Positions 1 to 64,000 of a stretch of 64,000 nucleotides of DNA are shown piece after piece. How positions within the stretch are numbered: position 1 is the stretch's first letter; each line of letters begins with the position of its first letter. The translations under genes were made by a program, and so were the position numbers. The notes beneath the pieces were generated by a model. The model saw only the letters and a list, made by a program, of their open reading frames with translations. It made no database searches and had not been told where the DNA came from. The stretch spans positions 1 to 64,000 of the forward strand of contig CAYORN010000004.1 in NCBI GenBank assembly GCA_964406405.1. Reading direction: 5' to 3'. The stretch comes from an uncultured Alphaproteobacteria bacterium (GTDB taxonomy: Bacteria > Electryoneota > RPQS01).

Positions 1-19
1 TTGTCAGGGGCTCTAAGTC

Positions 20-81
20 TGGCGGAGAGACGGGGATTCGAACCCCGGATACCGGTTGTGCCAGTATGCACGCCTTCCAAG
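20..81 (-). repeat. 62-nt direct repeat identical to the 3' part (anticodon loop through CCA) of tRNA-Ser(GGA) at 16629..16690; putative distal att site of a tRNA-integrated island
   Basis: 62/62 identity to 16629..16690 in the same orientation; identity ends abruptly on both sides. Confidence 0.8.
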
Positions 82-317
82 GGTTGCAAAGTACGGTATT
101 TTCAGGTCAAACGCGATGACATCAGGCCAGTTCTCGGGCGATTTGTCGTGCGGAGGCGTGTGAGTTAGAGCATCCAGATCGGACCAAGGGGGCTTGTTAA
201 TCGGCTTATGAGAGTCCGCTACGGCAATTGCTCGCCAAATGCGAATTAGCCTCGCAGAATCGGGGTAGGGAAGAGGCTGTTTTCGCGAGGCGGTTACTGA
301 TCAGACGATGGCGATTG

Positions 318-346
318 ACAAAAAGGCTCCCCATTGCTGAGGAGCC
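318..346 (-). terminator. Rho-independent terminator (minus strand): stem GGCTCC/GGAGCC with 10-nt loop followed by TTTTTGT
   Basis: hairpin ggctcc-ccattgctga-ggagcc at ~325..346, with A-run 318..324 on plus (T-run on minus); ~75 nt downstream of the stop of CDS 422..1006. Confidence 0.6.
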
Positions 347-421
347 GTTCGCTTGTCGAAATCAGCCGCTGTTCGAGGTGTGTTGATCTATGAGACTTGA
401 ATGCCCAAGGCGGGATTGTAT

Positions 422-1006
422 TCATCGGCGCATGATCTCGCTTCCAGTATTCTGATGACGGCCTTTTGTTGGTTGCGTTGTGATGGAGCCGTTGCCGGGC
501 ATGTGAATGGCGGCGGGAGCGCTGCCCGCGCTGGAGGTCACATTGTAGAAGTACTTCGAGGCCGGCAAGGACACGGCCCCCACGTCCGTGAATGTGTTCG
601 TCGCGCTCGTGCCCAGCAGATTTAGCGGACCGGGCGTGAACGTGGGTGTCACGTCGCGATAGATCGTGTAGAGCATAGCACCGTTGATTGCGCCCCAATC
701 GAGCTTCATGTTCGTTGACGCGGGTTGACGCCGGATTACCAAGTCCTGAATCGGGCTTAAGGGCGAAGCCGCAAACGAGGGTGTAAGAAAACCTGCCGAG
801 AGCACGAAGTTCGCACTGGAGGAGATGCCGATGGGCGTGGGCTGGCCGAAGGCGCTGTACAACCGGAAGTCAGCCGAGGTACTCGCTGCTCCGCCCGCAT
901 CCAAGACGCTCTTGGTGATGCGGAAGTTTTCGCTCTGTTGCGGTTGAGCAAAGAGTGCAGAACCGCACAATAGTGCGCAGATGAGGATGAACAGAACACG
1001 TTTCAT
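422..1006 (-). CDS. hypothetical secreted protein (signal peptide), last gene of a 3-gene minus-strand operon
   Basis: ORF with N-terminal hydrophobic signal peptide MKRVLFILICALLCGSALFA; start overlaps stop of upstream gene 1008..3104. Confidence 0.5.
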   Translation of the reverse strand: MKRVLFILICALLCGSALFAQPQQSENFRITKSVLDAGGAASTSADFRLYSAFGQPTPIGISSSANFVLSAGFLTPSFAASPLSPIQDLVIRRQPASTNMKLDWGAINGAMLYTIYRDVTPTFTPGPLNLLGTSATNTFTDVGAVSLPASKYFYNVTSSAGSAPAAIHMPGNGSITTQPTKGRHQNTGSEIMRR

Positions 1007-1007
1007 C

Positions 1008-3104
1008 TTACTTCCCCTCCTTCATGGTCTTTTGTTCAGCAGCTTCGAGCGTCTGCACCCGAGCGCGCAGAGCAGTGTTCTCCACTTCCACGGCTTCGAG
1101 TCGCTTCGCCAACTCCTGAATGGCCGCCAGCGCGATGCCGTCGGGGTCAATCGTGGAAATGCCGAGGCTGTCCTCGCCGAGATGGAACGCGCTCCAGAAA
1201 TCCTGCGCCATCGGACCGATGTGCTCGATGGATGGGTCTTGCGACTTGTAGCTCCATTGCTTGATCGGAAGCTGAGCCACTCTGTTGAGCACATCCTTCG
1301 TATCCACGAGCCGGAGGTTGCGCTTCAGGGTGGAATCGGAAACGGCCACCCATGCGCCTGCGCCTGCCGCCAAAGTCACACCAGAGGTGAGAGTGGAATT
1401 GGAGTAGATTTGTGTCCCACCCGAGGCTCTCACGCGGAACTGATTGTTGGCCATGGAGGAGAATAAGGTGTTGGTCGAATCGGCCCACACGAACGAGCCT
1501 ACATTATCCGCGTTGGCGTTACGTCCGGCGGCAAATGCATAGCGCGCGCTGGCGGTGTTGTTGTATCCGCCTGGAACAACAGCGCAGAAATCCGATGCGA
1601 CGTTGCTGTAGCCGCCGCCCACCGTAGCACGGTCACCGCTGGCATCGTTGATGTGGCCGCCGCCCACGGTAGCATAGTTGCCGCTGGCAGTATTTTTTGC
1701 CCCCCCACCAATAGCCGAATAATCGCCTGTGGCAGAATTGCTGTCAGCAAGTGAGGCCCCACCGCCGCCGGCGACGACCGCGTAATCTCCTCGGGCATGA
1801 TTGAACCGGCCGCCGCCCACCGTGGCGTGGTCGCCGCTGGCAGTGTTTGAAGCGCCGCCGCCCACGGTGGCATAATCGGTGGCAGTGTTGTTTTCGCCGC
1901 CGCCGACTGTCGCCGATGCACCGCTGGCATTATTGGTTTTGCCGCCACCGATCGTCGCCCAAGTGTTGCTGGCGATGTTTCTTGACCCGCCGCCAATCGT
2001 TGACTTGTCTCCTGTCGCTGAATTTGAGTCAGCCAAGGCTGGACCACCGCCACCAGCTACTACCGAGTATTGGCCACGTGCTGCATTGTGCGATCCTCCA
2101 CTCACCGTGGCTGCAGATCCGCCGGCAGTGTTGCCGTCTCCTCCTCCCACGGTGGCCCTATCTGAACTAGCATTGTTGTTTTGGCCGCCGCCGACCGTGG
2201 CGAAGCCTGCGGTGGCAGCATTGTTACCTCCACCACATGAAACGGCAAAGGGGGCAGAGGCGGTGTTGTAACTCCCGCCACCCACCGTGGCATACATACT
2301 TGCCGTGTTTGAAATGCCGCCGCCCACTGTAGCCCATGAGCCGCTGGCGGCATTTGATTCGCCGCCGCCCACTGTGGCAGCGCGGCTGGCAGTGTTTCCG
2401 CTGCCGCCGCTTACCGTGGCATGGTAGTCGCTGGCGGTGTTGCCAACGCCGCCGCCCACCGTGGCTGTCCAGGCGGTGGCAGTGTTTGAGGAGCCGCCCC
2501 CCACCGTGGCAGCTTGGCCGCTGGCCACATTCGCGCCGCCGCCACCCACCGTGGCATACCAGTAACTGGCAGTGTTATCAAAGCCGCCGCCGACCGTGGA
2601 ATAGTCGCCGGATGCCGTATCGTACGCTCCTGCCACGAAAGCATTGAGCCCGGGATTTGAATTGTATTGGCCGATATTCGCCTTGTCCGCAATGGTCACA
2701 GCACTTGTGATGGCACCGCCACTGGCGCCATCTACGGTTCCCACGCGATAGGAATAGCCAACCGAGACAACGCGCGAGCGGGGTGTCATCTCGGAGTTGT
2801 TGCCGACTGTAATGCCCAGCCAGACTTGCGCATTATTGAAAACAGCATCACCAAGAGTGGTTATCTGTCCGAGCCGAACATTGAAGAGGCCATCAGTAAT
2901 CGTCACGGATGGACGCGCTTCCGTCCACAGCAGACTTCCCGCCGTGGAATCGGTGTAGATTTTGAAGGTCATGGCTACGGTGGTGTCCAACGGACTCCCG
3001 TCCGTGGCGGTGAGGAAGCCCTGATAGTTAACCTGCTGCGGGACGGCGAACGCAATCGAAACCGTCATGACAAAGAGAATCAAATTGAGAATGTGGCGTT
3101 GCAT
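1008..3104 (-). CDS. tail-fibre-like surface protein: signal peptide, ~25 tandem Gly-rich 13-aa repeats (ATVGGGxxNTASxxx) and a C-terminal peptidase-S74 intramolecular-chaperone auto-processing domain
   Basis: C-terminus SDSTLKRNLRLVD...WSYK...EHIGPMAQDF followed by coiled coil matches the S74 chaperone-domain signature (SDxxLKxNI...YxYK...HIGxIAQE). Start taken at internal Met (MQRHILNLILFVMTVSIAFA signal peptide) rather than the TTG at 3284. Confidence 0.75.
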   Translation of the reverse strand: MQRHILNLILFVMTVSIAFAVPQQVNYQGFLTATDGSPLDTTVAMTFKIYTDSTAGSLLWTEARPSVTITDGLFNVRLGQITTLGDAVFNNAQVWLGITVGNNSEMTPRSRVVSVGYSYRVGTVDGASGGAITSAVTIADKANIGQYNSNPGLNAFVAGAYDTASGDYSTVGGGFDNTASYWYATVGGGGANVASGQAATVGGGSSNTATAWTATVGGGVGNTASDYHATVSGGSGNTASRAATVGGGESNAASGSWATVGGGISNTASMYATVGGGSYNTASAPFAVSCGGGNNAATAGFATVGGGQNNNASSDRATVGGGDGNTAGGSAATVSGGSHNAARGQYSVVAGGGGPALADSNSATGDKSTIGGGSRNIASNTWATIGGGKTNNASGASATVGGGENNTATDYATVGGGASNTASGDHATVGGGRFNHARGDYAVVAGGGGASLADSNSATGDYSAIGGGAKNTASGNYATVGGGHINDASGDRATVGGGYSNVASDFCAVVPGGYNNTASARYAFAAGRNANADNVGSFVWADSTNTLFSSMANNQFRVRASGGTQIYSNSTLTSGVTLAAGAGAWVAVSDSTLKRNLRLVDTKDVLNRVAQLPIKQWSYKSQDPSIEHIGPMAQDFWSAFHLGEDSLGISTIDPDGIALAAIQELAKRLEAVEVENTALRARVQTLEAAEQKTMKEGK

Positions 3105-3390
3105 GGGGAATCTCCATTTTCGGTTACTGTGAGAAATATTGGCGTTGTAATTATAATTAGAGCATTCAGAACCGTTTGCCGGCTCACGGCGGAAACGGTT
3201 TATTTTTGGGAAGTATTTCACATTCTGAAGGAAGGATTTTGTTGCGTTGCCTGTCGGGTGTGTTGCCAAAATATCTGGCGCCAAGGAAAACTACGCCACG
3301 AATAATTTCGGCAAGACGGATCCCGGCGAAGCACACACAGCATGCCTCACCTTCAGAATGAACTCGTACGTGTCGCGCCTGAATGACGCC

Positions 3391-6300
3391 CTATCTGTTT
3401 GCAATCACTCGATAGAACAGTTTGTCCTGTACCGAATACGACGTGGTGATTGTGGTGTCCGGCGTCGTGGTCAGGAGACTGAATCCACTGTCGGGAGTGT
3501 TCGAGCGTTGCACATCATAACTGGTGGCGAAGCCCACCGGATTCCAATAGAGCCGTAATTGCGCACCGTCCACTCGCATGACCAGCACCGGTGGCGAAAG
3601 CGTGATCACCAACACGGTTTGCACTCCCGACCACGGCCCTGGCCCACAAGTGTTTTCACCCCTTACGCGCCAGTACCATATGCCGAGCGGCGCGCTCAGG
3701 ATTTGGTTGTAGCACAGCGCGGCGGTGTTGGCCGCAACGGGGGAGCCGAACTGCGCGTCGTCATCCCACTGGATGCGATACGTGGAGGCGTTGGCTACGG
3801 CAAGCCAGCAATACTGCTGTACGATGCCGCTCAGCACAACGGCGCCATTTCCGGGATTGCCCAGAGCGGGAGCTTGAGTGACGGTGGGGAGTAAAAGCCC
3901 CTGATCGGGCAGCGAGGCAGGTCCAGTACCACAGGTATTCCATCCGGAGACGGTGTAACTGTACGTTCCGGTTGGAGGTGTGTCCGTGCACGTCAGAATA
4001 TTCGCACCGACGGAGCACACTTGCTGGCCATTGCGATAAACGTAATATCCGTTCTCTCCCGCCACATCATTCCAGGTGATGACGATGTTGTTGCAACTGT
4101 TGTCCGTGGCGGCGACGCCGGTGACCTGCGGAGGCGGGGCAAGACGGGTGCCATTGTCGGAAAGAGATTGAAATCCATTGCCGCAGGAGTTATAGGCGTA
4201 GACGATGTAAGCATAGGTCCCCGGAGCGGGCGTATCAACACCGTTCGTTATGTTGGCATCCACGGTGTCGACAATGCCGCCGTTGCGGCAGACGTAGTAC
4301 CCGTCCTCGTTGCTGACATCATTCCAGGTAATGACGACGTTGTTGCAGTGGTCATCGGTGGCGGTGACGCCGGTGACTTGCGGCGGCAGACAGCAGCTCG
4401 GATTGGCGCACGCAGGACCAAGGTCCGTTACCTGTAGGCCATAGTTACCGGTAGCAGTCCCGTAGCCATGCACGAGAATCAAGTACTCCTCGCCAAGCCG
4501 AGAGCACCAGCCGACCTGCGAGACCAATGGGTTAAAGCAGTTGCTATTGTCGTTTTCGGCCGCGCAGACGAGAGCCGAACAGCCGCAGGTAAAGACGGAG
4601 ATTCTGCTATTGTAATTCGTCTCGTTGAGGCACAGGGTCGCCATCAGACTGTCGCCGGTTCCGATGACTTTGTGCCACACGCCAGGCGCCGTTGCCGGCG
4701 AGGAACATGCCGGAATTTCATCTAATGTGGCGCAGACAGTAGATCCAACATTCAAGTGATTTACCCCGACGACGATGGCATTCGCACACTGATCGTTGGA
4801 TGGTGGGCCTGTTGTGCCAACAACACGGATGCAGAAATCCCCTGCCGGAACAATCGCTACTGGCAGCCAGTACTGACCCGGGGAGAGGCCACCCCAGTGG
4901 AATGTAAACCGTGCATCAGCGCAAGTCGTTTGGTCAAACTCCAGCATGGTGTAATTTGTACCACAACATGATCCCGGGAAGAGACGGTTAAGAACCGAGC
5001 CATAAACAGGAGTCCCACAATACTGGACAGAGATATCCATGCACTGACTCAAGCTAAAGGTGTACCAAACTTCCGTCATTTCTATGGGAGTCTGCGCGCA
5101 ATCGCGTGTTGAGCCCAGGGTCGTGCCACATGTGGGTGTCGCCGCATTCACCGTAAGCGGAATCGCATTAGCGCAGTTGTCATTGAGGGGAGCGCAAGGC
5201 CTCCAGTTGATCTGAACCCGATAATCGCGGGGGAATGGCACACCCTCGTAGTTCTGCGGAGCGATGACGAGTGCGTACGTACCCGGGTTCAGGCAGGCCG
5301 TTCTCATGTCCATGCTCATGCATTCGGACGGATTCATGTAGGACATAGCTACCGTGCAGTTGCTTGTGTCCACGATGCTGACGAATAACGGGCACTCGGC
5401 GCCCCATGCGATCAGCTCGACGGTGTCGCGCTCCGCCAGAGTAAACAGGTACCAATCAGTATCGCGGTAAACGAAGCCGCCATACCTGTAAGTAAAGACA
5501 TGGCCGAATATGGTTTGGCCGTTCTGTACGGAGCTGAATTGGTGGGGAGTGGAATTGCAACCACCGTCAGGGTCAGTTTGCCAGAAGGTAGGATTGGAGC
5601 AATCCTCTGCGACCTCGATGACGTCCCCCGGTGTAGCCGTGACATCGCAGTTCGGGCACATTACGGCCTCGAGCACGTAATCCCCGCACGCGCCGCCGTA
5701 GCCGTCCACCACGACGTAGTACGTGTTCCCGGCATAGAGTTGAAGGCACTCGAGGTACGAGCGAAACGAAGCGGAGGCGCAGGGGCAGATCGAAGCATCG
5801 TCGCTGCAGGCGATGGGTGTCCCACTGCAGGAGTTCTGATAAACGTACAGCTTGGTGTCATAGCTCGAACGACACAAGCTGAAGCTTACCTGCTGATCGG
5901 TCGAGGGACTGTAGAAGTAAACCACGTCACTTGAGGTACTGCTCCACGAGCAGGCATAGTCGTAATCGTTGGCGTAGCTGCATGTACTGCCCGTCCCTCT
6001 AAACGGCAGAGACATGAAAATTGGGTTCGTGCAGTTGTCGCCTTGTGGCGCCTGGCGGCTGACGTTGAGGGTATAGTTGCCCGAATAAGAAGCGTATCCA
6101 TCGACCAGAATGTAATAAGTAGTACCGGCGTTCAGATAGGGACTGACCTGCGATCCCGTGCCGCAGTAATCGTCGTTGCAAGCCAGCGATGTACTGCCCG
6201 GACAAGAACCGCCATATCTAACATCAAGCATCGTGTCATAACCGCTGCCGCAGAGCGAAACATCATAAGTACCGGAGACCGTTGGTGTGAAGGTGTACAC

Positions 6301-7185
6301 TGCATCAGCCGCAGAAGGTCCACCACACGCAGGAATGTACTCGTTGCCCATGCCAGATGTGTTTTGAGAGTCTGTGAAGGGGACGGCTGAAATGGTGAGG
6401 CCCGGACAAACGTCAGGCCCGGAAGGTGGCGGCGGACCAGTGACAGTGAGTGTGTAGTTGCCGGAGTTGCTGCCATAACCGTCTACGATGATATAGTACG
6501 TTGTACCGGCATAGAGCGGCATGATGGTGATCTCGGATTGCAGACCACAGAAGTCGTCGTTGCAAAGTACAACCGTGCTGCCCGGACATCCTCCGCCATA
6601 GCGAAGTTCCAGCTCGGTATCAAAGCCGCTGCCGCAGAGCGAAACGGTGTGAGTTCCCGATACGACCGGCGTGTATTGATAAACAACGTCGGACGCGGAA
6701 CTGTTGCCGCAGCTCGGAGTGAAGTCATTCGACATCCCAGCCGTGGTTCCTGCATCGGAGTACGGAATGCCGGGAATCACAAGCGCGGGACAGTAGTCGG
6801 AGCCTTGGTCGAGCGGGTTGCCCGGCTCGCGCGGCCCGCGAATCTGTGCCAGCACTTGCAGAATCTGTCCGTCAATAACTTTCAGATTCTCACCGCGCAG
6901 TTCCATTTCCTTGCGCTGCCGAACCAGTTCGTTCAGCTCGTCTTGATGAGGATTCGGGGCCGTAAACTGCGGCGACGCGCCGGGGGCAATCGCTGAGAGC
7001 ATCTGCGAGTTTGAAGCACGTGCGTTGTTCAACACAGGAGACGGAGCGGTCGGAACGAGTTCGCTGGCGGACGTTGCCGGAATCGCTTTCGCCGGTTTAG
7101 CGGAATCAGGGGCGGGTTTTTGATCGGCGACGGACATCAAACATACGAGACCGAGAGCAGCAAACAAGAGAAAGAGCTTCTTCAC
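3391..7185 (-). CDS. large secreted multi-domain protein (1264 aa): signal peptide, coiled coil, four ~110-aa pre-peptidase C-terminal (PPC)-like repeats, Cys-rich modules, C-terminal Fn3-like domains
   Basis: repeated module '...DVVY.YTP.VSGT..VSLCGSG.DT.L..RYGG.CPGST...CNDD.CG...AGTTYYI.VDGY....GNYTL.V' x4; N-terminal MKKLFLLFAALGLVCLMSVA. Confidence 0.7.
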   Translation of the reverse strand: MKKLFLLFAALGLVCLMSVADQKPAPDSAKPAKAIPATSASELVPTAPSPVLNNARASNSQMLSAIAPGASPQFTAPNPHQDELNELVRQRKEMELRGENLKVIDGQILQVLAQIRGPREPGNPLDQGSDYCPALVIPGIPYSDAGTTAGMSNDFTPSCGNSSASDVVYQYTPVVSGTHTVSLCGSGFDTELELRYGGGCPGSTVVLCNDDFCGLQSEITIMPLYAGTTYYIIVDGYGSNSGNYTLTVTGPPPPSGPDVCPGLTISAVPFTDSQNTSGMGNEYIPACGGPSAADAVYTFTPTVSGTYDVSLCGSGYDTMLDVRYGGSCPGSTSLACNDDYCGTGSQVSPYLNAGTTYYILVDGYASYSGNYTLNVSRQAPQGDNCTNPIFMSLPFRGTGSTCSYANDYDYACSWSSTSSDVVYFYSPSTDQQVSFSLCRSSYDTKLYVYQNSCSGTPIACSDDASICPCASASFRSYLECLQLYAGNTYYVVVDGYGGACGDYVLEAVMCPNCDVTATPGDVIEVAEDCSNPTFWQTDPDGGCNSTPHQFSSVQNGQTIFGHVFTYRYGGFVYRDTDWYLFTLAERDTVELIAWGAECPLFVSIVDTSNCTVAMSYMNPSECMSMDMRTACLNPGTYALVIAPQNYEGVPFPRDYRVQINWRPCAPLNDNCANAIPLTVNAATPTCGTTLGSTRDCAQTPIEMTEVWYTFSLSQCMDISVQYCGTPVYGSVLNRLFPGSCCGTNYTMLEFDQTTCADARFTFHWGGLSPGQYWLPVAIVPAGDFCIRVVGTTGPPSNDQCANAIVVGVNHLNVGSTVCATLDEIPACSSPATAPGVWHKVIGTGDSLMATLCLNETNYNSRISVFTCGCSALVCAAENDNSNCFNPLVSQVGWCSRLGEEYLILVHGYGTATGNYGLQVTDLGPACANPSCCLPPQVTGVTATDDHCNNVVITWNDVSNEDGYYVCRNGGIVDTVDANITNGVDTPAPGTYAYIVYAYNSCGNGFQSLSDNGTRLAPPPQVTGVAATDNSCNNIVITWNDVAGENGYYVYRNGQQVCSVGANILTCTDTPPTGTYSYTVSGWNTCGTGPASLPDQGLLLPTVTQAPALGNPGNGAVVLSGIVQQYCWLAVANASTYRIQWDDDAQFGSPVAANTAALCYNQILSAPLGIWYWRVRGENTCGPGPWSGVQTVLVITLSPPVLVMRVDGAQLRLYWNPVGFATSYDVQRSNTPDSGFSLLTTTPDTTITTSYSVQDKLFYRVIANR

Positions 7186-7598
7186 GTGATACTCCGGTTA
7201 CATGATAAAATGTTCACAAGAGACGCATAAAAGAAAAGCGGGCACACGGCCCGCTTGCTACTCAACGCTGATATATCTGACCCAGCCGGGTCTGACAATG
7301 TGCTGGCCTTAAATAAACAGCCCAATTTTGGCAAAGTCAAGAACCATCATGATTCGCTTCAACTTTTCATGATTCTCTAAGACTCTATGAGCATTCAACC
7401 TAAACCTAATGATCCCCGCAAGCAACGCCTGTAAGAGAAATTGCCTCGCGAAACTCTCTCCCTTTGGACATTCGTGGCCCGCATCCGGGTAAGATGATCT
7501 CGATCAGATCACTGCAGGTCTTGCCCGCTGGCATGTTTCCTATCGGCTCGCCGATGGAGCGCAAGTTGCCACGGAAACCCGCTCCCACGCGTGCCATA

Positions 7599-7630
7599 CA
7601 CCACCACCTTCGCTATGATGGTGATGAAGG
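7599..7630 (-). repeat. conserved ~32-nt intergenic motif, copy 1 (core cttcgctatgatggtgatgaagg on plus)
   Basis: 23/23 core identity with copies at 11151..11173 and 14066..14088; lies ~420 nt upstream of minus-strand CDS 3391..7185. Confidence 0.7.
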
Positions 7631-7906
7631 GCGACAACCAGTGCTGATTGCAAGTTCTCAGCTTGACGCTGCGCGGCATCTCGATGCCCTTTGGCCTTCG
7701 TCATTTTTGCCATGAGGGTGATGAAGGTGAGCCTTCAAGTCAGATGCTCCGTAGTTGAGTCACATCTGGGTCACGCAAGTGAGTGCAAGTGCCACCAAGT
7801 GACGACAAGTGACGGCCAATGTCGTGACCTGTGTCACGGGCCTTGGGGTGCGGAAGAGCTTGATTTCGCGGGGGTGTTACTGTCTGGGCGAGGCTGACGA
7901 GAAACA

Positions 7907-7932
7907 GGCTCCCCATTGCGGAGGAGCCGGCT
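7907..7932 (-). terminator. terminator-like hairpin (minus strand), near-identical in sequence to the hairpin at 325..346
   Basis: ggctcc-ccattgcgga-ggagcc ~25 nt downstream of the stop of CDS 7952..9391; followed on minus by TGTTTCT (weak T tract). Confidence 0.45.
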
Positions 7933-7951
7933 GAACTTCCGTCATCGAGGA

Positions 7952-9391
7952 CTACTTCAAGAGCATGAGTTTCTTATTCTGCAAGAACTCTTCTGCATCC
8001 AGCCGCACGAAGTAAATTCCCGATGCCAGCCTGCTCCCGTCAAACGTCAGGCGATGAGTTCCGGCTTCAACAAAGCCATCTCTCAGCACGGCCACTTCAC
8101 GCCCCAGCAGATCAAACACGCGCAGGGAGACATGCCCCGCTCTGGGAAGATCGTAAGCAATCATCGTCGAAGCGTTGAACGGATTCGGGTAGTTCTGGTA
8201 GAGCGCGTAGTCCTCGATTAAGGCAGGAGTGGGCATCAACGCCGTCGTTTCGACTGTGACGCAGGCGCACCCTTCATTGTCCGTCAGGTTGGTAACCCGT
8301 AGGATCCACGTCGAGTCGGAGACCCAGAACGATTGCTGGTGGAACGCTCCCACCGGAGGACAACCATCGTCTCCGCAGAAACTCGCGCAATCCAGGCTGA
8401 CCGTGAACAACGGCTCCCCGCCTTCATTGCTGTAGAAAAACACCTCCCGGGTTCCGCCCGGCGTCAGATGCAGACACGTGGATATTTCTGGCGTAATGAC
8501 GATTTCCGCCAACTCGCAGGGCGCTTCGCTGAGGTAGTGATCATACAATGTGTCCAGACTTTCATCAGCCGAACGGGTTCGACGCGGCAACGCCGGAATT
8601 GCCGCCGCTCCCTGCTCTGTCTCCGGACCGGAATACGACCAGCGGGCTGAATCCAACAGCAGGCATTTGGCGGCAATGATGCTGTCGAGTAGAACTCTGT
8701 GGTGCGCGTACGGCTGATGCTCAAGCCACGAGCCGGATCCCGAGAACCCTGCGGCGACCGCGGCAGCACGCAAGGCAGCGCGCAGCGAATCCACCACCTG
8801 TCGCTCGCCCCAAGCCATCAAGCCCACATCGCCGTATCTCACTCGCCCACTGTAGCCCTGTGGATGCGGGCTGCTGGAATGGATAATCCCGCCGAACGTG
8901 TCGGTGACCGAATGAATCGTGTCATTGGGAGCCAGCGACGACCAACAGGACACAACCTGAACCAGAACCACAGAGTCCGGCTTGGCCATCAGCCGGTAAG
9001 GCTGATAGTCGGTGAGTCCGGTTCCGCCGCCTTCGCTACCCTGCGGAGCAAAACCGGAGTGGTTATTGCCGTTGATCAGAATGCCGCCGCCGGCAATCAG
9101 CTCGCCGCCTTCCAGCTCGGTTCGGATGCCGTGGGCGATGACAATGAACGTATCACCGCTATGCGTCGTGCACCAGATGCTGTTGATGTCTCCGCCGACC
9201 GCCAGCGTGTCGCCCGGTCGAGCGATCTCATGATAGTAGCCCTCCATGAACGAAGCGATGCCGCTGTTCGACTCTTCTGATATCCAGACTACCTTGCGGG
9301 CGTGACCCGGGTTGGCTGAAATCATCATGATCAGTACGAGTGCTGTTATCAATCCCGCACATGTGAGACGTCTCATGTTGGTCTCCTTCAC
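7952..9391 (-). CDS. secreted protein with T9SS (Por) C-terminal sorting domain; function unknown
   Basis: C-terminus ...[33 protein letters not shown]...[22 protein letters not shown]; N-terminal signal peptide. Confidence 0.7.
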
Positions 9392-9576
9392 AGTAAAAGG
9401 CAGCTGGCATAGGAGTTGAAACCACGCGCCTCAGCTTCCGGTGCAGTGCACGCGCAAAAAAGGCGAGGCTTCCTGCCCCTGCGGGAAACCTCGTTGCAAA
9501 GTATGGACCTTTAGTGAAACTGCCCCGGTCACACCGTGCACAGGCGCGGCTGGAGTGTACCCCAAAAACTGGACAG

Positions 9577-9741
9577 TCAGAAGTGTAGCGTTAGATGGGG
9601 TGTTTGGGGTTGTTTTAGTTTAAGTTCGAAGGCGACCGGGGATAGATATCCGAGAGCCGAGTGCAAGCGTTTCCGGTTGTAAACTTGGTCAATGAAGTAG
9701 GGCAGCCGCGCCTGTGCCTCTTCGAATGTTTTGTATGCCTT
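9577..9741 (-). pseudogene. remnant of an IS3-family transposase (C-terminal end of the DDE/rve domain only)
   Basis: translation ...KTFEEAQARLPYFIDQVYNRKRLHSALGYLSPVAFE matches the conserved C-terminus of IS3-family OrfB (..YNxxRxHSxLGYxSPxxFE); no upstream remainder of the transposase. Confidence 0.6.
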
Positions 9742-9743
9742 CG

Positions 9744-9775
9744 GCCTCGTTTTCTCGCTATGATGGTGATGAAGG
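9744..9775 (-). repeat. conserved ~32-nt intergenic motif, copy 2 (core tctcgctatgatggtgatgaagg); abuts the IS3 remnant
   Basis: 22/23 core identity with other copies; ~355 nt upstream of CDS 7952..9391. Confidence 0.65.
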
Positions 9776-9982
9776 TAGCTACTCATGCGAATGGTTCGTA
9801 TGCCATGCATGCCACTATGCGGCCACATATTCAATCCCCGGAATCGTTTTATTCTCTTGCACAGCGATGCGGTGCTTGCTGGTGCAGGTGCTGTTGTCGC
9901 CCTCTTGCTCAATGACGCTGGCGGAAAGCACTCGGCACTAAACTATATCTCTCAAACCAGGCGCCAAGGGAACAAGTGCCAA

Positions 9983-11116
9983 CTACGGAGTTCTGGAACA
10001 ACGGAATCCGATGAAGTTGTTGCGATTCGCCGGATTGTTGTCGATGCGAGAGGCGCACCGGCTGTTGGAACTATTATTGCTCCACGCGCCACCCCGTATA
10101 ACACGGGTGGAGCCGCGAGGATTATCAATCCATGCGCTGCCGTCAGTAGGAGCGCCATTATAGCTTTCGTGCCAGTCATCTTCGCACCATTCGTCAACAT
10201 TCCCGCACATGTCATAGCAACCCGCCGGACTGATGCCATATGGGTAGGTGCCGACCGGTGAAGTATCAACGTAGCCATCGGCTATGTTGTTGTAGATATT
10301 GGCATTGGTCGGAACCCACGTGTCTCCCCACGGCCATTGGCGATTGTCTGCATTTCCTTTCGCCGCGCGTTCCCGTTCCGCTTCGGTCGGCAGACGCTTC
10401 CCCGCCCAAGTGGCATAGGCACGGGCATCATCCCAAGACACCATCACCACCGGATAGTTCGCATATGCAGGATTCGTGAAGTAATTGGGAGGAATGCCCT
10501 CGAAACCGGGATCGTCAGGATAAGCCCGTGCTGTCGCATCACAGAACAGCTTATACTGGGCGTTGGTCACCTCGTACTTGTCAATATAGAACGCCGGAAC
10601 GTTCACCGTGTGGATGGGTAGCCCATAGGGCCACCAGTAATCAGCTCCCATGTCGTACGGCCCCGCCGGAACCAGAACCATGCCTGCGAAATCTGCTGTG
10701 GAGAACGACCAAACAGGTCCCGATGTCGAATGATCGTGGTTATCATGTGCCACGATTTGCCAGTAGTAGGTCGTGCTGTCTGCCAACGTTTCCAGACTGT
10801 AGGTAGTTTCAGATTGAACCGGACTTACCAATGGCGGCGTGCTTGATGTGCCAAAGTAAACATCGTAGGTCAACAGGTCACTATCGGGATCACTGCAGCT
10901 CCACGTGAGATTCACGTCGATAGATTGGTCCGTTGCCTGATTCGCAGGTACAGGATTTGACGGCAGATTCGGCGCGCTGTTGTCTGTTGGTTCCGCTGTG
11001 TCATCACTCTTGTCGCAACCATTGAGAAGCACCAGCAGGGTGATGCTTACGGCGATGCAAAACTTTCTTGGGCAACTCATGATGTGATCCCTATAATTGT
11101 GGATTGTCGAGTTCAC
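9983..11116 (-). CDS. formylglycine-generating enzyme (FGE)-sulfatase family (SUMF1/EgtB/PvdO-like) lipoprotein with N-terminal Fn3-like domain
   Basis: MVLVPAGPYDMGAD...YEVTNAQYKLFCD...YPVVMVSWDDARAYATWAGKRLPTEAERERAAKG...RVIRGGAWSNN...FRCSRTP; lipobox LLNGC. Confidence 0.8.
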   Translation of the reverse strand: MNSTIHNYRDHIMSCPRKFCIAVSITLLVLLNGCDKSDDTAEPTDNSAPNLPSNPVPANQATDQSIDVNLTWSCSDPDSDLLTYDVYFGTSSTPPLVSPVQSETTYSLETLADSTTYYWQIVAHDNHDHSTSGPVWSFSTADFAGMVLVPAGPYDMGADYWWPYGLPIHTVNVPAFYIDKYEVTNAQYKLFCDATARAYPDDPGFEGIPPNYFTNPAYANYPVVMVSWDDARAYATWAGKRLPTEAERERAAKGNADNRQWPWGDTWVPTNANIYNNIADGYVDTSPVGTYPYGISPAGCYDMCGNVDEWCEDDWHESYNGAPTDGSAWIDNPRGSTRVIRGGAWSNNSSNSRCASRIDNNPANRNNFIGFRCSRTP

Positions 11117-11141
11117 AGAGATGATTGTGCCTGCGCCACCT

Positions 11142-11173
11142 CGTCGTCATCTTCGCTATGATGGTGATGAAGG
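11142..11173 (-). repeat. conserved ~32-nt intergenic motif, copy 3; ends only ~30 nt upstream of the start codon of CDS 9983..11116
   Basis: cgtcgtcatcttcgctatgatggtgatgaagg; identical core. Confidence 0.7.
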
Positions 11174-11401
11174 CGGCTTACGCATGCAAAGAACCACCAG
11201 AGGTGCTCTTCGCGACGCAAGGCCAACTTTGCCGAAGATATTGATGGGAAACAGGCATGGCCTGTTAGCGGCGCTCTTTCCGATGCATCCTCCGGCGCTT
11301 CCAACAGTTCAAGACTTGCGAGCCTTGCTTGCGCTTGTGTAGAACGGAACGGTTGTGCTCTGACAGCGCAAGAGCGAATTGGGTCAAGAATTGAGGGAGA
11401 C

Positions 11402-12121
11402 TTACTTAAACACAATGATGCACACGGGAATGGCAAACATAAGCCCTAATGCGAGAATCGGCAACATGGCTCCGAGGCTTCTTACAAACGCAACTTGTAC
11501 ATCTCCATCTGCTGCGAGTGATCGTGAATACAACCATTTGGCTATGTACCATGATGAACAAGCCCACAGGATCGCGGCGACAACATCAATGATCAAATGT
11601 TGCTTCACAAACAACGTCGAGATGGAGATCAGTACTGCCATTACAGCAATTGCGATCTCAAGGGATTTTCCTAAGCCTTGTCGCCAACACATGAAACACA
11701 TGAGCCAACTGGCAATAACATGCATGCTGGGAAGCTTGTTCGCACTCGGGCTGAAATCATGTGCATAAATGACTGCCAGCACTCGTTCTGATAGTGTCGT
11801 GCCAAGAATCGGATGCGGAAGAGAAACAGGAAGTAGGAAGTAACATGCAAACGCTGTCATATTGGCTATCAGGAATGCAACCGTACCCAAGGCAAAGCGG
11901 GACCAGTTCTTGGTCACGATCAGCGGCACAACAGGCATCACATAAGCCAACATGTAGATCCACACAAACGCTGGGACCAGCGGTATCTGCTTGTCAAGAG
12001 CGGTTGCAAAATCTCGTGCAGGAAATCCGGAAGCTAGATTACCTACGACTAAGAAGCACAATGTCCAGACGACATATGTGATCAACCACGTGGAAGAAAA
12101 GAACACTCTATGAGAGGTCAT
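11402..12121 (-). CDS. integral membrane protein, PAP2-superfamily-like (phosphatidic acid phosphatase type 2 / inositol-phosphorylceramide synthase-like)
   Basis: six or more hydrophobic segments; PSMH...HLIIDVV resembles PAP2 motifs PSGH / SRxxxxxHxxxD; family assignment tentative. Confidence 0.45.
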   Translation of the reverse strand: MTSHRVFFSSTWLITYVVWTLCFLVVGNLASGFPARDFATALDKQIPLVPAFVWIYMLAYVMPVVPLIVTKNWSRFALGTVAFLIANMTAFACYFLLPVSLPHPILGTTLSERVLAVIYAHDFSPSANKLPSMHVIASWLMCFMCWRQGLGKSLEIAIAVMAVLISISTLFVKQHLIIDVVAAILWACSSWYIAKWLYSRSLAADGDVQVAFVRSLGAMLPILALGLMFAIPVCIIVFK

Positions 12122-12330
12122 CGGTGCTCATGAAATGGTGTGTGTGCGAACGTCAGATTGACAACGTCACATGACTACATGGTATCGCGCGCCCCAAATT
12201 CTGCTTAATGACCTGGTGTTAACGTCCTGAATAGGGGGCAGCAGGCGCGGCTGCTTCACACGTGGGTGCCATTGTCATTCTTTTGCGCCACGACGATGCG
12301 CAAAGCGCGAGCCGGGATTCCCGCATAATT

Positions 12331-12370
12331 CGCAGATGCTTTCATCTTCGATATGACGGCAATGACAAGC
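12331..12370 (-). repeat. degenerate copy of the ~32-nt motif (tttcatcttcgatatgacggcaatgacaagc), ~210 nt upstream of CDS 11402..12121
   Basis: shares ttcatcttcg.tatga.gg..atga..ag with the other copies; lower identity. Confidence 0.4.
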
Positions 12371-12395
12371 GCACTTCATCGTCAGAAACAGTGCT

Positions 12396-12830
12396 TCAGA
12401 AGCTGCTCCACCCCCTCCGGCGTAACCGTATCGTTCGCCATGTCGAACACAGGCCATACAGCTTTATGTCGAGAATGGGCGTGCCGTGAATAGCGTCGAG
12501 TCCTTGTACTTGAAGTGTCCTCTCCATAACTGACAGTAGGTGAACTGCTGTTATTCCGATAGGATTGAGGCGGTGCTTGGCACGCTGCGCAAAGATTCCT
12601 GGTAATGGCATGTCATCACGGTCCCGCGGACGACAAATGATATGCTTACCTGAATCAAACTCCGCTTCGTGCATCCAATAGACTACCAGAATGTGGGACA
12701 AAGCCTCAAGACCACGTAACCCTGAAGCTAACTCGGGGGCAATTTCGATCAGGGCTACAACGCTACCCCAGCCGTTGTCCCTGCTTTCTGCTACTGCCGA
12801 CTTCACTTTGCCGATGGGTCTCATTTCCAT
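12396..12830 (-). CDS. tsaA: TsaA/YaeB-family SAM-dependent tRNA methyltransferase (tRNA-Thr t6A37 m6 methyltransferase-like)
   Basis: MEMRPIGKVKSAVAESRDNGWGSVVALIEI..EALSHILVVYWMH..PRDRDDMP..GIFAQRAKHRLNPIGITAVHLLSV...LDIKLY matches the UPF0066/TsaA fold. Confidence 0.65.
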   Translation of the reverse strand: MEMRPIGKVKSAVAESRDNGWGSVVALIEIAPELASGLRGLEALSHILVVYWMHEAEFDSGKHIICRPRDRDDMPLPGIFAQRAKHRLNPIGITAVHLLSVMERTLQVQGLDAIHGTPILDIKLYGLCSTWRTIRLRRRGWSSF

Positions 12831-12910
12831 GGCAACTCACTTGCCCCCAAGGAGATGAGTCACGGTCATCCGTCTTGGTCCCAACGCAACGACATTCACC
12901 ACGTACGCAA

Positions 12911-13771
12911 TTATTGACCGAGAATGATTGGTAATCCGTTCTTGCCAGATCCAATAATTACAGTCTTTGCGTTTTGAGACTTTGCAATATCCATTGTAGC
13001 CTCAATACCCTTCCAGGCAAGTAATTTGTCGCTAATGCTTTCAGATATGATCTTCTGGAAGTCCTTGATCCCTTGGGCTTCGATTCGTTTTCGCTCAGCT
13101 TCTTGCTTTTCTTTTTGCAGAACAAACTCCATTTTCTGGGCTTCTTGTTCAGCCGTTGCCTTAGCATTAATTGCCTCAGATACGCTTGCAGGCAACTTCA
13201 AACTGCGCATCGGAGTTTCTTCAATCGTGATACCACGAGGACCGACAACCGTCGCCAAATCAGTTTTCAACTTACCGGCGAGAATGGTACGGTCAGCAGT
13301 ATAAAGAGCTTTTGCCTCTGATGTCGTCGTGATATCACGTGTTACTGAACGAAAATTGGGTTCTAGGAGAACCAATGGATCACCGTTCTGTACGGTTTGC
13401 ATCATGACTGGCCACGCTTCTTTTGTGACATGGAAGAAGCAAGATACTTCAAGTTCACACGACAGACCTTCTTTGGATGGCGTGATCATTGTTTCTTTGA
13501 TCTCTTGGGTGCGTGTCGGCTTATAGATTACATCAGCAAACGGGTTCACGAAATTGATTCCGGGATCAAGTGCAATTGGCTGGATCACACCGAACAAGTC
13601 AACAACACCACAACTGCCATTAGGAACGGTACGCACCATACTGAAAAGTGCGAAGATTGCTGCGAGAGCAATAATAATACCTTTCCCCCAACTGGGAACT
13701 GCATTGGACTCCCATTTTACGAAAAACGAAACGACAAATAGTGCAAGAAGCGACATCGTTAGATAGATCAT
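12911..13771 (-). CDS. SPFH/band-7 (prohibitin/HflC-like) membrane protein
   Basis: N-terminal TM segment, SPFH core, C-terminal coiled coil (AEQEAQKMEFVLQKEKQEAERKRIEAQGI); no NfeD partner gene adjacent. Confidence 0.7.
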   Translation of the reverse strand: MIYLTMSLLALFVVSFFVKWESNAVPSWGKGIIIALAAIFALFSMVRTVPNGSCGVVDLFGVIQPIALDPGINFVNPFADVIYKPTRTQEIKETMITPSKEGLSCELEVSCFFHVTKEAWPVMMQTVQNGDPLVLLEPNFRSVTRDITTTSEAKALYTADRTILAGKLKTDLATVVGPRGITIEETPMRSLKLPASVSEAINAKATAEQEAQKMEFVLQKEKQEAERKRIEAQGIKDFQKIISESISDKLLAWKGIEATMDIAKSQNAKTVIIGSGKNGLPIILGQ

Positions 13772-13813
13772 CGTTGTTACCTTTCTAAGGTTGTTTGGGT
13801 TTGCTGTTTTGTG

Positions 13814-13837
13814 TGGCAGAGGGGATTCGAACTCCCG
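13814..13837 (-). other. orphan tRNA 3'-end-like fragment (T-arm plus acceptor; minus strand reads CGGGAGTTCGAATCCCCTCTGCCA) with no full tRNA body
   Basis: GTTCGAATCC T-loop flanked by complementary arms and ending ...CTGCCA; upstream 5' half absent; ~40 nt upstream of the SPFH start. Confidence 0.5.
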
Positions 13838-13963
13838 AATTCACCACATATTGTACGTCGTCAGCCAAATGGCACACTTTCCTGGGTGACATAATTGACC
13901 AATAGAAGAGCACCTTAGGGACAGAGCCCGCTGTCTCGAATACTCATAATCCAGCGTCGTGGC

Positions 13964-14170
13964 ACCATCACCGCGTCCGCTATCATCTTCGCTTGATGGT
14001 GATGAAGGCAGCAGCCGAGGACAGGTTGAGCAGTGGTTACGCACCGCTTCCGGCGACGCCGTTATCTTCGCTATGATGGTGATGAAGGAACGCAGACGGA
14101 GACGGACTGACCAGTGCTGACGCTCCGATTCCGGCTATCGCCGTCATCTTCGCCATGATCGTGATGAAGG
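13964..14170 (-). repeat. mini-array of three copies of the ~32-nt motif (cores 13987..14008, 14066..14088, 14147..14170) spaced 79-81 bp, separated by unrelated 48-49-nt spacers
   Basis: cgccgttatcttcgctatgatggtgatgaagg / cgccgtcatcttcgccatgatcgtgatgaagg / ...tatcatcttcgcttgatggtgatgaagg; same orientation as the solitary copies; 210-400 nt upstream of CDS 12911..13771. Confidence 0.7.
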
Positions 14171-14499
14171 TGGTGCCCGGAAATCATATTACCAACCAGA
14201 GTACTCTGTTTCCGCTTGCTGAATCGACGGGCAATAGATAGGCGGCAGCGACAGGCCACTCTCCGAAGTTGTTTCGTATCAAGATAGTAAAACGTCGATC
14301 CGGAATCAACGGTTGCTCCGGCCGAATTTTGACGCAAGGCGGCGACAAAACGCGAGCGAAAAACTCGCGTCCGAGTGCCAGTGCACGAAATGCACGCGTA
14401 ACATAAACAAACCATTAGAGACTGCCGTATACTGTGCTGAAGCACCAGTGTGCTGTTCTCGTCCTGTTCGCTAATGACACTCCGCATCTCCGTCGCCTT

Positions 14500-14543
14500 C
14501 GACCAAACAAAAACCCTTGTTAAACAATAGTTTAACAAGGGTT
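14500..14543 (-). terminator. Rho-independent terminator (minus strand): perfect 14-bp stem AACCCTTGTTAAAC/GTTTAACAAGGGTT, 4-nt loop, then TTTGTTTGG
   Basis: perfect inverted repeat at 14512..14543; T-rich tract on minus strand (A-rich 14500..14511 on plus). Confidence 0.6.
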
Positions 14544-14547
14544 AAAA

Positions 14548-14574
14548 GGTGGAGACGGCGGGAATCGGACCCGC
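14548..14574 (-). other. second tRNA 3'-end-like fragment (minus strand GCGGGTCCGATTCCCGCCGTCTCCACC) lacking a 5' half
   Basis: T-arm-like stem GCGGG/CCCGC around TCCGATT, then acceptor-like CGTCTCC-A-CC; resembles the 3' region of tRNA-Ser(GGA) (..CCCCGTCTCTCCGCCA). Confidence 0.35.
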
Positions 14575-14647
14575 GGCACTCTTCTCTCCAAAGAGCATTA
14601 AATCAAACAATCACAGCACTGTAGCACATCGCGGAGAACACACTCAA

Positions 14648-15880
14648 CTAGTGGACTGACTCATCTACAGTGATGGGTAGAGGCTGCGCAGTTTGATGCG
14701 GGCGTCTTTGGTCGTAAACTGCCAGTTGATTTTCGCAATGCGACCGTTGCGTGCCGTTTCCCAAGCGGTGACTTCGCGACGCAACCGCTCGCTGCTGGCG
14801 AGACGGCGCTTGAGACACTGTTTCGTCAGGATGCCCAACTCGATCTCCGCGATGTTCAGCCAACTGCCATGCTTGGGCGTGTAGTGGATTTCCAGGCGAT
14901 CCGTCAGTCGTTTCGCTTCCGCCGGCGGGAAGGTCGCATAGAAGGACGCGGGGGGGTGCGTGTTCAGATTGTCCATGATCAGGACGATCCGTTCGGCATC
15001 GCGATACATCGTGTTCATCAGCTCTCGCATCGTCAGCGCCCAGCCCTGCTTCGTGCGCTGTTCAGTCACCTGCACATAACGCCTTCCCGTCAGCGGATCG
15101 CTGAACAGGAAGAGATTGGCCACCCCTTTGCGCACGTACTCGGCATCGTAGCGCGCCGCCTGTCCCGGCACCATCGGGAGCGGATGACGGATCTCGCCTA
15201 ACAGTTGCTTGCTGGTCTCATCCATACAGATCAGCGGACGCTGGGGATCATACGGCCGCTGGTAAACATCCAAAACGTCTTCCATGTGGAAGACATAGTC
15301 CGGATCCGCCTTGGTGGGGATCACCCACATCTCTTGAAGCCACGGCTTCAACGCATTTTTTTTAGCGTGCGCCGCACCGTTTCGCGCGCGACGTGGGGGC
15401 AGTATTCGAGGACGACCATCTGCTGAGCCAGCAGCCGCACCGACCACTGCGCGTGGCCTTCCGGCGGCTCGCTGCAGGCCAAAGCAATCAGATGCGCCTC
15501 GGCATTGCCATCCAACACGCGTTCATACTGACGTGTGGTCGGCCGGCGTTCCAGAGCCGCCTCCCAGCCGTCTTCGACGAAGCGTTGGCGCACCCGCTCA
15601 ATCGTGGAGATCGCCACGCCCAGCGCGTCGTGGATCTCGGGATCGCTGCGCGAGAGGCCATCAGGACTGGTATCCGCCTGCAACAGAATGCGGGCATGGG
15701 CCTGCTTGCGAGCGGATGACTTCCCTTTGCGCGTCAGCTCAAGTAACTGTTTGCGCTCCGCTTGCGAAAGCACCACACGGTACTTCTTGCGCATGACTTC
15801 CTCCGGTTATGCTGTCAGCAATCTCCCGGAGTATAACATGGCTCAAAAAACAACTCGAATCAAGTAGGTCGCTCCACTAG
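14648..15880 (-). mobile_element. IS630-family insertion sequence (~1.2 kb) with imperfect terminal inverted repeats CTAGTGGAC / CTAGTGGAG
   Basis: two overlapping transposase ORFs bracketed by inverted CTAGTGGA at 14648..14656 and 15873..15880; exact ends and TA duplication not resolved. Confidence 0.6.
14665..15794 (-). CDS. IS630-family DDE transposase made by programmed -1 frameshift (orfA 15348..15794 HTH; orfB 14665..15447 DDE) at an A8 slippery run (15355..15363)
   Basis: orfA: HTH (AISTIERVRQRFVEDGW). orfB: DDE core ...LIMDNLNTHPP...HYTPKHGSWLNIAEIELGI. 100-nt overlap contains CTAAAAAAAATGC, and the -1 product joins ..TLKK to NALKPWLQEMW. Confidence 0.8.
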
Positions 15881-15925
15881 GCGCAGGCAAAAGCATTTTA
15901 TGCGTTTGGCGTACTAAATCGCTAT

Positions 15926-16537
15926 TCAAGCCGTCGTCGGGTACGTGGCGCTTGCGCGTTGAAACAGCAATGCAGATGAGACAAACAGCGCGACGAAGAA
16001 CGCATTTAAGATGAAGACACCCACTACACCAGGGGGTTCTTCCACGGTGATAACCGGCTTCCAGATAATCAGCGCAATCACGGGGACCAACGCCTGAGCG
16101 AGCGCCGTCGCGAACAACGCGCGCGCCATTCTACGCGGCTTCAAGCGCGCGATGGCGGCACCGATGAATCCGACGACGAGCACACCGAGATACAGCACGT
16201 TGGCGGGGTGGTCCTCGGATCCAATGATCCCGACGGCAAGATTTAACCAGATGAGGATCAATCCTGCCGCCACTGCAATGCCGACGGCGACCCGGTACGC
16301 GATACTGTCCGACATTCTTGTTATCAACACATACGCGAGACCAGTGCCGAACAGGAGGACGCCCATGACAATGAAATCACCCAGGCTCCAGGCCACTTCA
16401 TCGGTGAACTGCATCGCCAACAAGGGTATCAGCAATATGAACGCTGTCGCCAGCGCAATGCGGATAATGTTTTTGTTTTGCACAATGATAAATGTCATGT
16501 TCGCTCTAATAATTCCCGCGGATGTTTCGACGAACAT
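15926..16537 (-). CDS. hypothetical polytopic membrane protein
   Basis: 203-aa ORF with 5-6 hydrophobic helices; no recognisable motif. Confidence 0.45.
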   Translation of the reverse strand: MFVETSAGIIRANMTFIIVQNKNIIRIALATAFILLIPLLAMQFTDEVAWSLGDFIVMGVLLFGTGLAYVLITRMSDSIAYRVAVGIAVAAGLILIWLNLAVGIIGSEDHPANVLYLGVLVVGFIGAAIARLKPRRMARALFATALAQALVPVIALIIWKPVITVEEPPGVVGVFILNAFFVALFVSSALLFQRASATYPTTA

Positions 16538-16628
16538 CCAGAGAGCGCAACCGAATAATCCTCTTTCTTCCTTCTGCCGCGCCTTCGGCGCGACCGTCCT
16601 GCCTCCTTTCGGAAGTGGAAGTTACATT

Positions 16629-16721
16629 TGGCGGAGAGACGGGGATTCGAACCCCGGATACCGGTTGTGCCAGTATGCACGCCTTCCAAGCGTGTGCCTT
16701 CAACCACTCGGCCATCTCTCC
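16629..16721 (-). tRNA. tRNA-Ser(GGA), long variable arm, CCA encoded; integration target of the upstream island
   Basis: GGAGAGATGGCCGAGTGGTTGAAGGCACACGCTTGGAAGGCGTG...CGGGGTTCGAATCCCCGTCTCTCCGCCA; anticodon loop TTGGAAG; 7-bp acceptor pairs. Confidence 0.9.
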
Positions 16722-16900
16722 CAAAGAGAAGTAAGAAAATCCGAAATCCGAAATCCGAGTCAGAAAGAAGTCAAAATCAAGCGCGACAGCCTTCTATCAC
16801 GTAATTTCCGTGCGTTCCACAAAGGTGCCTTGCTTGTCGGTCCTGTACTTTCAAATTCTTCTGATTTGGATTTCGGATTTTCTTCCTTGCTTACTTTTTC

Positions 16901-16991
16901 TGGCGGTGAGGGAGGGATTCGAACCCCCGGTACCCACGAGGAGTACAACGGCTTTCGAGGCCGCCGCATTCGACCACTCTGCCACCTCACC
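16901..16991 (-). tRNA. tRNA-Ser(CGA), long variable arm, CCA encoded
   Basis: GGTGAGGTGGCAGAGTGGTCGAATGCGGCGGCCTCGAAAGCCG...GGGGGTTCGAATCCCTCCCTCACCGCCA; anticodon loop CTCGAAA. Confidence 0.85.
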
Positions 16992-17137
16992 GGGGCAAAC
17001 TTTCTACACGAACCCGGGAACTGCAAGACGGAAAAGCGCCGCCGAAGCAGGAACGGGTAGGCCCTCAGGATTTCCAATATAATGCCTCCAAGCCGGGAGC
17101 GCAAGTCCGCCGCCGCGAGGAATCAACTCACGGGCGT

Positions 17138-17566
17138 CTACTCGTGGGTCTCTACTTCGGGGGAAGTTTCTTTTTTCTCTTCGCCGAGGAGTTTGCCAAA
17201 CAGCATGGCCAGCAGACCCAAAATCACGCCATAGATCGCGGCGCCCAAAACGATGCCAATCGCCATCCACGGACGAATATCCGTTCCCTCGGGGACCTTC
17301 GCCATTTTCTCAACCACGTCAGGATTATTGGCGATAAAACTGTCCCAGAAAATGAACTGAAGAGCGCCGCCAATCAAGGTCCAAATGACCGCCGTCAAGA
17401 AACCGTGCAGGAACAGCTTGTGCTTCACTTGGTAACCGAGCAGCACGGCTGCGATCACCACGAGGCCAATTGAGATCCACATGCTGCTGGGCAACCAACC
17501 GAGCAGCGATGCCACCGCCAGCAAAACTCCCAACGCCACCAGCGAGAAAATCATCTTCCAGTTCAT
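17138..17566 (-). CDS. hypothetical small membrane protein (4 TM)
   Basis: hydrophobic 142-aa ORF with acidic C-terminal tail. Confidence 0.45.
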   Translation of the reverse strand: MNWKMIFSLVALGVLLAVASLLGWLPSSMWISIGLVVIAAVLLGYQVKHKLFLHGFLTAVIWTLIGGALQFIFWDSFIANNPDVVEKMAKVPEGTDIRPWMAIGIVLGAAIYGVILGLLAMLFGKLLGEEKKETSPEVETHE

Positions 17567-17633
17567 ACATCCTCCGGAAGGAAGTTGAGAAACCTGAAGC
17601 GCGTATTGTAAGAGCCGAGCAGGAAGGCTCCGC

Positions 17634-17915
17634 TTAAACTTCGTTTAGGACGAAGCCATCAATCTCTAGCTCCTCCCACACGTCGAAGGGATCGTCCTTG
17701 ACCGCTTCGCGCGCGAGCGGAGCGAGCCGCTGCCAGGCTTCCGGGCTCTCGAAGATCGCCAGACCGACGAGGCGACTAGAGTGCTCGTCTTTCAGCGTGT
17801 GGATTCGGATGCAGCTCGGCTTGCCACGCACGGCGTTACCGAAGCGGTGCATCGAATCAATCAGCGCCGCTTCGTGTTCCGGCTTGGGGTGGTGGATGGA
17901 AAGGATGACGTACAT
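17634..17915 (-). CDS. ABM-domain (antibiotic biosynthesis monooxygenase/Dabb-like) small protein
   Basis: MYVILSIHHPKPEHEAALIDSMHRFGNAVRGKPSCIRIHTLKDEHSSRLVGLAIFESPEAW; start set at internal Met of the 148-aa ORF. Confidence 0.55.
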   Translation of the reverse strand: MYVILSIHHPKPEHEAALIDSMHRFGNAVRGKPSCIRIHTLKDEHSSRLVGLAIFESPEAWQRLAPLAREAVKDDPFDVWEELEIDGFVLNEV

Positions 17916-17989
17916 ATAGAAAACTTGAATAGAAACTTGAAACTTGAAACAGGAGATCCGGCTTCCAAATTTGCCATTTCCTACTTGCT

Positions 17990-19054
17990 TCACAGCCATT
18001 TCTTCTTGCGGAACCACCAGAGCATGCCCAGTGAAATGCCGACCATGAAGGCCCACGCCGCCGCGTAGCCCCACTTCCACGGAATCTCCGGCATGTGCTC
18101 GAAGTTCATGCCCCAGACGCCGACGAGGAAGGTCAGCGGCATGAAGATCGTGGCAATGATCGTCAGGAGCCGCATCACGTCGTTCTGGCGGTACTGAATC
18201 GTGGAGAGATAGACTTCGAGATTGCCCGCGCCCATATCGCGCAGGGTCTCAATCATCTCCGCCACGTTGTGCACGTGATCGCGCACATCATCCCAGTAAT
18301 GCCGGATCTCGCCGATCAGCAGGGCCGATTGCGAGACGTTGAGTTCGTCCATCAGATTGCGCAGCGGCCAAACACTCGTGCGCATGAAGAGCAGCTCGCG
18401 CTTGATGTTGTGCAATTCCGGCAGAAAGTTGCCCGCGGTGTTCTCCAGAATCCGGTCTTCCAGCGCTTCGAGACGCGCGCCGACGTGCTCGATGATCTGG
18501 AAATAGCAGTCCACGAGGGAATCCACGAGGCGATAAGCCAGATACTCGCCGCCCATCGCGCGCAAGCGGCTGGTCTCATCGCGGATCTGCTCGCGCACGG
18601 CTTTGAACTCGTCCCCAACCCGCTCGCTGAATGAGAGCACGAAATCCTTACCCAAAACAATGCTGATCTGGTCGGACTCGATTTCATCCTCAGCTTTATT
18701 GTAGTCCAGAAGCTTGAGGACGATGACAACGTAGTCGCCGAAATCTTGGATCTTGGGCCGCTGGTTGGTGTTGACAATGTCTTCCAGCACCAGCGGATGC
18801 AGATTGAACTCTTGCCCCAGGCGACCGATCAGATCCACGTCGTGCACGCCGTCCACGTCAATCCATGTGACGCCCGGCTTCTGCGCGAGTCGCTTGCACT
18901 GTGACGGATCGGTAAATTCGTGTTCCTCAACGCGATCCTTGTCATAGATCATCGTGCGAATCTGCGTCCGATCCACGCGCTGCGCGCCGATGTGCACCAG
19001 CGTTCCGGGCGGAAGACCAATCTTGGCCGATTGCTTTTTGACGAGGCTCTGCAT
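17990..19054 (-). CDS. corA: magnesium/cobalt transporter CorA
   Basis: C-terminal two TM helices with signature ...LVGVWGMNFEHMPE...; overall CorA length and fold. Confidence 0.85.
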   Translation of the reverse strand: MQSLVKKQSAKIGLPPGTLVHIGAQRVDRTQIRTMIYDKDRVEEHEFTDPSQCKRLAQKPGVTWIDVDGVHDVDLIGRLGQEFNLHPLVLEDIVNTNQRPKIQDFGDYVVIVLKLLDYNKAEDEIESDQISIVLGKDFVLSFSERVGDEFKAVREQIRDETSRLRAMGGEYLAYRLVDSLVDCYFQIIEHVGARLEALEDRILENTAGNFLPELHNIKRELLFMRTSVWPLRNLMDELNVSQSALLIGEIRHYWDDVRDHVHNVAEMIETLRDMGAGNLEVYLSTIQYRQNDVMRLLTIIATIFMPLTFLVGVWGMNFEHMPEIPWKWGYAAAWAFMVGISLGMLWWFRKKKWL

Positions 19055-19103
19055 GCGCTTTAACGGGAGGGTTGCTTAACCCTCCCCTACAAGCCATCAA
19101 TCT

Positions 19104-19913
19104 CTACTTAGTTCCGCTGGTATCCTGGTCGTTCGGAATGAGCTTCATCAGATCTTCGATGTTCAAGGAGGGGACGCTTACCTTATCGGGATCGAAGAGA
19201 TCCGCAGAGAGACCCTGATTTACTTCGAGCGCAGTCACGGTCATTGTCGCGGCCAGATCCTTACCGTCGTACATTTCGGTGTGATAAGGATACTCCCAGT
19301 CTCCCTGGATACGATGGAAGTCCGAATGGACCCATTTATAGCTCTCAGTGCCGGTGCTGTCCTTGGACTCACCCTGCGCAGGAATGAAATTCGTTTTATC
19401 GAGCCAGAGGCGAGTGGCGAGGCCTTCCTCAACAACGTCCACCACGTAGCAATCGCGGCCATTCAGCGTTTCGCTGCCGGTGACGCGCGCGTTATCGGGG
19501 AAGAATCCCCAGCAGTTTCGTGCCGGAGCATTGCGCTCGGCTTCTTCCTGCGTGAGCTTCTGCTTGCCGCCGAACGGGGAGAACATCCACGCCTCGGTGC
19601 CGTTGTTGATCATCACGGTGCGCAGCGTGCCGAGGGAGTCCCCGACAGCCATGCCATCGGTTTTCGGCAGCGCCATCGCCATTTCAATGCGTGACTTTTC
19701 GCCCTGCGTATAGACGGTCTGCTCGGCCTCGATCTTGCCTTCCTCGGTGTAGGTGGACATCGTCTGCACCATGTGCATATCTTTGACCTGCGCCTCGAAC
19801 TCGGCGCACTTGTCGGCCGCCTGCTTCAGAATCGCTGGCGTGTCTTCGGCGAAGGCAGTGGTGCTGAGAGCCGCCGCGAGCACGAGCGCAGCGATGAGCA
19901 ATATTCGAGTCAT
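19104..19913 (-). CDS. hypothetical secreted protein (signal peptide; possibly LolA-like/outer-membrane lipoprotein-sorting fold)
   Basis: MTRILLIAALVLAAALSTTAFA signal peptide; no decisive motif. Confidence 0.4.
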   Translation of the reverse strand: MTRILLIAALVLAAALSTTAFAEDTPAILKQAADKCAEFEAQVKDMHMVQTMSTYTEEGKIEAEQTVYTQGEKSRIEMAMALPKTDGMAVGDSLGTLRTVMINNGTEAWMFSPFGGKQKLTQEEAERNAPARNCWGFFPDNARVTGSETLNGRDCYVVDVVEEGLATRLWLDKTNFIPAQGESKDSTGTESYKWVHSDFHRIQGDWEYPYHTEMYDGKDLAATMTVTALEVNQGLSADLFDPDKVSVPSLNIEDLMKLIPNDQDTSGTK

Positions 19914-19955
19914 AGAATCTCTCTAATGGTGTGTTTACGAACGGTCAGGGGCCGC

Positions 19956-21623
19956 TCACCCGCGGCCGCGATAGACGGAGCGGGCGTGGCGGTAGGAGGT
20001 GCGGTGCGGTTTGCTGCCGGCGCCGATCGGCGCGAGCGCTTCAAGCGCCCAGAGCGTGACCAGATCCGACGCACCGGAGAGCGGCTCCCCGAACGGCAGG
20101 GGCAGCACAGAGGCGTCCACTTTCCATTCCATGTCTCCGGTGTCGAGCGCCGCCGTGAGCGCCTTACGCCCACGACGCAGGACATCCGCCGGGACTCCGG
20201 ACATTCCCGAGAGCGCGCGAATCGCCGCGGCGGTATGATGCGAAGCGCCCCAGCCGCCATCGGAGCGCTGACGACGCATCACGGCGCGTACCGCATTGGT
20301 GGTCGCGGCGCGCGAACGATCCGGCAACGCACCGAGTAACGCTTCGATCACGCGACTGGTCGTGACGACGCTGCTGCCATAGAGATCGCTGCGCCAGAGG
20401 CCGTTGACCTCTTGACAGCGCAACAAATAGCGGACCCCGTTCTCAATCACCCGCTCGATCACGGGATCCTGAATACCGCTGTAGGCGAGAGCCTGTACGG
20501 CAAGCGTGGTCACGTCCGTGAGACTCTTTTCGCCGCCGCCGCGTCCGCGGAATCGAAACAGCTTGCTCAGACGGCTCTGGGTAAGGTAATAGAGCGGCCA
20601 ACCGCCGTCGGGATTTTGCGTGCGCACCAACAGCAATGCCGCGCGCCGCCGCGACCACGAGGTTTCAATCGGCAGGTCGCCGGCAAAACTCAGCGCATCC
20701 AGCGCTAAGGCCGAGGTGTACAAATCCGAGGGCAACAGTCCGCCCATCGCCCAGCCGCCGCTCGCGCGTTGCTGATGAAGCAGGGTAAGAATGCTGGTGG
20801 CGGTGAGTTCCGCATCGGCGCCGGTCATCGCGAGCGTGCGTACAGTTGCGGCGTGCAGCAGATTCGAGAAATCGCAAGGGTTCACGACAAGCGCATCTTC
20901 GTCCCATGCCTGCAAGCTGCGCAGATAACGCCAGCCGCGTTCGAACGCGCCGTCCTCGTTGCCCAAGCCGGTATGACGCAAGGCGAGCAGCGCCATCATC
21001 GTCGAGCGCGTGGACCCGTCCCACGAGCCGTCTACGTATTGCATCTCGAGCAGCTCGCGGCTCCGGCCGAAAGCGTGCGACTTCTCAAGACTGAGAATCT
21101 TCAGAGCTTGCGCCAGACTTGGCCGCGTGCGATACAATGACGCCCGCAGTTTCCAGTTAGTAAGAAACCAACGGAGGAGCGGCCCCAGAACGCGCTCAGC
21201 CTTTGACTTTGGCAACTCGGTCAGTGAACGCAGCAGCAGCACCGTTTCGACATCGAGCCGCTGCGCGTCCTGATTCTCCTGCAGCCACTCGACGGCCTTC
21301 GAAAGCGCTTCGCGGGTGACCGGCAGCCGCGCTTCGGAGAGCGCTTCCACGACTTCGAGCGTAAGCGAAAGGTCGCCGTCCTCATTCATCGTGAGCGACC
21401 AGGAGCCGTCGTCATTCTGCTCGGCCAGAAGCGTTTCGCAGAGCGCGCTGGCGTCTTCGGCCGGCAGTTTTTCGAGCAGCAGCCCCACGAGTAAGCAGCC
21501 GGCCGTGCTACGGGCGGAGTTTTCCACCGGCGCGGGCCAGTGCGGCGCACCATTCACGGCACGCTCGACGATCCGCTCGCGGATCCGGGTGATTAGGGTG
21601 GAGATATTGTCTTTATCGGCCAT
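19956..21623 (-). CDS. prenyltransferase/squalene-oxidase (QW) repeat protein, terpene cyclase/mutase family-like
   Basis: at least five Q-x-x-D/N-G-x-W repeats (QNDDGSW, QYVDGSW, QNPDGGW, QEVNGLW, QRSDGGW); no clear DxDD catalytic motif seen. Confidence 0.55.
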
Positions 21624-22101
21624 TTTTCTTTTGTTGACGGAGTGTCGAGAAGAACCCGGAGAGAATCTCGCCGCACGGTTCGAGCAGCACGTTCGGCAGC
21701 ACTGTGCAGGTGTGATTCAAGCGCGTGTCGCTCAAGAGAGAGTAGAGCGTGTCCACGGCACCGGCCTTGAGATCAGGAGCGCCATAGACGACCAAAGGAA
21801 TGCGGGCAAGGACGATGGCTCCGGCGCACATCGCACACGGTTCCAGCGTCACGTACAGTGCACAATCTAAAAGCCTGCGGCTTCCCAAGGTGGCGGCGGC
21901 GGCCGTGATGGCAATCATTTCCGCGTGTGCCGTGGGATCTTGCAGGCTTTCCGTCTGATTGTGGCCGCGTCCGATCACCAAGCCATTGTGTACGACCACG
22001 CACCCAATCGGCACTTCGGCTTTGGCCTCGGCCAAGCGCGCCTCCTTCAAGGCCTCCCGCATCCATCGCTCGTGGTCCGGTTGCCCGAAGGTGTCAAACA
22101 T
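21613..22101 (-). CDS. tadA: tRNA-specific adenosine(34) deaminase TadA
   Basis: ..[27 protein letters not shown]....[11 protein letters not shown]....[15 protein letters not shown] (H-A-E and PC-x-x-C zinc motifs); alternative start at 22158. Confidence 0.85.
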
Positions 22102-22168
22102 GCTATTCACCGAGTGATGAGTGCGATCGGATTGCGTGCCCTCTGCTTCATCCCTCATCTCTACCTTG

Positions 22169-22242
22169 TACGCCCATAGGGATTCGAACCCCAAACCTTC
22201 TGGTCCGTAGCCAGACGCTCTATCCAGTTGAGCTATGGGCGC
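22169..22242 (-). tRNA. tRNA-Arg(ACG), no encoded CCA, immediately upstream of tadA
   Basis: GCGCCCATAGCTCAACTGGATAGAGCGTCTGGCTACGGACCAGAAGGTTTGGGGTTCGAATCCCTATGGGCGTA; anticodon loop CTACGGA. Confidence 0.9.
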
Positions 22243-22426
22243 AAGTACCACAATTACAACAGCATAAATAAATGCTGTTGCTTTCGCGACAGCATCCAAT
22301 TATATGAAAATTGAGGACTAAAGTCAAGCCGAAGCGGTTGAATTTATTGAGTTCATTGTTTTTACTTGCTTTTCCCCTTTGGTTGCTGTAGTATTGGGAT
22401 ATTACCGAAAGCTAAAGGTGAGGAAC

Positions 22427-23893
22427 ATGAAATCCCTTCTGCTACTCGGATTGCTCCTGTCATTGGCCTGCCCGCTCGCCTCACAGGACACGCTTTGGAG
22501 CCGAGTTTACGGTGGAGTGGAGAACGATTTCCCGTTCCCGGTGGCGTGTGCCTCGGATAGCGGCTTTCTGGTCGCCGGAACGACATATTCATACGGCATC
22601 GGTACTCCTGACGAAGCGAACTTCTGGCTTTTTCGGGTGGATGTCAATGGCGACAGTTCGTGGAGTCGGGCCTTTGGCGGCCATAACGGCGAACATTGCA
22701 GCAGTTTCGCACCCGTGTCCGGTGGGGGCTGGGTCTTGGGCGGCAACGTAGAATCGGATTCCTCTGGCGTTGACATGATGCTGCTACGCGTCAACGCAGA
22801 AGGCGACAGCCTTTGGACCGCTGTCCATGCATGGTCGGGCGATCAGTTCTGCTGGAGCGTTCGACAAACGATGGACGGCGGGTATGTCATGACGGGAAAA
22901 ACTGACCGGGCGGGTACCCAGTGGGCTGACATGTGCATGATCAAAGCGGACAGCTTGGGCAACATGGTCTGGACGCGAGTGTATGGTTTGGTTGAAGGTG
23001 ACGAATGGGGAATAGATGTTCGTCAGATGTCTGATGGAGGATATGCTGTGCTCGCCGGCTACAACGACACCTCGCAGCAGGACCCGTTGTCTGCGCGTTA
23101 TTGGCTTGTCAGAACAAATGAAGCAGGGGACAGCATCTGGAGCCATCACTATGGTGGAACAACGTATGACCAGCCTCAATCACTAGACCTTACTGAGGAT
23201 GGCGGCTTCGTTTTAGCCGGAACGCGGAGTGCGTTGGATGCAGCGGGAGATTTCTGGGTTGTGCGCACGGATGCCAACGGAGATACCCTCTGGACTGGTG
23301 CATACGGAGGGACGAACCGCGACGGATGCAGCATTGTTCGCCGAACACCCGATAACGGCTTTCTGCTCGCAGGTTACACATATTCCTTCGGGGCGGTCGG
23401 CGACGACTTTCTGATTGTCAAAATTGACTCCGTAGGAGCTTTGGAGTGGAGTCGCCACTATGGTCGAAGTCAATGGGATGAATGCTACGGTGCCTGTGTA
23501 ACTTCCTCCGGAGATTTTGCTCTGGCAGGCTGGACATACACGGCAGGGACGGGCTATGACCTGTGGCTGATGAAGATAGACCCTACCCTCCCCCAATCGT
23601 CGGCTCGCCCTCCCGAAGCGGTCGTGTCAAATGAGACTGTTCTGTATCCGAGCTATCCCAATCCCTTTAACTCCTCGTCCACTCTCTCCTACGATCTTCC
23701 CGAAGCGGCACACGTCTCGCTGACACTCTTTGATCTCGAAGGCCGACAGGTGCGAAGCTTGGCTGACAGCTTCCAACCTGCTGGCCGTCACACGATTCCG
23801 CTCGATGCCACGGGCCTAGCCTCAGGACTCTACTTTTGCCGCCTGTCCGCTGGAACCTATTCCACGAGTCAAAAGGTGATGGTAGTTAAGTAA
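22427..23893 (+). CDS. secreted beta-propeller-repeat protein with T9SS C-terminal sorting domain
   Basis: ~8 repeats of W.rvYGg..........DGG..l.G.t; C-terminus YPNPFNSSSTLSYDLPEAAHVSLTLFDLEGRQV...GLYFCRLSAGTYSTSQKVMVVK; paralog of 33186..34622. Confidence 0.75.
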   Translation: MKSLLLLGLLLSLACPLASQDTLWSRVYGGVENDFPFPVACASDSGFLVAGTTYSYGIGTPDEANFWLFRVDVNGDSSWSRAFGGHNGEHCSSFAPVSGGGWVLGGNVESDSSGVDMMLLRVNAEGDSLWTAVHAWSGDQFCWSVRQTMDGGYVMTGKTDRAGTQWADMCMIKADSLGNMVWTRVYGLVEGDEWGIDVRQMSDGGYAVLAGYNDTSQQDPLSARYWLVRTNEAGDSIWSHHYGGTTYDQPQSLDLTEDGGFVLAGTRSALDAAGDFWVVRTDANGDTLWTGAYGGTNRDGCSIVRRTPDNGFLLAGYTYSFGAVGDDFLIVKIDSVGALEWSRHYGRSQWDECYGACVTSSGDFALAGWTYTAGTGYDLWLMKIDPTLPQSSARPPEAVVSNETVLYPSYPNPFNSSSTLSYDLPEAAHVSLTLFDLEGRQVRSLADSFQPAGRHTIPLDATGLASGLYFCRLSAGTYSTSQKVMVVK

Positions 23894-23970
23894 AGATGTT
23901 GTTAATGATACTGTTAGCACGTTCGGTGAAACTCACTTGACTTTCGCTGAGTTCTAACGTATATTGATAT

Positions 23971-23982
23971 GAACGTCTGTTC
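23971..23982 (+). promoter_or_regulatory. Cheo-box-type LexA operator candidate GAACgtctGTTC upstream of the orf87-dinB operon
   Basis: GAAC-N4-GTTC palindrome ~60 nt upstream of the 24043 start; dinB is a canonical SOS gene. Confidence 0.4.
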
Positions 23983-23992
23983 AATGCGATTG

Positions 23993-24022
23993 ACCCGCTG
24001 GATAGCGGGTAACTTTTTGTTT
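23993..24022 (+). terminator. Rho-independent terminator after CDS 22427..23893 (ACCCGCT-ggat-AGCGGGT then aacTTTTTGTTTATT)
   Basis: 7-bp perfect stem plus T tract. Confidence 0.6.
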
Positions 24023-24042
24023 ATTATTTATTCAAGTGTTCA

Positions 24043-24306
24043 ATGAGCACGATGCAATTTCAGGATGTGGGAGAGGCGGTCGAGGTAATTGCCCATTTCC
24101 GGGCCGGAAAGCTGGCTCCGGTCCGCTTCCGCTGGAAGGGGCGGGTGCTGCCGGTGCGGCAGATTACCGGAGATTGGCAGAGCGAGGTCGGGGCGGCCCG
24201 CTTACATCACTACGCGGTGATGAGCGACGGTCCCGACGTCTTCGAACTGTCGTACAATGAAAGCTCGTACGTGTGGAAACTGGAAAAAGTCGCGTTAAGC
24301 GGATAG
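24043..24306 (+). CDS. small hypothetical protein (87 aa) translationally coupled to dinB
   Basis: stop at 24304..24306 followed 1 nt later by the dinB ATG; no recognisable family. Confidence 0.5.
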   Translation: MSTMQFQDVGEAVEVIAHFRAGKLAPVRFRWKGRVLPVRQITGDWQSEVGAARLHHYAVMSDGPDVFELSYNESSYVWKLEKVALSG

Positions 24307-24307
24307 C

Positions 24308-25558
24308 ATGAAAACGATCTTCCATTTGGATATGGATCAGTTCTTCGTGGCCGTGGAACTACGCAATCAGCCGTGGCTGCGCGGCAAGCCCGTCGTGGTG
24401 GGAAGTTTCGTCAACAATCGCGGAATCGTGACCACCGCATCGTATGAAGCGCGGAAGTTTGGCATTCACTCGGGAATGCCTTCGGTGGAGGCGGCGCGGT
24501 TGTGTCCGAATGTGATTTTTGTGAGACCGGACTTCACGCGCTATGTGGATGCGTCGCTGCGAATCGTGAAAATGTTGAGCGAATTCACCGACCGCGTGGA
24601 GCCGCTCTCGATTGACGAAGCGTGCATGGACGTGACCGATCTGGTGCCGAGGTGGGGTGGCGTGGAGGCGCTGGCGTATCATATCAAGAATCGCGTACGC
24701 AATGAGGAGCACCTCACCGCCACGATCGGCGCGGGCGCGAACCGGCTCGTCGCCAAGGTGGCCTCGGGCATGCACAAGCCGGACGGCTTTACCTATCTGC
24801 CGCCGGAGCGCGTGATGGAGGTCTATGAAAACCTGCCGATTGGCGAGCTGCGCGGCATTGGGCCTTCCACCGAGCGCGTGCTGCGCAGTTTCGGCCTGCA
24901 GACGGTGGGGCAGCTCAGCCGTTTTCCCACGGAGATTCTGAAGCGGCGATTCGGCAAGTGGGCAGAGCTGCTCATTCAGGCCGCGCGCGGCGATGGCGAC
25001 GACATTGTGCTGCTTTCGCACGAGCGGCCGCTGGAAAAAAGCATGGGGCACGAGCATACGCTGAGCCGCGGGCTGCGCGCGGGGCCGGAACTATTTGGCG
25101 AGCTGCATCGCTTGTGCGCGAAGACCGCGCGGAGATTGCGAGCAGGAAAACTGGCCGGGCGAGTGGTAACCTTGAAGCTGCGCTATTCGAGTTTCATCAC
25201 GCTCACGCATGCCTGCACGCTCGGGCGTTTCATTCAGCATGAACTCGACATCTACCCGGCGGCCTATCAACTTTTTCATGAAGTGTATGACACCCGGCAG
25301 GAGGTACGGCTGATCGGCGTACATGTGGCGGATCTGGTGCCGGTGTCGCGGATCAAACAGCAAGACCTCTTTATCAATACGCAGCGGGCGGACGAGCTGA
25401 TGGGTACGTGCGATGAGATCCGTGACAAGTATGGGGAAGATGCGGTTGGCTTTGCGAGCGCGGTGCTGTTTACCGGCGAACGCAAGCACATTCCGCGGCA
25501 GACAATGTACTATCGCCCGTTCCATTCGCAGCCGTCGCAATTGCGCGTCGCGGAATAG
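24308..25558 (+). CDS. dinB: DNA polymerase IV (Y-family translesion polymerase)
   Basis: MKTIFHLDMDQFFVAVELRNQPWLRGKPVVVG...SIDEACMDVTD...; IMS/UmuC domain architecture. Confidence 0.9.
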   Translation: MKTIFHLDMDQFFVAVELRNQPWLRGKPVVVGSFVNNRGIVTTASYEARKFGIHSGMPSVEAARLCPNVIFVRPDFTRYVDASLRIVKMLSEFTDRVEPLSIDEACMDVTDLVPRWGGVEALAYHIKNRVRNEEHLTATIGAGANRLVAKVASGMHKPDGFTYLPPERVMEVYENLPIGELRGIGPSTERVLRSFGLQTVGQLSRFPTEILKRRFGKWAELLIQAARGDGDDIVLLSHERPLEKSMGHEHTLSRGLRAGPELFGELHRLCAKTARRLRAGKLAGRVVTLKLRYSSFITLTHACTLGRFIQHELDIYPAAYQLFHEVYDTRQEVRLIGVHVADLVPVSRIKQQDLFINTQRADELMGTCDEIRDKYGEDAVGFASAVLFTGERKHIPRQTMYYRPFHSQPSQLRVAE

Positions 25559-25579
25559 CAAAGACTCAATGTCTCAAAA

Positions 25580-25614
25580 AGAAAACCAGAACACAATGCG
25601 TGTTCTGGTTTTTC
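25580..25614. terminator. bidirectional Rho-independent terminator between convergent dinB and tag (A-run, CCAGAACAC-aatgc-GTGTTCTGG, T-run)
   Basis: 9-bp perfect stem flanked by AAAAA and TTTTT. Confidence 0.7.
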
Positions 25615-25735
25615 TCTTTCAAGTCGCATGTCTCAAATCTTGCGTCTTACGTCTGCGGGTTCATCCGTTTGAGTAACGGGCAGCGAGCCGGGAATCGTGA
25701 CCACCTTCAGCGGCATACGCGTTCCCTTTCGGTTT

Positions 25736-26317
25736 TTATTTTTTCGCTGCTTTCAGCTCGCGATAGCGAAAACAATCGGTCGTATGGTCATTCACCATCC
25801 CCGCGGCCTGCATAAAGGCGTAGCAGATGGTGGAGCCGACGAACTTGAAGCCGCGACGGATCAGCTCTTTGCTCATCGCATCAGAGAGTTCCGTTTTCGG
25901 GGGAATGTCTCTGATCGTCCGGCAGCGGTTGTGCACGGTCTTGCCGTTCGTGAACTGCCAGATGAATTTGTCGAAGGTGCCGAATTCATTTTGCACAGCA
26001 AGGAAGCATTGCGCGTTCGTAATCGCCGCCTGAATCTTCTGCCGGTTGCGGACGATGCCTTCGTTCTGCAGCAGGCGCTCGTAATCTTTCGGCGTGAACT
26101 TCGCCACTTTTTTCGGGTCGAAATTCTTGAAGGCCTTGCGGAAATTCTCGCGCTTGTGGAGAATCGTGCGCCACGACAGCCCGGCTTGAAAGGCGTCGAG
26201 GATCATATACTCGAAGAGCAGCCGGTCATCATGCACCGGCTCGCCCCATTCCTGATCGTGATACTCGATCATCTGCGCGTCGTCGCTCGGCCACGCGCAA
26301 CGCTTTGCTTTCTTCAT
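25736..26317 (-). CDS. tag: DNA-3-methyladenine glycosylase I
   Basis: ..CAWPSDDAQMIEYHDQEWGEPVHDDRLLFEYMILDAFQAGLSWRTIL..; four-Cys zinc site of the Tag family. Confidence 0.85.
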   Translation of the reverse strand: MKKAKRCAWPSDDAQMIEYHDQEWGEPVHDDRLLFEYMILDAFQAGLSWRTILHKRENFRKAFKNFDPKKVAKFTPKDYERLLQNEGIVRNRQKIQAAITNAQCFLAVQNEFGTFDKFIWQFTNGKTVHNRCRTIRDIPPKTELSDAMSKELIRRGFKFVGSTICYAFMQAAGMVNDHTTDCFRYRELKAAKK

Positions 26318-27330
26318 GTAGTCGTTGGAATTTCCTGTTCGTTCGGATGGACATACCCGCCCGTTTGTCTCACCTTATCCAGCCGCTCCTCACACAGGCG
26401 ATCAGTCTCCTTCAGGTCCTCGGAATTGATCGTCCATCCCGCACCGCCCACGGTTTCTTCGATCTGCGAGGGGCGGCGCGCGCCGACGATGGCGCTGGTC
26501 ACTTCCGGACGGCGCAAGACCCACGCAATCGCCAACTGCGCCACGGTCTTTTCATATTTCGCGGCGATGGCGCGCAACTGCTCGACGAACTCGAGGTTTA
26601 TCGGAAGATTGGTGTCGGAGTATTCCTTCGCCGAGTTGCGCCAATCCGTAGCAGCAATTCGGCTCTTGTCAAACTTGCCGGTGAGCAGCCCCGCCTGCAT
26701 CGGGCTATAGGGGAGGAAGCCGATGTGATGCTCGCGGCAATACGCGAACGGTTCGCCTTCCGGATAGTGCCGCATGATGCTGTAGGCGGATTGCAGCGAG
26801 CTGATCGGGCGAACCTTTTGCGCGCGGTGCATGTTGCTCATGTCATAATGAAAGTTCGACACACCGCCGAAACGCACCTTGCCGTCGTAGATCAGCCGCC
26901 CGATCTCGTCCCAGCCTTCTTCGAGATGCTCGCTGTCGTTGGGCCAGTGAATCTGGTAGAGATCAATCACATCCGTCCGCAGGCGCTTGAGACTGGCCTC
27001 GCATTCGCGGCGCACACTCGCGCGAGTCAGATTGTGTGTGACCGTGCCGCTCTCATCCCACACCTGCGAACACTTTGTGGCAATGATGACATCATTCCGG
27101 CGTCCGCGAATCGCCTGTCCGACCACTTCCTCGCTGTGGCCGAAACCGTAGATCGCGGCCGTATCAATCCAGTTCACGCCCAATTCGAGCGCGCGATGAA
27201 TCGCCGCAATCGAATCTTTGTCGTCCTGCGGCCCCCAACTGAAGTTGCCGCCTTCGCCGCCAATCGCCCACGTACCCAAACCGATTTCGGTGAGGTGCAG
27301 ATCGCTGTTGCCAAGTTTGCGTGTGTTCAT
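26314..27330 (-). CDS. aldo/keto reductase family oxidoreductase
   Basis: MNTRKLGNSDLHLTEIGLGTWAIGG...LELGVNWIDTAAIYGFGHSEEVVGQAI; 338 aa. Confidence 0.85.
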   Translation of the reverse strand: MNTRKLGNSDLHLTEIGLGTWAIGGEGGNFSWGPQDDKDSIAAIHRALELGVNWIDTAAIYGFGHSEEVVGQAIRGRRNDVIIATKCSQVWDESGTVTHNLTRASVRRECEASLKRLRTDVIDLYQIHWPNDSEHLEEGWDEIGRLIYDGKVRFGGVSNFHYDMSNMHRAQKVRPISSLQSAYSIMRHYPEGEPFAYCREHHIGFLPYSPMQAGLLTGKFDKSRIAATDWRNSAKEYSDTNLPINLEFVEQLRAIAAKYEKTVAQLAIAWVLRRPEVTSAIVGARRPSQIEETVGGAGWTINSEDLKETDRLCEERLDKVRQTGGYVHPNEQEIPTTT

Positions 27331-29405
27331 GATTCATTCACGATTTGTGCCGCTTCCTTCGGTGATACACTCTCGCGTTCTATCCTATCACGTCCTACGG
27401 TGCTGTCCAATATTTCGATCGGCAAATACTTCGCATGCAAGCGTCGCAGATACTCGAGACCTGCTTCTTTATCTGGTGTATAGTCCCCGAGTTCCTTTCG
27501 GAAAAACTCCAACCTGGACCTGCAGTTCAATATTAATTCGCTCCATGTTCTGGTCCAAATTTTTAGCTTCAGTTCACCATGTTCAAATAGAACACCCTCG
27601 GGTCTGTTCGGTTGTCGGCACTCCTCCTTCACCACGTCGTCCATGTCAGACGAAAGAACCCAGAATATCCATTGAGTCTGAAGATGACGAAACCTTTCAT
27701 CCTTGGCGATAGCCATAGCATATTGCTTCATTTGCGTCGCCGCTTTGGAATCTATCTTTTGAGCGGGCTTCTTCAATTCAACAACAAGATGCACCAATTG
27801 TGTGACGTCAGGCTGCGGGATCTTCCGCGACAGCATCAAATCGACGATGCCCTTCTTGCCATCTGGCCTTACTACATCACTATTGTCCTCAAGCGGTTCT
27901 CCAAGCAGTTCGTAGTGTTTGACCAACACTTCATTTAGCGAACGGTCTGGAACGGAAAGGTGAAATTCCTCCCCAAATATCCAAGTCTGTTCTTCAAGAA
28001 TCTTCTGGAGATGAGCGCGTTCACGGACGAACTTTTTGACATCGGGATCAAACACAAGTGTTTCAAGGCCACTCAAGAATTCAAGTCGATCAGCTACGAG
28101 CTTCGATGCATTAATGATAGCAGCCAGCGAAGTCTTCTCTATCAAGTCAGCCAATTCGTCAAGCTTTTCAGGCGATAGTTCCAAGACTTCATTTACGATT
28201 CTTCGCATCGCTTCTGGACTCTCCGTGAGAACCTCTTTCAGAAGTCGAAACGAAAATTGTTTAGATTTCTTGTCGCTTTCTTCAAAACCGGGCAGATATG
28301 TGTTGACGTTCAGGGCAACTACGTCAAACACCTGTCGCTCCGCCTCCTCGACAATGCTCATCGCCGGTCCCACGTACGGATAGATATTGTTCTGCTTCCA
28401 TTCTTCCACAACTGCAGCGGCGTTTTGTGAGGCCTTGGCTCGGAAGTGCTCGCGGAGTTTATCCTTTGCTTGGTTAATGAGTTGGGCAGTGTCTGGATGA
28501 ATGTCCTCCAACATTAGCAAATCGTTGTCATACATTTGTCTCACAAAGTCTGACTTAACGTAGGCTGCAAAACTAAAACCGGGGGCCTGAATCCCGGGGC
28601 TTGTCTGCATTAACGACAGCCCGGCCTCATCGCACAGATGTAAGAAACGTTGCTTGTCGGTTTTCCATTCGATGATTTGGAGTTTAGCGGTGATGGAGCC
28701 GCCTTCCTCTATGTCTATTGGGACAAGATCATATTCAGTCGATGTTTCGACGGCAGCAATGGGATCAAGCTTGTGCTCATTGTAGTAGATATCAATATCG
28801 GGATAAGACATCAAGTAGATTGCGAAGCAATCCGAAAGTTGATCAACGGCACCGTCAGATAACAACTGCGTTGACGCCCGAGAACTGATATTGTCGATAG
28901 TAACTGTCGTGCCCATCCGCTTATCGTTAGTGGCTGGCAGTGCGGACAATTGGAACGTGCCAAGACTGCTTGCCGAACCCTTGACCGAAAACGCAAAATA
29001 AGCGTCGCAGTCGGAATAGTGTGTTTCCCATCGTGCACCCGAACCAAGAGAGAAAACAGAAAAACGACCTTGTCCGGCTTTCCCGTGAAGAGGGCGCTTT
29101 CGCCGTTTAGTGACACGTTCACTGTTCTTCCAAGAGCCACCCAAATTACTGAAAGCTGCATCGGCCTCGCCATAGGGTATGCCATGGCCGTTGTCGCTGA
29201 TGACTAGTGATTCGACAGCTCCCAACGCGCCAACGGAGAGCATGACACGAATGTCGGTTGCGTCCGCATCTAGGGCATTCCAGATAAGTTCCTCAACCGC
29301 AGAAAGGGGACGTTTAGTAGATCCGAGATGCCGAAGAAAATCAGGCTTGACTTCTACGTGAATGGTCCGACTGATCGGTAGTCCGCCACTTGCTTGAGTT
29401 GCCAT
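27327..29405 (-). CDS. GHKL-superfamily (HATPase_c/MORC-like) ATPase fused to a C-terminal region with a PD-(D/E)xK-like nuclease motif; low-GC horizontally acquired gene, candidate defence protein
   Basis: Bergerat-fold motifs ELIWNALDADA (motif I) and ISDNGHGIP (motif II); C-terminal ..GIVDLMLS...LVHLVVELKKP (D...ExK); GC ~45-50% against ~62% in flanking genes. Confidence 0.6.
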   Translation of the reverse strand: MATQASGGLPISRTIHVEVKPDFLRHLGSTKRPLSAVEELIWNALDADATDIRVMLSVGALGAVESLVISDNGHGIPYGEADAAFSNLGGSWKNSERVTKRRKRPLHGKAGQGRFSVFSLGSGARWETHYSDCDAYFAFSVKGSASSLGTFQLSALPATNDKRMGTTVTIDNISSRASTQLLSDGAVDQLSDCFAIYLMSYPDIDIYYNEHKLDPIAAVETSTEYDLVPIDIEEGGSITAKLQIIEWKTDKQRFLHLCDEAGLSLMQTSPGIQAPGFSFAAYVKSDFVRQMYDNDLLMLEDIHPDTAQLINQAKDKLREHFRAKASQNAAAVVEEWKQNNIYPYVGPAMSIVEEAERQVFDVVALNVNTYLPGFEESDKKSKQFSFRLLKEVLTESPEAMRRIVNEVLELSPEKLDELADLIEKTSLAAIINASKLVADRLEFLSGLETLVFDPDVKKFVRERAHLQKILEEQTWIFGEEFHLSVPDRSLNEVLVKHYELLGEPLEDNSDVVRPDGKKGIVDLMLSRKIPQPDVTQLVHLVVELKKPAQKIDSKAATQMKQYAMAIAKDERFRHLQTQWIFWVLSSDMDDVVKEECRQPNRPEGVLFEHGELKLKIWTRTWSELILNCRSRLEFFRKELGDYTPDKEAGLEYLRRLHAKYLPIEILDSTVGRDRIERESVSPKEAAQIVNES

Positions 29406-29435
29406 GTTTACCTCTATCTGCTTGCGTTGCCTTGC

Positions 29436-31490
29436 TTACCGCATCCACCGGTCAAACCACTCCGCAATCGCTTCGAGACGGATCACGCGGCGATCCGGGC
29501 GGCCGCCGCGGGAAAGGCCGTGAAACTCCTCTGGGAAGCGCAGGAACTCCACGGTGCGCCGGCGAATCTTGAGCTGGGCATACAACTGTTCCGCCTGTTC
29601 GATCGGACAGCGCAAATCGCCCTCATTATGCATAATCAAGAGCGGCGTGTGCATCGAGTCCACATAGGAAATCGGCGACATGGCCTTGTAGCCCTCGGGA
29701 TTCTCCCATTCGTAGCCGCCGAACTCGTAATTGTCGAGATAACCGATATCCGACGTGCCGACAAATGAGTGCAGATCTACTACCGAGCGCTGCGTCACGG
29801 CGGCTTGGAAGCGCTGGGTCTTGCCGATCGCGATATTCGTCAAATAGCCGCCGTATGAGCCGCCGGTTACGCCGATGCGCTTCTTGTCCACGAAAGGCTG
29901 CTTTTCCAAGAGGTCGGCCGCGGCCATCAGGTCGTCAAAATCTACGGTGCCCCATTTCGCCGTTATAGCGCCGGCGAAATCCTTTCCATAGCCCTGCGAG
30001 CCGCGCGGGTTGGTAAACACCACTACATATCCCTGCGCCGCGAGATACTGCATTTCATGGAAGAACACGCGCCCATATTGCGTGCGTGGGCCGCCGTGAA
30101 TTTCAATAATCGCCGGATACTTCTTCCCGGCCTTGAAATCCGGCGGCGTGATAATCCAGCCATGCAGCGGCGTTCCGTCGCCCGATTTGAAACGCAGTTC
30201 GCGCACTTTGCCCGATTGATGCGCTTGTACATACTCGTCGTTGAAGCGCAGCAGCTCGCGGAAGACCGGTCGCGTAGCGCTTACATTGGCGCAATGATGA
30301 ATCGAACCCAGCGTATGCCAGTCGGCATGAATCACCGCCATGCCTTGCCCTTGCACATCCATCAGCGCGACCTGCCCTGCTGCTGACCAGACGCGTTTCG
30401 GAGTGCCTCCATTCAAGCCGACGCGGCCGACATAGGTATCGCCTTCACTGCTGATCTGGTAATACAAATGTCCGCTGTCGCCGCTGAAGAAAAGTTGCGG
30501 CGACCCGAGCCCGAAGCCCAGATCGCCGATAGTAAGGTCGTAGGCCTGGCGGTCGAATTGCGGCGTGAGATTGCGTTCCTGGCCGGTCCTCATATCTACG
30601 AGAAATGGACGCAGCGGCTCCACGCCCCAGGCATCACGGATGTTGTGGTGCCCGATGTACGCCAGATACTTGCCGTCCGGGCTGAAGGCCACCGCTTCCT
30701 TTGCACCATAATCGAGATCGAGCGACCTGCGCGCTCCTGTTTTCAGATTCAACAGGTAGATCTGCAAGTGGTACGGGTGCAAATCGAGTTCGCGATGTGC
30801 GTTCATGACGAAAGCGACCGTGTTGCCGTCCGGCGAAACATCGAACGGCGCTTCCACGTCCACTTTGCCGCGCGTGAGCTGAGTGACGGAGTTGTCCTTC
30901 AGATTCACGAGGAAGAGGTGATAGCGCTCATCGGGGAAGAAGCCGTCGCCGTCCAGGCGGTAGAACAGACGGGTCACGCGGCGCGCGGCGGGGGCGCTTG
31001 AGGGCGGCTCTTTGCCTTCCTTGATGGCCTTCTCCGCCTCCTCATCGCGATCGGCCTTGCGGAAGCGCGCTAGAATCGCTTTGTCTCGCTTCGCCCACTT
31101 GATCGCGGCGATGCTGCCGCGCGCGTGGAAGACGCATTCCGGCGCGCCGCCCTCGCGCGAAATCACATAGATCTTGTCTTCACCTTTTTCCGCGCGCAGA
31201 AAGGCTAATTTTGAGCCGTCCGCCGACCAGACCGGCGAACGGTCGCTGTTTTCGCCGAACGTCCACTGCCGCGATTGCTTCGTGCGCAGATCGAGCACGT
31301 GCAGATTGGCAAAGTACTTCTGCTTCTCGTAATCGCACCACTGCTCGGTGTAGGCCAGCAGGGTACCGTCCGGATTCAGCGCCAGCGAGCGCGGCAAGCG
31401 AAACTGCGCAAAGTCCTTCGCCTGCACATGGAGCTTTCTACCAGCAGCCCGTCGAGAGTTCTTTTTCAAGTGTTCAGTCTCGCGTTTCAA
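29436..31490 (-). CDS. S9-family serine peptidase (prolyl oligopeptidase/acylaminoacyl-peptidase-like): N-terminal beta-propeller plus alpha/beta-hydrolase domain
   Basis: ...GVTGGSYGGYLT... nucleophile elbow, C-terminal D/H; 684 aa. Confidence 0.8.
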   Translation of the reverse strand: MKRETEHLKKNSRRAAGRKLHVQAKDFAQFRLPRSLALNPDGTLLAYTEQWCDYEKQKYFANLHVLDLRTKQSRQWTFGENSDRSPVWSADGSKLAFLRAEKGEDKIYVISREGGAPECVFHARGSIAAIKWAKRDKAILARFRKADRDEEAEKAIKEGKEPPSSAPAARRVTRLFYRLDGDGFFPDERYHLFLVNLKDNSVTQLTRGKVDVEAPFDVSPDGNTVAFVMNAHRELDLHPYHLQIYLLNLKTGARRSLDLDYGAKEAVAFSPDGKYLAYIGHHNIRDAWGVEPLRPFLVDMRTGQERNLTPQFDRQAYDLTIGDLGFGLGSPQLFFSGDSGHLYYQISSEGDTYVGRVGLNGGTPKRVWSAAGQVALMDVQGQGMAVIHADWHTLGSIHHCANVSATRPVFRELLRFNDEYVQAHQSGKVRELRFKSGDGTPLHGWIITPPDFKAGKKYPAIIEIHGGPRTQYGRVFFHEMQYLAAQGYVVVFTNPRGSQGYGKDFAGAITAKWGTVDFDDLMAAADLLEKQPFVDKKRIGVTGGSYGGYLTNIAIGKTQRFQAAVTQRSVVDLHSFVGTSDIGYLDNYEFGGYEWENPEGYKAMSPISYVDSMHTPLLIMHNEGDLRCPIEQAEQLYAQLKIRRRTVEFLRFPEEFHGLSRGGRPDRRVIRLEAIAEWFDRWMR

Positions 31491-31498
31491 GTTCGTAC

Positions 31499-32272
31499 TT
31501 AGCCCCGCCCGGTGGTCCGGTGAACCAGTGTCCTGATCATGTAAAGAATGCCCGAGGCCTCGGACTCCTGCAGCATCCGCGCAAGGAACGGATGCGTCAT
31601 GAAGAAGTAGAACAGCAGCGATGATAACGGCAGGCCGATCAGCGTGAAATAGGCGCGATGGCGGTGCTCAAGTTTATCCGGAGCGCCAAGTTCATGCAGA
31701 AAGGCCCACGTCCGCTCGTCTTCGTATTCCTCGTCGGTAAGGGTAAGCGCCTGATAACTCCACATCAGCGAGACAGGAATGAAGAAGAGGAAGACCGAGC
31801 CGGGAAAAGCGCGCTGCCAGCCATCCGTGCCGAGAAACGCCAGCACAAGCGGAATGCCGAGCAGGAGACCGATGATGGTGAGTTTTCGGTACTGCTTGAT
31901 CATTATCCGCTCGCGGCGGAGAATCTTCGGCGCTCCCAACAGCAGCGGGAGAAAAATCCGGCCGATCAGTGCGGCGAACATCGCGATCCAGAAGAGCGAG
32001 ATCGCAAACCAGATAGGGCGGCGATCAATGAAGTTCAACATATCCGCATTGCCGAGAGCCTGCGCGATCATTGCATAGAGGACAGTGACGACCAGGAGGA
32101 GAAAGAACCAGAAGCTCGTGCTGCGGTCTTCAAACCACGAGCCGAGTGCCGTGCGGTCCTGATTGCCGCTCCGCCGGCGAAACGGGCGAAAGCAAAACGA
32201 GCACCTCGTGCGGAGTCGTTTTTTGAAGGGAATTCGTTTGAGACAATGGGGGCAGTGCTTGGGGGATAACAT
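31499..32272 (-). CDS. hypothetical membrane protein with N-terminal Cys4 zinc-ribbon-like motif
   Basis: CPHCLKRIPF...CSFCFRPF followed by ~6 TM segments. Confidence 0.45.
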   Translation of the reverse strand: MLSPKHCPHCLKRIPFKKRLRTRCSFCFRPFRRRSGNQDRTALGSWFEDRSTSFWFFLLLVVTVLYAMIAQALGNADMLNFIDRRPIWFAISLFWIAMFAALIGRIFLPLLLGAPKILRRERIMIKQYRKLTIIGLLLGIPLVLAFLGTDGWQRAFPGSVFLFFIPVSLMWSYQALTLTDEEYEDERTWAFLHELGAPDKLEHRHRAYFTLIGLPLSSLLFYFFMTHPFLARMLQESEASGILYMIRTLVHRTTGRG

Positions 32273-32645
32273 GGCGCTCCGGTGGGCTTTGAGAGGACGT
32301 ACTGAGGAAATGACAATATATATCGCACGCCATGAAGATGCAAGACCACAAAACGGCGACTGAGCCGGATCGACCAGAGGAGAGAATCCACACTGTGGAG
32401 AGGCGTTCGCTGATTGACGAGACTTACGGCTCGCCAGCTACAACCGAAGAACCAGACATGATTCTGCGAATTTGGCAGACGAGTCAGTCAATATGGCTTA
32501 CGTAACAGACAATATGACAGGCAAGCATATCATTCTTAATATGTAAATAATTTATTTTTAGTTATTTATATCACTGGCATATACGTTGCCAATGGACAAT
32601 GTGCAGGGTTCGAAGTAAGAAATCAAACTATCGGAGACACAAACC

Positions 32646-33104
32646 ATGACTATCACCCGTTGGAGACCTTCTCGCGAAATGCGTTCTTGCAACGCCTTGT
32701 TCGATTACTCGCCGATGTCGCGAATGCTGGAGGAGTTCTTCGGCACGGATCGGGGCGAGGGCGCGATGTTCTGGGGACCGAATGTGGACATCGTGAATAA
32801 CGCGGACAGCTACGAAATCCTGGCGGAGCTGCCCGGCGTGCGCCCGGAGGACGTGAAGATTTCGCTCAACAACAACGTGCTCACCATCAGCGGCGAGAAA
32901 AAGCAGGAGTTCAAGGAGGATCAGGAGACCAACGTGATCCGTACGGAGCGCTGCTACGGCCGCTTCGAACGCAGCTTCAGCCTGCCCACCACGGTGCAGT
33001 CTGACAAGGTGCGTGCGACATTCGACCACGGCGTACTGCGGATCATCCTGCCCAAGGCCGAGCAGGCGAAGTCCCGCCAGATCAACATCGAAACAATCAA
33101 GTAA
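32646..33104 (+). CDS. Hsp20/alpha-crystallin family small heat-shock protein
   Basis: ...PNVDIVNNADSYEILAELPGVRPEDVKISLNNNVLTISGEKK....ERCYGRFERSFSLP...DHGVLRIILPKAE; preceded by an AT-rich promoter region 32480..32640. Confidence 0.9.
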   Translation: MTITRWRPSREMRSCNALFDYSPMSRMLEEFFGTDRGEGAMFWGPNVDIVNNADSYEILAELPGVRPEDVKISLNNNVLTISGEKKQEFKEDQETNVIRTERCYGRFERSFSLPTTVQSDKVRATFDHGVLRIILPKAEQAKSRQINIETIK

Positions 33105-33132
33105 TCTCGCGGGAGCAAACGAGCCAAACGAA

Positions 33133-33169
33133 GCGCGGAGCCGTCATCGGCTCCGCGCTTCCTTTCTTC
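33133..33169. terminator. terminator hairpin between convergent hsp20 and CDS 33186..34622 (GCGCGGAGCC-gtcatc-GGCTCCGCGC then TTCCTTTCTTC)
   Basis: 10-bp perfect stem; T-rich tract on plus strand. Confidence 0.6.
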
Positions 33170-33185
33170 ATCCTATTGAAATGCG

Positions 33186-34622
33186 CTACTTCAGGTAGAC
33201 GAGCTTTTTAACTTTCATTGCTCCCCCCGCCTCGATGCCTACGAGATAGATTCCGCTACTCACACCCGGGCTCCACGTTACGGAATGTGCCCCGGCACTC
33301 TGCCGGCTATCTTGCAGAACGGCGACTTTTTCTCCTAACAGGTTAAAGATGCTCACGCGCACCTCTGCCGATGATGACAGCTCATAGCGAATGGTAACGG
33401 TGCTATTGAAGGGATTCGGGTAGGTGGAAAGAGTGTGGTCTTGCGGTGACAGAACAACATTCCTTTCGGAAACAGCGGTCTCAACATCTTGTTCAATTCG
33501 AATGACGTAGAAATCATAGCTTCCTGCGTAGCTGGATCCACTGTGGCCAGCGACAAAGTAGTCGAGATTTGGCGCGAGTTGAACGGCCATTGCTCTCACA
33601 TCCGAGTCAGTTCCGAGGATTCTAGTCCATAGTGTATCCCCGATCACATTGGTCCTGACCACATACGACTTTGTTCCGCCAACTTGAAAGGACTGCGTCC
33701 AGCCCACCACAATGAAACCGCTGTCCGGCGTTTGCAGAATGCTCGATGGCCAATCGTTGTATTCGCCTCCGTATGTTCTGTCCCACAAAGTGTTACCGTC
33801 ATCATCGGTTCGAATCAGCCAGAAATCCGCGCTGTTATAATTGGCATACGTTGAGATCTGTCCAGACAGCATGTAACCACCCCCAGCGACGGGAGTGACA
33901 CCGTTCAGATCGTCGTCACCTGCGCCTCCAAAGGTACGGCTCCAGAGGGTGTCGCCGTTTTCATCCGCGCGCAGGATGATTCCATCGCGGTTAGCCCATT
34001 CCACATTAGTCGAACCGACAAACAAATACCCTCCGCCGGTCACAGGAATGGCGTCATAGACATTGTCGTTGTAAGGCCAGCCGTAGCGCCGACACCACTC
34101 TTCATGGCTGAGGGAGTCGGTCTTGACAACATAGATGTCGCCCAATCCTGCACCCAATCCCCAAGAAGTGCCGGAGACAACGTACCCTCCATCGGGAGTG
34201 GCGGCGATGTCACTAGCGATCTCCCAAGAGCCGCCGTCATACTCTTCTCGCCACTCCATTAATCCTGTAGAGTCCAGCTTCATGGTAAACATGTCTCCGT
34301 CAGTTCCGCCCCGATACACCCACCCCGCGATCATCCATCCTCCATTGTGTGCGGCAACGACATCCTCGGCCACATCACGGTCTTCGGTGCCATATATCCC
34401 CGTCCACAATGTGTCGCCAGCAACGTCAATTCGCAGAGCATAAATGTCATAATCAGGATAATTTCCGGTGGTGCCGACAACAATCAATCCACCGTCGTTT
34501 ATGGACAAAGCCGTGTGCGCTTCTTGATCCAGATTCCTGCTGTATATTCTCGTCCAGACCGTGTCTGGCGGCTGCGCAAAGGCACAAGTCATCAAAAAAA
34601 GAGTAGTGAGTAAGCGAATCAT
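33186..34622 (-). CDS. secreted beta-propeller-repeat protein with T9SS C-terminal domain (paralog of 22427..23893)
   Basis: same W..iYG....D......DGG repeat; C-terminus ...YPNPFNSTVTIRYELSSSAEVRVSIFNLLGEKV...GIYLVGIEAGGAMKVKKLVYLK. Confidence 0.75.
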   Translation of the reverse strand: MIRLLTTLFLMTCAFAQPPDTVWTRIYSRNLDQEAHTALSINDGGLIVVGTTGNYPDYDIYALRIDVAGDTLWTGIYGTEDRDVAEDVVAAHNGGWMIAGWVYRGGTDGDMFTMKLDSTGLMEWREEYDGGSWEIASDIAATPDGGYVVSGTSWGLGAGLGDIYVVKTDSLSHEEWCRRYGWPYNDNVYDAIPVTGGGYLFVGSTNVEWANRDGIILRADENGDTLWSRTFGGAGDDDLNGVTPVAGGGYMLSGQISTYANYNSADFWLIRTDDDGNTLWDRTYGGEYNDWPSSILQTPDSGFIVVGWTQSFQVGGTKSYVVRTNVIGDTLWTRILGTDSDVRAMAVQLAPNLDYFVAGHSGSSYAGSYDFYVIRIEQDVETAVSERNVVLSPQDHTLSTYPNPFNSTVTIRYELSSSAEVRVSIFNLLGEKVAVLQDSRQSAGAHSVTWSPGVSSGIYLVGIEAGGAMKVKKLVYLK

Positions 34623-34629
34623 GGTTACC

Positions 34630-36039
34630 TCACTTCAGGATGACGAGTTTCTGCGTTACGGTGCCCGTGACGGTCTCCAGCCGCGCAAAGTGAATGCCCG
34701 AGCTGAGCTGCTCGGCGGAGTAGCGAATCGTGTGCGGCCCAGCGGCCAGCCTTCCATTAACCAGCTCGCCCACTTTGCGTCCAAGGATATCATAAAGAAC
34801 GAGCGATACAATCCCCGACTGCGGCAATGTAAAGGAAATCTGCGTAGCAGCGTTGAAGGGATTGGGATAGGCGGAAAGAGTGAATGCTGAGGGATAGAAG
34901 GCGAGATCATCCGCCGATTGGTCGGTGACGGTGAAGCGCACCAAGTGATAGCGCGGCGGACTTGCGTAATCCAGCGCGAGGGCCAGATATCCTCCGGATG
35001 GGTGGGGAATAATGTCCAACATGCGGCTATAGACTTCTTCCGCACCCGCTTCAGGCCACCATGTTGTCATCGCCTCCGGCACACGAATGACGGTGGCACC
35101 CAATTCGGTATGGACGGCGCCGAGGATTCCGCCGTTAGCGTGAGGGCAGAGAGCATCAAAGAAGCAGGTGTCCGCATCGCTGAAGAACGGTAGAAATACG
35201 CGCTCGCTGTCTTCGTAACTCCTGAGAAATAATTGGCGCGGACTATGATAGGTTATGCCAATCGTCCACAGGTCACCGTCGGTCGTTTCAACTGCGTCGT
35301 AAACCCGCACCGAATCCCAATGCGCAATTGGCACGAGGTGATCTTGGTGTCCGGTCTCCGGGTTCAGCATTCCGGTGAAATAGGCGCCGTCGCCCGGCAA
35401 GCCCGACATCCCCACGTACACCAGACCATGCTCAGACGTCATTCGTAATGAGTAGAAGCCATTCCAATTATCCATCATGTAGGGCAAGACTTCGTTCTCC
35501 CACGCGATCGTGCCCGTCGTGAGATCAATTCCGGTCATCATCCCGGCGGGCGCAAAGGAGCCGTACGGATTTAAATCCGCAAAGTACGCCCGATTCTCAT
35601 GCATTGTCCCGAGACTGGCCAGTCGCTCGGGCATCAGCCACTGTTGAGTCCACGATGAACTGCCGTCGAGATCGAAGTAGCTGACCCGAAATGACCCGCC
35701 CACTGAATCCCACGGGATCAGTGCACTCCATTCAACGACGTATGCCGAGTCGGTGGTCTTGACATCTAGAACTGCCGCAATTTCTTCCTCCGCCGAATCA
35801 TCCCGCAGAATCTCGTTCCAGATGAACTGGCCAGTTGACGTGTCGAGCACGGCGAAATATCCTGCCATTGGCCAGTATCCTTCATGCGATCCCCACATCG
35901 CAACGCGACCCTCTCCGCCCTCGCCAAGACGCTGAAAATGACGATTGGATACGGAGGAATCCAATTCGACGTCCTGCAGAATCTGAATCTGCGAGAAGCC
36001 CGACGTCGCAAGAATGAGGACACAAAGCAAGAAGATCAT
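34630..36039 (-). CDS. secreted protein with T9SS C-terminal sorting domain
   Basis: C-terminus ..AYPNPFNAATQISFTLPQSGIVSLVLYDILGRKV...GIHFARLETVTGTVTQKLVILK; signal peptide. Confidence 0.7.
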   Translation of the reverse strand: MIFLLCVLILATSGFSQIQILQDVELDSSVSNRHFQRLGEGGEGRVAMWGSHEGYWPMAGYFAVLDTSTGQFIWNEILRDDSAEEEIAAVLDVKTTDSAYVVEWSALIPWDSVGGSFRVSYFDLDGSSSWTQQWLMPERLASLGTMHENRAYFADLNPYGSFAPAGMMTGIDLTTGTIAWENEVLPYMMDNWNGFYSLRMTSEHGLVYVGMSGLPGDGAYFTGMLNPETGHQDHLVPIAHWDSVRVYDAVETTDGDLWTIGITYHSPRQLFLRSYEDSERVFLPFFSDADTCFFDALCPHANGGILGAVHTELGATVIRVPEAMTTWWPEAGAEEVYSRMLDIIPHPSGGYLALALDYASPPRYHLVRFTVTDQSADDLAFYPSAFTLSAYPNPFNAATQISFTLPQSGIVSLVLYDILGRKVGELVNGRLAAGPHTIRYSAEQLSSGIHFARLETVTGTVTQKLVILK

Positions 36040-36046
36040 GTTTCCC

Positions 36047-37314
36047 TCACTTCAGGATGACAAGTTTCTGCGTGCCCGCGGTCATCGCGGTCTCGAGCCG
36101 CGCCAGGTAGATTCCCGAGCTGAGATGCTCGGCGGAATAGTGAATTGTGTGATCTCCGGCAGTGAATCGTCCGGCGGCAATCTCTTCAACTTCGCGTCCT
36201 AACACATCGAACAGCCTCAAGGAAATCTCTTCGGCTCGCACAGCGAGAACGAGAGCGTGGTTTGCGCATTGAACGGATTTGGATAGGCAGAAAGGATGAA
36301 GGATGAAGGCGGAAGGATGAAAGGATCCTCTGCCGCGTTACCGCCCATCGGTGCAAGTCCAGTCGTGTCTCCCGGCTCGCGCCAAAACTGCCCGTTGCAT
36401 TCATATACAATGACCCACGGAATGTGATCCTCCCCGATTTCGGCCAACCCTCCTATGACAAAGAGGGAATCCCACATGTCGAACGGAATCGTACGATCCA
36501 TCCCGAAATTCAAATGGTAGTCTATTATTGGCTCTTCCGGCCCGACCGCAAAATCGAAGACTCCATACGGTGTCGTTGTGTCCGGCCCGCACAAGTCAAA
36601 CATGGCGATGCCCTTGAGTTCAATTCGCTGAAGATTCTGTAATCCAGCGGTCCCGCTCGTATCCAAGGTGTGACACATTAGGCTGAGAAAACCCTGCGTG
36701 CCGCCAAATCCGCCATGCCCGCTTCCGGGGTCCCGCCAAAGCGTGTCCGCCAGATAATTCACAATAATCATCGGCTGCGCCGCGTAGCTGAACAGCCCGC
36801 CGGTCACGCCGACCTCGCTCCCGTTCGTAGGACGATCTACGTAAGGCGGGTCGTACCATGAGGGACCGAAGCAAAGGCGATAATCGCCGGACTGGTCTCC
36901 GTTGACATCTGCGAAGTACCAAGGCAGCTCATGCTCCTCGTTGGGAGGCTCGACGATGGCGACTCCGTACGTATAGAGTTGAGTCAAGTCGTCACCGATC
37001 GGCGGCGACAGCGCGAGAATCAAACTGGCCGTGTCATCCTGAACTACCGATCGGCTCTCAAAAGCAAAGCCATGCGTCATGCACATGGCTGTGAAATAAT
37101 AGGTGCCGTCTTCCAAATCTGTCCATTCGAACGAGCCATCGGTGCCTGTCTCCGCGCTCGAGTGGAACGGCGGGAGATAACAATCGAGTCGCACCACCGC
37201 GCCCATGGCCGGGTCGCCGTTGGCGCAGGTCACGGTTCCAAGAATGTGTCCGGTCGGCTGCGCCCATGCACAACTCGCCAAGAGCAAAATTGCCATCGCC
37301 GTCTGTCGAAGCAT
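36047..37314 (-). pseudogene. T9SS cargo gene (CarboxypepD_reg-like N-terminus) interrupted by a 1-nt frameshift inside the C-terminal sorting domain
   Basis: ORF 36217..37314 ends ..AYPNPFNAQTTLSFSL then a stop. The rest of the CTD (ISLRLFDVLGREV...GIYLARLETAMTAGTQKLVILK) continues in the -1 frame as ORF 36047..36241. Heptad DNA repeat ggatgaa x4 at ~36290..36325. Confidence 0.65.
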
Positions 37315-37465
37315 TTTGGCACCTCAAGCTAAGAGAACAGAACGACTAAAAGTGGAGATGCCGCGACGGAGCTGTCTCCGCCGCGGCACCCCCTTGGTCC
37401 ATGTGCGTGTTTCAGGCTAAACCCCGCCGCCCGCAACCGGGCGGAAGGCGATCAGGAAGTCGAAG

Positions 37466-39052
37466 TTATTTCATCAACACCATGCGGTTCGTGAATGACT
37501 GGCCAGCAACGGTCACGCGATACAGGTAGATTCCTGACGGCATGCTGGCCGCGTTCCAATTCACCTTGTACGTTCCGGCAGCTTGGTAGCCGTTCACCAG
37601 CGCCGCCACTTCGCGGCCCACGATGTCAAACACTTTCAGTGTGACGTCGCCGCTCGTCGGCAGACCATAGGCGATGGTCGTCGTCGGATTGAACGGATTC
37701 GGATAGTTGTCCGCCGTCAGATAACTTGCCGGCAAACCAACATTGACCGGATCGGTCGTGGACAACCCTTCCGGTGAGAAGCCAGTCGTATCACCCGGAT
37801 CCCGCCACGGCAGGCCGTTGATTTCATAGACAACCACCACGCCGAGATCCATATTTTCGCAATCCATCAGTCCGCCGACGATGGTAATCTCATCGCCGTC
37901 GGCCGGACGGCTCGCGCCGCCCTCGCCATCGGGATCATACCACGGGGGACCGAAGCTCAACGCATAATCGGCCTCGGCGTCGGCGTTCGTGTCAATAAAG
38001 TAGCGGTGCATGTTACCATGGAAGCCTTCGCCGGTCTGCACAATTGCCGTGCCTTCGAGGTCAATCGAGACGATGCTGTCCGGGTCGCAGCCGTTGCCGT
38101 GCCAGCCGCCGTTGCCGCCGTGGCCGTTGCGCGGCTCGCGCCAGAACAGGCCGTTAATCTCATAGACTACGATCATCGGTGGATGGCCAAAGCTCAGGAG
38201 ACCACCCGACACCGTGATTTCGTCGCCGTTCTGCGGACGTTCTGCGCCCTGACCCTCGCCATCCGGATCGTACCCGGCCGGGCCGAACGCGAGACGATAA
38301 TCCGCTTCGCCGTCCGCATCCACATCAAGGAGGTAGCGTGCTTGATGATGCATGCTGTCCGCGGGAATGACAATCGCTACACCCGTGCGCTCAACCACAG
38401 TCAGCGAATCGCCATGATGCCCGCCATGCCCACCGTGCCCACCGTGGTTGCCACGGTTCTCGAGTACCAGCGTGACGTTGGTTGTTTGGTTCGCGGCGAC
38501 TTCAATTAATGCGCTGGCAAAACCTTCGCCAAACAGCATTGCCGTTACCGAATACGAACCGGCCGGAACCGTATCGAAACTGAAAGCGCCTTGCTCGTCG
38601 GCATTCAATGTCGCATGGAAGCCGGGATGATGCCAAATCAACTGATCCAGCATGACCGTCGCGTTTGCCGCTGGCTCACCATCTTCTGTCGTCACCGTAC
38701 CGGCCACTGAGCCAGCCTCTTCAACGGAGGGTCCAAGCACCAGCACCAACGGCACCGTCTCATTCGCAATGACAAAGACAAACCCCTGGCCATCGAAATA
38801 TCCTTCGAGGCTGGCACTGGCCATGTATCCGCCCCAAGGAATCTCGTTGAATTCAAAATGCCCTTCGGCATCGGACTCGGCAGTAAATGAATCGCCGCCG
38901 TGCATATAGGAGCGAATTGCAATCTGTGCCCCGGCCGCCCCGGTCTGGCCATCGTGATAGAAAACCGTACCCGAGATGCTGCCCGTCTGCGCGAACGCCG
39001 CCAGCGACAGGGCTAAAATACTGAGGAGGAGGGGAAGAAAACGCTTGCTCAT
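37466..39052 (-). CDS. secreted protein with CarboxypepD_reg-like domains and T9SS C-terminal sorting domain; His/Gly-rich linker
   Basis: GSISGTVFYHDGQ...AESDAEGHFEF; C-terminus ..NYPNPFNPTTTIAYGLPTSGDVTLKVFDIVGREV..GIYLYRVTVAGQSFTNRMVLMK. Confidence 0.7.
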   Translation of the reverse strand: MSKRFLPLLLSILALSLAAFAQTGSISGTVFYHDGQTGAAGAQIAIRSYMHGGDSFTAESDAEGHFEFNEIPWGGYMASASLEGYFDGQGFVFVIANETVPLVLVLGPSVEEAGSVAGTVTTEDGEPAANATVMLDQLIWHHPGFHATLNADEQGAFSFDTVPAGSYSVTAMLFGEGFASALIEVAANQTTNVTLVLENRGNHGGHGGHGGHHGDSLTVVERTGVAIVIPADSMHHQARYLLDVDADGEADYRLAFGPAGYDPDGEGQGAERPQNGDEITVSGGLLSFGHPPMIVVYEINGLFWREPRNGHGGNGGWHGNGCDPDSIVSIDLEGTAIVQTGEGFHGNMHRYFIDTNADAEADYALSFGPPWYDPDGEGGASRPADGDEITIVGGLMDCENMDLGVVVVYEINGLPWRDPGDTTGFSPEGLSTTDPVNVGLPASYLTADNYPNPFNPTTTIAYGLPTSGDVTLKVFDIVGREVAALVNGYQAAGTYKVNWNAASMPSGIYLYRVTVAGQSFTNRMVLMK

Positions 39053-39209
39053 GCCTGTACCTCTGTGAAGTGAAACTACGGATGTGACAAGATAATCTTA
39101 GGCAATCCCTGTTCCACTCTATTAAGTTTTTGTAATACATACATTTGCGAGTGTCGTCTACTATGGAAGAGTTACCCCCATGCCCACATCTGCGCACGGG
39201 GTGCGCAAC

Positions 39210-39980
39210 TCACCAGCGAACCGATAGCCCAACTCCCAATTCCTGTCCCAAAACCGGGCGAATCGTGATGTCCTGCTCCGGATTGCGGTAGAGAATCAGG
39301 TCCGTCTGCGCCGCCACGTACACGAGTCCCATCAAGGCTCCGGCTCCCCATGAGAGCTGGTAGTGCTGATCATAGGTGTCGTACGCGTCACGGATCCGGA
39401 CGGGGTCGCTCTCCGCGAGATAGTCTGCGTGTGCATCGCGCGCCTGCTGCAGCTCATAAATGAACGCCGCAACCGAGGCGGCCTGGGCCAATAAGAAGAT
39501 GCTGCCGCGAATCGGATGCCCTTCGCGCCACTGCCCGCTGCCGGGAACGATCAAGTTGGAAATCAATGCGCGCCTGGATGGTCCGCTCTCGCGCAGCATT
39601 GGTTCTGATTTCCTCTGAGGATTGGCGACTTGATGAGCGGCCTTGACTTCATCGAACACCACGCGGAACTTCGGACTCACCTGCACCGGATCGAGCGCGA
39701 GGTTTGGCTCCGCATCCAACGCGCGGCGGAAATATTCTTTGGCTTCCTGCTCGCGCCCCTGCATGATCAACGCGTACCCCGTCGTCGTATTCACGCGCGA
39801 GCGCTCCCGCGGCGTCAGTTCAGCGGGGCTTTGCAGCAGGCGCAGCGTGAGCAGCTCCACCTCTTGATACTGTCCCTTGACGAACGCGGAGTCAATCGCC
39901 AGCAACTGACCTTGCGTTGTCTGCGCCATTCCACTCATCGTCATGCAAATGAAAAACCCAAGCGCGAGCAAGAGTCTCAC
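39210..39980 (-). CDS. hypothetical secreted protein (TPR-like N-terminus, DUF5683-like C-terminus), co-transcribed with the Ser/Thr kinase
   Basis: signal peptide; 4-nt overlap with the kinase stop. Confidence 0.4.
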   Translation of the reverse strand: MRLLLALGFFICMTMSGMAQTTQGQLLAIDSAFVKGQYQEVELLTLRLLQSPAELTPRERSRVNTTTGYALIMQGREQEAKEYFRRALDAEPNLALDPVQVSPKFRVVFDEVKAAHQVANPQRKSEPMLRESGPSRRALISNLIVPGSGQWREGHPIRGSIFLLAQAASVAAFIYELQQARDAHADYLAESDPVRIRDAYDTYDQHYQLSWGAGALMGLVYVAAQTDLILYRNPEQDITIRPVLGQELGVGLSVRW

Positions 39981-41578
39981 GGGCGTCCTCCCAGATCCAT
40001 GGCAATATCAAACGTGCCCTTATTCAAATTAACCTCCAGATCGAGAGCTTGCCCGGCGGCGGTATTCACACTGCGCTGCACTGAAGCCAGATTGGGATGC
40101 GTGACCCGCAGATCGTGTAGTCCCGGCGTGATATAGAGCGGCTGCGGCAGCGGCGTCGTGCCGACGTGCTCGCCGTCCACGTACAATTCGCCCCACGGCT
40201 CCACCCGCGCGCGCACCGTCGTCACGTAATCGTTCAAGTGAATACTCAGTTGTGTGTTCTTATTCAACGACACCGGCAACTCCACCGGCGGAAACGCCGG
40301 ATTGCGCAGCGTCAATGATTGCTCTCCCGAGGGCAATCGTAAGGACGATGCGAGCGGCGTCGTTCCGAGCAATTGGTTATGCAGATACACATGCGCCCAC
40401 GGCTCTGTGGTCAACAGCAGATCCACGCTGTCCGGAAGTGCCGCCGTTGAATCCGATACGCCGTTCGTGCGCACTCCTGCGAGTTTCTCTTCCGCTTTGC
40501 TGGGCTTCGCAATTTCTGTTTTGCGTGTTGCCGTATCCTGCGCGGACGGACTGCGAAACTCGGGAACATTATTCTCCATGAGCGCACTGCCGTGCGCGGC
40601 TACCGTATCGGATCTCCCTCCGTTTGCGGGGGGATTGAGAAAGGTCTTGTTCTCGTCGTGCTTCCCCGCGTCAAGAATCAACTTGATGCCGATGACCAGC
40701 ACAACCGCCGCCAGCAGCGCAAACCGAATGGTGCGGCCGCGCGAGTGCGCTGGCATCCGATAGTGTCTGACGCGCTCGCCCTTCAACTGCGCAAGCGCCG
40801 CGTCGGCGCCCGCCGGGCGTTCGCTCGCATCCTTCTCTAATAAGGACTCCAGCAGCGCGCGCCCATGCGGCGGGAGATTGGCAATTGCCGCCGGGGCAAA
40901 CGACACGTCGCTCTCGCGGATTCTGCGCAGCGTATCGAGCATCGTCTCGCCGATCTGCGGATTGCCTCCCGTCGCTGCTTCATACAGGATCACGCCCACC
41001 GCAAACAGATCCGATTGTTCCGTCGGCTGCGCACCGGACGCTTGTTCGGGTGCCATATACGCCGGCGTGCCGACAATCGCCTCGTGATGCGTGAGCCGCG
41101 GTTGATCGCGCAGCGCGGCCAGGCTGAAATCGGTAATCTTGTACGTCCCGCGCGCGGAGACCAAAATATTTTCCGGCTTCAGGTCGCGGTGTAATATCCC
41201 CACGCTGTGCAGCGCGGCGAGGCCAGAGAGCAGCTCCTTGGCCAATTGCACAAAGTCCTCGCCCGCGAACCGCTTGCCCTCCGTGATCTGCCGCGCGAGC
41301 GTACTGCCCTCGATCCATTCGAGCAGCATGTACATCCCTTCCTGCGGATCCTCGCCGTACTCGTAAATCCGCACGAGGTTGGGATGATCGAGCCGCGCCA
41401 CAGCCTTGGCCTCGCGTTCGAAGCGCGCGCGAATCTCCGCGTCCTGCGCCAGCGCCGGATTCAGCACCTTGACAAACACGGCGCGCTCGAGCACGGCATC
41501 CCGCGCCCGATAGCACAGCGTCAAATCCCCGCGCTGGAGGAGTTCTCGATTAGTGAGGCGTTCGGAAAGAGATTTCAA
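39977..41578 (-). CDS. serine/threonine protein kinase with C-terminal PEGA domains
   Basis: ..HRDLKPENILV...DFSLAAL...GTPAYMAPEQ; TM segment; two WxxVYxxGxxxGTTPL PEGA modules. Confidence 0.85.
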   Translation of the reverse strand: MKSLSERLTNRELLQRGDLTLCYRARDAVLERAVFVKVLNPALAQDAEIRARFEREAKAVARLDHPNLVRIYEYGEDPQEGMYMLLEWIEGSTLARQITEGKRFAGEDFVQLAKELLSGLAALHSVGILHRDLKPENILVSARGTYKITDFSLAALRDQPRLTHHEAIVGTPAYMAPEQASGAQPTEQSDLFAVGVILYEAATGGNPQIGETMLDTLRRIRESDVSFAPAAIANLPPHGRALLESLLEKDASERPAGADAALAQLKGERVRHYRMPAHSRGRTIRFALLAAVVLVIGIKLILDAGKHDENKTFLNPPANGGRSDTVAAHGSALMENNVPEFRSPSAQDTATRKTEIAKPSKAEEKLAGVRTNGVSDSTAALPDSVDLLLTTEPWAHVYLHNQLLGTTPLASSLRLPSGEQSLTLRNPAFPPVELPVSLNKNTQLSIHLNDYVTTVRARVEPWGELYVDGEHVGTTPLPQPLYITPGLHDLRVTHPNLASVQRSVNTAAGQALDLEVNLNKGTFDIAMDLGGRP

Positions 41579-41644
41579 TAGAAATAGTGAGAATCAAAAG
41601 TGTATCGTAGCGCCCAGTTTGCTGGGCAGAGAGACAATTGTCAG

Positions 41645-43093
41645 CTATTTGCCAACGAGATTTTGAAAGTCAACGTCACCCAAGAACGCAGCAAACACGC
41701 GAGCGCCTTTGGCACGACCAGCTATGTCATGACTAATCTTGACTGCGCGCGCCAACCACGAGAGAGCAGCACTTTTGTTCCCAAGTCTGGCATAGACAGT
41801 TGCAAGATTGTACATTGCGTTGTAATAATCAGGCTTGATCTGTATAGCGCGAACATAAGTGGCTATTGCTTCCTCATACCGACCCAATGCGATCAAGCTC
41901 AGACCCTTATTGTTCATAGCTTCATACTTGTCAGGCTTGACGCAGAGTGCCGCATCGTAGGCCGTGATGGCTTCTTGGTGACGCCCTAATTGGTCAAGAC
42001 TATTGCCTTTGCCATACAGAGCTTCGTCTGAGTCAGGCGAGGTTCGTAGCGCTTCCTCATAGGCGTCAAGAGCTTCAACGAAGCGCCCAAGTCTCTCAAG
42101 GCAACTGGCCTTATTAATGAGACTGGCCACATCATCAGGTTTGATCTCTAGCGCTGCAGCGAGAGAGGGCATTGCTTCCTCATAACGTCCCAAGACCATC
42201 AGACTGTTGCTTCTGCAGATCAATATCTCGTAATCATGGGGCCTAATCCTGAGCATAAGATTGTAGACTGCAAGAGCTCGCTCATGCAAGTCCAATGCGA
42301 CCAGGCATTTTGCTTTGTTGTAGAGAACGTGAAAGTCTATTTTGATTCTTAGTGCGGCATCATATACATCAAGGGCCTCCTTATGACGCCCGAGCGCATC
42401 CAGGCTAACACCCTTGTTGCTAAGCGTCCAACTCCAATCCGGTTTGATCCTCAACGCAGCATCATACGCTAAGATCGCCTCCTCGTGAAGGTCAAGAGCA
42501 GACAGCATGCATCCCTTGTTGCTAAAGGCCTCCGCGAGGTCAGGCTGAGTCTTCAGGGCGGAGTCAAATGCAGCAATTGCGCTGATGTGTGAACCTAATT
42601 GACCGAACACGACTCCACGAAAGAACCATACTTCAGTCTTGATGCTGTCGGGCAGAATTCTCGTATTGATGGCAAGAAGTTTCGCGATTGCCGAATTCAA
42701 CTCGCCGGAAGAGATATATGCACGCGCGCTGTCGAGTGTGTTGCTTGATCTCGACAAAATGCGTGACTGTAACAACCTGTATTGGGGTGACTTCTCCTTT
42801 AGCTCATCTGGAGTTGACTCAAAGATCAGCTGATTTAGACATTCCTGAGTCACACAAAGGTCGCTGATGATGGAGTCTTGCCTAAATCTCTCGTTAGCTG
42901 CAAAAGTGCTGTCAGCTAGACGCTTTCTTTTGCCTCTGTAGTCAGATATCATGTCAAACGTTGAACCGAAAAGCGTTAACAATGCTACAAGGAGAACTGT
43001 GAATCCCTTCGCCCTTCGCTTTTCACGTAGCTCGGCAACTGCGACCCAAAAGGCAAGCGCAGAAGCTATCAACAGAATGACTTTTGCATCCAT
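41645..43093 (-). CDS. tetratricopeptide-repeat (TPR) protein with N-terminal membrane anchor
   Basis: at least 10 tandem 34-aa TPR units (..A...Y..AL...P......N.G..L). Confidence 0.8.
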   Translation of the reverse strand: MDAKVILLIASALAFWVAVAELREKRRAKGFTVLLVALLTLFGSTFDMISDYRGKRKRLADSTFAANERFRQDSIISDLCVTQECLNQLIFESTPDELKEKSPQYRLLQSRILSRSSNTLDSARAYISSGELNSAIAKLLAINTRILPDSIKTEVWFFRGVVFGQLGSHISAIAAFDSALKTQPDLAEAFSNKGCMLSALDLHEEAILAYDAALRIKPDWSWTLSNKGVSLDALGRHKEALDVYDAALRIKIDFHVLYNKAKCLVALDLHERALAVYNLMLRIRPHDYEILICRSNSLMVLGRYEEAMPSLAAALEIKPDDVASLINKASCLERLGRFVEALDAYEEALRTSPDSDEALYGKGNSLDQLGRHQEAITAYDAALCVKPDKYEAMNNKGLSLIALGRYEEAIATYVRAIQIKPDYYNAMYNLATVYARLGNKSAALSWLARAVKISHDIAGRAKGARVFAAFLGDVDFQNLVGK

Positions 43094-43391
43094 GAAGTGA
43101 CTCAGGCTATCCTAATGTGCGTTTTGCCACGGCATGCGTCTAAGCATATCTCTTTCGGAAGTTCACAGATCCACCACCCTCACTGTCACGGTCAACGCGA
43201 GGCCAGTGAGGTCGTCGTCCGCCCCCCCTTTTATTCCCCCCACCGCGTGGGGGGGAAGGTTTGGGCAAAATATTGCTTGGGAACTTAATACTCGCTATTT
43301 CACGTGATCGCCAGTTAGTGCTCGTCGCATCACATCTCCCCCCATACGATGGGGGAACAGAAGGGGGGCTTCCATGCACGACCGCGCAGGC

Positions 43392-44579
43392 TCAGGTCGC
43401 CTGAATCAGCCCGCGTTCCAGCCGGGTAATGGCCTGGCCGCCGTTTCCAGTGACCAGAAACGTGTCTTCCACACCAACGGCTCCTTCGGGGAAGACCATC
43501 TTCGGCTCAATCGCGAGCACCATGTTGGTTTCGAGCGGCTGTGTGAACGACTTTGTCAATACCGGCCACTCGTCCAATTCGAGGCCGATGCCGTGTCCGA
43601 TGAATCTCGCCTTGAGCGCGCCGCGATTCATGAACTCCTCGCGATACCCGGCTTCGTCCGCACGCGCAAGCGCAAATTCATAGACGTCTCGAGGTATCGC
43701 TCCGGGCACGAGCCGCGTGCCGATCTCTTCGATCAACTTACAGCAGAACTCGTGTGCGCGTTCGAGCTTGTCGCTCAGCCGGCCAATCACAAACGTCCGT
43801 GTGATGTCCGCGTGATAGCCATTCCATACCGCGCCGGAGTCAATCAGAATCGGCTGATTCCGCTCCAGCGGTTTCACCCCGGCGCCAAACGGCGCGGCGG
43901 GATTAACGCCCATCTCGCCGATGGGCCCGTCGAAGAGACCGACGGCATTGGCGGAGTCGCCGCACGCCACAATTCCCAGCGCTTCTGAGTCGAAGCCGCG
44001 AATGCGAAAGAAGCCCTGATGCCCGCGGTCTCGCAACAGGCGGTCAAGCTCCATTTGAACGACATTCTCCGGAACGCCGACCTTCAAGATGTGGACAGCA
44101 TCGGCAAAAACGCTGCCGACGATTTGCGCGGCGGCTTCGATGTAACGAATTTCGGTGGAAGACTTGATCGCGCGCTGCCAGCGGACGGTTGCGGAGATGT
44201 CCGCAAACGACGCTTCCGGCCAGAGCTGCGAAAACTGCTTCCACAGCGCGACCGGAATCACGTCCTCTTCCATGCCAACGCGCTTCCACGAGCGAAACTC
44301 AGAGTCGCCGATCGTGCGCAGCGCCTGGCCGGCACTCGCGTATTCCCGAACCTCCGCCGGACACTCACTGCCGATGCGGCTGGCCGCGCGCCATGCGTAA
44401 ACGACCGGTTGACCGGTCACAGGGACAAGCAGAGCGCCCTGAAACGCGGCCCCGGTGTAATAAAGCAAATCCGCCCGCTGCAAGATGACCGCCCCGTGCA
44501 GCTCCTGTTCCGACAACCGCGCCTGCAGGGTCGCAACTCTTGCTTTCAATTCAACCGCGTCAAACAATCTATCTGTCAT
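43392..44579 (-). CDS. M24-family Xaa-Pro aminopeptidase/creatinase-like peptidase
   Basis: pita-bread fold motifs ..DSGAVWNGYHADITRT...GHGIGLELDEWP... Confidence 0.8.
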   Translation of the reverse strand: MTDRLFDAVELKARVATLQARLSEQELHGAVILQRADLLYYTGAAFQGALLVPVTGQPVVYAWRAASRIGSECPAEVREYASAGQALRTIGDSEFRSWKRVGMEEDVIPVALWKQFSQLWPEASFADISATVRWQRAIKSSTEIRYIEAAAQIVGSVFADAVHILKVGVPENVVQMELDRLLRDRGHQGFFRIRGFDSEALGIVACGDSANAVGLFDGPIGEMGVNPAAPFGAGVKPLERNQPILIDSGAVWNGYHADITRTFVIGRLSDKLERAHEFCCKLIEEIGTRLVPGAIPRDVYEFALARADEAGYREEFMNRGALKARFIGHGIGLELDEWPVLTKSFTQPLETNMVLAIEPKMVFPEGAVGVEDTFLVTGNGGQAITRLERGLIQAT

Positions 44580-44604
44580 TTCAGTTCGTCGGCTTGTCGG
44601 TTTG

Positions 44605-46044
44605 TCAGTTTGTTCCCCCGTGGTCTTCCCATTCCTTCAACTTATAATGCAGATAGCGGCGCGAGATTCCCAGCATCTCCGCGGCTTTGCTCTTGTTTCC
44701 GCCGCAGATCGAGAGCACGCGCAGAATGTGCTGCTGCTCCGCGCTCTTCCAACTGAAGTCATCCGCCTGCGCATCGGAATTCATGTCCATCATCATGATG
44801 TCATCGGGTTCGATCCGGTCGCCGCGCGCCACGACCAGCGCGCGCGCAATGGTGTTTTCCAACTCACGCACATTCCCCGGCCATTGATAGCTTGACAGCC
44901 GCCGCAACGCTTCCGGCGAGAGTCCGATCGAGCGCTTGTTGCTGTATTTCTCGAGAAAGTGCCGCGCCAGAAACGGCACATCCGCCAGCCGCTCGCGCAA
45001 CGGCGGCGTGGTGACCGGCAGAACGTATAGGCGATAGAAGAGATCCTCGCGGAAGCGCTTCTCGTTTACTTCACGCTTCAAATCCCTGTTCGTCGCCGCG
45101 ATGATCCGCACGTCTGCTTTCTGGAGCTTTGCATCTCCCACCGCGCGGTACTCGCCCTCCTGCAGAAAACGCAGAAGCTTCGTCTGCATATCCGCCGGAA
45201 TGTCGGCGACTTCATCCAGGAAGAGGGTTCCGCTCGCCGCCGCCTGCACAAGCCCCTGCTTATCCGCAGCAGCGCCGGTAAACGCACCTTTCTTGTGCCC
45301 GAAGAGTTCGCTTTCAAACAACTGCGGCGCAACGTTTCCGCAATACAGCGCGACAAACGGCTGCTCGCGCCGCGCGCTCTGCTGATGAATCTCCCGCGCG
45401 ACCAGTTCCTTGCCGGTTCCCGATTCGCCTAACACCAGCACCGGCAGCGGCGACGTGGCCACGCGCTCAATCAGCGAGCACAGCTCTTGAATCGCCGGTG
45501 ACGAACCGACCAGCGTACTGGCAGTGGCTCCGCTGGCCGAGCGTCGCGCTTGCTCATATCGGCGCGCATTTTCGATTGCCAGCGTAGAAAAAGCCGCCAG
45601 CGTGGCCAGTGGCCCCAAATTCGGTTTGGAAAATTGCGTGCGGTCGCTGCGGCTGTCGAGATAGATCGCGCCGATGATCCGTTCATCGAACACCAACGGC
45701 AGAATCACCGCCGCCTGAATCCGCTGCAAAATAATCGAAGACTTGCCCGAAAAGCGCGGATCGCTGACTGCATCTTCCGCGAGCAGCGGCTCGCGCTTCG
45801 CAAACGCTTCATCCAGAAGGGACGACGAGAGCTGCTCCAGCCCGCGTGGTTCACCCGCGTGACGTTCCGCCGCCACGCGGAGTTTTCCCTGTTCGTCCCG
45901 GAGCAGCACCAATCCGGTTTCCGCGCGCACCAAAGTTGCGGCCGTCGAGAGCACAGCGTTCAGCACTTCCGTCAACGGCCGCAACTCGAGCAGCTTCTGC
46001 CCGACGGCGAGCACCTGATCTGTTGTGAGATGCGCCGCGCTCAC
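44605..46044 (-). CDS. sigma-54-dependent Fis-family transcriptional activator (GAF - AAA+ sigma-54 interaction - HTH)
   Basis: GESGTGKELVAREIH (Walker A), GAFTGA loop, C-terminal HTH AAEMLGISRRYLHYKLKE. Confidence 0.9.
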   Translation of the reverse strand: MSAAHLTTDQVLAVGQKLLELRPLTEVLNAVLSTAATLVRAETGLVLLRDEQGKLRVAAERHAGEPRGLEQLSSSLLDEAFAKREPLLAEDAVSDPRFSGKSSIILQRIQAAVILPLVFDERIIGAIYLDSRSDRTQFSKPNLGPLATLAAFSTLAIENARRYEQARRSASGATASTLVGSSPAIQELCSLIERVATSPLPVLVLGESGTGKELVAREIHQQSARREQPFVALYCGNVAPQLFESELFGHKKGAFTGAAADKQGLVQAAASGTLFLDEVADIPADMQTKLLRFLQEGEYRAVGDAKLQKADVRIIAATNRDLKREVNEKRFREDLFYRLYVLPVTTPPLRERLADVPFLARHFLEKYSNKRSIGLSPEALRRLSSYQWPGNVRELENTIARALVVARGDRIEPDDIMMMDMNSDAQADDFSWKSAEQQHILRVLSICGGNKSKAAEMLGISRRYLHYKLKEWEDHGGTN

Positions 46045-46859
46045 TGAGGCACCCCGGCCATCACGCTGAACAGGCCTTCCTTCGAGCGTGAAGAATTGTC
46101 GAACAAGTCAATGACCGTAATCGTCCACTGATAGTTGCCGTTGTGTAAAGAGTCCGGGACCTGTGCATCGTGCACGCTGTCCGGCAAGACGGCCGAGGTC
46201 CAAAGCGTCGTATCGGGCAGCGGTTCGCCGCGCAAATAGATCAACGATGCGCGATACGTAAAATCATACAAACCGGGAAACGCTTGCCATTGCAGCGTTA
46301 CCCATGGGCCCACAACGTCGTTGGAATCCGGTTCGCTGACGGACGGGATGCTCTCGATCACGCGAAAGAGATAAGCCGGGCCAACGACATATATGCTGTC
46401 GTGCAAGTCCCTTGCATCAAACATGAAAGGATTGCCGACGGCGGACAATCCGTGGGCATCACCAAAGTAAGATCCGGAGAAGCGCCCGATCCAGGCGAGA
46501 TTACTCACACGGTTGGCGCCGATACTCGGACGTCCGTCGTATGTGATCCAGACCGAGTCCACGATGAACGTGATGTCAGGGTTAGTCAGCTCGGCGAGCA
46601 CTTGGTAGAGATCCGTCGGGGGGAAAAGACTCGCTACGTGCTCGGACCAAACCCGAGCCGCAAACTCCGGCACGTAAGGCTCCACCGGCGGCGCAACATA
46701 GCGGTCCGACTTGGGATCGAGTGGGTTGTCATGCGGAGCCGAACAGCCCCACACGTAGAGGAACAGAGAAAAAACGAGAATTGACTTGACGGGCATGGGC
46801 GGGTACTTCAGAAAGATATTGCAAACATAAATTATACCGAGAATTCGCCGCAAATTCAA
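46041..46859 (-). CDS. hypothetical lipoprotein, first gene of the operon with the sigma-54 activator
   Basis: lipobox VWGCSA; 4-nt overlap with the downstream regulator gene. Confidence 0.45.
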   Translation of the reverse strand: MNLRRILGIIYVCNIFLKYPPMPVKSILVFSLFLYVWGCSAPHDNPLDPKSDRYVAPPVEPYVPEFAARVWSEHVASLFPPTDLYQVLAELTNPDITFIVDSVWITYDGRPSIGANRVSNLAWIGRFSGSYFGDAHGLSAVGNPFMFDARDLHDSIYVVGPAYLFRVIESIPSVSEPDSNDVVGPWVTLQWQAFPGLYDFTYRASLIYLRGEPLPDTTLWTSAVLPDSVHDAQVPDSLHNGNYQWTITVIDLFDNSSRSKEGLFSVMAGVPQ

Positions 46860-47037
46860 GAAGTTCTTTGAGATGGCAGAAGAGGCACGGCCCGTTCCCT
46901 ATTGGAGAGTCCGGGTACTTGTTATTAAATAATTAATTATAATTATCTTAACTTGGCTCGACCGTCGCGTTTTTGTTTTGACTCCGGAAGGCTCCCTTGA
47001 ACACCACATCAAAATACTGTATATTAAAAGATTCCAT

Positions 47038-47718
47038 ATGCCATTTCAAGCTTGGCAGCAGGCGCTTTGGGCGCTATACGAGCATCACATCTTCAGTCGT
47101 GCGTCCAAGCCCACGCTCTATAATATGTATCGCGACGAGGCGCGGAACTTGGACATTCAGGGTGCCGCCGATATTCGCCGCGAGAACTTGAAGAAGTACC
47201 TTTCGGCTTTTTGTCACAGGCCTGAGATGCTGATTGTCGGCGAAGCGCCGGGGCCATGGGGGTGCCGTTTCACGGGCGTGCCGTACACGAGTGAGCGGCT
47301 TTACGAGCGTAACAGCCTGCCGTTTCGCGGGCGCAAGACAAGTTTGCGCGAGGAGCCTTATGCCGAAAGCACCGCGACCATCTTCTGGAAGGTGATGACG
47401 CCGCACTTCCCGCGCTTCTTGATCTGGAACACGGTGCCCTTTCATCCGCACCGCGCCGGTGAACCGCTCTCGATTCGCACGCCGTCGGTCACGGAAGTCC
47501 GCGCGCATTTGGAGATCATGGAAGAAGCGCTGCGTCTCATTCAGTCGCATCAGATCCTCGCGATCGGCCGCATCGCGCAAGGCGCCTTGAGTAAATTGAA
47601 TTACGACTTCATTCCGATCCGTCACCCGTCGCATGGTGGAGCGACAGAGTTCAGAAACGGAATAGAGCACATGCTAAGTTTGACGAACGGAACCACGACG
47701 TGCATCCCATCCTCATAG
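47038..47718 (+). CDS. uracil-DNA glycosylase superfamily protein (family 4/5-like)
   Basis: LIVGEAPGPWG motif and C-terminal HPSHGG motif typical of the UDG superfamily. Confidence 0.55.
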   Translation: MPFQAWQQALWALYEHHIFSRASKPTLYNMYRDEARNLDIQGAADIRRENLKKYLSAFCHRPEMLIVGEAPGPWGCRFTGVPYTSERLYERNSLPFRGRKTSLREEPYAESTATIFWKVMTPHFPRFLIWNTVPFHPHRAGEPLSIRTPSVTEVRAHLEIMEEALRLIQSHQILAIGRIAQGALSKLNYDFIPIRHPSHGGATEFRNGIEHMLSLTNGTTTCIPSS

Positions 47719-48521
47719 ACTTCGGCCCCTTTGCCCTGCATAGCTACGGCCTCGCGATGGCCGTGGCATTTGGCTTGGGCATCTGGGTCGCGATGAAACG
47801 GGCGGAGGCGCGCGGCATCGGCGGCAAATATGCGCTCGATCTCGCCGTGCTGATTCTCATCTTCTCGCTCATCGGCGCGCGCGCGGCCTACGTCGTCACG
47901 CATTGGCACGAGTTCGCCGATCATCCGCTTGATGTGATCTCGCCCGTGCAGCACACCGGGCAGATCGGCATCGCCGGATTGGTATTGCTTGGTGGCGTGA
48001 TTGCCGGGTTCGCCACCGCTTGGGTTTATTCGCGGCGCAAACAGATTCCATTTCTGGTCACGACGGATCTCTTCGTGCCCTCGCTTGCCTTGGGAATCGC
48101 CATCGGCCGCATCGGCTGTTTCTTTAACGGCTGCTGTTTCGGTTTGCCGTCCGATCTGCCATGGGCCTGCACGTTTCCGTCGTACAGTTTGGCCGGTGAT
48201 GTCTTCTCCGGCGTACACGTGCATCCGACGCAGCTCTACGAAACGATCTACATGCTGCTGGTGTTTGCGTATTTGCTCCTTCGTGATCGCAAACCGCGCC
48301 CGCGCGGCGAGCTGACCGGCTGGTTTCTGTTGCTCTACGGCGTGGGCCGCTTCTTGATCGAGATGCTGCGCTGGTACGAGAGTGAGATGATCATGATCTC
48401 GTCGCCGCGATTCACATTGTCGCAGCTCATCTCCGCGGCGATGGCCGTCACGGGCGCGGCCCTTATCCTCTGGGCCAGAAAATCGGCAGCCGTGGTGACG
48501 CTGAGGACCAGTGAGCCGTGA
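47700..48521 (+). CDS. lgt: prolipoprotein diacylglyceryl transferase
   Basis: MHPILIDFGPFALHSYGLAMAVAFGLGIW...; 7-TM Lgt architecture; 19-nt overlap with upstream gene. Confidence 0.85.
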   Translation: MHPILIDFGPFALHSYGLAMAVAFGLGIWVAMKRAEARGIGGKYALDLAVLILIFSLIGARAAYVVTHWHEFADHPLDVISPVQHTGQIGIAGLVLLGGVIAGFATAWVYSRRKQIPFLVTTDLFVPSLALGIAIGRIGCFFNGCCFGLPSDLPWACTFPSYSLAGDVFSGVHVHPTQLYETIYMLLVFAYLLLRDRKPRPRGELTGWFLLLYGVGRFLIEMLRWYESEMIMISSPRFTLSQLISAAMAVTGAALILWARKSAAVVTLRTSEP

Positions 48522-49138
48522 GCCTTTTCGTCACCTTTGAGGGTCTTGACGGTTCCGGCAAGACTACGCAAGTTCAACGCACGGCCACGTGGCTGGCGGA
48601 ACAAGGTTACGACGTGCTCGTTAAACGAGAGCCGGGCGGAACGGAGCTGGGCGAGGCGATTCGCGACATCCTGCTCGATCACCGCTGGAGCGGCATGACG
48701 CCGCGCGCGGAATACCTGCTCTATTCGGCCTCTCGCGCGCAGCTGGTGGAAGAAGTCATTAAGCCGCACCTCGACAAGCCTAAGGCCATCATGATCCTCG
48801 ACCGCTACCACGATTCGTCCTCAGCGTATCAAGGCGGCGGACGGGAACTGGGACTGGATACGGTCGAAGAGATTAGCCGCTTCGCCACCGACATGATAGT
48901 TCCCGCGTTGACGTTTTTCCTCGATGTGGAATGGGCGACCTGTCAATCGCGGCGCGAGAAAGCCAAAAGCGGCGATGATCGGCTGGAGAGCAACGCTCGC
49001 GAGTTTTTCGAGCGCAGCCGTGCCGCCTATCTGGAACTCTACGAACGGCATCCCGAACGCATCGTGCGGATTGACGCTGCGAAGAGCGAGGAAGAGGTGT
49101 TTGTGGAGATCCAGCAGGAGTTGTCACGACGACTTTGA
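48518..49138 (+). CDS. tmk: thymidylate kinase
   Basis: MSLFVTFEGLDGSGKTTQ (P-loop) ...REPGGT..GE.IR; 4-nt overlap with lgt. Confidence 0.9.
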   Translation: MSLFVTFEGLDGSGKTTQVQRTATWLAEQGYDVLVKREPGGTELGEAIRDILLDHRWSGMTPRAEYLLYSASRAQLVEEVIKPHLDKPKAIMILDRYHDSSSAYQGGGRELGLDTVEEISRFATDMIVPALTFFLDVEWATCQSRREKAKSGDDRLESNAREFFERSRAAYLELYERHPERIVRIDAAKSEEEVFVEIQQELSRRL

Positions 49139-49221
49139 CGTCGCCGAGAGAGCGGAACTTTGAGGCGGCGTCATTTCGGCGCTATCAAGAGACATGATTT
49201 TACTCTGATCCAAGGATAGAA

Positions 49222-50895
49222 ATGAAAACGCGTTTTCTGATTCTCGTGCTCAGTTTGGCGATTGCCGTTCCCGCGGTTGCCGCGAAACCTTCTTCACAGG
49301 ACACCCTGTACGAGCAGATCCGCCACAATATCGGCCTGTTCGGCGACGTGTATCGCGAGATCAGCTTGAAATATGTGGACGCCGTTGATCCCGAAAAGTT
49401 CATTCGCGCCGGGATTGACGGCATGCTCTCCACGCTCGATCCCTATACCGTCTTCATGGACGAAGAGGGAACGGAGGACCTCGACCTGATCACCTCCGGT
49501 CGTTACGGCGGCGTCGGCTTGGAAATCGGCGTGCGCGGCAAGGACAAGGTGCTCACGGTGATTTCCGCGATGGACGACTCTCCGGCGCAGCACGTCGGGA
49601 TGCGCAGCGGCGACCGCATCATGGCGATTGACTCGCACAACGTCGTCGGCGCAAGCACAGCCGAAGCGGCCAAGCTCTTGCGCGGTCCCGCCGGCACGCA
49701 GGTAAAGGTCAGCGTCGAGCGCAGCGGCTCTTCGGAGCTCATCGAGTTCGTAATCACGCGCCGCGAAATTGATATCAAGGACGTGCCTTACGCCGGATTC
49801 GTGAAGCCGGGCGTGGGCTATGTGAAGTTCGCGCACTTCTCCCGCCGTGCGGCGGAGGATCTCGACGATGCTCTGAATAAACTGAAGAGCGAAGGGATGC
49901 AGGCGCTGATCTTCGATCTGCGCGGCAATCCGGGCGGGCTTCTGAGTTCCGCCGTCGGGGTGGCGCAGCGTTTCTGCAAGAAAGATGATGTTGTGGTGTC
50001 GGTGCGCGGGCGCAGCGACGAGAGCGTACAAGTCTTCAGGCTGCCCAACGATCCGCTGGCCGGAGATATTCCGCTGGTGCTGCTCGTGGACGGCGGCAGC
50101 GCGTCGGCAGCGGAGATCGTTGCCGGGGCCATTCAGGATTTGGATCGCGGCGTGATTGTCGGCGAACCCACGTTTGGCAAAGGCCTCGTGCAATCGGTTG
50201 TGGCGTTTGAAACCGGCGAGGCGCTGAAGATCACTACGGCCAAGTATTTTACGCCGTCAGGCCGCTTGATTCAGAAGGTTGACTACTTTCACGATAATCA
50301 GGACGTCGTCGTCACTCCGCAGAAAGAGGTTAGCGAGCACTTCTTCACGCGCAATCGGCGGCCCGTGGAAGGCGGCGGCGGAATCACGCCGGACATTGTC
50401 GTTCCCTCTCCGAAGCCCGGGCCGCTGGGGACTGAGCTGTGGCGGCAGGGTTCGTTCTTCGATTTCGTGAATGATTTCCGCACGAAGCACCCGAACCTGA
50501 CCACCAACAAACTTGACGATGCCTCCATCAGCGAGTTCCAGGCGTGGCTGGAGAAGACAAGTTTCCGGTACGATGTGGACGGTCAATCAGAGTTGGATCA
50601 ATTGCGAACAATGGCGAGCGAAGCGGGTTTGGCCGATAGCGCCGCCGCTGATTTGGCGCATCTTGAGCATGTCCTGGATCTCCGTCGCCTGAAGGATTTC
50701 GCGGAGGAGAAAGGGTTCATTCGCACGAGCCTCGAGCGGGAGCTTGCCGTGAGCCTATGGGGATCCAGCGCACGGATCGAGGCTGGCTTCGATGACGATC
50801 AGCAGATTCAGAAAGCGCTCGACGTCCTGGCCAGTAGGCAGGAATACAAGCAACTCTTGGCGGTGGAGGACTCCAATCGCCCCGAACGACGCTGA
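49222..50895 (+). CDS. ctp: S41-family carboxyl-terminal processing protease with PDZ domain
   Basis: PDZ (GLEIGVRGKDKVLTVISAMDDSPAQHVGMRSGDRIMAID) and S41 core (LIFDLRGNPGGLLSSAV.., ..PTFGKGLVQS). Confidence 0.85.
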   Translation: MKTRFLILVLSLAIAVPAVAAKPSSQDTLYEQIRHNIGLFGDVYREISLKYVDAVDPEKFIRAGIDGMLSTLDPYTVFMDEEGTEDLDLITSGRYGGVGLEIGVRGKDKVLTVISAMDDSPAQHVGMRSGDRIMAIDSHNVVGASTAEAAKLLRGPAGTQVKVSVERSGSSELIEFVITRREIDIKDVPYAGFVKPGVGYVKFAHFSRRAAEDLDDALNKLKSEGMQALIFDLRGNPGGLLSSAVGVAQRFCKKDDVVVSVRGRSDESVQVFRLPNDPLAGDIPLVLLVDGGSASAAEIVAGAIQDLDRGVIVGEPTFGKGLVQSVVAFETGEALKITTAKYFTPSGRLIQKVDYFHDNQDVVVTPQKEVSEHFFTRNRRPVEGGGGITPDIVVPSPKPGPLGTELWRQGSFFDFVNDFRTKHPNLTTNKLDDASISEFQAWLEKTSFRYDVDGQSELDQLRTMASEAGLADSAAADLAHLEHVLDLRRLKDFAEEKGFIRTSLERELAVSLWGSSARIEAGFDDDQQIQKALDVLASRQEYKQLLAVEDSNRPERR

Positions 50896-50917
50896 AACTT
50901 CTCCAACACACTTGACC

Positions 50918-52546
50918 ATGATATCGCGCCTGGCGCTCATATTCTTGTTGCTCACGCCGATGTTTCGAGCTCTGGCCGCAGACCGGCTACCCTCGCATCT
51001 GCTCATGGAGTTTTCCGATGCGGCAGCGAGCGAGGCGCGGACGGGGAGTGCCCTACCGGCGGCCATCGCGCAACTGGATCTGCGTCATCCTGAACTGGTT
51101 CCGGTCTTCAAGGAGCCGCGCGAGCCCGACAAGCGCAGCCAGTGGTACGACTTGCATATGAACCGCTGGTTCCGGCTCAAATTCATAGGTGAAACGGCTG
51201 AAGCGCTGGCGGCGCGAGCCATGATCAATGCGGATCTTCGACAGATTATCGTGAGCGAGCCTCAGGAGCTTGAGATCTTGCCGAATGATCTCGCCAACTA
51301 CGACATGTGGGGGTTGACCAAGATGAGTTGCCCTGCTGCGTGGGACCGGCAGCACGGCAACGCACCGATTCTCGTCACCACCATTGATACCGGCTGCAAG
51401 ATCACGCATCCGGATCTGGCGGCCAACATGTTCATCAATCCGGCGGAAGACGTCAACGGCAACGGAGTCTGGGATTCGTCCGATGTGAACGGGCTGGACG
51501 AAGACATGAACGGCTACATTGACGACCTGATCGGTTGGGATTTTGTCACCGCTGACGTGGACCCGACTCAGCAAGCGGTGGGCGAAGACTACGCGCCGTG
51601 GGATAATCAGGTCTTCCCCGACATTCACGGTCACGGCACGCATGTGATGGGGACGGCGGCAGGCGTGACGGACAATGCCACCGGTGTTGCCGCGGCCTCG
51701 TGGAATGTCAGAGCCCTTCCGCTGCGGGCTGGGTTTGCCTGGATTAATTCCTCGGGACAACTGCGCGGCTCCGGCTACGAAGAAGACTTTGCCGCCGCGG
51801 TGCAATACGCCGCAGACATGGGCGTGCGCGTGATCAGCATTTCCTTCGGCGGCGGCACCAGCAACCCGATGTATGAGGTGGTGATCAATTACGCGCGGAT
51901 GAATAACGTCCTGATCTTCGGCGCCGCCGGCAACAGCAACAATTCGCAGCGCACCTACCCCGGCGCATATGACAGCGTGGTTGCCGTGGCCGCGACTGAC
52001 CGCAGCGATCTCAAGGCGTCCTTCTCAAGTTTCGGAACGTGGGTAGATCTCAGTGCACCGGGGGTGAGTATTTGCAGCACTCTTCCCAACAGCACGTACA
52101 CTCCCTATGACTATGGCTGCTGGAGCGGGACCTCCATGGCTACTCCCAACGCCGCGGCGGTGGCCGGGCTACTGCTCAGCTACCTCTCCACGCTCACCGC
52201 AACGCAGGCGATCAACTATCTGCAAGCCGGTTCTGACAACATCTACGGACTCAATCCCACATACACCGGTCTTTTGGGTTCGGGCCGGGTCAATGCCGCC
52301 AATACGCTCGCCTTGGCTTGCGCGGAATCGGTTCCTGCCGCTCCGGTCGTTGTCGCGGAAGTGATCGGCGGTGATTCGCTGCGCCTCTCGTGGTCTCAGG
52401 TCCGTTGCGCTTCACAGTACGTTGTCGAATTCGCCAACCAGAGTGACGGCGCATTTTTTCCCCTGACCACGACGCCCGACACGACCGTTACGGATCCGAC
52501 CAGTGGAGCTGCACAGCGCTTTTATCGCGTCTCCGCCGTCCAGTAA
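50918..52546 (+). CDS. S8-family subtilisin-like serine peptidase with C-terminal Fn3-like domain
   Basis: catalytic triad contexts ..TIDTGC.., HGHGTHVMGTAAG, GTSMATP; start set at signal peptide MISRLALIFLLLTPMFRALAA; C-terminal ..PLTTTPDTTVT...RFYRVSAVQ. Confidence 0.85.
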   Translation: MISRLALIFLLLTPMFRALAADRLPSHLLMEFSDAAASEARTGSALPAAIAQLDLRHPELVPVFKEPREPDKRSQWYDLHMNRWFRLKFIGETAEALAARAMINADLRQIIVSEPQELEILPNDLANYDMWGLTKMSCPAAWDRQHGNAPILVTTIDTGCKITHPDLAANMFINPAEDVNGNGVWDSSDVNGLDEDMNGYIDDLIGWDFVTADVDPTQQAVGEDYAPWDNQVFPDIHGHGTHVMGTAAGVTDNATGVAAASWNVRALPLRAGFAWINSSGQLRGSGYEEDFAAAVQYAADMGVRVISISFGGGTSNPMYEVVINYARMNNVLIFGAAGNSNNSQRTYPGAYDSVVAVAATDRSDLKASFSSFGTWVDLSAPGVSICSTLPNSTYTPYDYGCWSGTSMATPNAAAVAGLLLSYLSTLTATQAINYLQAGSDNIYGLNPTYTGLLGSGRVNAANTLALACAESVPAAPVVVAEVIGGDSLRLSWSQVRCASQYVVEFANQSDGAFFPLTTTPDTTVTDPTSGAAQRFYRVSAVQ

Positions 52547-52591
52547 CCGCTCTCGTCTCTCGAATGTCTCATACCATCTTTCTTCTTCAAA

Positions 52592-53476
52592 ATGCCTGAA
52601 ACCATAATTCAAAGTCATCTCGACCTGAAGCTCCTGCGCCGCGGCAAGGTGCGTGATATCTACGAGCTTGACGAACGTCATCTCGTCATCGTCACGTCGG
52701 ACCGCCTGTCGGCCTTCGACGTGGTGCTGCCCACGCCGATTCCCGGCAAAGGAGCGGTGCTGACGAAGCTCACGCGCTTCTGGATGGACAAGCTCAAGCA
52801 CGTCGTCAAAAACCACTTGACGCAGGACAGCGGGCACCGCAAGCTGAGTGAGGAACTTGCGGCGTCGCAGCCGGGTTTGAGTCCGGATCAGATCGAAGTC
52901 GTGCGCCGGGCGAAAGTCATTCCGGTCGAATGCGTGGTGCGCGGCTATCTGGCGGGGTCGGGGTGGAAGGATTATCAGCGGACGGGCGAAGTGTGCAGCA
53001 TCAAGCTTCCCGCCGGCATGCAGCAATCCGAGCAGTTGCCAGAACCTCTGTTCACACCTTCCACCAAGGCGGACGAAGGGCACGATGAAAACATATCGTT
53101 CGCCGAAGCCGCGAAGCGAGTCGGGCGAGAGACTGCGGAGAGACTTCAGGATTTGTCCGTGAAGCTCTACCTCGCCGGACGTGAACATGCGCGTCAGCGC
53201 GGCATTATCATCGCCGACACGAAGTTCGAGTTCGGCATGGTTGACGGTGAGATCTGTGTCGTGGATGAGGTGCTGACGCCGGACAGCTCCCGTTTCTGGC
53301 CCGCCGATCTGTATGCGCCCGGGCGCGACCAGCCCAGCTTCGATAAGCAGATCGTGCGGAACTACCTGACCCGAATCGGCTGGGACAAAACTCCTCCCGG
53401 ACCGGAACTGCCGCCCGACATCATGGCCCAAACGGCCAAGGCCTACCACGAAATCTACGAGCGCTTAACTCGTTAG
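52592..53476 (+). CDS. purC: phosphoribosylaminoimidazole-succinocarboxamide synthase
   Basis: ..LRRGKVRDIYELDERHLVIVTSDRLSAFDVVLPTPIPGKGAVLT.. (SAICAR synthetase long form). Confidence 0.9.
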   Translation: MPETIIQSHLDLKLLRRGKVRDIYELDERHLVIVTSDRLSAFDVVLPTPIPGKGAVLTKLTRFWMDKLKHVVKNHLTQDSGHRKLSEELAASQPGLSPDQIEVVRRAKVIPVECVVRGYLAGSGWKDYQRTGEVCSIKLPAGMQQSEQLPEPLFTPSTKADEGHDENISFAEAAKRVGRETAERLQDLSVKLYLAGREHARQRGIIIADTKFEFGMVDGEICVVDEVLTPDSSRFWPADLYAPGRDQPSFDKQIVRNYLTRIGWDKTPPGPELPPDIMAQTAKAYHEIYERLTR

Positions 53477-53496
53477 CAGTCCGACCTGCATAAAGG

Positions 53497-53528
53497 GAGT
53501 CACGACACACGTCGTGACTTTTTTTTGC
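53497..53528 (+). terminator. Rho-independent terminator after purC (AGTCACGAC-acac-GTCGTGACT then TTTTTTTT)
   Basis: 9-bp stem, T8 tract, 20 nt after the purC stop. Confidence 0.8.
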
Positions 53529-54117
53529 GCTGAGCTTATCCGGCTTGGTTCAGGAAAAGCGCGGGGGAGAGAAATAATTCACATTCTCGGCGGCAATCGG
53601 CAAAGCGTGGAAATACCAGCCCAGCATCAGCGGCAGAAACGGACGATCGCCGCGAATATGATCTGATGACGAGGATTTAACGCGGGTTGTTGAGCAACGC
53701 GCGCAATTGAAGACGCACAGCGAGAGGGATGCCTCGCAAAGTGCGTCTTTTTTTTCGCATCACCACCGGTCAATCGCTTCCCCGGATCGCAATAAGCTGG
53801 GAAGTTCGACGCGGATGCTCCCGATAGATCTCGTTCCAGTGCGCTCATTTTGTCGCACCACACCATGCCGCGTCACGATTTACATGATTATTCGCTTAGG
53901 TCCGGACTCCTTAATATGTACCGGATAAGTCACATTAAAGTTCTGGCAGAAGTGTAAAGAATGTTTCGCAATTATCATATGTCGCCCCTATGCTCGCTAT
54001 ATTAATTGTTATAGCACGGCGGTATCAGAAGAATGATGACAGGTCTTGCGAGGTGTATTGGTCTGATGCTTGCCCATGGATATGCTGAGACCCCACGTAT
54101 TGATGTAATGATGCCAG

Positions 54118-57100
54118 ATGCCAGGATTCCGCAAGTTTTCGTGTTCCCAGCAAGTTAGTGCCTATACTGCCCTACTGACGGCGGCATTGTACCTTGCATT
54201 TCTCCCGTTGTTCCCACGCAACGTGTTGCGGGCCTCAGACTTAGCGCTGGGGTCAAGCTACACGGTCATTCAATTGGACTCCGTCTTCCGGACCCGCTAC
54301 AACACGGACGAAAACCCGTACAAAGGCTCCGGCTGGAAGGCGTTTCAACGTTTCAGCTGGTTTTACACGCAGCGCGCCTATCCTGAGGCGGATATTCCCG
54401 CCGGAGCACGGATGCAGGCGTGGGAAGAAAAACAGCAGGCGCGCCACAACTCGCCCTTGGATGAAAATTGGAGTGCGATCGGCCCGAACAATTTGGCCGG
54501 TCGCATTCTTTGTTTGGCGTGGCACCCTACCGATGCCAACACGATCTATGCCGGGACGGCGTCCGGCGGCTTGTGGAAAACGGTGGACGGTGGAGCTAAT
54601 TGGCTCCCGCTTACGGATGACCTCCCCAGTCTCGCCGTGGGCGCCGTAGCTCTCGAGCCGGGCAACCCGAATGTAATTTACATCGGCACGGGCGAGGGAT
54701 CGTTCAATGCGGATGCTGTCTATGGCGCCGGAATCTTCAAATCCACCGACGGCGGGACAACGTGGAGCCCGACAGGTCTCTCGTGGACGCAGTCGCAGAG
54801 CCGCGCGATCAACAAGATCGTGATCAATCCGTCGAACCCGCAGATCATCTACGCCGCCTGCAATCGCGTGGTCGGCGGAATTTTCAAGAGCGTCAATGGT
54901 GGGACCACATGGACGCAATATCACGCCGGTGACGTCAAAGACCTGATTATTCATCCCGACTCGCTCAATATTCTCTACTGCGTCTCCGGTGACCCGTGGG
55001 GCAATGCGCAGAACGGCATTTTCCGTTCAGCGGACTCCGGCGTCACGTGGACGCGTTTGAGCAGCGGCCTTCCCGCCGCCACCAGCATGGGTCGCGCGCA
55101 GCTTTCGATGGCGCCGTCCAACCATCAGACGCTGTATGTGGGTATTTCGCAGACCATCTCTGCCGGTGCCGGATTGCTCGGAATCTACAAGACGGCGAAT
55201 GCCGGTGCTTCGTGGACGCTGCAAGCCAACACGCCGAACTTTTACTCGGGCCAGGGCTGGTACAATCTCGTGATCGCCGTGCATCCGACGAATGCGGCGG
55301 TGGTGTATTCCTCCGGTCTGGACTGCTACAAGTCCACCGACTCCGGCGTTACCTGGACGCGCAAGAGCGTGTGGTCCTATCCTCCCGGCAACGCGCAATA
55401 CGCTCACGCCGATCACCACGAATTGATCTTCAAGCCGGGCGACCCGAATACCATTCTGGTGGGGACGGACGGCGGTATTTACAAGTCCATCAACGGCGGC
55501 GATACGTGGGCCGGCTTGAACAATGGCTTAGTCTGCTATCAATTCTACGCCATGGGCAACGATGCCCTGAATGCTTCGACCTGTTACGGCGGAACGCAGG
55601 ACAACGGCACCAACAAATACACCGGTTCCAACACCTGGAGCTGGGTCATGTCCGGCGATGGCGGCTATTGCACGGTGGACTATACGAACTCCAACATTGT
55701 TTACGCGGAAATTCAGCGCGGCAGCCACTATAAGTCCACGAATGCCGGCTCGACGTGGTCTTACATTCAGACAGGAATCTCCGGCTACGGCGAATGGGTG
55801 ACTCCCGTGGCAATGGACCCGACTAACCCGAGTATCCTCTATACCGGTACGACTCAAGTTTACAAGACGACGAATGGTGGAGCGAGCTGGAGCGCAATTT
55901 CGTCGTCGTTCTCCTCCTACTACGTGAGCACGCTCGCGGTCGCTCCGTCCAACCCGCAGGTGATTTACGCCGGCATTGCCGGCGGCGGTCAGGTGTGGAA
56001 GACAACGAACGGCGGCACGAACTGGACAAGCATCACTACCGGCCTGCCGAATCGCTACGTCACGCGTGTGGCCGTACATCCCGCGGATCCGAACACGATC
56101 TATGTCACGTTTTCCGGTTATGCGAGCGGGCACGTCTGGAAGAGCACGAACGGCGGCAGCTCATGGACCAACGTTTCGACGGGGATTCCGGATATTCCGT
56201 GTAACGTCATCGCGATTGACGGCACGACTCCCAGCACGATGTATGTCGGCACGGACCTCGGCGTCTATCGTTCGACGGATGGCGGCGCGTCGTGGGCGGA
56301 TTACTCGATCGGTCTGCCGAACGTCGTTGTGGAGGACTTAGCGCTCCATCCTTCAACAGGCTCCTTGCGCGCGGCGACGCATGGCCGCGGCATGTGGGAA
56401 ACCTCCACCGGAGCGGCGCCCAGCATTACCGTGTTGACTCCGAATGGCGGCGACAGCTGGCCTACGGGCACGAATCAAGCGATTACGTGGACAACCGGCG
56501 GTTTGGGCGGCAACGTGCGGATTGAACTGAATCGCACCTTTCCGGGCGGTTCGTGGGAAGTATTGATCGCGTCCACGCCGAATGACGGCAGTTACACGTG
56601 GACAGTGGCCGGGACGGCAACGACCACCGCGCGCATGCGTGTGACGTCCGTCGAGACTCCTTCGGCAACGGACGTTTCCAACTCCGATTTCTCGATTACT
56701 CCTCCGGTGCTTACGCTGCTCCAGCCGAACGGCGGCGAAACCTATGTGCTCGGCACGGTGGATACGATTGCCTGGACCCTCACCGGCACCAGCGGCGCAG
56801 TTGTTGTGCAAATCAATCGCACGTATCCGTCCGCAAGCTGGGAGGCGATCACCACCACGTCGAGCCTGAGCACCCCGTACACGGTGTCCGGCACTCCGTC
56901 CAATACGGTTCGCGTGCGAGCGTATTTGCAGAGCACGCCGAGCGTCGGCGACACGAGCGCGGCCAATCTCTCGATTGTCGCTCCTGCGATCACCGTAAAT
57001 TGGCCCAATGGCGGCGAAACACTGACGCCCGGACAATCGGTCATGCTGCGTTGGACATCCGCCAATGTGACCGGAACGGTCAGGGTCGAGCTGAACCGCA

Positions 57101-60100
57101 CGTATCCCGGCGGAACGTGGGAGACCTTGAACGCCAATGTCACGATTGATAGCCTCGCTTGGGCGGTGGATCAATACGGCGGCAGCAGTGCCCGGATTCG
57201 TGTCACCTCGAATACCTATAGCGCAGCGACCGACGTTTCCAACGGCAACTTCACAATCTCAACTCCTTCGCTGACCGTGGTTACGCCGAATGGAGGCGAG
57301 GGCTGGAGTCTCGGTTCATCGCATTGGCTGCGTTGGATGCGATCGAACCTGAACGGTTTGGTCAACGTGTATTACAACCTCTCGTATCCGTCCGGTACGT
57401 GGCAGCCGGTGCAGCTCAACGTGGCGCTGGATTCGGTGCTCTGGGTCGTGCCGGGTCCGGCTTCCGGCGCAACACGCGTCCGCGTAACCTCAGTCAACGT
57501 GCCGACCTTATACGACGAGTCGGACGCGAACTTCTCGCTGGGCAGCGGCATCACGCTGATCTGGCCGAATGGTGGCGAGAATCTCAGTCTCACCGCTCCG
57601 GCTGCGATTTCATGGACGCGCGCCAACGCGCCTGGCAACGTCACGGTGCAGCTCAACCGCACCTACCCAATGGGCGTGTGGGAGCCGTTAACGACCACTG
57701 CCGCCGGCGACAGCCACACGTGGACTGTCAGTGGAGCAACTGCGACCGGCGCCCGCATCCGCGTGTTCCTTACCAGTAATCCTACGCTTGGCGATACCAG
57801 CGACGCGAGCTTCAACATCGTGAGTTCAGTGCTGGCCGTAACGAGTCCCAATGGCGGCGAGCTGTGGAACACTCATATGTACCAAGTCGTTCGCTGGACG
57901 CGCACAAACGTACCCGGCGATGTGACGGTCCTTTTGAATCGCAGTTACCCCTCCGGGACATGGGATACGTTGGCCGCCGCGGTCTCGGCGGATACCTTGC
58001 GATATTACGTGCCGGATTGGAATGTGGCGACTTCGACCGCACGGGCAAAAGTCGTGTGGAACGAGCAGCCGGTGATTAGCGACGCGAGCAACAGCAATTT
58101 CTCGATCGTGCCTCACCTCACGCTGCTCTATCCCAACGGCGGCGAAGTGTGGCCGATCGGAACGGCTCAAACTATCCGCTGGTCGCGTTCGAACTCTCCG
58201 GGCAACGTACGCATTCTCCTCACGCGCACGTGGCCGACGCTGACATGGACCACTCTGACAACAACGGCAGCGGCGGACTCGTTCCAATGGACACCGCCGT
58301 ACGCGCCGTCCGAGAATTGCCGAGTGGCGATTTACATGACCGACAACTACGGCTATACGGACACGAGTGCCGCCAATTTCGCAATTGCCAACACCAACTC
58401 GATCACGGTAACCTCGCCCAATGGCGGTGAGCAGTGGGCGGGGGGATCGTCACAGACGATCACCTTCGTACGCAGCAATGCCGCGGGCGCGGCGACGGTG
58501 CAGCTCAACCGCACGTATCCGAGCGGAACGTGGGAGAATCTGAACACCAACGTTACCACCAACAGTCTGAACTGGACGGTGAGCGGATCGGCCTCCTCCA
58601 ATGCGCGCGTGCGCGTGTTCCTCAATTCGACCCCGTCTTTACGCGATTCGTCCAATGCCGATTTCTCGATCAGCTCCACGGCCGCCAGTCTCGCCCTCAC
58701 CTCTCCGAATGGAGGTGAGACCTGGGTTACCGGCAGCACGCAAGTGGTGCGGTTTACCCGTACAAACGCCGCCGGAAATGTGGTCGTGCTCTTGAATCGC
58801 ACCTATCCGGGCGGAGTTTGGGAAACGCTGTCCTCCACGGTAACAACGGACACATTCGCTTGGAACGCCAGCGGCACCACCAGCTCGACCGCTCGCGTCC
58901 GTATCTATCTGGCCAGTAACGCCACCATTGCCGACACCAGCGCCGCAAACTTCTCGATCGTCACTCCGATGATCACTGTCGTCGGTCCCAATGGCGGCGA
59001 GTCGTGGACTCTTGGCTCCTCGCAGATGATCACGTTTACCCGCAGCAATGCCCCCGGCAATGCCACGGTTGAACTCAATCGCACTTATCCCTCCGGTGCA
59101 TGGGAATTGCTCAGTAATGCCGTCAGTAGCAGCAGCTATGCCTGGACAGTTAGCGGCACGACCAGCGCCACGGTGCGGACGCGTGTCTATCTCACGGCCA
59201 CGCCTGCGGTCGGCGACACGAGCAACGCCAATTTCTTCATCACCGGCACGCCTGCGTTGACGCTTACCGCGCCTAACGGCGGCGAAACCTGGGTGAACGG
59301 CTCGCCGCAAGTCGTACGATTTACCCGTTCCAATGCGGCCGGGAATGTTACCGTGCAGTTGAATCGCACCTATCCCAGCGCTACGTGGGATGTGCTGTCC
59401 ACCGCCGTCAGCGCCGACACGTTCGCCTGGACCGCCAGCGGAATTCCGTCCGTGTTTACACGCATCAGAGTGTTCCTGACCGCCAATGCCACGGTTGGCG
59501 ATACCAGCAACGCGAACTTCACCATCGCTGCTCCCACCATCACGGTCACCGCGCCCAATGGCGGTGAGACGTGGAGCTTGGGCAGCACACAAAGCGTCAC
59601 CTTCACGCGCAGCAACGCGAATGGCAATGCCACGGTTGAACTCAATCGCACGTATCCTTCCGGCACATGGGAATTGCTCAATAATGCCGTCAGCGGCAGC
59701 AGCTATTCATGGGTTGTCAGCGGCGCGACGTCATCAGCGGCTCGCATCCGCGTGTACTTGACCGGCGCTTCCAGCATCGGCGATACCAGCAACGCCGGAT
59801 TCACGATCAGCGGCATTCCGACGCTCACCATGACGGCGCCGAATGGCGGCGAAAGCTGGAATATCGGAACCTCGCAGACCATCAGCTTTACTCGCGCGAA
59901 TGCCGCCGGCACGGCCACGCTGGAACTCAACCGGAACTACCCCAGCGGCACGTGGGAACTCATCAGCAACAGCGTCGCCGGCAGCAGTGTCGCGTGGACA
60001 CCGACGGGTGCCGGTACCTCGACCGCGCGCATCCGCGTGTATTTGAACGCGACGCCTGAAGTCGGTGACACGTCGAACGCTAACTTCACATTGGTTGCGC

Positions 60101-63100
60101 CCGCAATCACCGTCACCGCGCCCAACGGCAACGACACCTTGTACACCGGCGCGACTTACTCAATCACGTGGACGCGGCAGAATGCCAGTGGCGGGGTCAC
60201 AGTGGGCGTCAATCGCAGCTACCCGGCCGGAACGTGGGAAAGCATCACCACGAATTCCACGGTGAATAGCTATGCGTGGGTCGTCTCCGGGCCGGTCACC
60301 GACAGCGCTCGAATCCGCGTAACGCTGAACAGCAATCCGGCCGTCGGTGACACCAGCAACCAGAGCTCCCGCATCGTCACCCAGACGCTGTCCTTGACCG
60401 CGCCGGATGGCGGGGAGTCATTCACGCTCGGCGCCCCGATCACGGTGCGCTGGACGCGCAGTTTCGCCAGCGGCGACGTCACGGTTATGCTCAACCGCAA
60501 CTACCCGGCAGGGGCGTGGCAAACTTTGACCACCGCGGCTTCGGTGGACAGCTTTGTGTGGAACTCCAGTGGTACGGCCTCCAGCGTAGCGCGCATGAAG
60601 ATCCAATTGTCAGCAAACAGCTCGGTCAACGACATCTCGGCAGGTAACTTCTCGTTAGTGTTGAAAACACTGGCTCTGACCACCCACAATGCCGCAGCCA
60701 CCTATTACATTGGCACACCGAGCAGTGTCAACATGTCGCGCACAAACGCAAGCGGCAACGTCACCATCCAACTGAACCGGAACTATCCGCTCGGCACGTG
60801 GGAAACTCTGACCACGTCTGAGACGACCTCCAGCTATTTGTGGAATATCACCGGCCAGCCGTCCACAGTTTCCCGTCTGCGCATCTTCCTCACGGCCGAG
60901 CCGTTCGTTGGCGACACGTCCAATGCGAGTTTCACGCTCGCCTCACCCGTGATAACTGTGAGTGCCCCGAACGGCGGCGAAATCTGGCCCGTGGACTCTG
61001 TGCGTACGATTTCCTGGGTTCGCGGCGGAGTTTCCGAAAATGTTCGCGTGGACCTGAATCGCAGCTACCCGTCGGGCTCATGGGAGACGCTGCTTGCATC
61101 CTCGTCCGGCAGCTCCTTCGCGTGGACCGTAACCGGCCCGACAGCAGCCGGCGCGCGCATGCGCGTCGTTGGCTTGACGACCGGAGTCAGCGATCAGTCC
61201 GATGCCAACTTCTCCATTCCTACTTCGCAGTTAACGCTCTTGGCCCCCAATGGGGGAGAGGACATTCTCATCGGCGGCTTGCTGCCGATTCGCTGGATAC
61301 GGAATGGCGCTTCAGGCGCGGTTAATGTGCATCTGAACCGCGCGTACCCGTCTGGCGCGTGGGAATTGCTTGGCTCCAGCACAAGCGATTCGTTGACGTG
61401 GACCGCCAGCGGATCGGTCTCAACAAGCGCGCGCACTCGCGTCACGCTGCAATCGAATCCCGGTGTTGGCGATACCTCGGACGCCAACTTCGCGATTATC
61501 AATCCGCAACTCAGTGTGCTCTCGCCGAACGGCGGTGAGCAATTCGTAATCGGCATGAGCTACTACGTGAATATTTCGCGCGTGAGTCATCCCGGGCCGG
61601 TCACAATCCAGTTGAATCGTTCCTTTCCCTCCGCAGACTGGCAAACGATCGTCTCCAACTACACTGGCAGTTCGTACCTTTGGCTCGTGTCAGCGCCGTA
61701 TTCGAGAACCGCGCGGATTCGCGTGATCAGCGAGATCTACCCATCCGTCGGTGACACGTCGAACGGCAACTTCCGCATCGCGCCCTTTGGCATTCTGGTT
61801 CTGGATCCGTCCAGTGCGGACACGGTCGCTGTCGGTGATACGGTCAGTTTGGCATGGGTGCGCGAAGGTGTCGGCAGTGTGGACGTCCTGCTTGACCGCG
61901 ACTGGCCGAGTGATGACCGGGAAATCCTGACGTCAGATCTCGATGCGGATTCGTTCAGTTGGACCGCGACGCCGCCGGCCAGCAGCAACTGCCGGTTCAT
62001 AGTGTGGACGCATGCGGATTCCACGATCGCCGATACGAGCGACTACGACTTTGCTATTCATCTGCCCAGCGTGACTCTGACAACTCCTGCCGGTGGCGAG
62101 ACGTACAGTATCAATGACTTGGTGAGTATCTCGTGGACTCGCAATTTTGCCACGGGTGGCGTGCGAGTGGAACTGAATCGCAACTATCCGTCAGGATCCT
62201 GGGATTTACTGGCCGATAACGTGACCGGCAACAGCGCAAGCTGGACAGTGGACGGCGATTCGACCAGTCATGCGCGTGTGCGCTTGACGTTGATTGGCCT
62301 TCCGTATGTCGGCGATACCTGCGCAACCGATTTTCACATTGCTTATCCGGGGCTGCATTTAACCAGCCCGAATGGCAACGATACGCTGGTCACAGGCACC
62401 ACGCAGATCATCCGCTGGGATCGCATCAACGCTCCCGGTCAGGTGCGCGTGGACCTGAATCGCAATTATCCATCGGGCACATGGGAAGTGCTCGCGTCGG
62501 CGGTTTCCGTTGATACGTTTGCCTGGAATGTCACCGGCACGGCCACGACACAGGCTTGCTTCCGCGTGACGCTGGTCTTCAACGCCACGATGTCGGACGT
62601 CAGCGATGCTTTAACATGGATTACTCCGCCGCTGATTCAACTCCTGTCGCCGGTCGCTGGAGATTCGATTCAGATCGGAGTGCCGGTGCAATTCTCGTGG
62701 TCGCGTGTTGGGGTCGCGCCCGGAGTGAACCTCTACGTCAAGCGCAACTACCCGTCGGGACAATGGGAGTTGCTCGGTCAGAACCTGACCGGAAATTCAT
62801 GGTCGTGGACAGCGGCGGGCGCCGCTTCGGAAGTCGCGCGCTTCCGCGCGCTCTCCGGCTCAAACCCGGCGGTCGGCGATACGACTGATGGTCCTGTGCA
62901 TCTCGGCCAGCCGCTGCTGACGTTCACTAATCCGGTGTCCGCGCAGAGCTACCGCGCGGGCGAGGTCGTCAACCTGACGTGGACGCGCAGCTACGCCCCG
63001 GGCGCGGTGCGCGTCGAATTGTCTCGCCAGGGCACCGGCGGCCCGTGGGAAGAACTGGGAACAACCTCCGGGAATTTACTCGCGTGGACCGTCAGCGGTC

Positions 63101-64000
63101 CGGCAACAACCATTGCGCGCTTGCGGATCACGTTGATGGATCTGTCGTGGGTCGCGACGATGACGTCATTTAACAATTCAATCGTTATTCCGTCGCTCGC
63201 TGTCACAGCTCCAACATCGGCCGGTCCTTTCGCGGTCGGCCGCGACCTGACGATCTCATGGCAGCGCTCGAACGTGCCCGAAGCCGTCAACGTGTATGTG
63301 GAACGTGACGGCCAACAATCCTCATTGGAAACAGTCCGCAGCAGTGTGACCGGCGATTCGGTGCACTGGACAGCGACCGCGCCGATCAGCAGCAACGCGC
63401 GCATTGTCGTTCGCACGGCGTTCGGACTGCTGGTCGAAGGTCAGTCGAGCATGTTCAGCCTCGCTCAGCCGCTGATCACGTTGACGCATCCGACGGGTGG
63501 ACAAAGCTTCGTCTCCGGAAATGTCATGCCCGTCCGGTGGAATCGGACGATCATCACCGATCCGGTTCAGGTCGAGTTGAACCGCGGTTATCCGGCTGGC
63601 TCTTGGGTTGTGCTCGCCACTGGTGTGACAGACACTATTTACAACTGGACTGTGAGCGGCCCAACGACGCAAACCGCTCGTGTGCGCGTCCTCTCGACCG
63701 TGGATCCGGCGCTCGGCGATACATCGGACGCTTCGATTAGTCTGCTACAGCCGACTCTGACGATCACGTCGCCGGTCAGCGGCGCGCGTCTGCCGCTCGG
63801 TTTTGATACGGGGATTTCATGGACTCGCATCGCGGTTGAAGGCTCGGTGAACATCGAACTCTCGCGCGATGGCGGCTCCAGTTACGAGCTTGTGGCCGAC
63901 AGCATCGGCGGCGACAGCTACGCGTGGACTCCCGACGGGGCGGCGAGCGACAACTCGCACCTGCGTATTACCAGTATTGAGAATCCTTCGGTGTCGGCCA
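54118..64000 (+). CDS. giant surface/adhesin-like protein, 5' partial (>3290 codons in window, no stop): signal/anchor, BNR/Asp-box beta-propeller region (~11 S-x-D/N-x-G-x-T/S-W repeats), then >=27 tandem ~94-aa Ig-like repeats
   Basis: single frame open from ATG 54118 (in-frame TGA at 54109) to the window end. Translation gives ..STDGGTTWSPT.., ..SVNGGTTW.., then repeats '(T/S)PNGGE.W..G....I.W.R.N..G.V.V.LNR.YP.G.WE.L......S..W.V.G...S.AR.RV.......GDTS.A.F.I' with ~282-bp period from ~56440. Confidence 0.8.
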   Translation, partial: MPGFRKFSCSQQVSAYTALLTAALYLAFLPLFPRNVLRASDLALGSSYTVIQLDSVFRTRYNTDENPYKGSGWKAFQRFSWFYTQRAYPEADIPAGARMQAWEEKQQARHNSPLDENWSAIGPNNLAGRILCLAWHPTDANTIYAGTASGGLWKTVDGGANWLPLTDDLPSLAVGAVALEPGNPNVIYIGTGEGSFNADAVYGAGIFKSTDGGTTWSPTGLSWTQSQSRAINKIVINPSNPQIIYAACNRVVGGIFKSVNGGTTWTQYHAGDVKDLIIHPDSLNILYCVSGDPWGNAQNGIFRSADSGVTWTRLSSGLPAATSMGRAQLSMAPSNHQTLYVGISQTISAGAGLLGIYKTANAGASWTLQANTPNFYSGQGWYNLVIAVHPTNAAVVYSSGLDCYKSTDSGVTWTRKSVWSYPPGNAQYAHADHHELIFKPGDPNTILVGTDGGIYKSINGGDTWAGLNNGLVCYQFYAMGNDALNASTCYGGTQDNGTNKYTGSNTWSWVMSGDGGYCTVDYTNSNIVYAEIQRGSHYKSTNAGSTWSYIQTGISGYGEWVTPVAMDPTNPSILYTGTTQVYKTTNGGASWSAISSSFSSYYVSTLAVAPSNPQVIYAGIAGGGQVWKTTNGGTNWTSITTGLPNRYVTRVAVHPADPNTIYVTFSGYASGHVWKSTNGGSSWTNVSTGIPDIPCNVIAIDGTTPSTMYVGTDLGVYRSTDGGASWADYSIGLPNVVVEDLALHPSTGSLRAATHGRGMWETSTGAAPSITVLTPNGGDSWPTGTNQAITWTTGGLGGNVRIELNRTFPGGSWEVLIASTPNDGSYTWTVAGTATTTARMRVTSVETPSATDVSNSDFSITPPVLTLLQPNGGETYVLGTVDTIAWTLTGTSGAVVVQINRTYPSASWEAITTTSSLSTPYTVSGTPSNTVRVRAYLQSTPSVGDTSAANLSIVAPAITVNWPNGGETLTPGQSVMLRWTSANVTGTVRVELNRTYPGGTWETLNANVTIDSLAWAVDQYGGSSARIRVTSNTYSAATDVSNGNFTISTPSLTVVTPNGGEGWSLGSSHWLRWMRSNLNGLVNVYYNLSYPSGTWQPVQLNVALDSVLWVVPGPASGATRVRVTSVNVPTLYDESDANFSLGSGITLIWPNGGENLSLTAPAAISWTRANAPGNVTVQLNRTYPMGVWEPLTTTAAGDSHTWTVSGATATGARIRVFLTSNPTLGDTSDASFNIVSSVLAVTSPNGGELWNTHMYQVVRWTRTNVPGDVTVLLNRSYPSGTWDTLAAAVSADTLRYYVPDWNVATSTARAKVVWNEQPVISDASNSNFSIVPHLTLLYPNGGEVWPIGTAQTIRWSRSNSPGNVRILLTRTWPTLTWTTLTTTAAADSFQWTPPYAPSENCRVAIYMTDNYGYTDTSAANFAIANTNSITVTSPNGGEQWAGGSSQTITFVRSNAAGAATVQLNRTYPSGTWENLNTNVTTNSLNWTVSGSASSNARVRVFLNSTPSLRDSSNADFSISSTAASLALTSPNGGETWVTGSTQVVRFTRTNAAGNVVVLLNRTYPGGVWETLSSTVTTDTFAWNASGTTSSTARVRIYLASNATIADTSAANFSIVTPMITVVGPNGGESWTLGSSQMITFTRSNAPGNATVELNRTYPSGAWELLSNAVSSSSYAWTVSGTTSATVRTRVYLTATPAVGDTSNANFFITGTPALTLTAPNGGETWVNGSPQVVRFTRSNAAGNVTVQLNRTYPSATWDVLSTAVSADTFAWTASGIPSVFTRIRVFLTANATVGDTSNANFTIAAPTITVTAPNGGETWSLGSTQSVTFTRSNANGNATVELNRTYPSGTWELLNNAVSGSSYSWVVSGATSSAARIRVYLTGASSIGDTSNAGFTISGIPTLTMTAPNGGESWNIGTSQTISFTRANAAGTATLELNRNYPSGTWELISNSVAGSSVAWTPTGAGTSTARIRVYLNATPEVGDTSNANFTLVAPAITVTAPNGNDTLYTGATYSITWTRQNASGGVTVGVNRSYPAGTWESITTNSTVNSYAWVVSGPVTDSARIRVTLNSNPAVGDTSNQSSRIVTQTLSLTAPDGGESFTLGAPITVRWTRSFASGDVTVMLNRNYPAGAWQTLTTAASVDSFVWNSSGTASSVARMKIQLSANSSVNDISAGNFSLVLKTLALTTHNAAATYYIGTPSSVNMSRTNASGNVTIQLNRNYPLGTWETLTTSETTSSYLWNITGQPSTVSRLRIFLTAEPFVGDTSNASFTLASPVITVSAPNGGEIWPVDSVRTISWVRGGVSENVRVDLNRSYPSGSWETLLASSSGSSFAWTVTGPTAAGARMRVVGLTTGVSDQSDANFSIPTSQLTLLAPNGGEDILIGGLLPIRWIRNGASGAVNVHLNRAYPSGAWELLGSSTSDSLTWTASGSVSTSARTRVTLQSNPGVGDTSDANFAIINPQLSVLSPNGGEQFVIGMSYYVNISRVSHPGPVTIQLNRSFPSADWQTIVSNYTGSSYLWLVSAPYSRTARIRVISEIYPSVGDTSNGNFRIAPFGILVLDPSSADTVAVGDTVSLAWVREGVGSVDVLLDRDWPSDDREILTSDLDADSFSWTATPPASSNCRFIVWTHADSTIADTSDYDFAIHLPSVTLTTPAGGETYSINDLVSISWTRNFATGGVRVELNRNYPSGSWDLLADNVTGNSASWTVDGDSTSHARVRLTLIGLPYVGDTCATDFHIAYPGLHLTSPNGNDTLVTGTTQIIRWDRINAPGQVRVDLNRNYPSGTWEVLASAVSVDTFAWNVTGTATTQACFRVTLVFNATMSDVSDALTWITPPLIQLLSPVAGDSIQIGVPVQFSWSRVGVAPGVNLYVKRNYPSGQWELLGQNLTGNSWSWTAAGAASEVARFRALSGSNPAVGDTTDGPVHLGQPLLTFTNPVSAQSYRAGEVVNLTWTRSYAPGAVRVELSRQGTGGPWEELGTTSGNLLAWTVSGPATTIARLRITLMDLSWVATMTSFNNSIVIPSLAVTAPTSAGPFAVGRDLTISWQRSNVPEAVNVYVERDGQQSSLETVRSSVTGDSVHWTATAPISSNARIVVRTAFGLLVEGQSSMFSLAQPLITLTHPTGGQSFVSGNVMPVRWNRTIITDPVQVELNRGYPAGSWVVLATGVTDTIYNWTVSGPTTQTARVRVLSTVDPALGDTSDASISLLQPTLTITSPVSGARLPLGFDTGISWTRIAVEGSVNIELSRDGGSSYELVADSIGGDSYAWTPDGAASDNSHLRITSIENPSVSA

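Follow-up and report, generated by a model that had tools for sequence, protein, structure and literature searches.

Genomic islands integrated into tRNA genes (tDNA) are reportedly the subject of a 2002 treatment by Williams (NAR 30:866), and the locus described here raises the question of whether the stretch between an intact tRNA-Ser(GGA) gene and a displaced copy of its 3′ end is such an island, and of what state the element is in when no integrase accompanies it. The window, by which we mean the whole 64,000-nt stretch of DNA that was analysed, belongs to an uncultured bacterium of the KSB1 group. Our reading, to which we assign a probability of roughly 80%, is that positions 82..16628 (16,547 bp, minus strand) constitute a genomic island acquired by this bacterium's chromosome through site-specific recombination at the tRNA-Ser(GGA) gene. 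The same interpretation had been put forward in an earlier note on this DNA, and it is now supported by an empty site in relatives, by composition, by the distribution of an SPFH gene and by the lack of a recombinase in the scanned parts of the window.

The tRNA-Ser(GGA) gene, identified by ARAGORN and Rfam, occupies positions 16629..16721 on the minus strand, and its last 62 nt recur with 100% identity and in direct orientation at 20..81, also on the minus strand, as the earlier note had described; beyond these two places, the 62-nt block has no further copy in the window. The block corresponds to tRNA positions 32-93, running from the last anticodon-stem base and the anticodon loop (the anticodon itself being 35-37) to the encoded CCA. 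The copy within the intact gene (16629..16690), presumably supplied by the island, constitutes the attL side of the repeat, and the displaced 3′ fragment at 20..81 its attR side. A tandem tRNA duplication was considered and rejected. The earlier note had located the second gene that such a duplication implies to the left of coordinate 1, which is the wrong geometry: with the tRNA on the minus strand, the missing 5′ part of a second tRNA-Ser(GGA) would lie at 82..112, inside the window. That segment bears no resemblance to the 5′ part of the tRNA and yields no tRNA call, so 20..81 is a genuine, directly oriented 3′ fragment and not the end of a second complete gene. In the terms of the Islander definition of tDNA-integrated islands (Hudson, Lau and Williams 2015, PMC4383910), an intact tRNA and its cognate fragment are found on one replicon in direct orientation, the block boundary coincides with a known crossover sublocation, the anticodon loop, and the block extends through to the gene's 3′ terminus. 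The anticodon loop and the T-stem region are among the crossover sublocation classes listed in that work, and roughly half of all Islander islands fall into the "anticodon-centred" attP class (PMC4383910), to which the present block belongs. Metagenome-assembled contigs, of which this is one, can be mis-threaded by the assembler at a 62-nt repeat.

In related bacteria the locus is recognizable by a shared gene order comprising tRNA-Arg, an SHC-like gene, a LolA-like gene, CorA, two small ORFs, tRNA-Ser(CGA) and tRNA-Ser(GGA). The closest relatives found are represented by contig L172, with a CorA 82% identical to that of the window, and by contigs L163 and L164 (77%). In all three, an intact tRNA-Ser(GGA) gene is followed directly, with no insertion, by a homologue of window positions 1..19, which is how the earlier note had expected an empty site to look. 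These positions, which make up the entire left flank within the window, represent on the minus strand the sequence that natively follows tRNA-Ser(GGA), namely the opening part of its terminator hairpin, now displaced along with the fragment. Their reverse complement (GACTTAGAGCCCCTGACAA) is identical at 17 of 19 bases to the sequence directly 3′ of the intact tRNA in L172 (TACTTAAAGCCCCTGACAA), L163 and L164 match at the same flank, and identity to L172 over the 84 nt of window 1..84 reaches 96.4%. All 93 nt of the tRNA gene are identical in the window and in L172, and in L163/L164 the tRNA 3′ end is not repeated anywhere in the next 8 kb downstream. The empty site in these syntenic relatives therefore identifies 82..16628 as an insertion.

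The same flank bears on what may lie to the left of the window. Because native sequence directly abuts the fragment, the island ends at 82 and any integrase encoded to the left of the window would probably not be the island's own, which disfavours the earlier suggestion of a recombinase beyond coordinate 1. It also makes very unlikely a tandem array in which the window holds the first member and an active, integrase-bearing element immediately to the left of coordinate 1 uses the 20..81 fragment as its att site: such arrays have precedents at tRNA and tmRNA genes, 125 of them in Islander (PMC4383910), and the window does start a mere 19 nt left of the fragment, but an inserted element would have split the fragment from its native flank. 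Searches for further sequence around the junction gave little. In L163, a contig that also holds Mrp/hydrogenase-like genes, a HTH_17/PTS_EIIA_2 regulator comes after tRNA-Ser(GGA), and extending the left flank through this regulator yielded three candidate contigs, all from other samples, none of which joins window 1..19. The junction sequence (window 1..35) has no exact match in the genome and metagenome contig collections searched. With CorA as an anchor, no relative above 45% identity was found among GTDB representatives, and JGI metagenomes provided one 82% relative, the contig of which stops 5 nt past the tRNA.

Two accounts that dispense with an insertion at this site can be weighed against the comparison. 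In the first, the 16.5 kb would be a separate molecule, or belong elsewhere, and would have been threaded through the 62-nt repeat by the assembler. The source is a MAG contig, and the Logan contigs (k=31) of SRR13723393 break inside the repeat (L001, L002), leaving the linkage without independent confirmation in that dataset; a 62-nt repeat is, however, shorter than an ordinary read, so that both junctions would normally be read through, the 16.5 kb carry no replication genes, and a misplaced molecule would still need an attP-like copy of the tRNA 3′ end, making it the same kind of element in another state. We regard this account as highly improbable, and hold a similarly low opinion of the second, in which the region is ancestral at the locus, was deleted in the relatives and owes its repeat to some other duplication. 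A more distant contig, L168 (CorA 62%), does carry, past its own tRNA-Ser(GGA), related genes of the T9SS, S74-like and p194-like kinds, and no repeat was seen within 7 kb; in view of this arrangement some of the cargo could be old at the tRNA-Ser(GGA) locus in some lineages. Ancestry of the whole region would nonetheless require that two independent closer lineages (L172; L163/L164) each lost the region through a deletion whose two ends fell precisely at the tRNA 3′ end and where the native terminator begins, and it is at odds with repeat boundaries that coincide with the anticodon loop and the CCA end, as well as with an atypical composition.

This composition sets the inserted island apart from its surroundings, as a comparison proposed in the earlier note has established. 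The tetranucleotide profile of 82..16628 correlates with that of the rest of the window at r=0.885, below all 21 control segments of the same size (0.92-0.97), and the correlation drops to 0.51, with a GC of 0.50, at 10-14 kb. Gene phylogeny, assessed for one island gene (SPFH), is likewise unlike that of the surrounding chromosome: orthologues of the flanking CorA are found at 82, 77, 75, 73, 69 ... 62% identity, whereas for the island SPFH, once its own 90% cluster is set aside, no orthologue exceeds 64% identity. The atypical composition and the lack of close SPFH orthologues agree with a probable foreign origin of the island.

No tyrosine or serine recombinase (Phage_integrase, Resolvase and Recombinase families) was detected in the main island ORFs, in the four largest gaps of the island, where Pfam scans in six frames had an IS3 remnant as their sole find, or in the 30 larger of the 42 ORFs of at least 90 aa outside the island. 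Across this scope the earlier statement that the window holds no recombinase stands, and the tyrosine integrase that Islander expects inside an island is missing. A prophage or tailocin was rejected as an identity for the region, as no phage structural, packaging or replication modules were found and PHROGs gave weak or non-structural matches only; an integron-like array was also discarded, with no integron integrase present and no attC-like structure recognised by eye.

Elements that keep attL and attR but have lost their integration and transfer genes are known as CIMEs from streptococci and other Firmicutes, where they are thought to be decayed descendants of integrative elements (PMC5704250). 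Like them, the island retains both att sites, as identical 62-nt copies, and its integration and transfer genes were not detected; unlike them, it shows no relaxase, coupling protein or conjugation remnant that would point to ICE or IME descent. The match to the CIME definition (PMC5704250) also leaves room for an element that is still alive, that is, a CIME in the strict sense, cis- or trans-mobilisable and moved by an integrase specific for tRNA-Ser(GGA) whose gene lies at another place in the genome or arrives on another element. Both att copies are perfect, though the displaced one is under no obvious selection, and contigs of several related populations (L083/L173, L165, L172) stop at or just past the tRNA, as expected of a variable site. 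Yet the tRNA is 100% conserved among relatives and the contig breaks are equally explicable by strain mixtures sharing it, the scanned parts of the 64 kb hold no integrase, and IS insertions in a mosaic interior suggest long residence. A live element is thus unlikely, and the island is best read as immobile by itself, in a CIME-like state from which it would presumably move only with an integrase of the right specificity supplied in trans.

The interior of the island is a mosaic and not a single coherent element. An IS630-family element inserted in a CTAG site with TA duplication (14651..15876, minus strand; PF13358, PF13565, NF033545) has both ends intact, with terminal inverted repeats at 14648-14660 and 15868-15880, and a transposase split into an HTH ORF and a DDE ORF. 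The IS3 remnant noticed earlier is a C-terminal rve_2 stretch of about 50 aa (about 9580..9735, minus strand; E=8.9e-5), which is also marked in L002. The two segments that had been taken for orphan tRNA 3′-end fragments can be reassigned. The first (14547..14575) comprises the last 27-29 nt of a tmRNA, from the T-arm to the 3′ end, and together with the adjoining native ssrA terminator hairpin (14508..14546) it forms a tmRNA (ssrA) attachment-site relic at 14508..14575 on the minus strand; Rfam matches it to tmRNA with the 3′ end aligned (E=1.3e-4 in a search of 881 nt), and contig L178 has an intact tmRNA gene whose 3′ end and terminator share 83% identity with it. The relic is a historical remnant in this DNA and not the site used for insertion at tRNA-Ser(GGA). 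The second (13815..13850), a tRNA-like piece, is part of the region upstream of an SPFH/prohibitin gene (12911..13771) that is conserved in three genomes. Gene and upstream region (12905..13987, minus strand) match contigs L177 and L178 at 86-88% DNA identity amid unrelated flanks, with the homology ending at the stop codon, and the SPFH module is thus present in three genomic contexts: the window, L177 and L178.

The cargo runs on the minus strand throughout, an earlier observation that holds for all major ORFs of 82..16628, and family matches confirm the identities previously given to the S74-chaperone fibre protein, the T9SS C-terminal domain protein, the FGE-sulfatase protein, PAP2, TsaA/TrmO, SPFH and IS630. 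Next to the displaced fragment lies a gene (422..1006) for a 194-aa protein with no Pfam family and an N-terminus that reads by eye like a signal peptide, a 51% identical homologue of which adjoins an S74-like gene in L168. It is followed by the fibre-like protein (1008..3284, with a likely start codon at 3104), which has Gly-rich repeats and a C-terminal S74 intramolecular chaperone domain (PF13884, E=8.9e-11), a weak Bdello_MAT_N match and no PHROG family, and which finds one distant match (34%) in viral contigs. The repetitive 1264-aa protein encoded at 3391..7185 has no confident domain and one weak PHROG match over a 76-aa stretch; its former description as a PPC-repeat giant has to be withdrawn, for no PPC domain is found even at E up to 10. 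The remaining cargo includes a protein with a T9SS C-terminal sorting domain (7952..9391; PF18962, TIGR04183), an FGE-sulfatase domain protein (9983..11116; PF03781, E=2.8e-61) that the GldK and PvdO models match below their cut-offs, a PAP2-family membrane phosphatase (11402..12121) and a TsaA/TrmO-like protein (12396..12830; TIGR00104, 100.3 bits against a cut-off of 93.25). Adjoining the intact tRNA-Ser(GGA) is an orphan gene (15926..16537) for a 203-aa hydrophobic protein, judged from its sequence to be a multi-pass membrane protein and the single member of its cluster.

Between these co-oriented gene modules the island carries seven copies of the motif CCTTCATCACCATCATAGCGAAGATGA (7616..14169, minus strand), with cores at 7616-7629, 7713-7726, 9761-9774, 11159-11172, 13994-14007, 14074-14087 and 14156-14169. 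Their number and their confinement to the island are as described before, and all seven lie on the minus strand in intergenic DNA, with none elsewhere in the window. The motif is not private to this genome: its core is also present in L177 and L178, where it accompanies the SPFH module, and it is absent from viral contigs. The location between co-oriented modules and the company of an SPFH module with sharp boundaries in three contexts are what would suggest that this 18-32-nt motif (core TTCATCACCATCAT(A)GCG) is the recombination site of an undescribed gene-cassette shuffling system in KSB1 bacteria, and not a mere regulatory box, a proposal that we consider very doubtful.

In the history that we favour for the island, the attP of a circular element, identical to the tRNA over 62 nt from the anticodon loop to the CCA, would have recombined with the tRNA-Ser(GGA) gene, most likely through a tyrosine integrase with its crossover in the anticodon loop, an enzyme class suggested by the geometry of the att sites alone. 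The element's copy would now complete the tRNA, and the chromosomal 3′ part, with its terminator, lies displaced 16.5 kb downstream. Integration and transfer genes would have been lost afterwards, and the interior would have been reshuffled, as the IS630 insertion, the IS3 remnant, the ssrA att-type relic with its terminator and the SPFH module indicate. What is left today is surface and envelope cargo (fibre-like adhesin, T9SS substrate, FGE, PAP2 and SPFH) between two intact att repeats. An intact relative of the element still carrying its integrase was not found.

The island is therefore best read as a decayed, CIME-like tRNA island of a well-documented type and not as a new kind of element. 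It shares with Islander islands the two ends marked by an intact tRNA and, in direct orientation, by a displaced 3′ piece of that tRNA, an identity block starting in the anticodon loop, a gene restored by the island, a site empty in relatives and an atypical composition. It differs from them in that no integrase was found inside, so that Islander's own filter would reject it, in its host, an uncultured KSB1-group bacterium, and in that a second target gene, ssrA, has left an att-type relic in its interior. That relic points to the target gene reportedly also used by the ssrA-linked vinyl-chloride islands of Dehalococcoides (PMC3146451), but here it is embedded in an island at tRNA-Ser, and within the window no intact ssrA is anywhere near it.

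These results leave the current understanding of genomic-island function unchanged. For candidate division KSB1, which is known only through metagenomes, they provide a precisely mapped case of horizontal gene transfer targeted to a tRNA gene, and they reveal that occupancy of the tRNA-Ser(GGA) site near corA differs among the related contigs recovered. Decayed islands of this type would be missed by integrase-based island finders, and the cargo, with its fibre-like adhesin, T9SS substrate, FGE, PAP2 and SPFH genes, points to strain-level variation of the cell surface.

ARAGORN and Rfam agree on three tRNA genes in the window, all on the minus strand: tRNA-Ser(GGA) at 16629..16721, tRNA-Ser(CGA) at 16901..16991 and tRNA-Arg(ACG) at 22168..22242. 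An earlier note on this DNA had described a perfect 62-nt copy of the tRNA-Ser(GGA) 3′ end in the same orientation, and we confirm it: 20..81 and 16629..16690 are identical at 62/62 positions, with no further copy of the block elsewhere in the window. The block spans positions 32-93 of the 93-nt gene (anticodon at 35-37), starting at the 5′ edge of the anticodon loop and ending exactly with the encoded CCA. The copy at 20..81 is a true tRNA 3′ fragment: it has the same orientation as the intact gene and follows it when the strand is read as the tRNA is transcribed. The alternative put forward in the earlier note, a second full tRNA-Ser gene extending to the left of coordinate 1, is oriented the wrong way: the rest of such a gene would be expected on the fragment's right, within the window, and it is absent there, the 31 adjoining bases (82..112) being unrelated to a tRNA 5′ part. 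The spacer between the two tRNA-Ser genes is surrounded by an inverted pair of AT-rich GAAATCCGAAATCC-type repeats (16729-16888), and similar TTCGAAATTCGAA / GGATTTCGGATTT repeats flank the tRNAs in two contigs of related bacteria, L163 and L168.

The homologous site was located in relatives through the neighboring CorA gene. GTDB species representatives include no close relative (the best CorA match is 45% identical), and a large protein collection provided orthologues at 82, 77, 75, 73 and down to 62% identity, on contigs that match the window's gene order to the right of the tRNA. The common order is tRNA-Arg(ACG), SHC-like, LolA-like, CorA, two small ORFs, tRNA-Ser(CGA) and tRNA-Ser(GGA). 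In L172 (CorA 82%), tRNA-Ser(GGA) is identical across 93 nt and is followed by TACTTAAAGCCCCTGACAAAATGATGTC; in L163 and L164 (CorA 77%) it is followed by TAACTTACAAGCCCCTGACAATTGATGTCGGGGGCTTTTTG, a terminator hairpin, and then by an HTH_17/PTS_EIIA_2 regulator and Mrp/hydrogenase-like genes, with no second tRNA 3′-end copy within 8 kb downstream. The left flank of the fragment within the window amounts to 19 nt, and its reverse complement, GACTTAGAGCCCCTGACAA, is identical to the L172 flank at 17/19 positions; by BLAST, window 1..84 is 96.4% identical to L172 and 94% to L163/L164. Since 1..19 matches the tRNA flank of these relatives, the fragment keeps its native downstream flank. The empty site that the earlier note proposed to look for thus exists, and two related lineages lack the 16,547 bp between the repeats at the corresponding position. 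Several contigs from relatives stop at tRNA-Ser(GGA), which is consistent with a variable site and can equally result from strain mixtures with identical tRNA. Logan contigs of SRR13723393 break within the 62-nt repeat and provide no independent confirmation of linkage.

The main caveat to a simple, single-gain history comes from the contig of a more distant relative, L168 (CorA 62%), which carries two tRNA-Ser(CGA) and two identical tRNA-Ser(GGA) genes (12181-13824), the latter separated by a VTT-domain gene and a 23S_rRNA_IVP gene. Beyond the second tRNA-Ser(GGA) lie a T9SS protein, two S74-like genes (45%) and a homologue (51%) of the 194-aa protein encoded at window 422..1006, in the order and orientation seen at the distal end of the window's island. 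No repeat was seen within 7 kb, and this arrangement may be another, older occupant of the same tRNA site or a rearranged version of it.

Composition sets the island (82..16628) apart, as the earlier note had asked to be checked. Between its tetranucleotide profile and that of the remaining window sequence the correlation is r=0.885, against 0.92-0.97 for 21/21 control segments of the same size outside it; 4-kb windows yield 0.51-0.84 inside versus 0.84-0.96 outside, with the lowest values at 10-14 kb, where GC falls to 0.50. SPFH, the one island gene put through a homologue-ladder comparison, has homologues of at most 64% identity beyond its own 90% cluster, and its next-best matches are scattered across several phyla, in contrast to the ladder of CorA orthologues in the flank.

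All sizeable island ORFs are on the minus strand, and the cargo is largely as the earlier note described it. In the direction of tRNA transcription, the island opens with a 203-aa orphan protein, by appearance a multi-pass membrane protein, and an IS630 element (14651..15876, minus strand) with terminal inverted repeats, a TA duplication in a CTAG site and a transposase split into two ORFs. A 27-29 nt tmRNA 3′ end with its terminator hairpin (14508..14575, minus strand) precedes three copies of a short intergenic motif, a tRNA-like piece, and the SPFH, TsaA/TrmO and PAP2 genes. These are followed by one motif copy and an FGE-sulfatase protein, another copy and an IS3 rve_2 remnant, a protein with a T9SS C-terminal domain, two further copies and a 1264-aa repetitive protein, a fibre-like protein with a C-terminal S74 chaperone domain (1008-3284) and, last, the 194-aa protein, which has no family. 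The "PPC-repeat" label given to the 1264-aa protein was not upheld, no PPC domain being found even at E up to 10, and PHROGs detected no phage modules in the island. The N-terminal region of the S74 protein matches the N-domain of Bdellovibrio mosaic adhesive trimer (MAT) fibres weakly and below threshold (NF053851, E=2.9e-9), and the 194-aa protein has a weak match to the N-terminal part of PamT, a CPR pilus protein. The 194-aa gene and the T9SS gene each have a minus-strand terminator hairpin downstream (317-347 and 7899-7929, respectively); the two are nearly identical (90%), both of the form GGCTCC...GGAGCC plus a T-run.

The segment at 14547..14575, formerly listed as an orphan tRNA 3′-end fragment, is instead a tmRNA 3′ end: it aligns with the 3′ end of the Rfam tmRNA model (CGCGGGTCCGATTCCCGCCGTCTCCACC versus consensus cGcGGGUUCGAuUCCCgCCacCUCCACCA; E=1.3e-4 in an 881-nt search), and L178, a contig with an SPFH gene of the island's 90% cluster, carries an intact tmRNA gene (2251-2602) whose last 27 nt and terminator hairpin are 83% identical to 14508..14575. 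The latter comprises the T-arm, the acceptor strand CGTCTCC, A73, CC and the ssrA terminator hairpin, and homology to the L178 gene ends at the 5′ side of the T-arm. By its shape this is a T-stem-class ssrA att-type relic with native ssrA flank, left within the tRNA-Ser island from a second integration target; some of the island DNA must therefore once have adjoined ssrA, whether in this KSB1 genome or a different one.

The SPFH gene (window 12905-13987), together with the 120-215 nt that precede it and contain the tRNA-like piece at 13815..13850, shares 86-88% DNA identity with L178 (9999-10987) and with L177 (9783-10864), another KSB1-like contig; the L178 protein is 94% identical by tblastn. 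Homology stops at the stop codon and the flanks are unrelated among the three. The SPFH/prohibitin gene with its upstream region is a portable module, present in three unrelated contexts. An FGE homologue (66-70% at the amino acid level) lies upstream of SPFH in L178, versus downstream in the window. The L177 gene is surrounded by IS3 copies and defence-island-type genes (DUF4007, PAPS_reduct, methyltransferase-HNH, HerA).

The motif, reported earlier as a novel 32-nt sequence, does occur seven times in the island; it is not confined to this genome, the core TTCATCACCATCAT(A)GCG being present in both of these KSB1-like contigs. Cores lie at 7616-7629, 7713-7726, 9761-9774, 11159-11172, 13994-14007, 14074-14087 and 14156-14169 in the window (minus strand), at 9398-9411 and 9672-9685 in L177, and at about 4809-4848, 9804-9816 and 11908-11920 in L178. 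Every copy is intergenic and oriented as the genes are; 4/12 lie 45-95 nt upstream of a start codon, each SPFH copy has one 220-390 nt upstream, and some are followed by a hairpin, GGCATCGAGATGCCGCGCAGC. Conservation is at the nucleotide level, the apparent His codons lacking synonymous variation, and the motif could be a promoter/operator, a 5′ UTR element or a recombination site.

The reported absence of a recombinase holds for the sequences scanned. The main island ORFs match no tyrosine or serine recombinase family; six-frame translations of the four largest island gaps revealed no recombinase and the IS3 remnant alone; and none occurred in 30/42 listed ORFs of at least 90 aa outside the island, a set that takes in all but 12 ORFs, mostly below 150 aa. 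Family matches among the scanned outside ORFs are housekeeping genes (e.g. DinB, Tag, Lgt, Tmk, PurC), and 10 of the 30 match no family, so this negative is not absolute. No transfer genes are detectable in the island. An integrase further left would not belong to the island, because native flank directly adjoins the fragment, except where a second element had inserted beyond the visible 19 nt.

Direct observations are the target-site signature, the native tRNA 3′ part displaced along with its flank, the absence in relatives, the atypical composition, the lack of detectable recombination or transfer genes, the IS activity and the mosaic interior. A tyrosine integrase would have inserted the island through crossover in the anticodon loop, a class accounting for about half of Islander islands (PMC4383910), and the integration module would have been lost after insertion. 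With these corrections, repeat, empty site and composition support the reading of a tRNA-Ser(GGA)-integrated element, and 82..16628 as a decayed, integrase-less, mosaic tRNA island, of a kind already known, in a KSB1-group genome.

Follow-up and report, generated by a model that had tools for sequence, protein, structure and literature searches.

The closest described relatives of the locus reported here are the mosaic adhesive trimer (MAT) fibres of Bdellovibrio bacteriovorus, in particular the S74 subgroup that includes Bd3182 (Caulton et al. 2024, PMC10769870). These fibres combine a signal peptide and a beta-rich N-terminal domain (~100-130 aa) with a long fibre and a C-terminal S74 domain carrying an SDxxxK motif, and they occur as multiple paralogues per genome, encoded outside prophages; our locus and its relatives share all of these features. 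According to the same paper, the surface element that binds the N-terminal domain of the fibres is unknown, and the terms 'operon', 'neighbour' and 'tandem' are absent from it (PMC10769870). The heads of trimeric autotransporter adhesins (TAAs), such as Moraxella UspA1, Yersinia YadA and Fusobacterium CbpF, offer a second point of comparison, the 14-15-aa Gly/Asn-rich repeats of the shaft described below being a strong match to the UspA1 head. A third is provided by the S74 chaperones, whose mechanism is established for endosialidase, phage T5 pb1, MyRF and Bd3182.

We propose, with a probability of about 75%, that the present locus encodes a Sec-exported, trimeric, MAT-like surface fibre and, with it, a small protein as its dedicated partner. 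Three ORFs lie on the minus strand of the window, by which we mean the whole stretch of 64,000 nt that was analysed, and are read in the order giant, fibre, partner:

3391..7185, minus strand: giant gene, encoding a 1264-aa secreted protein (GTG start, GGAG 7 nt upstream)
1008..3104, minus strand: fibre gene, encoding 698 aa (ATG start, GGAG 8 nt upstream)
422..1006, minus strand: partner gene, encoding 194 aa (ORF list and inspection of the junction)

All three proteins have signal-peptide-like N-termini by inspection, in line with the description of the small neighbour as secreted in an earlier note on this DNA. A T9SS sorting domain or outer-membrane anchor is absent from all three, which counts against the proposal.

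The fibre protein

The fibre is 100% identical to a database protein (P0001). It is laid out, from its N-terminus, as a signal peptide, a base of ~95 aa, a conserved linker, ~24 repeats, a tip and the S74 domain:

3045..3104, minus strand: signal peptide, residues 1-20, MQRHILNLILFVMTVSIAFA followed by VPQQ (inspection; AF2 helix at residues 2-17)
2760..3044, minus strand: N-terminal beta-sandwich, residues 21-115 (NCBIfam NF053851; AF2 pLDDT 80-94)
2700..2759, minus strand: segment '...YSYRVGTVDGASGG...', residues 116-135, the most conserved stretch of the fibre
1515..2687, minus strand: shaft, about 24 repeats of 14-15 aa (autocorrelation, phmmer, Foldseek, AF2)
1341..1514, minus strand: putative pre-S74 tip, residues 531-588 (from its place before S589)
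1011..1340, minus strand: Peptidase_S74 chaperone, residues 589-698 (Pfam PF13884, Foldseek)

The N-terminal domain matches NF053851 (Bdello_MAT_N) at E=2.9e-9 and 36.9 bits, below the curated cutoff of 60 bits, and the same model is matched by 49 of 54 fibre homologues (best 4.6e-12). Judged by these profile matches, the domain is related to the N-terminal domain of Bdellovibrio MAT fibres. At the mature end, the family as a whole keeps P22, N26, Y27, Q28 and G29. The highest mean pairwise identity of any fibre region (0.58) is reached in residues 116-135, the first part of which (residues 116-128) is disordered in the AF2 monomer model (pLDDT <50); this segment is a candidate for an inter-chain or partner contact.

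Autocorrelation of the shaft peaks at a lag of 15, with the consensus 'ATVGGGxxNTASGxx' over residues ~150-530. Of the ~25 Gly-rich 13-aa repeats described in the earlier note, the repeats themselves stand, at about 24 units, but their period is 14-15 aa. The UspA1 head (3pr7) is matched both in sequence (phmmer E=1.2e-22) and in fold (Foldseek E=5.5e-8), CbpF and EibD are also among the Foldseek matches, and the shaft is modelled at pLDDT >90 within a monomer model of mean pLDDT 86.7. The shaft is a beta-roll, left-handed and of the YadA/UspA1 head type, whereas the solved MAT tips are intertwined beta-prisms.

Two further readings of the repeat protein, as an ice-binding or antifreeze beta-roll and as a classical trimeric autotransporter adhesin, receive next to no weight from us. 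The former is suggested by a Pfam LbR_Ice_bind score of 28.4 bits and a match to PDB 3ult (E=0.007), but the Pfam score is below the 30-bit cutoff and reflects only a shared Gly/Asn-rich roll. The latter would agree with the strong UspA1 head match and with the name 'trimeric autotransporter adhesin' given to one relative by JGI; however, Pfam and NCBIfam searches turned up no C-terminal membrane anchor of the YadA type, and an S74 chaperone stands in its place. Unlike TAAs, the fibre also has no C-terminal beta-barrel anchor, coiled-coil stalk or neck, its trimerisation would presumably be driven by S74, and it probably has the opposite polarity, the base lying N-terminally.

The C-terminal S74 chaperone noted earlier from the motifs SDSTLK and HIGPMAQDF is upheld by Pfam: PF13884 reaches 42.4 bits (cutoff 22; E=8.6e-11) over residues 589-640, and both motifs are found. 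Translation places the nucleophile motif S589-D-S-T-L-K594 at nt 1340..1323 of the minus strand, and the domain ends in a 45-aa C-terminal helix. Across 54 homologues, the nucleophile position is S in 43, C in 10 and T in 1, with D kept in 51/54 and K in 53/54. With the endosialidase, T5 pb1 and MyRF chaperones the domain shares the Pfam family, the five-residue spacing of the Ser...Lys motif, the C-terminal place after a beta-structured trimer, and the fold of the MyRF ICA domain (7dc3; Foldseek TM 0.51-0.54, prob 1.0); in contrast to those systems, the upstream protein here is not a virion component.

By analogy with other S74 domains, three such domains would nucleate and register the fibre trimer, each chain would cut itself before S589 by means of an S589/K594 dyad, and release of the chaperone would expose the mature tip. 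Residues 531-588, which have the lowest mean pairwise identity (0.39) among the structured fibre regions, would, upon cleavage, form the mature fibre's C-terminus. Most likely, the fibre thus described forms a trimer and carries its own chaperone, which removes itself.

Genomic setting and the phage question

The three genes lie on an island of ~16.5 kb (82-16628) bracketed by two tRNA-Ser copies, the intact gene at 16629-16721 and a partial repeat:

20..81: exact 62-bp copy of the tRNA-Ser(GGA) 3' end

The island also carries IS remnants. A location of this kind, an S74 domain typical of phage fibres and spikes, the NCBI label 'tail fiber domain-containing protein' on relatives, and the occurrence of proteins with a YadA-like head and S74 in predicted viral proteomes could all be taken to mean that the protein is a tail fibre of a phage, tailocin or contractile injection system, or a decayed remnant of one, on an integrated element. 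We regard this as highly improbable. Since the 62-bp repeat at 20-81 is the edge of the island, the element ends there, and searches with Pfam and PHROGs found no capsid, terminase, portal, tail, sheath, baseplate or integrase genes on it. Among ten large ORFs from other parts of the window, none is a phage gene either, and the earlier statement that phage structural genes are missing nearby holds for both. Signal peptides on the fibre and its partner also speak against this origin, as virion proteins normally have none.

Comparison with viral sequences points the same way. The fibre has no PHROG match, and among 50,697 phage genomes of the GenBank collection its likeness is confined to the S74 region (residues 568-672, 33-37% identity), which is the sole part in common. 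A peptide scan for the fibre returned 170 stretches in genomes against 4 in viral contigs, and the corresponding scan of viral contigs for the partner returned 0. The fibre's family is bacterial and very large, with at least 6,000 matches in a search limited to 8,000 candidates, many copies are found per genome, and one related array adjoins gap/pgk/tpi, a chromosomal setting. With S74 alone shared, no PHROG match and no phage genes on the island, the suggestion of a relic of a phage receptor-binding module is not borne out for the present locus; an ancient shared origin with viral fibres is plausible, given the predicted viral proteins that combine a YadA-like head and S74. Going by these comparisons, the fibre is a bacterial and not a phage surface fibre, and the signal peptide, MAT_N-like domain, autotransporter-type shaft, S74 domain and chromosomal relatives together favour the bacterial trimeric fibre or adhesin that the earlier note had put forward. 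The host is a KSB1-like, T9SS-bearing bacterium and, unlike Bdellovibrio, not a known predator.

The small partner protein

The partner consists of two modules and a tail:

782..946, minus strand: N-module, residues 21-75, three nearly invariant 'SxNFxL' units
527..778, minus strand: Fn3-like C-module, residues 77-160 (AF2 pLDDT >93; Foldseek matches Fn3 alone)
425..526, minus strand: basic disordered tail, 3' of the C-module

All 179 homologues of the partner are annotated as 'hypothetical', and a precomputed Pfam entry exists for 1 of the 120 listed. The N-module, for which no Pfam family was found, is better conserved than any other part of the protein, although it stays unfolded in the AF2 monomer model, and it occurs in 947 representative proteins.

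At the junction of the two genes, the TAA of the fibre gene is followed after 1 nt by the ATG of the partner gene, with an AGGAGG inside the 3' end of the fibre gene; because of this arrangement, the partner gene appears to be translationally coupled to the fibre gene. In related genomes, tandem arrays of one to at least six fibre genes are closed by one partner gene, an organization that sets them apart from the MAT genes. Every N-module ORF in the fibre-seeded loci (35/35, in 1.16 Mb) lies immediately 3' of a fibre array, and an independent scan of metagenome loci seeded with the N-module found the end of an S74 gene directly upstream in 39/42. Five Herpetosiphon genomes contain the pair as well. 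Conversely, 13 of 41 N-domain arrays, about a third, have no adjacent N-module gene, and some of these have PPC-type proteins after them instead. No recurrent gene family other than the fibres themselves was found around the arrays. The small gene and the fibre belong together as fixed partners, with coupling in both directions; fibre arrays closed by a dedicated, previously unstudied small secreted partner are what is new here.

We infer that the partner acts as an anchor, adaptor or assembly factor common to the fibres. As a shared subunit it would dock, anchor or help assemble whichever fibres the array encodes, probably by contact with their conserved N-terminal base or linker. The N-module protein that closes the array in three loci (L015, L022 and L070) has both Ig-like domains and a T9SS sorting domain and is therefore surface-directed, and N-module proteins with dockerin or cohesin domains also occur.

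Alternatively, the fibre could be as described and the small protein a distal tip or cap, which would bind the end exposed by S74 cleavage, a periplasmic assembly chaperone, or a pilin-like subunit acting by donor-strand exchange, a mechanism suggested for PamT of CPR bacteria. To this we assign a real but minor share of the probability. For PamT, the tip protein of the CPR Pam pilus, a role as tip pilin has been proposed, its Ig-like fold being incomplete (bioRxiv 10.64898/2026.03.03.709456), and the N-terminal ~75 residues of 47/50 partner members match the start of the PamT model of NCBIfam (CPR_pilus_PamT). The N-module does not fold on its own in AF2 (monomer pLDDT 42-54), and its three repeats could fit the three-fold axis at either fibre end. 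However, the PamT match reaches 32.5 bits, far below the cutoff of 240, over model positions 8-81 of 241 only, and the remainder of the protein and the host phylum are different. Nor does any pilin, chaperone or usher family recur among the neighbour families beside the fibre arrays, and the T9SS-sorted or dockerin- and cohesin-bearing N-module proteins resemble surface-displayed scaffolds rather than periplasmic chaperones.

The giant protein and the transcription unit

The giant begins with a signal peptide, a low-complexity region and a short coiled coil, which are followed by two sets of domains:

4423-6798, minus strand: six Cys-rich, PPC-like units (iterated profile)
3394-4389, minus strand: four Fn3-like domains (C-terminal part)

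The iterated profile places the units at residues 130-249, 257-378, 383-506, 539-652 (weak), 669-790 and 798-921. Pfam has no direct match to the giant and calls no PPC in it, even at E<=10. The units match the C-terminal PPC domain of the Vibrio vulnificus metalloprotease (2luw) at E=4.5e-6, and homologous repeats in M36-, S8- and trypsin-type proteases, ~40% identical to the units, are assigned to PF04151 by Pfam, so that the units can be termed PPC-like by transitive evidence only. The four PPC domains reported earlier accordingly become five clear units and one weak one, PPC-like in kind. In contrast to the secreted PPC proteases, the giant has no protease domain, and its units are unusually Cys-rich (63 Cys in the whole protein).

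That the giant is an obligate component of one three-gene system, for example a receptor-binding or scaffold part, seems unlikely to us. Giant-type proteins are found near fibre arrays in 8 loci, and in six (L003, L005, L013, L033, L034 and L046) the partner's C-module recurs at the extreme C-terminus of large PPC-type proteins, at least three of which (L003, L005 and L013) also match the PPC-like repeats of the giant. Against this, a giant-type gene is present in only 8/70 loci, at variable position and strand, and the last Fn3 domain of the giant matches the C-module weakly (domain E=0.016). Since secreted proteases of these phyla often contain the Cys-rich domain, a chance adjacency of giant and fibre is likely. 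We conclude that the giant is a secreted binding protein, only loosely associated with the fibre and partner and not a fixed part of the fibre system.

In the present genome, the giant shares its strand with the fibre gene, from which it is separated by 286 nt, a gap that also weighs against an obligate role. A hairpin scan of the locus predicted no terminator-like hairpins between the three genes and placed one on either side:

7236..7256, minus strand: terminator-like hairpin upstream of the giant gene
325..346, minus strand: terminator-like hairpin and T run, 76 nt past the stop of the partner gene

The former is taken as the upstream boundary of the transcription unit. These signals make a three-gene operon plausible, and the giant is probably co-transcribed here with the fibre and partner. 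The operon proposed in the earlier note is thus retained for strand and signals, but not as a three-gene unit across the related loci. A near-identical copy of the hairpin at 325-346 is located at 7907-7928.

The fibre protein and its S74 domain

The genes considered here are arranged head to tail on one strand:

7185..3391, minus strand: giant protein, 1264 aa, GTG start with a GGAG site ahead of it
3104..1008, minus strand: fibre protein, 698 aa, ATG start (3104) with a GGAG site ahead of it
1006..422, minus strand: small partner protein, 194 aa, ATG start

Residues 589-640 of the fibre were assigned by Pfam to Peptidase_S74 (PF13884) with 42.4 bits against a cutoff of 22 (E=8.6e-11). The domain begins with S589-DSTL-K594 (SDSTLK), encoded by nt 1340..1323, which fits S-D-x-x-x-K. 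Ser occupies position 589 in 43 of 54 homologues, Cys in 10 and Thr in 1, with Asp590 retained in 51 and Lys594 in 53; judged by sequence, an active Ser/Lys chaperone that cleaves itself would be expected to look like this. The S74 part of the AlphaFold model (AF2) resembles a solved S74 domain, the MyRF ICA structure 7dc3, in Foldseek (TM (target) 0.51-0.54, probability 1.0, E about 0.05). An S74 family profile run against PDB sequences gave a weak MyRF match (E=0.016), and a single-sequence phmmer search of the region against the PDB returned spurious phosphatase matches only. The earlier note had proposed an auto-cleaving S74 chaperone here and singled out the Ser of SDSTLK for checking; the Pfam score above cutoff, the conserved Ser...Lys motif and the MyRF-like predicted fold bear out the S74 domain, whose self-cleavage is predicted. 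By analogy with established S74 biology, the chaperone would set the register of the trimer and then cut itself off before S589. In alignment A2, the ten homologues with Cys in place of the nucleophile Ser589 retain the Asp and Lys, which suggests a chaperone that cleaves itself with a thiol instead.

The shaft (residues ~150-530) is built of about 24 units of 14-15 residues with the consensus ATVGGGxxNTASGxx, which corrects the 13-aa period first given. These repeats resemble the UspA1 head (3pr7), from a trimeric autotransporter of Moraxella, both by sequence (phmmer, E=1.2e-22) and by Foldseek (5.5e-8). At the N-terminus, residues 9-138 match the NCBIfam model Bdello_MAT_N (NF053851) with E=2.9e-9 and 36.9 bits, under its 60-bit cutoff, and the same model is matched by 49 of the 54 homologues. 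The monomer AlphaFold model (mean pLDDT 86.7) shows residues 25-112 as a beta-sandwich, then a disordered stretch (116-128) that falls in the most conserved region of the fibre, a long beta-roll with pLDDT >90, and the S74 domain closing in a 45-residue helix.

Members of the S74 subgroup of the mosaic adhesive trimer (MAT) fibres of Bdellovibrio bacteriovorus begin with a signal peptide and a conserved N-domain (about 130 aa), continue as a trimeric fibre and end in S74 with SDxxxK (PMC10769870). With its putative MAT-like N-domain, the fibre probably shares this architecture, its parts being in like order, and terminates in S74 where MAT fibres carry S74 or an alternative adhesive tip, the trimer itself being predicted; unlike the Bdellovibrio subgroup, its shaft is of the autotransporter-head type. 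Although the YadA-like head repeats of type Vc autotransporters are thus present, as the UspA1 match demonstrates, no C-terminal beta-barrel anchor family was found in the fibre by Pfam or NCBIfam, its C-terminus being S74 and then a helix, and a classical trimeric autotransporter was rejected for want of that anchor. An ice-binding protein was likewise rejected, its match lying under its cutoff. S74-capped fibres encoded outside phages serve the predator Bdellovibrio as recognition tools (PMC10769870), and the fibre belongs to the MAT-like, non-phage S74 kind. The feature first remarked upon is real.

Gene layout, island and the phage question

One base separates the TAA stop of the fibre gene from the ATG of the small gene, whose AGGAGG site lies within the 3' end of the fibre gene. 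Terminator-like hairpins occur on the minus strand at 7256-7236 and 346-325, and the hairpin scan of that strand found none between the giant, fibre and small genes, so that a single transcription unit is plausible despite the 286-nt gap between the giant and fibre genes. The operon proposed earlier holds as to this one-strand layout and less well as to its first member: just 8 of the 70 related loci have a giant-type gene, whose position varies, and the giant is a loosely linked neighbour of the fibre/small pair. For the fibre, the ATG at 3104 was preferred over a TTG at 3284 because it opens straight into a signal-peptide-like segment and has a GGAG site; the N-terminal extension from the TTG opens without such a segment. 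The hairpins at 325-346 and 7907-7928, which lie 3' of the small gene and of an upstream T9SS-cargo gene, respectively, are nearly identical (GGCTCCCCATTGC[T/G]GAGGAGCC).

The window opens (nt 20-81) with 62 bp that exactly repeat the 3' end of the tRNA-Ser(GGA) gene at 16629-16721, and the three genes therefore sit at the edge of an island of ~16.5 kb, bracketed by the 62-bp direct repeats at 20-81 and 16629-16690. A second tRNA-Ser (CGA) follows at 16901-16991. Every recognised island gene is on the minus strand. The others encode a T9SS-sorted protein, FGE-sulfatase-like, PAP2, TrmO-like and SPFH proteins, an IS3 fragment, a split IS630 transposase and a membrane protein.

No capsid, terminase, portal, tail, sheath, baseplate or integrase genes were detected on the island with Pfam and PHROGs, and the ten large ORFs scanned in the rest of the window are ordinary genes of the chromosome, none of phage origin. 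A prophage is rejected for lack of hallmark genes on the island and among these scanned ORFs, from nt 1 on, in agreement with the non-phage context described previously. That note had also offered a relic of a phage receptor-binding module as an alternative. YadA-like heads joined to S74 do occur in predicted viral proteomes (uncultured Caudovirales and metagenomic giant-virus bins), which makes an old shared origin likely. For the present context the relic is not upheld: the fibre has no PHROG match, and only 12 records among 50,697 phage genomes match it, at residues 568-672 only and with 33-37% identity. The same peptide scan found 170 stretches in bacterial genomes versus 4 in viral contigs. 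The best match in the genome-contig scan has 55% identity, and a related fibre-fibre-small array adjoins gap, pgk and tpi. As it stands in the window, from nt 1 on, the fibre does not belong to a phage.

Several further features were noted on the island and in the window:

7598-7633, 7695-7730, 9743-9778, 11141-11176, 14056-14091 and 14138-14173, same strand: copies of a ~36-nt element with core CTTCGCTATGATGGTGATGAAGG
9577-9912: ORF of the IS3-type fragment
14665-15794: ORFs of the IS630-type transposase
7952-9391, 22379-23893, 33186-34622, 34630-36039 and 37466-39052: T9SS-sorted proteins (22379-23893 by sequence inspection only)

The six ~36-nt copies, all on one strand and each upstream of a transcription unit, sit between the recognised genes of the island, one of them inside the IS3 fragment ORF; there are zero copies in the other 47 kb of the window. 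The element may be a regulatory site used in common, or else a small mobile repeat. The IS630-type transposase is split into two overlapping ORFs (an HTH part and a DDE_3 part), and the IS3-type fragment is a C-terminal integrase core; both point to decay or rearrangement of the island. The gene at 9983-11116 encodes an FGE-sulfatase-family protein with Fn3 that scores well under the GldK/PorK and PvdO cutoffs and is probably a distinct formylglycine-generating-enzyme-like lipoprotein. Five proteins with T9SS type-A C-terminal sorting domains in 64 kb mark the source organism as a heavy T9SS user. The closest relatives of its proteins are found in KSB1 and Calditrichaeota MAGs, and the label 'uncultured Alphaproteobacteria', which several array-bearing MAGs carry, looks wrong.

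The partner protein at the end of fibre arrays

The family of the small protein counts 179 detected members (about 180-220 aa), every one of them annotated as hypothetical; of the 120 members listed, one has a precomputed Pfam entry. Its layout is a signal peptide, a nearly invariant N-module (residues 21-75), an Fn3 domain and a basic tail. The N-module, with the consensus QPQQSENFRITKSVLDAGG..S.S.NF.L.SAFGQPTPIG..SS.NF.L.AGFL, contains three SxNFxL units. AlphaFold models the Fn3 domain with confidence and leaves the N-module unfolded (pLDDT 42-54), because of which the fold search returned generic Fn3 matches only. In the literature searched, we found no description of the partner protein, of fibre arrays with a partner or of the N-module.

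Synteny was assessed over 1.16 Mb, comprising 70 genome loci, two contig loci (L071 and L072) and the window's first 20 kb. Here the fibre genes run in arrays on one strand, from a single gene to at least 6, and each of the 35 N-module ORFs sits directly at the 3' end of such an array; conversely, among the 63 arrays whose downstream end is visible, 35 have an N-module gene next in line. A separate scan of metagenomes that started from the N-module found the end of an S74 gene directly upstream of 39 of 42 evaluable genes. The pair is also present in five Herpetosiphon genomes, where a Pro/Thr-rich linker follows the N-module; in Herpetosiphon aurantiacus DSM 785 it is located near 2.77-2.79 Mb of CP000875.1 (L036). 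No other recurring gene families were found around the arrays. The one contig obtained for P0243, of 7 kb and from Logan, ends within the fibre gene. In related MAGs (L002/L021, L050, L008 and others), arrays of 6 or more fibre genes occur, with several arrays per genome; at least eight loci come from the MAG with contigs CAZGVT01... and at least five from that with contigs CAYUIF01.... Such a repertoire may compare with that of Bdellovibrio, which has 21 MATs.

What is shown of the mechanism comprises the order of the domains, the catalytic motif and the two-way coupling of fibre and small genes. Given this synteny and the domain context of the N-module, one small protein would serve all fibres of an array and would most likely hold them to the cell surface by docking their conserved N-terminal base or linker. 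A profile of the N-module found 947 representative proteins, with the module mostly right after the signal peptide, and 85 of them carry co-occurring domains (Por_Secre_tail in 29, FlgD_ig in 28, dockerin in 20, CHU_C in 14 and cohesin in 8). In three loci (L015, L022 and L070), the terminal N-module protein bears Ig-like domains and a T9SS sorting domain; neither Por_Secre_tail nor CHU_C was found by Pfam or NCBIfam in the fibre, giant or small protein of our locus. It is possible that the small protein is instead a tip cap or an assembly factor. The start of PamT, a CPR pilus tip protein, is weakly matched by 47 of 50 family members; the small protein itself scores 32.5 bits versus an NCBIfam equivalog cutoff of 240 and covers only model positions 8-81 of 241, not the full length.

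How the S74-capped fibres of Bdellovibrio are held on the cell is still unknown (PMC10769870). We tentatively propose, with roughly three chances in ten, that the N-module of the small protein is the missing docking element for the MAT-type fibre base. It would act as a monomeric adaptor whose three pseudo-repeats sit on the three-fold axis of the fibre or take up the conserved linker strand, and any fibre of an interchangeable array would be tethered to the cell surface via Fn3, the basic tail or a T9SS anchor. The N-module recurs across 947 representative clusters, turns up on proteins of the T9SS, dockerin and cohesin types and resembles the start of PamT; if this proposal is true, it would be a general 'fibre socket' domain.

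The locus and more than 100 related loci place S74-capped fibres of this non-phage kind widely in KSB1, Calditrichota and Herpetosiphon, with two or more arrays in several genomes, each of up to at least 6 fibre genes. One strictly linked partner gene thus supplies a concrete candidate for what anchors or assembles these fibres. With Herpetosiphon aurantiacus, the system is available in a culturable organism, and the N-module is a new protein module that lacks annotation. Should the partner prove irrelevant, the locus would simply join the many other bacterial adhesin-like fibres of a large family.

The giant protein and a recurring C-module

The giant was first described as carrying four PPC domains. 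Pfam gave no PPC (PF04151) match even at E<=10, and an iterated profile resolved five clear Cys-rich units and one weak unit (residues 130-921), followed by four Fn3-like domains. Residues 287-370 match the C-terminal domain of a metalloprotease (PDB 2luw, E=4.5e-6), and the units are ~40% identical to Pfam-called PPC repeats in secreted S8-type and trypsin-like proteases and other PPC-bearing relatives. These similarities, which link the units to PPC indirectly, make 'PPC-like' fair and 'four PPC domains' inexact.

A clear C-module (the Fn3-like residues 77-160 of the small protein) common to the giant and the small protein was rejected, the domain E-value being only 0.016. In six loci (L003:15533-19024, L005:7785-9959, L013:3989-5230, L033, L034:1571-4186 and L046:4377-5816), a large secreted protein closes at its extreme C-terminus with this C-module (E=1e-9 to 1e-19), and at least three of these proteins (L003, L005 and L013) also match the Cys-rich PPC-like repeats of the giant. 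The Fn3-like C-module may be a common localisation or attachment module.

Follow-up and report, generated by a model that had tools for sequence, protein, structure and literature searches.

What is a short repeat doing when it recurs in one orientation between the genes of a single island? In the stretch of DNA analysed here (64,000 nucleotides; the window), the preliminary description counted seven copies of such a repeat, here called M1, and took them for the operator or 5' leader of a T9SS regulon, also listing, fairly, a small mobile repeat. Our tentative answer, which we hold as a serious possibility rather than as probable, is that M1 is the boundary repeat, or junction site, of a one-directional, integron-like gene-cassette array, set in a variable island of an uncultured, KSB1-like sediment bacterium. 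With a profile HMM trained on 63 copies we obtained eight significant matches in the 64 kb (E 2e-11 to 3e-5). The seven described copies are real, but an eighth (7695-7729) had been overlooked, and the last begins at 14148, not 14147. All eight matches lie on the + strand and span 7604-14172 (6.6 kb); the other 57 kb holds none, the next best match having E = 1.1, so that both the single orientation and the restriction to one island are borne out. This clustering, eight copies in 6.6 kb against none in 57 kb, counts for a cassette array. The 23-mer CTTCGCTATGATGGTGATGAAGG occurs with 0 mismatches at 7608, 11151 and 14066 and with 2 mismatches at 9753 and 14148, and no match is expected in the window by chance. 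The array and its edges, with the copies entered on the minus strand, are as follows.

3391-7185, minus strand: gene that follows the final M1 in gene sense; 1264 aa, without a family match
7604-7631, minus strand: M1 copy 1, CATCACCATCATAGC on the minus (gene-sense) strand with 0 mismatches, E 1.6e-8; left arm atypical (CACCACC)
7678-7691: linker hairpin GGCATCTCGATGCC between M1 copies 1 and 2
7695-7729, minus strand: M1 copy 2, E 9.6e-7, the copy overlooked before
7730-9753, minus strand: cassette 1, T9SS-cargo gene 7952-9391, terminator 7928-7907
about 9557-9771: IS3 transposase 3' remnant and right end, in cassette 1
9754-9778, minus strand: M1 copy 3, a hybrid M1::IS3
9779-11141, minus strand: cassette 2, fn3/FGE-sulfatase gene 9983-11080/11116
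11142-11175, minus strand: M1 copy 4, the consensus copy, E 2e-11
11176-12336, minus strand: cassette 3, PAP2 membrane phosphatase gene 11402-12121, G+C 0.50
12337-12366, minus strand: M1 copy 5, decayed (degenerate), E 2.9e-5
12367-13976, minus strand: cassette 4, TrmO-like gene 12396-12830 and Band7/prohibitin gene 12911-13771, G+C 0.48
13813-13845: tRNA-like fragment in the 5' region of cassette 4
13853-13880: block M2 in the 5' region of cassette 4
13977-14011 (1-nt deletion), 14057-14088 and 14139-14172, minus strand: last three M1 copies
14548-14633, minus strand: degenerate tRNA-Ser(UGA)-like gene, terminator 14512-14543

In gene sense the tRNA-Ser(UGA)-like gene shortly precedes the first M1 and marks the array edge; at the other end, the gene at 3391-7185 is set apart from M1 by 350 nt that contain no ORF and by an intrinsic terminator (7256-7236). 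Copies 1 and 2 make up a 97-nt unit, and hairpin GGCATCTCGATGCC recurs in the 97-100-nt units of related loci. The three copies within 13977-14172 enclose gene-free intervals, or 'null cassettes'; their spacers, previously called unique, are an 81-nt tandem repeat (2.3 copies, 79% identity). The cassettes range in G+C from 0.48 to 0.58 (flanks 0.57-0.58) and are unrelated in function, both of which count for a cassette array. The placement of the copies between minus-strand genes stands, except that the copy at 9754-9778 is fused to an IS3-family transposase remnant, and what had been described as a position upstream of a gene is for every copy equally a position downstream of the preceding one.

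M1 itself is a repeat of 26-36 bases with an invariant 15-nt core, CATCACCATCATAGC in gene sense, which sits in a 14-nt asymmetric centre with imperfect inverted arms, CTGCCGCCATC and GATGACAGCAG, on either side. Among 76 distinct copies each of the 15 contiguous core positions is >89-99% conserved; the arms are less conserved than the core, and the flanks are variable. The core stays constant across lineages that differ in G+C content, as a cassette array would have it. M1 also forms multimers, whose periods are 44-49, about 81 and about 97 nt; the 44-49-nt tandem periods are not divisible by three, so M1 is non-coding. The hairpin TCATC-N14-GATGA proposed earlier can form, but has no covariation support. 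A fold of about 36-41 nt with one bulged A, shorter than any attC, is better on the + (bottom) strand (z about -3.7 for a single unit) than on the gene-sense strand, where three pairs are G-U. The functional form of M1 could be the + strand, acting as a small antisense RNA, as a hairpin in single-stranded DNA (CGTCGTCATC / loop TTCGCTAT / GATGGTGATG) or as the beginning of short ORFs (MMVMK...), and ATGATGGTGATGAAGG within the core is indeed followed by short ORFs. We consider such a role very improbable: the arms pair at 72.5% in register against 67-68% when shifted by 3 nt, the tandem periods do not preserve a reading frame, and the peptides show no relationship to one another, vary arbitrarily in length and run over the 3' ends of minus-strand genes. 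Over the M1 copies Rfam 15 gave no match at E up to 5, and in the window only tRNAs passed its gathering threshold.

Beyond the window, M1 is present in 24 related loci (about 100 copies) from sediment metagenomes, a KSB1 MAG and one other MAG, where it again lies between co-directional genes. In the oriented loci 102/102 copies are on the shared strand, with one orientation per locus, and a genome scan found a single matching contig per MAG. These loci are partly redundant samples of few populations and hence represent few independent events, which counts against a cassette array.

Compared across these loci, the stretches between cores behave as discrete cassettes. A 563-nt unit, C4, lies between cores in three of them with differing neighbours and order: C4|C5|C14 in L019, C4|other|C18 in L033 and C5|X|Y|C4|... 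in L034. On both sides its homology between loci ends at or inside the invariant core, and, with the window as reference, one core has a match to L033 on its left and to L031 on its right. The FGE-sulfatase cassette of the window shares 75% DNA identity with a cassette of L015, the homology ending in M1, and past M1 the neighbours differ. At the copy 9754-9778 the 5' half of M1 in gene sense (CCTTCATCACCATCATAGCGA) runs into coding sequence from the interior of an IS3 transposase; the two meet at AGCGAG, and L033 has the identical junction. A fusion within AGCGA places the break inside the centre of the repeat, in keeping with exchange of cassettes. Homologs of the C4 gene with 70-84% identity reside in ordinary cusCBA-like operons that have no M1, as expected if the C4 gene was captured. 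Judged from these alignments, M1 is where close relatives differ in whole gene units, in the order of these units and in their breakpoints, and since related strains differ in the order of units that are joined at M1, the repeat most likely marks cassette exchange. Several observations weigh against the array of cassettes that we propose. L029 is a mosaic with its break inside a cassette, one junction lies about 25 nt outside the core, and general homologous recombination between 26-50-nt repeats predicts identical junctions. No recombinase gene was found among the scanned window ORFs (1-59 kb) or in any related locus, and the 15-nt invariant block exceeds the overlap of 2-8 nt that known recombinases need.

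If exchange rather than regulation or mere repetition explains these patterns, cores in direct orientation would recombine with one another, so that the intervening DNA, in most cases a single gene together with its own 5' and 3' UTRs, could be excised, inserted, reordered or duplicated. Duplication of bare sites would generate the 'null' units of 44-49, 81 and 97 nt. The catalyst would most likely be a site-specific recombinase encoded elsewhere in the genome, and the array is probably read in one direction, as in integrons, which would explain why all cassettes face one way.

The same junctions could arise passively. M1 and its linkers may be an intergenic mosaic repeat peculiar to this lineage and of the same type as REP/BIME or neisserial NIME sequences, selfish or structural, that spreads by slippage and gene conversion and serves as a substrate for RecA-dependent recombination, with no dedicated exchange function. 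We think this unlikely, though several points speak for it: the build is modular, with M1 set between linker units of 33, about 55-67 and about 82 nt; the linkers carry small perfect hairpins (GCCGCTTCGCGGC and GGCATCTCGATGCC); the + strand has the hairpin potential given above; and the L029 mosaic shows homologous recombination to be clearly active in these populations. An IS3-family element or remnant also adjoins M1 in the window, L033 and L042, which recalls IS1397, an element that targets BIMEs. NIMEs (units bounded by dRS3) and BIME/REP clusters likewise place short repeats between mosaic linkers of 30-100 nt, are intergenic and lie beside genes for surface or secreted proteins; a role in promoting recombination is ascribed to them, mobile elements are believed to target them, and IS3-family association is known for BIMEs. 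However, dRS3 and REP sequences form inverted repeats or alternate in orientation, whereas M1 is strictly direct, co-oriented with genes and free of inverted pairs; M1 also bounds whole genes, and it is clustered in one island (one contig per MAG), not dispersed. An identical core across lineages of different G+C is unusual for selfish repeats, and the junctions lie in 15-17 nt of identity, a short substrate for exchange that depends on RecA. A RAYT-associated REP/BIME in particular does not fit the DNA scanned, given 0 copies in the 57 kb of the window outside the island, 102/102 copies in one orientation and no RAYT, IS200-like or Y1 transposase gene seen.

A third possibility keeps the regulatory function proposed at the outset. 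M1 could be a cis-regulatory element of the downstream gene (an operator, an activator site, or an ops/JUMPstart-style leader that loads an anti-termination factor), and the cassette-like shuffling a by-product of homologous recombination between copies. The nearest gene-downstream ORF is co-directional in 64/64 cases, the start codon lies 35-190 nt past many copies, and the window and L015, whose orthologous cassettes have diverged, keep a start spacing of 68 and 67 nt with an alignable 5' UTR. Gene co-orientation and this conserved 67-68-nt spacing fit a 5' regulatory element and exchange of cassettes equally well. A second conserved block, M2, often lies between M1 and the ribosome-binding site; the intrinsic terminators at 7256-7236 and 9479-9465, placed between M1 and the start that follows, would agree with a leader that acts by anti-termination; and in L048 an M1-like degenerate pair precedes a YHS-like gene in a non-array operon. 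Against this, a non-array paralog of the FGE-sulfatase gene lacks M1, many copies lie 12-19 nt past the preceding stop codon, a consensus promoter scan showed no enrichment, the multimers vary in period, and the array has no linked gene for a regulator or NusG paralog. The ops/JUMPstart elements of RfaH-type NusG paralogs resemble M1 as short, orientation-specific elements in the 5' leader of accessory or surface genes at variable distance from the start, but apart from TAGCG the sequences are unrelated, and M1 multimerises and is restricted to the array. We regard a regulatory role as doubtful. The promoter or operator of a regulon fits the sequence poorly: the invariant 15 positions are contiguous, neither two-block (-35/-10) nor palindromic, the distance from M1 to the start varies from about -30 to 1220 nt (median 167), and four T9SS-cargo genes elsewhere in the window have no M1. 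The T9SS-regulon reading was right to describe a conserved, non-coding sense element between minus-strand genes.

Returning to exchange of cassettes, a bolder and rather improbable extension is that M1 is the attachment site of a new cassette-capture system in KSB1-like (FCB-group) bacteria, integron-like in its logic but with a short site, a 15-nt core and a recombinase both unrelated to IntI and unlinked from it, which would shuffle T9SS-secreted and other accessory genes in a dedicated chromosomal array. To our knowledge, integrons are the sole well-understood platform for stockpiling and reshuffling single promoter-less genes. If an uncultured phylum had a second, unrelated one, cassette-based genome plasticity would have evolved more than once; the core would then be a sequence tag for mobile accessory genes in metagenomes, many of them here T9SS cargo, and a handle toward the enzyme that recognises M1. 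Were M1 a regulatory leader or a mosaic repeat instead, it would still mark a hypervariable island and recombination hot spot in KSB1-like genomes.

How does M1 compare with other systems built on short repeats? CRISPR arrays share with it direct repeats of 26-32 nt and, in one place, a regular 80-nt spacing, but we rejected this candidate, as the preliminary description had: the interiors of the 81-nt and 44-49-nt units are mutually homologous, diverged copies, the other intervals are genes of 1.2-2 kb, and no cas domains occur among the scanned window ORFs. A MITE was rejected because the flanks are unrelated on both sides, a TIR/TSD pattern is absent and conservation is limited to a block of 15-26 nt. 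Islands that accrete at tRNA genes through att repeats (tycheposon-like) resemble the array in that direct repeats bound cargo near tRNA-Ser genes or tRNA-like fragments; they differ in that M1 has no integrase and its units are single genes or even 33-nt linkers. A tRNA- or tmRNA-derived att repeat was rejected, as M1 has no T-arm or acceptor sequence and the fragments at 13813-13845 and 14548-14633 are separate features. Set by eye in a Xer/dif register (CACCTTCATCA-CCATCA-TAGCGAAGATG), M1 is symmetric at 7/11 positions, outer and not inner, whereas dif is a single 28-bp site per chromosome (11-6-11) with palindromic inner arms and M1 is multi-copy; we know of no likeness to known dif consensus sequences.

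Integrons offer a close parallel, though with clear differences. The R''/R' core sites (RYYYAAC ... GTTRRRY) of a canonical attC are absent from M1, and this candidate was rejected; a regex search for such pairs through 134 kb of oriented loci gave 7 candidates in sense and 7 on the control strand, none <=30 nt from an M1 core. An attC measures 57-141 nt and is conserved at its outer ends, whereas M1 measures 26-36 nt and is conserved at its centre, and bare M1 sites, unlike attC, multimerise in tandem. IntI, attI and Pc were not seen with M1, nor were intI/Phage_integrase or other recombinase domains found in window ORFs (1-59 kb) or related-locus neighbours; an integrase is likewise not adjacent in CALINs, clusters of attC without integrase. 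Like sedentary chromosomal integrons with near-identical attC (e.g. Vibrio VCRs) and CALINs, the M1 array is one-directional and consists mostly of single-gene units. Both systems combine unrelated functions and mixed G+C with a conserved repeat that bounds the units, and both have IS elements lodged in the array. Like attC, M1 may also fold as an imperfect palindrome, better on the strand opposite the coding one. In both systems, finally, cassette content and order vary between close relatives.

The statement with the best support is descriptive: M1, a 26-36-base repeat with an invariant 15-nt core, serves as the boundary repeat in a hypervariable, one-directional array of gene cassettes, where entire gene units are moved by recombination at M1. 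The motif is real, as the 23-mer of the preliminary description occurs five times at no more than two mismatches where chance predicts none. A shorter degenerate core has seven occurrences in the window, and a profile HMM of 63 distinct copies (window and related loci) yields exactly eight significant copies in the 64 kb, all on the + strand, with the next best match at E = 1.1. The copies listed earlier stand; the list itself was one short, having overlooked 7695-7729:

7604-7631, + strand, M1 copy
7695-7729, + strand, M1 copy
9754-9778, + strand, M1 copy
11142-11175, + strand, M1 copy
12337-12366, + strand, decayed M1 copy
13977-14011, + strand, M1 copy with a 1-nt deletion
14057-14088, + strand, M1 copy
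14139-14172, + strand, M1 copy

The unique spacers ascribed to the three right-hand copies proved instead to be an 81-nt tandem repeat (2.3 copies, 79% identity), and 7604-7729 is a single 97-nt unit.

Between these copies, every gene lies on the minus strand (gene sense). The genes of the array, and the one that follows it, are:

3391-7185, minus strand, gene whose 1264-aa product matches no family, after the last M1 in gene sense
7952-9391, minus strand, T9SS-cargo protein gene, between M1 copies
9983-11080, minus strand, fn3/FGE-sulfatase protein gene, between M1 copies
11402-12121, minus strand, PAP2 phosphatase gene, between M1 copies
12396-12830, minus strand, TrmO-like protein gene, between M1 copies and followed by the Band7 gene
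12911-13771, minus strand, Band7 protein gene, after the TrmO-like gene

The four window cassettes, that is, the DNA between neighbouring cores, have G+C contents of 0.58, 0.54, 0.50 and 0.48, with 0.57-0.58 in both flanks. A donor search with the Band7 cassette found a nearest non-self homolog that is 64% identical, over a partial match only. Four further T9SS-cargo genes of the window have no M1 copy.

Next to the right edge of the array come, in order, a degenerate tRNA-Ser(UGA)-like gene and its terminator, an IS630 element and two true tRNA-Ser genes. The tRNA-like gene (14548-14633, minus strand) was detected by ARAGORN only at a lowered threshold, where all other matches were noise; it is followed by a perfect 14-bp hairpin terminator (14512-14543), and a weak partial permuted-tmRNA match (Rfam) falls at 14485-14574 in the same region. 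The IS630-family insertion sequence (14651-15877; HTH_32 and DDE_3 ORFs in two frames, TA duplication at its flanks) sits between this gene and one for a 203-aa membrane protein. Upstream of the Band7 gene is another tRNA-like 3' fragment (13813-13845, minus strand). Since the two true tRNA-Ser genes lie within 2 kb, the region may serve as a hot spot for integration. On the left, about 350 nt downstream of the first two M1 copies (7236-7603) hold no ORF. A strong intrinsic terminator (7256-7236) closes this stretch, only 50 nt short of where the 1264-aa gene starts; the stretch might represent a decayed cassette, an attenuator or a small RNA. Farther left, 422-3284 carries a chimeric fibre or adhesin-like gene (Peptidase_S74 chaperone domain, Bdello_MAT_N) and a gene weakly similar to the CPR-type pilus protein PamT. 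At the left array edge, GC skew changes sign from positive (1-8 kb) to negative (8000-22000), with genes on the minus strand on both sides.

A scan of a genome collection (exact pattern, one genome per species) gave 12 matches, 10 of them chance coding matches of the AMIVMK type; the two real ones are L007, a MAG of visibly lower G+C that bears the label Alphaproteobacteria, and L010, a MAG of candidate division KSB1. Metagenomes contributed 27 loci, most from one set of sediment samples, and the viral contigs, phages and plasmids searched contained no M1 match. In the first 24 kb of the window together with 23 related loci, which are partly redundant samples of a few populations, 102 copies are significant, and all 102 lie on one strand once each locus is turned to put its first copy on the + strand. 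The nearest long ORF is on the strand opposite to M1 in 64 of 64 cases on the gene-downstream side and in 74 of 85 on the upstream side. M1 follows the preceding stop codon by 12 to >1000 nt, only 12-19 nt for many T9SS genes, and precedes the next start codon by about -30 to 1220 nt (median 167). Strict co-orientation supports the reading preferred in the preliminary description, M1 as a 5' regulatory or leader element, as do a spacing of 67-68 nt shared by two orthologous cassettes, a companion block, M2, and the terminators that follow some copies; we consider this reading rather unlikely. M2 reads GGAAAGTGTGCCATTTGGCTGACGACGTAC in gene sense, with a TAnnnT-like hexamer at its end. It is found repeatedly in unrelated genes, each time between M1 and the ribosome-binding site, and is a candidate for a portable promoter or 5'-UTR module. 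This conserved block occurs at:

window 13853-13880, minus strand
L010 29-56, reoriented copy with M1 on the + strand
L023 about 770-810, reoriented copy with M1 on the + strand
L035 about 1215-1245, reoriented copy with M1 on the + strand
L038 about 5600-5630, reoriented copy with M1 on the + strand
L042 about 1640-1665

As sigma-70, sigma-54, ECF or Bacteroidetes-type promoters, both M1 and M2 were rejected, their hexamers being inconsistent and the consensus scan at background; with its contiguous conserved block, M1 does not look like a promoter.

For a cassette map, every locus was cut at its M1 cores and the segments clustered. One segment, C4 (563 nt), contains a YHS-like gene of 138 aa preceded by about 85 nt and followed by about 65 nt. 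It has the same length in three loci, where its neighbours and their order differ:

L019: C4, C5, C14
L033: C4, another segment, C18
L034: C5, X, Y, C4, further segments

In the three-way C4 alignment, homology begins and ends at the invariant core. At one core, locus L033 is the same as the window on the left side (the IS3 remnant) and the same as L031 on the right, and the window's FGE-sulfatase cassette is 75% identical to L015 as far as M1, beyond which the neighbours differ. Decayed M1 copies are present where cassettes look fused. Not all junctions lie in the core, since L034 and L019/L029 part about 25 nt outside it; L029 is moreover mosaic, with a breakpoint within one cassette, and ordinary homologous recombination therefore also acts at these loci. 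M1 might itself be a REP/NIME-like mosaic repeat that recombines through general homology, a possibility we hold to be doubtful.

Relatives of cassette genes also occur elsewhere. C4 protein homologs (70-84% identity) follow cusCBA-like efflux operons without a canonical M1, and one such locus, L048, has a degenerate M1-like pair at that position: within 7440-7543, the RND pump gene has its stop codon inside the M1-like sequence CACCACCATGCATAGC, and a second degenerate copy follows. Homologs of the FGE-sulfatase protein (62-67% identity) likewise lie outside arrays. In L047 (4860-5560), the YHS-like gene has an IS3 transposase 3' remnant on one side and an IS3 right-end-like sequence on the other, and a cassette protein of L038 (6572-7342, reoriented, gene on the minus strand) has a GIY-YIG-like motif, GVYSF...VYYCG, recognised by eye only.

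The M1 unit reads, in gene sense, (CACCTT or GCCGC)-CATCACCATCATAGC-GAAGATGAC(A/G)GCAG, with 89-99% conservation per position in the 15-nt core (76 distinct copies) and 50-85% in the arms. Bare units also form multimers, whose period is 44-49 nt, about 81 nt (window) or 97-100 nt; the linkers in them show conservation of their own and contain small perfect hairpins. The tandem periods, among them those of 44-49 nt, are not multiples of 3, so the repeat is non-coding; a coding repeat was rejected also because the candidate peptides (+ strand sORFs starting MMVMK, a TM-plus-Arg-rich tail, minus-strand HHHH) are unrelated. A 13-bp hairpin, CCT CGTCGTCATC / TTCGCTAT / GATGGTGATG A AGG, with three G-U pairs is possible on the + strand, at a z-score of about -3.7 for the single unit; the folding of longer units is not unusual. 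Pairing is found in 72.5% of cells (63 copies) and still in 67-68% with the 3' arm slid by 3 nt, because both arms carry a 3-nt periodicity, and covariation evidence is absent because the right arm never varies in these copies.

Several known identities were rejected. M1 is not a CRISPR (spacers not unique, cas genes absent) or a canonical attC (no R''/R' pair, RYYYAAC...GTTRRRY, near any copy), and it was also rejected as an intrinsic terminator (no U-tract in M1, and other arrays without terminators) and as a structured RNA (no Rfam match, negative covariation test). Nor is it a MITE or a tmRNA/tRNA att site; M1 is not tRNA-like, and ARAGORN with the IS removed gave nothing new. A phage or plasmid origin was rejected, given the lack of matches in the viral contigs, phages and plasmids searched.

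For the mechanism, we tentatively favour site-specific exchange at M1, which would be carried out by a recombinase encoded elsewhere, since (i) the core is invariant across lineages while the arms drift, (ii) it lies between imperfect inverted arms, (iii) one copy is a hybrid that breaks off in its centre and continues as foreign IS3 DNA, and (iv) M1 is confined to arrays. Pfam and NCBIfam scans found no recombinase domain in the window ORFs scanned (about 1-59 kb) and no M1-linked recombinase gene among the neighbours of homologs. Copy 9754-9778 adjoins the C-terminal remnant of an IS3-family transposase, whose rve_2 similarity begins exactly at the motif; the intact IS3 of L042, compared as a possible source of M1 in IS3 coding sequence, belongs to a different subgroup. 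A perfect 15-nt inverted repeat (9538-9552 / 9703-9717) has one arm in the transposase remnant and the other just beyond the IS3 right end.

Literature searches found nothing relevant to M1, and we know of no described repeat with its sequence or anatomy. That the array is a truly new cassette-capture system seems to us improbable. Its logic comes closest to that of chromosomal integrons and CALINs, and the anatomy of M1 to that of NIME/BIME mosaics.

Follow-up and report, generated by a model that had tools for sequence, protein, structure and literature searches.

What is a low-GC gene of 2.1 kb, fitted closely between housekeeping genes of an alphaproteobacterium, doing there, and could its product defend the cell against invading DNA? 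The gene lies in a stretch of 64,000 nucleotides from an uncultured Alphaproteobacteria bacterium (GCA_964406405.1 CAYORN010000004.1:1-64000), hereafter the window. An initial annotation proposed that it encodes a GHKL ATPase fused to a nuclease, acquired as a stand-alone defence protein. The ORF listing returned the same coordinates for the gene, and the features of its immediate surroundings are as follows.

27327..29405, minus strand: ORF of the GHKL ATPase-nuclease, 692 aa, ATG start (ORF listing)
29406..29435, minus strand: 30-nt spacer between the S9 peptidase gene and the GHKL-nuclease gene, in which GAGG, resembling a Shine-Dalgarno motif, lies 5 nt upstream of the ATG
27327..27330, minus strand: ATGA overlap of the GHKL-nuclease stop codon and the aldo-keto reductase (AKR) start codon (TCAT on the plus strand)
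26314..27330, minus strand: AKR ORF (ORF listing; Pfam Aldo_ket_red match)
25582..25612, minus strand: terminator-like hairpin after tag, 14 bp stem and T-run (consensus match only)

The NCBI gene call for this locus is 638 aa long and does not include the first ATPase motif, while a second gene caller also predicted the 692-aa product. The sequence upstream of the ATG of the 692-aa ORF reads ...GCAGATAGAGGTAAACATG, and the position of the GAGG motif favours this longer start over the NCBI call. With the end of the S9 peptidase ORF at 29436, the gap is of 30 nt, as had been described. The 4-nt overlap with the AKR gene was likewise present, but AKR and tag had been placed upstream, whereas on the minus strand they follow the gene. 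Since a promoter and terminator scan of the region gave counts not above shuffled expectation, we report only the hairpin after tag; downstream of the string S9 - GHKL-nuclease - AKR - tag, whose genes all run in one direction, no other hairpin is strong. The gene, which stands alone among housekeeping genes, is probably co-transcribed with them.

The composition of the gene sets it apart from these neighbours. In sliding windows, GC was 0.46-0.52 across the ORF and rose to 0.57-0.60 on either side; the drop to 45-50% noted initially was therefore real, whereas the flanking value of about 62% was too high. The dip persisted when GC was recalculated per gene: the ORF has a GC of 0.484 and a GC3 of 0.504, while the means for the genes of the window are 0.570 ± 0.042 and 0.681 ± 0.089, and the direct neighbours have 0.588/0.729 (AKR) and 0.582/0.709 (S9). 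It ranks third lowest in GC and second lowest in GC3 among the 36 window ORFs of at least 150 aa, although the deviation is only about 2 sd (z = -2.06 for GC and -1.99 for GC3) and three other window genes are similarly low. Within the window, no defence gene was found nearby and no integrase, repeat or tRNA at the borders of the gene, the nearest tRNAs being located at 16.6-17.0 kb and 22.2 kb; nor was a cognate methyltransferase found near it. The window also encodes multiple Por_Secre_tail proteins, which suggest a host with a T9SS (FCB-group-like). The nearest homolog, with 65% identity, is located in a different locus. By its composition and the different locus of this homolog, the gene was probably acquired horizontally, but a 4-nt overlap and a 30-nt gap to housekeeping genes are unusual for a recent insertion, and domestication would fit them too.

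To describe the product, we used an AF2 model of the 692-aa protein (pLDDT 81.9), which is a prediction and not a solved structure. The order of parts is a GHKL ATPase, an S5-like middle domain, a helical linker and a PD-(D/E)xK nuclease.

28806..29369, minus strand: GHKL (Bergerat-fold) ATPase domain, residues 13-200 (Pfam HATPase_c_3)
29268-29291, minus strand: motif I, E39-L-I-W-N43-A-L-D46 (translation checked)
29181-29195, minus strand: motif II, D71-N-G-H-G75 (translation checked)
29061-29087, minus strand: motif III, H107-GKAGQGRF (translation checked)
28902-28913, minus strand: motif IV, G165-T-T-V (translation checked)
28506..28805, minus strand: middle (transducer, S5-like) β-rich domain, residues ~201-300 (AF2 secondary structure; Foldseek)
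28125..28505, minus strand: helical linker or arm (residues ~301-427), built of a long helix, 304-338, plus a bundle of helices (AF2 model)
27426..28124, minus strand: PD-(D/E)xK nuclease domain, residues 428-660
27969-27971, minus strand: catalytic candidate E479
27840-27842, minus strand: catalytic candidate D522
27771-27779, minus strand: catalytic candidates E543-L-K545
27720-27734, minus strand: catalytic candidates Q558-xxx-Y562

The ATPase domain matches Pfam HATPase_c_3 with E=3.6e-15 and 56.6 bits, above the cutoff of 25. Its Bergerat motif residues, E39/N43/D46, D71/G73/G75, G108/G111/G113 and G165-T166, are invariant or nearly so in 38 homologs, and the best Foldseek matches of the region are TRAP1, MORC, MutL and Hsp90. 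The alignments to MutL LN40, MORC3/4 and TRAP1 N+M fragments run over 330-440 columns, beyond the GHKL domain (E=3e-12 to 1e-10), and the model predicts a Bergerat fold followed by an S5-like transducer domain. In the linker, residues 403-427 are modelled with low confidence and probably form a flexible hinge. The D...E-L-K arrangement that had been likened to restriction endonucleases falls within a confidently modelled PD-(D/E)xK nuclease fold, in which E479, D522, E543-x-K545 and Q558xxxY562 are invariant in the family. ELIWNALD (E39-D46), DNGHG (D71-G75) and ELK (E543-K545) all lie where the initial annotation had put them, and as they are invariant across the 38 homologs, these are not chance matches.

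None of the housekeeping families that share this ATPase accounts for the protein. The models for MutL, histidine kinases, Topo VI and Hsp90 match only its first ~60-160 residues, far below their cutoffs. The MutL models cover only residues ~31-86, with 13-36 bits against cutoffs of 180-937; Pfam detects no MutL_C domain, and the PDB matches to MutL are limited to the N-terminal ~60 residues. As for a sensor histidine kinase, there is no HisKA-type domain, the ATPase is located at the extreme N-terminus, and the models give E≥0.009 with cutoffs above 300 bits. For Topo VI-B and Hsp90, the match is confined to the Bergerat motifs at the N-terminus, with scores far under the curated cutoffs. The likeness to MutL, MORC, Hsp90 and Topo VI-B thus resides in the N-terminal ~300 residues, where the Bergerat fold and the transducer domain are common to all (Foldseek E=1e-10 to 1e-12), as are motifs I-IV. 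Unlike MutL, the protein has no C-terminal dimerization or endonuclease domain of that type, and unlike MORC, Hsp90 and Topo VI-B, it has no CW domain, coiled coil, Hsp90 C-terminal domain or Toprim partner. The MORC structures are fold neighbours only, with 13-16% identity.

The initial annotation could name no system that the protein resembles. Its architecture, however, matches two published descriptions, paraMORC3 (PMC2292703) and Shedu type 1D/I-D (bioRxiv 10.1101/2023.08.10.552793), so that it is less novel than it first appeared. As defined by Iyer, Abhiman and Aravind in 2008, paraMORC3 combines a GHKL domain whose motifs are intact with an S5 domain and, at the C-terminus, a conserved RecB-like nuclease of the restriction endonuclease fold that bears an E-D-ExK arrangement (PMC2292703). 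Its distribution is sporadic and laterally mobile, and the nuclease-bearing subset is stand-alone, with no conserved neighbourhood and sometimes beside restriction-modification (R-M) genes (PMC2292703). The present family agrees point by point with this definition, as compared with the published description. paraMORC3 was reported as prevalent in proteobacteria and Bacteroidetes (PMC2292703); the present family extends past these phyla, being also common in Acidobacteriota, Planctomycetota, Verrucomicrobiota, Myxococcota and on Streptomyces plasmids. The second description, given by Gu et al., is a class named "Type 1D, HATPase_c_3 + N24 + DUF4263" (bioRxiv 10.1101/2023.08.10.552793).

An experimentally studied relative of the Shedu kind is VcSduA (A1552VC_00276), a type I-D defence protein of Vibrio cholerae VSP-II(WASA) (Nat Microbiol 2025, PMC12137116). 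Its E27A and K557A mutations abolish defence, and both ATP hydrolysis and nuclease activity are needed; the structure predicted for it is dimeric, unlike the Shedu tetramer (PMC12137116). Like VcSduA, the window protein is the product of a single gene, is of similar size (692 aa, as compared to 673 aa) and has the same order of parts, namely a GHKL ATPase, a middle or clamp region, a helical region and a C-terminal PD-(D/E)xK nuclease with D...ExK...QxxxY. We compared the family with six full-length VcSduA-type genes from plasmids; VcSduA-type genes are often placed after type I R-M genes. The hhalign alignment of the two families had a probability of 95.6% (E=1.2e-8) over 549 collinear columns (query 42-649, template 23-670), with the helical linker collinear with the matching region of the VcSduA-type proteins. 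E39 was aligned with the VcSduA residue mutated in E27A, and ELK with EIK (K556/557). By this profile comparison, the GHKL-nuclease family is remotely homologous to the VcSduA family over its full length.

The distance between the two families is nevertheless large. Identity to VcSduA is ~18%, and BLASTP against a V. fluvialis VcSduA-type protein was not significant (E=2.2). Motif I is AELIWNxLDADA in the present family and PxFEAVxNSIxS in VcSduA, and the HATPase_c_3 match is strong in the former but weak in VcSduA-type proteins. The published table of 543 VcSduA hits contains no occurrence of ELIWN, ELVWN or LGGSWK, as compared to 123 of FEA[VI]VNS. Canonical Shedu is SduA, with DUF4263/PF14082, and includes the B. 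cereus (8TI8/8TI9) and E. coli (8PS4) proteins. In the characterized ones, the N-terminus carries an sPC4/Whirly or NRF regulator, whereas the GHKL-nuclease has its ATPase there. Since one single canonical sequence is an uninformative template (hhalign probability 1%), a seven-sequence profile was used, which gave 31%. Pfam DUF4263 (PF14082) matched none of the 38 family members even at E≤1, and none of the six VcSduA-type comparators at E≤0.1. The PADLOC SduA model (PDLC00401) matched residues 389-482 only of the window protein (E=0.0023) and 11 of the 38 members (best E=8.2e-6), while the PADLOC REase_II models matched 26 and 17 of the 38. The PADLOC run that had been suggested as a check thus yielded these weak SduA and REase_II matches and, beyond them, no direct membership in a PADLOC v2 system. 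Apart from such weak matches in PADLOC v2, the family is overlooked by all three of PADLOC v2, Pfam DUF4263 and the published VcSduA model.

The distribution of the family bears on its function. Full-length homologs have 45-65% identity and a constant architecture, and they form ~560-1700 clusters at 50% identity, found patchily in at least 472 species genomes from many phyla and in one archaeon. The family also occurs on plasmids, in prophages and in two Pasteurella phages, where the homolog is a moron in the tail module; the match to phrog_6203 spans the full length. Neighbour clustering in 88 loci revealed no conserved partner gene, as no neighbour cluster occurred in more than seven of them. 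The most frequent neighbours were HsdR (7/88), HsdS (6/88) and HsdM (5/88). The 136 flanking proteins gave 114 Pfam families, among which R-M, integrase, ArdC, TIR and Schlafen recurred, although roughly 80-85% of the flanking genes, as a raw share, are not recognizably defence-related. Homologs recur at type I R-M operon ends, with the start of one overlapping the hsdR stop. One homolog lies within a BREX operon, flanked by a BrxC-sized gene and TIR/PglX, another shares an island with an integrase, a transposase and a MORC operon, and a third lies on a Psychrobacter plasmid beside Drt2 and a Dcm/LlaMI pair.

Given that homologs have no conserved partner yet recur in mobile and defence contexts (R-M and BREX operons, plasmids, prophages), and that the family is remotely homologous to VcSduA over the full length, a mobile single-gene defence role is plausible, and the protein is a candidate defence factor on the strength of such comparisons. 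The best explanation, to which we assign a probability of about 70%, is a DNA endonuclease that is regulated by ATP and works alone, of the paraMORC3 or GHKL-Shedu (type 1D/I-D) kind, acting as a mobile single-protein anti-phage or anti-plasmid factor. By analogy with MutL, MORC, Topo VI-B and the VcSduA dimer model, ATP binding would cause the N-terminal GHKL domains to dimerize, which would close a clamp of the middle and helical domains around DNA. The closed clamp would license or position the paired C-terminal nuclease domains to cut the invading DNA, and ATP hydrolysis would then reset the enzyme.

The alternative that survives best, although we consider it unlikely, keeps the defence role but changes the mode of recognition. 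The protein would be a restriction endonuclease, either modification-dependent (type IV-like) or sequence-specific, in which the GHKL domain drives looping or translocation, as proposed for BbrUII/HgiDII, instead of a Shedu-like sensor of ends or structure. The best NCBIfam match is indeed the BbrUII/HgiDII family (E=4e-12, N-terminal 150 residues), and MspJI and AspBHI, both modification-dependent, head the Foldseek matches of the nuclease domain. The REase_II matches, the lack of a nearby cognate methyltransferase, as expected of a type IV enzyme, and the proximity of homologs to R-M systems, which type IV enzymes often adjoin, point the same way. The match to the full-length BbrUII/HgiDII equivalog (NF050001) is partial, with 45.4 bits against a cutoff of 550 and residues 37-178 only.

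Only tentatively, and with rather low expectation, can the HATPase_c_3-type family be viewed as a distinct ATP-gated clamp-nuclease that backs up type I R-M and BREX or serves them as an accessory effector, or that has here been domesticated with tag as a repair nuclease. The accessory role is suggested by several homologs whose start codons overlap hsdR or a brxC-like gene. If either were true, the recognition logic would be unlike that of both VcSduA and canonical Shedu.

Domestication as a DNA-repair or genome-maintenance factor is improbable. On this view, the MutL-like ATPase would bring its own nicking nuclease and be co-expressed with Tag, the 3-methyladenine glycosylase, its gene lying near that of DNA polymerase IV. 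Such a role would account for the translational coupling to AKR, the shared direction with tag, the position after tag of the only strong terminator-like hairpin, the adjacent dinB and the presence of NucS/EndoMS among the close structural neighbours of the nuclease domain, and Iyer et al. speculated that stand-alone, non-R-M paraMORC3 genes may have been recruited for repair (PMC2292703). On the other hand, the composition of the gene is atypical as compared to tag, AKR and dinB, its closest homolog (65%) is not beside repair genes, and no repair gene recurs beside homologs in the 88 loci. That the family is carried by plasmids and phages and occurs in R-M and BREX operons, and that the MutL C-terminal domain is absent, also argues against repair.

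A toxic effector, in which a triggered ATP-gated nuclease degrades host and phage DNA indiscriminately and kills the infected cell, seems still harder to sustain. Several homologs lie beside toxin-antitoxin genes (HigBA-like Gp49/HI1420, RelB, PIN and AbiEii-like AAA_21), and Gu et al. report a proposed abortive mode for some canonical Shedu-class proteins (PD-T4-8; bioRxiv 10.1101/2023.08.10.552793). VcSduA, the only tested relative, however, protects at all MOIs with no population collapse and is therefore direct, not abortive (PMC12137116), and the sequence itself does not tell one mode from the other. Of the original proposal of an acquired single-protein immunity or abortive-infection module, the defence part is supported by the missing partner, the R-M, BREX, plasmid and prophage contexts and the remote VcSduA homology, and the abortive part is improbable. 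Finally, an inactive remnant or mis-annotated gene is very improbable, as the 638-aa NCBI call without motif I and the lack of defence neighbours within the window are outweighed by an intact 692-aa frame with a GAGG ribosome-binding motif, its prediction by a second gene caller and the presence of every family-invariant catalytic residue.

The preferred reading, a stand-alone ATP-regulated endonuclease, makes the locus itself probably an ordinary one, a lone defence gene of a kind already described. To our knowledge, VcSduA is the one experimentally tested example of a GHKL-ATPase-regulated single-protein defence nuclease, and we know of no solved structure or biochemical mechanism for such proteins. 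The window protein would represent a second, deeply diverged and widespread sequence family with the same layout. Testing this family would show whether ATP-gated clamping and cleavage is general for the class and, since its genes are now labelled only "ATP-binding protein", would improve the annotation of defence systems.

The focal gene lies at 27327..29405 on the minus strand and encodes 692 amino acids from an ATG start, exactly as in the initial annotation. The drop in GC content noted there was recovered in a sliding window (0.46-0.52 across the ORF), whereas the flanks reach 0.57-0.60 on both sides and not the proposed 62%. Computed per gene, the ORF has a GC of 0.484 and a GC3 of 0.504. 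As compared to the 36 window ORFs of at least 150 aa (mean GC 0.570 ± 0.042, GC3 0.681 ± 0.089), these values correspond to z = -2.06 and -1.99 and rank third and second lowest, respectively; GC3 is 0.71-0.73 in both direct neighbours. The dip is not unique within the window, since the TPR-repeat protein gene at 41645-43093 is equally atypical (GC 0.488, GC3 0.513).

GC is also low in a second patch, at 11402-17060. Here, a PAP2 gene (11402-12121, GC 0.472) and an SPFH/Band-7 gene (12911-13771, GC 0.444) adjoin a DDE_3 transposase gene (14665-15447) and a pair of tRNA-Ser genes (16629-16721 and 16901-16991), an arrangement that could represent a small tRNA-associated genomic island. The window also encodes several secreted proteins with the T9SS C-terminal sorting domain Por_Secre_tail (7952-9376, 22379-23893, 33186-34622, 34630-36039 and 37466-39052), which suggest that the host is of Bacteroidota/FCB type, and a giant ORF (54118-64000, >3294 aa) with a Sortilin-Vps10 repeat and a DUF5077 match that runs past the window end.

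By Pfam, the neighbours of the focal gene are Peptidase_S9, Aldo_ket_red, Adenine_glyco and a Y-family polymerase. The 30-nt gap to the S9 peptidase gene and the ATGA overlap between the focal-gene stop and the aldo-keto reductase (AKR) start are both present in the sequence. The AKR gene and the 3-methyladenine glycosylase gene tag had been placed upstream; the coding-strand order is S9 peptidase, focal gene, AKR and tag, and they are therefore downstream. The sole strong terminator-like hairpin is located 3' of tag. Near these genes, a DUF6504 ORF (24043-24306, 87 aa) stops 1 nt short of the dinB start (24308), in an imuA/imuB-like position as in mutasome cassettes.

The identical NCBI protein (P0001) is only 638 aa long and begins at M55, without GHKL motif I (E39/N43/D46). 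The 54 N-terminal residues (window 29243-29405) are kept among homologs, so that the shorter call truncates motif I. A GAGG motif precedes the 692-aa start by 5 nt, and a second gene caller also selected the longer start (Logan gene call P0121, 692 aa). The start in the deposited record is probably wrong.

The AlphaFold2 model of the full protein, which is of good confidence (pLDDT 81.9), is composed of five parts:

residues 13-200: GHKL ATPase (Pfam HATPase_c_3, E=3.6e-15, over the gathering score)
residues ~201-300: beta-rich middle domain (AlphaFold2 model)
residues ~301-427: helical arm, with a low-confidence, probably flexible hinge at 403-427 (AlphaFold2 model)
residues 428-660: C-terminal alpha/beta domain (AlphaFold2 model)
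after the domain ending at residue 660: disordered tail (AlphaFold2 model)

The GHKL and middle domains superpose on TRAP1/Hsp90, MORC3/4 and MutL N-terminal and transducer fragments (Foldseek E=1e-10 to 3e-12, 330-440 columns). Among the 38 aligned full-length homologs, N43 and D46 of motif I are invariant and E39 is nearly so; also invariant are D71, G73 and G75 of motif II, G108, G111 and G113 of motif III, and G165 of motif IV. The GHKL site appears to be catalytically competent. In the C-terminal domain, E479, D522, E543, K545, Q558 and Y562 are invariant in the same alignment, and E479-D522-E543xK545-QxxxY reads as the classical E-D-ExK-QxxxY pattern of RecB/Cas4-type PD-(D/E)xK nucleases. 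Folded separately, and with very high confidence (pLDDT 87.4, pTM 0.82), this domain has only PD-(D/E)xK Foldseek neighbours, namely MspJI, AspBHI, EndoMS, SduA, McrC and HamA; judged by its residues, the predicted nuclease is catalytically complete. In agreement with the initial annotation, the protein thus combines a GHKL ATPase with a restriction-endonuclease-like C-terminus.

At E<=1e-5, a word-indexed search recovered at least 1363 homologs; nearly all are 650-700 aa long, they are 45-50% identical to the query, and their names do not go beyond 'hypothetical' or 'ATP-binding protein'. When the nuclease-domain profile was run exhaustively with HMMER, 1697 cluster representatives were retrieved at E<=1e-3, 1224 at E<=1e-10 and 560 at E<=1e-30. 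In full-length matches the nuclease always occupies ~415-655 of a ~660-aa protein, and the GHKL-nuclease fusion is therefore constant. The family extends to at least 472 species-representative genomes, drawn from Acidobacteriota, Planctomycetota, Verrucomicrobiota, Myxococcota, Cyanobacteriota, Pseudomonadota, Bacillota, Nitrospirota and Armatimonadota, and to 49 plasmids. One archaeal relative, with 44% identity, lies on a 3.1-kb contig of a Nitrososphaerales MAG (JBEKAG010000139.1, locus L057); either the gene was transferred between domains or the contig was misbinned. In two temperate Pasteurella phages, Pmp14 (locus L010:7986-9944) and Pmp3, a moron in the tail module, between the tail-assembly genes and the tape-measure gene, encodes a full-length homolog with 37% identity, which may be a prophage-encoded superinfection defence. 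The focal protein is also matched across its full length by phrog_6203, a PHROG without assigned function.

The initial annotation could name no matching system, but this architecture has already been described three times, and the names paraMORC3 and GHKL-Shedu (type 1D/I-D) exist. ParaMORC3 was defined by a GHKL and an S5 domain followed by a C-terminal RecB-like RE-fold nuclease with E-D-ExK, and is laterally mobile, often stand-alone and without a conserved neighbourhood (Iyer, Abhiman and Aravind 2008, PMC2292703); each testable feature of this definition is present in the window family. 'Type 1D' Shedu, as listed by Gu et al. (bioRxiv 10.1101/2023.08.10.552793), includes homologs with HATPase_c_3, an 'N24' middle domain and a DUF4263 nuclease. 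VcSduA of V. cholerae WASA, a 673-aa GHKL and DUF4263 protein with a predicted GHKL-type dimer, shields E. coli from T1-like phages at all MOIs, and E27A (ATPase) and K557A (nuclease) each abolish protection (PMC12137116).

For comparison we used six full-length VcSduA-type proteins from plasmids (alignment A2). BLASTP between VcSduA-type and focal proteins was not significant (E=2.2), and the window-family signature motifs are absent from all 543 VcSduA hits in the published list. Profile-profile alignment joined the two families with 95.6% probability (E=1.2e-8) over 549 collinear columns, from motif I, where E39 falls on the position of VcSduA E27, to the C-terminal helix; within the nuclease, VVELKRP aligns with VVEIKRP and QxxxY with QxxxY. 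On these alignments, the two are remote homologs that share one architecture but form separate sequence families, and the focal gene belongs to a deeply diverged sister family of VcSduA. At the HMM level the focal family lies outside formal DUF4263 membership: the Pfam model matched 0/38 window-family members and 0/6 VcSduA-type proteins, while the PADLOC SduA model matched 11 of the 38 (best E=8e-6). Against a seven-sequence canonical Shedu profile, hhalign gave 31% probability (E=5e-4) for the window family, with the catalytic motifs in register, and 62% (E=7e-5) for the VcSduA type, suggesting that the focal and VcSduA nucleases resemble Shedu to a similar degree.

On the Vibrio fluvialis IncC plasmid pIDH5335-1 (locus L011:407-5019), canonical Shedu and VcSduA-type GHKL-Shedu genes follow one another with a 4-nt overlap, immediately behind type I R-M hsdM and hsdS genes; two distinct Shedu classes are stacked in one operon-like array.

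Clustering of three ORFs on either side of 88 homolog loci revealed no conserved partner gene. The commonest neighbour clusters were type I R-M subunits, mostly immediately upstream (HsdR 7/88, HsdS 6/88, HsdM 5/88). At one locus, which also holds transposases and toxin-antitoxin genes, hsdR runs into the homolog, its stop overlapping the homolog's start. Pfam sorts the 136 proteins directly next to the homologs into 114 families; only type I R-M domains, phage integrases, ArdC, TIR, Schlafen/AlbA, patatin and AAA_21 recur among them. Homolog P0061 sits with a 4-nt start overlap inside a BREX locus (L006:6007-21986) ordered BrxB, a 1143-aa BrxC-sized gene, P0061, a TIR-domain gene, a PglX-like methyltransferase and, later, PglZ. 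The island of homolog P0058 (L005) contains an integrase, a transposase, a group II intron RT and a GmrSD-like gene; the adjoining operon (L005:3065-7957) of HATPase_c_3 (550 aa), PC4, SFII helicase and PLD is the MORC-type R-M arrangement of Iyer et al. A Psychrobacter plasmid homolog adjoins Drt2 and a Dcm/LlaMI R-M pair. Two further loci are otherwise housekeeping, as in the window, and the nearest homolog (65% identity) has a context unlike the window's. This association with R-M and defence genes is descriptive, and the recurrent positions after type I R-M genes and within BREX could reflect shared mobility alone or functional cooperation.

The initial reading of a stand-alone, horizontally acquired defence protein is supported by the single gene, the mobile family and the homology to VcSduA, and such a role is probable. 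By analogy with MutL, MORC and Topo VI-B, and with the genetics and dimer model of VcSduA, ATP binding would dimerise the GHKL domains, and the middle and helical domains would then close around DNA. With the clamp closed, the C-terminal nucleases would be positioned or unlocked for cleavage of foreign DNA, and ATP hydrolysis would reset the enzyme. The protein shows no visible modified-base reader domain.

As a variant of this defence reading, a type IV-like or sequence-specific restriction enzyme is unlikely but the best placed of the alternatives: the N-terminus resembles BbrUII/HgiDII, the nuclease fold neighbours include MspJI and AspBHI, and a methyltransferase is absent near the focal gene. 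A domesticated repair factor would fit the operon-like arrangement with tag and the proximity of dinB, but we consider it improbable given the atypical composition, the mobile distribution throughout the family and the lack of a recurrent repair neighbour at the 88 loci. An abortive infection effector seems slightly less probable still, as the VcSduA precedent does not favour it. A pseudogene is highly improbable because the reading frame and all motifs are intact.

Current defence-annotation tools miss the window family of this putative VcSduA-like defence protein, and the family would be a reasonable starting point for biochemical work on ATP-gated Shedu-like nucleases, which would be the first of its kind.
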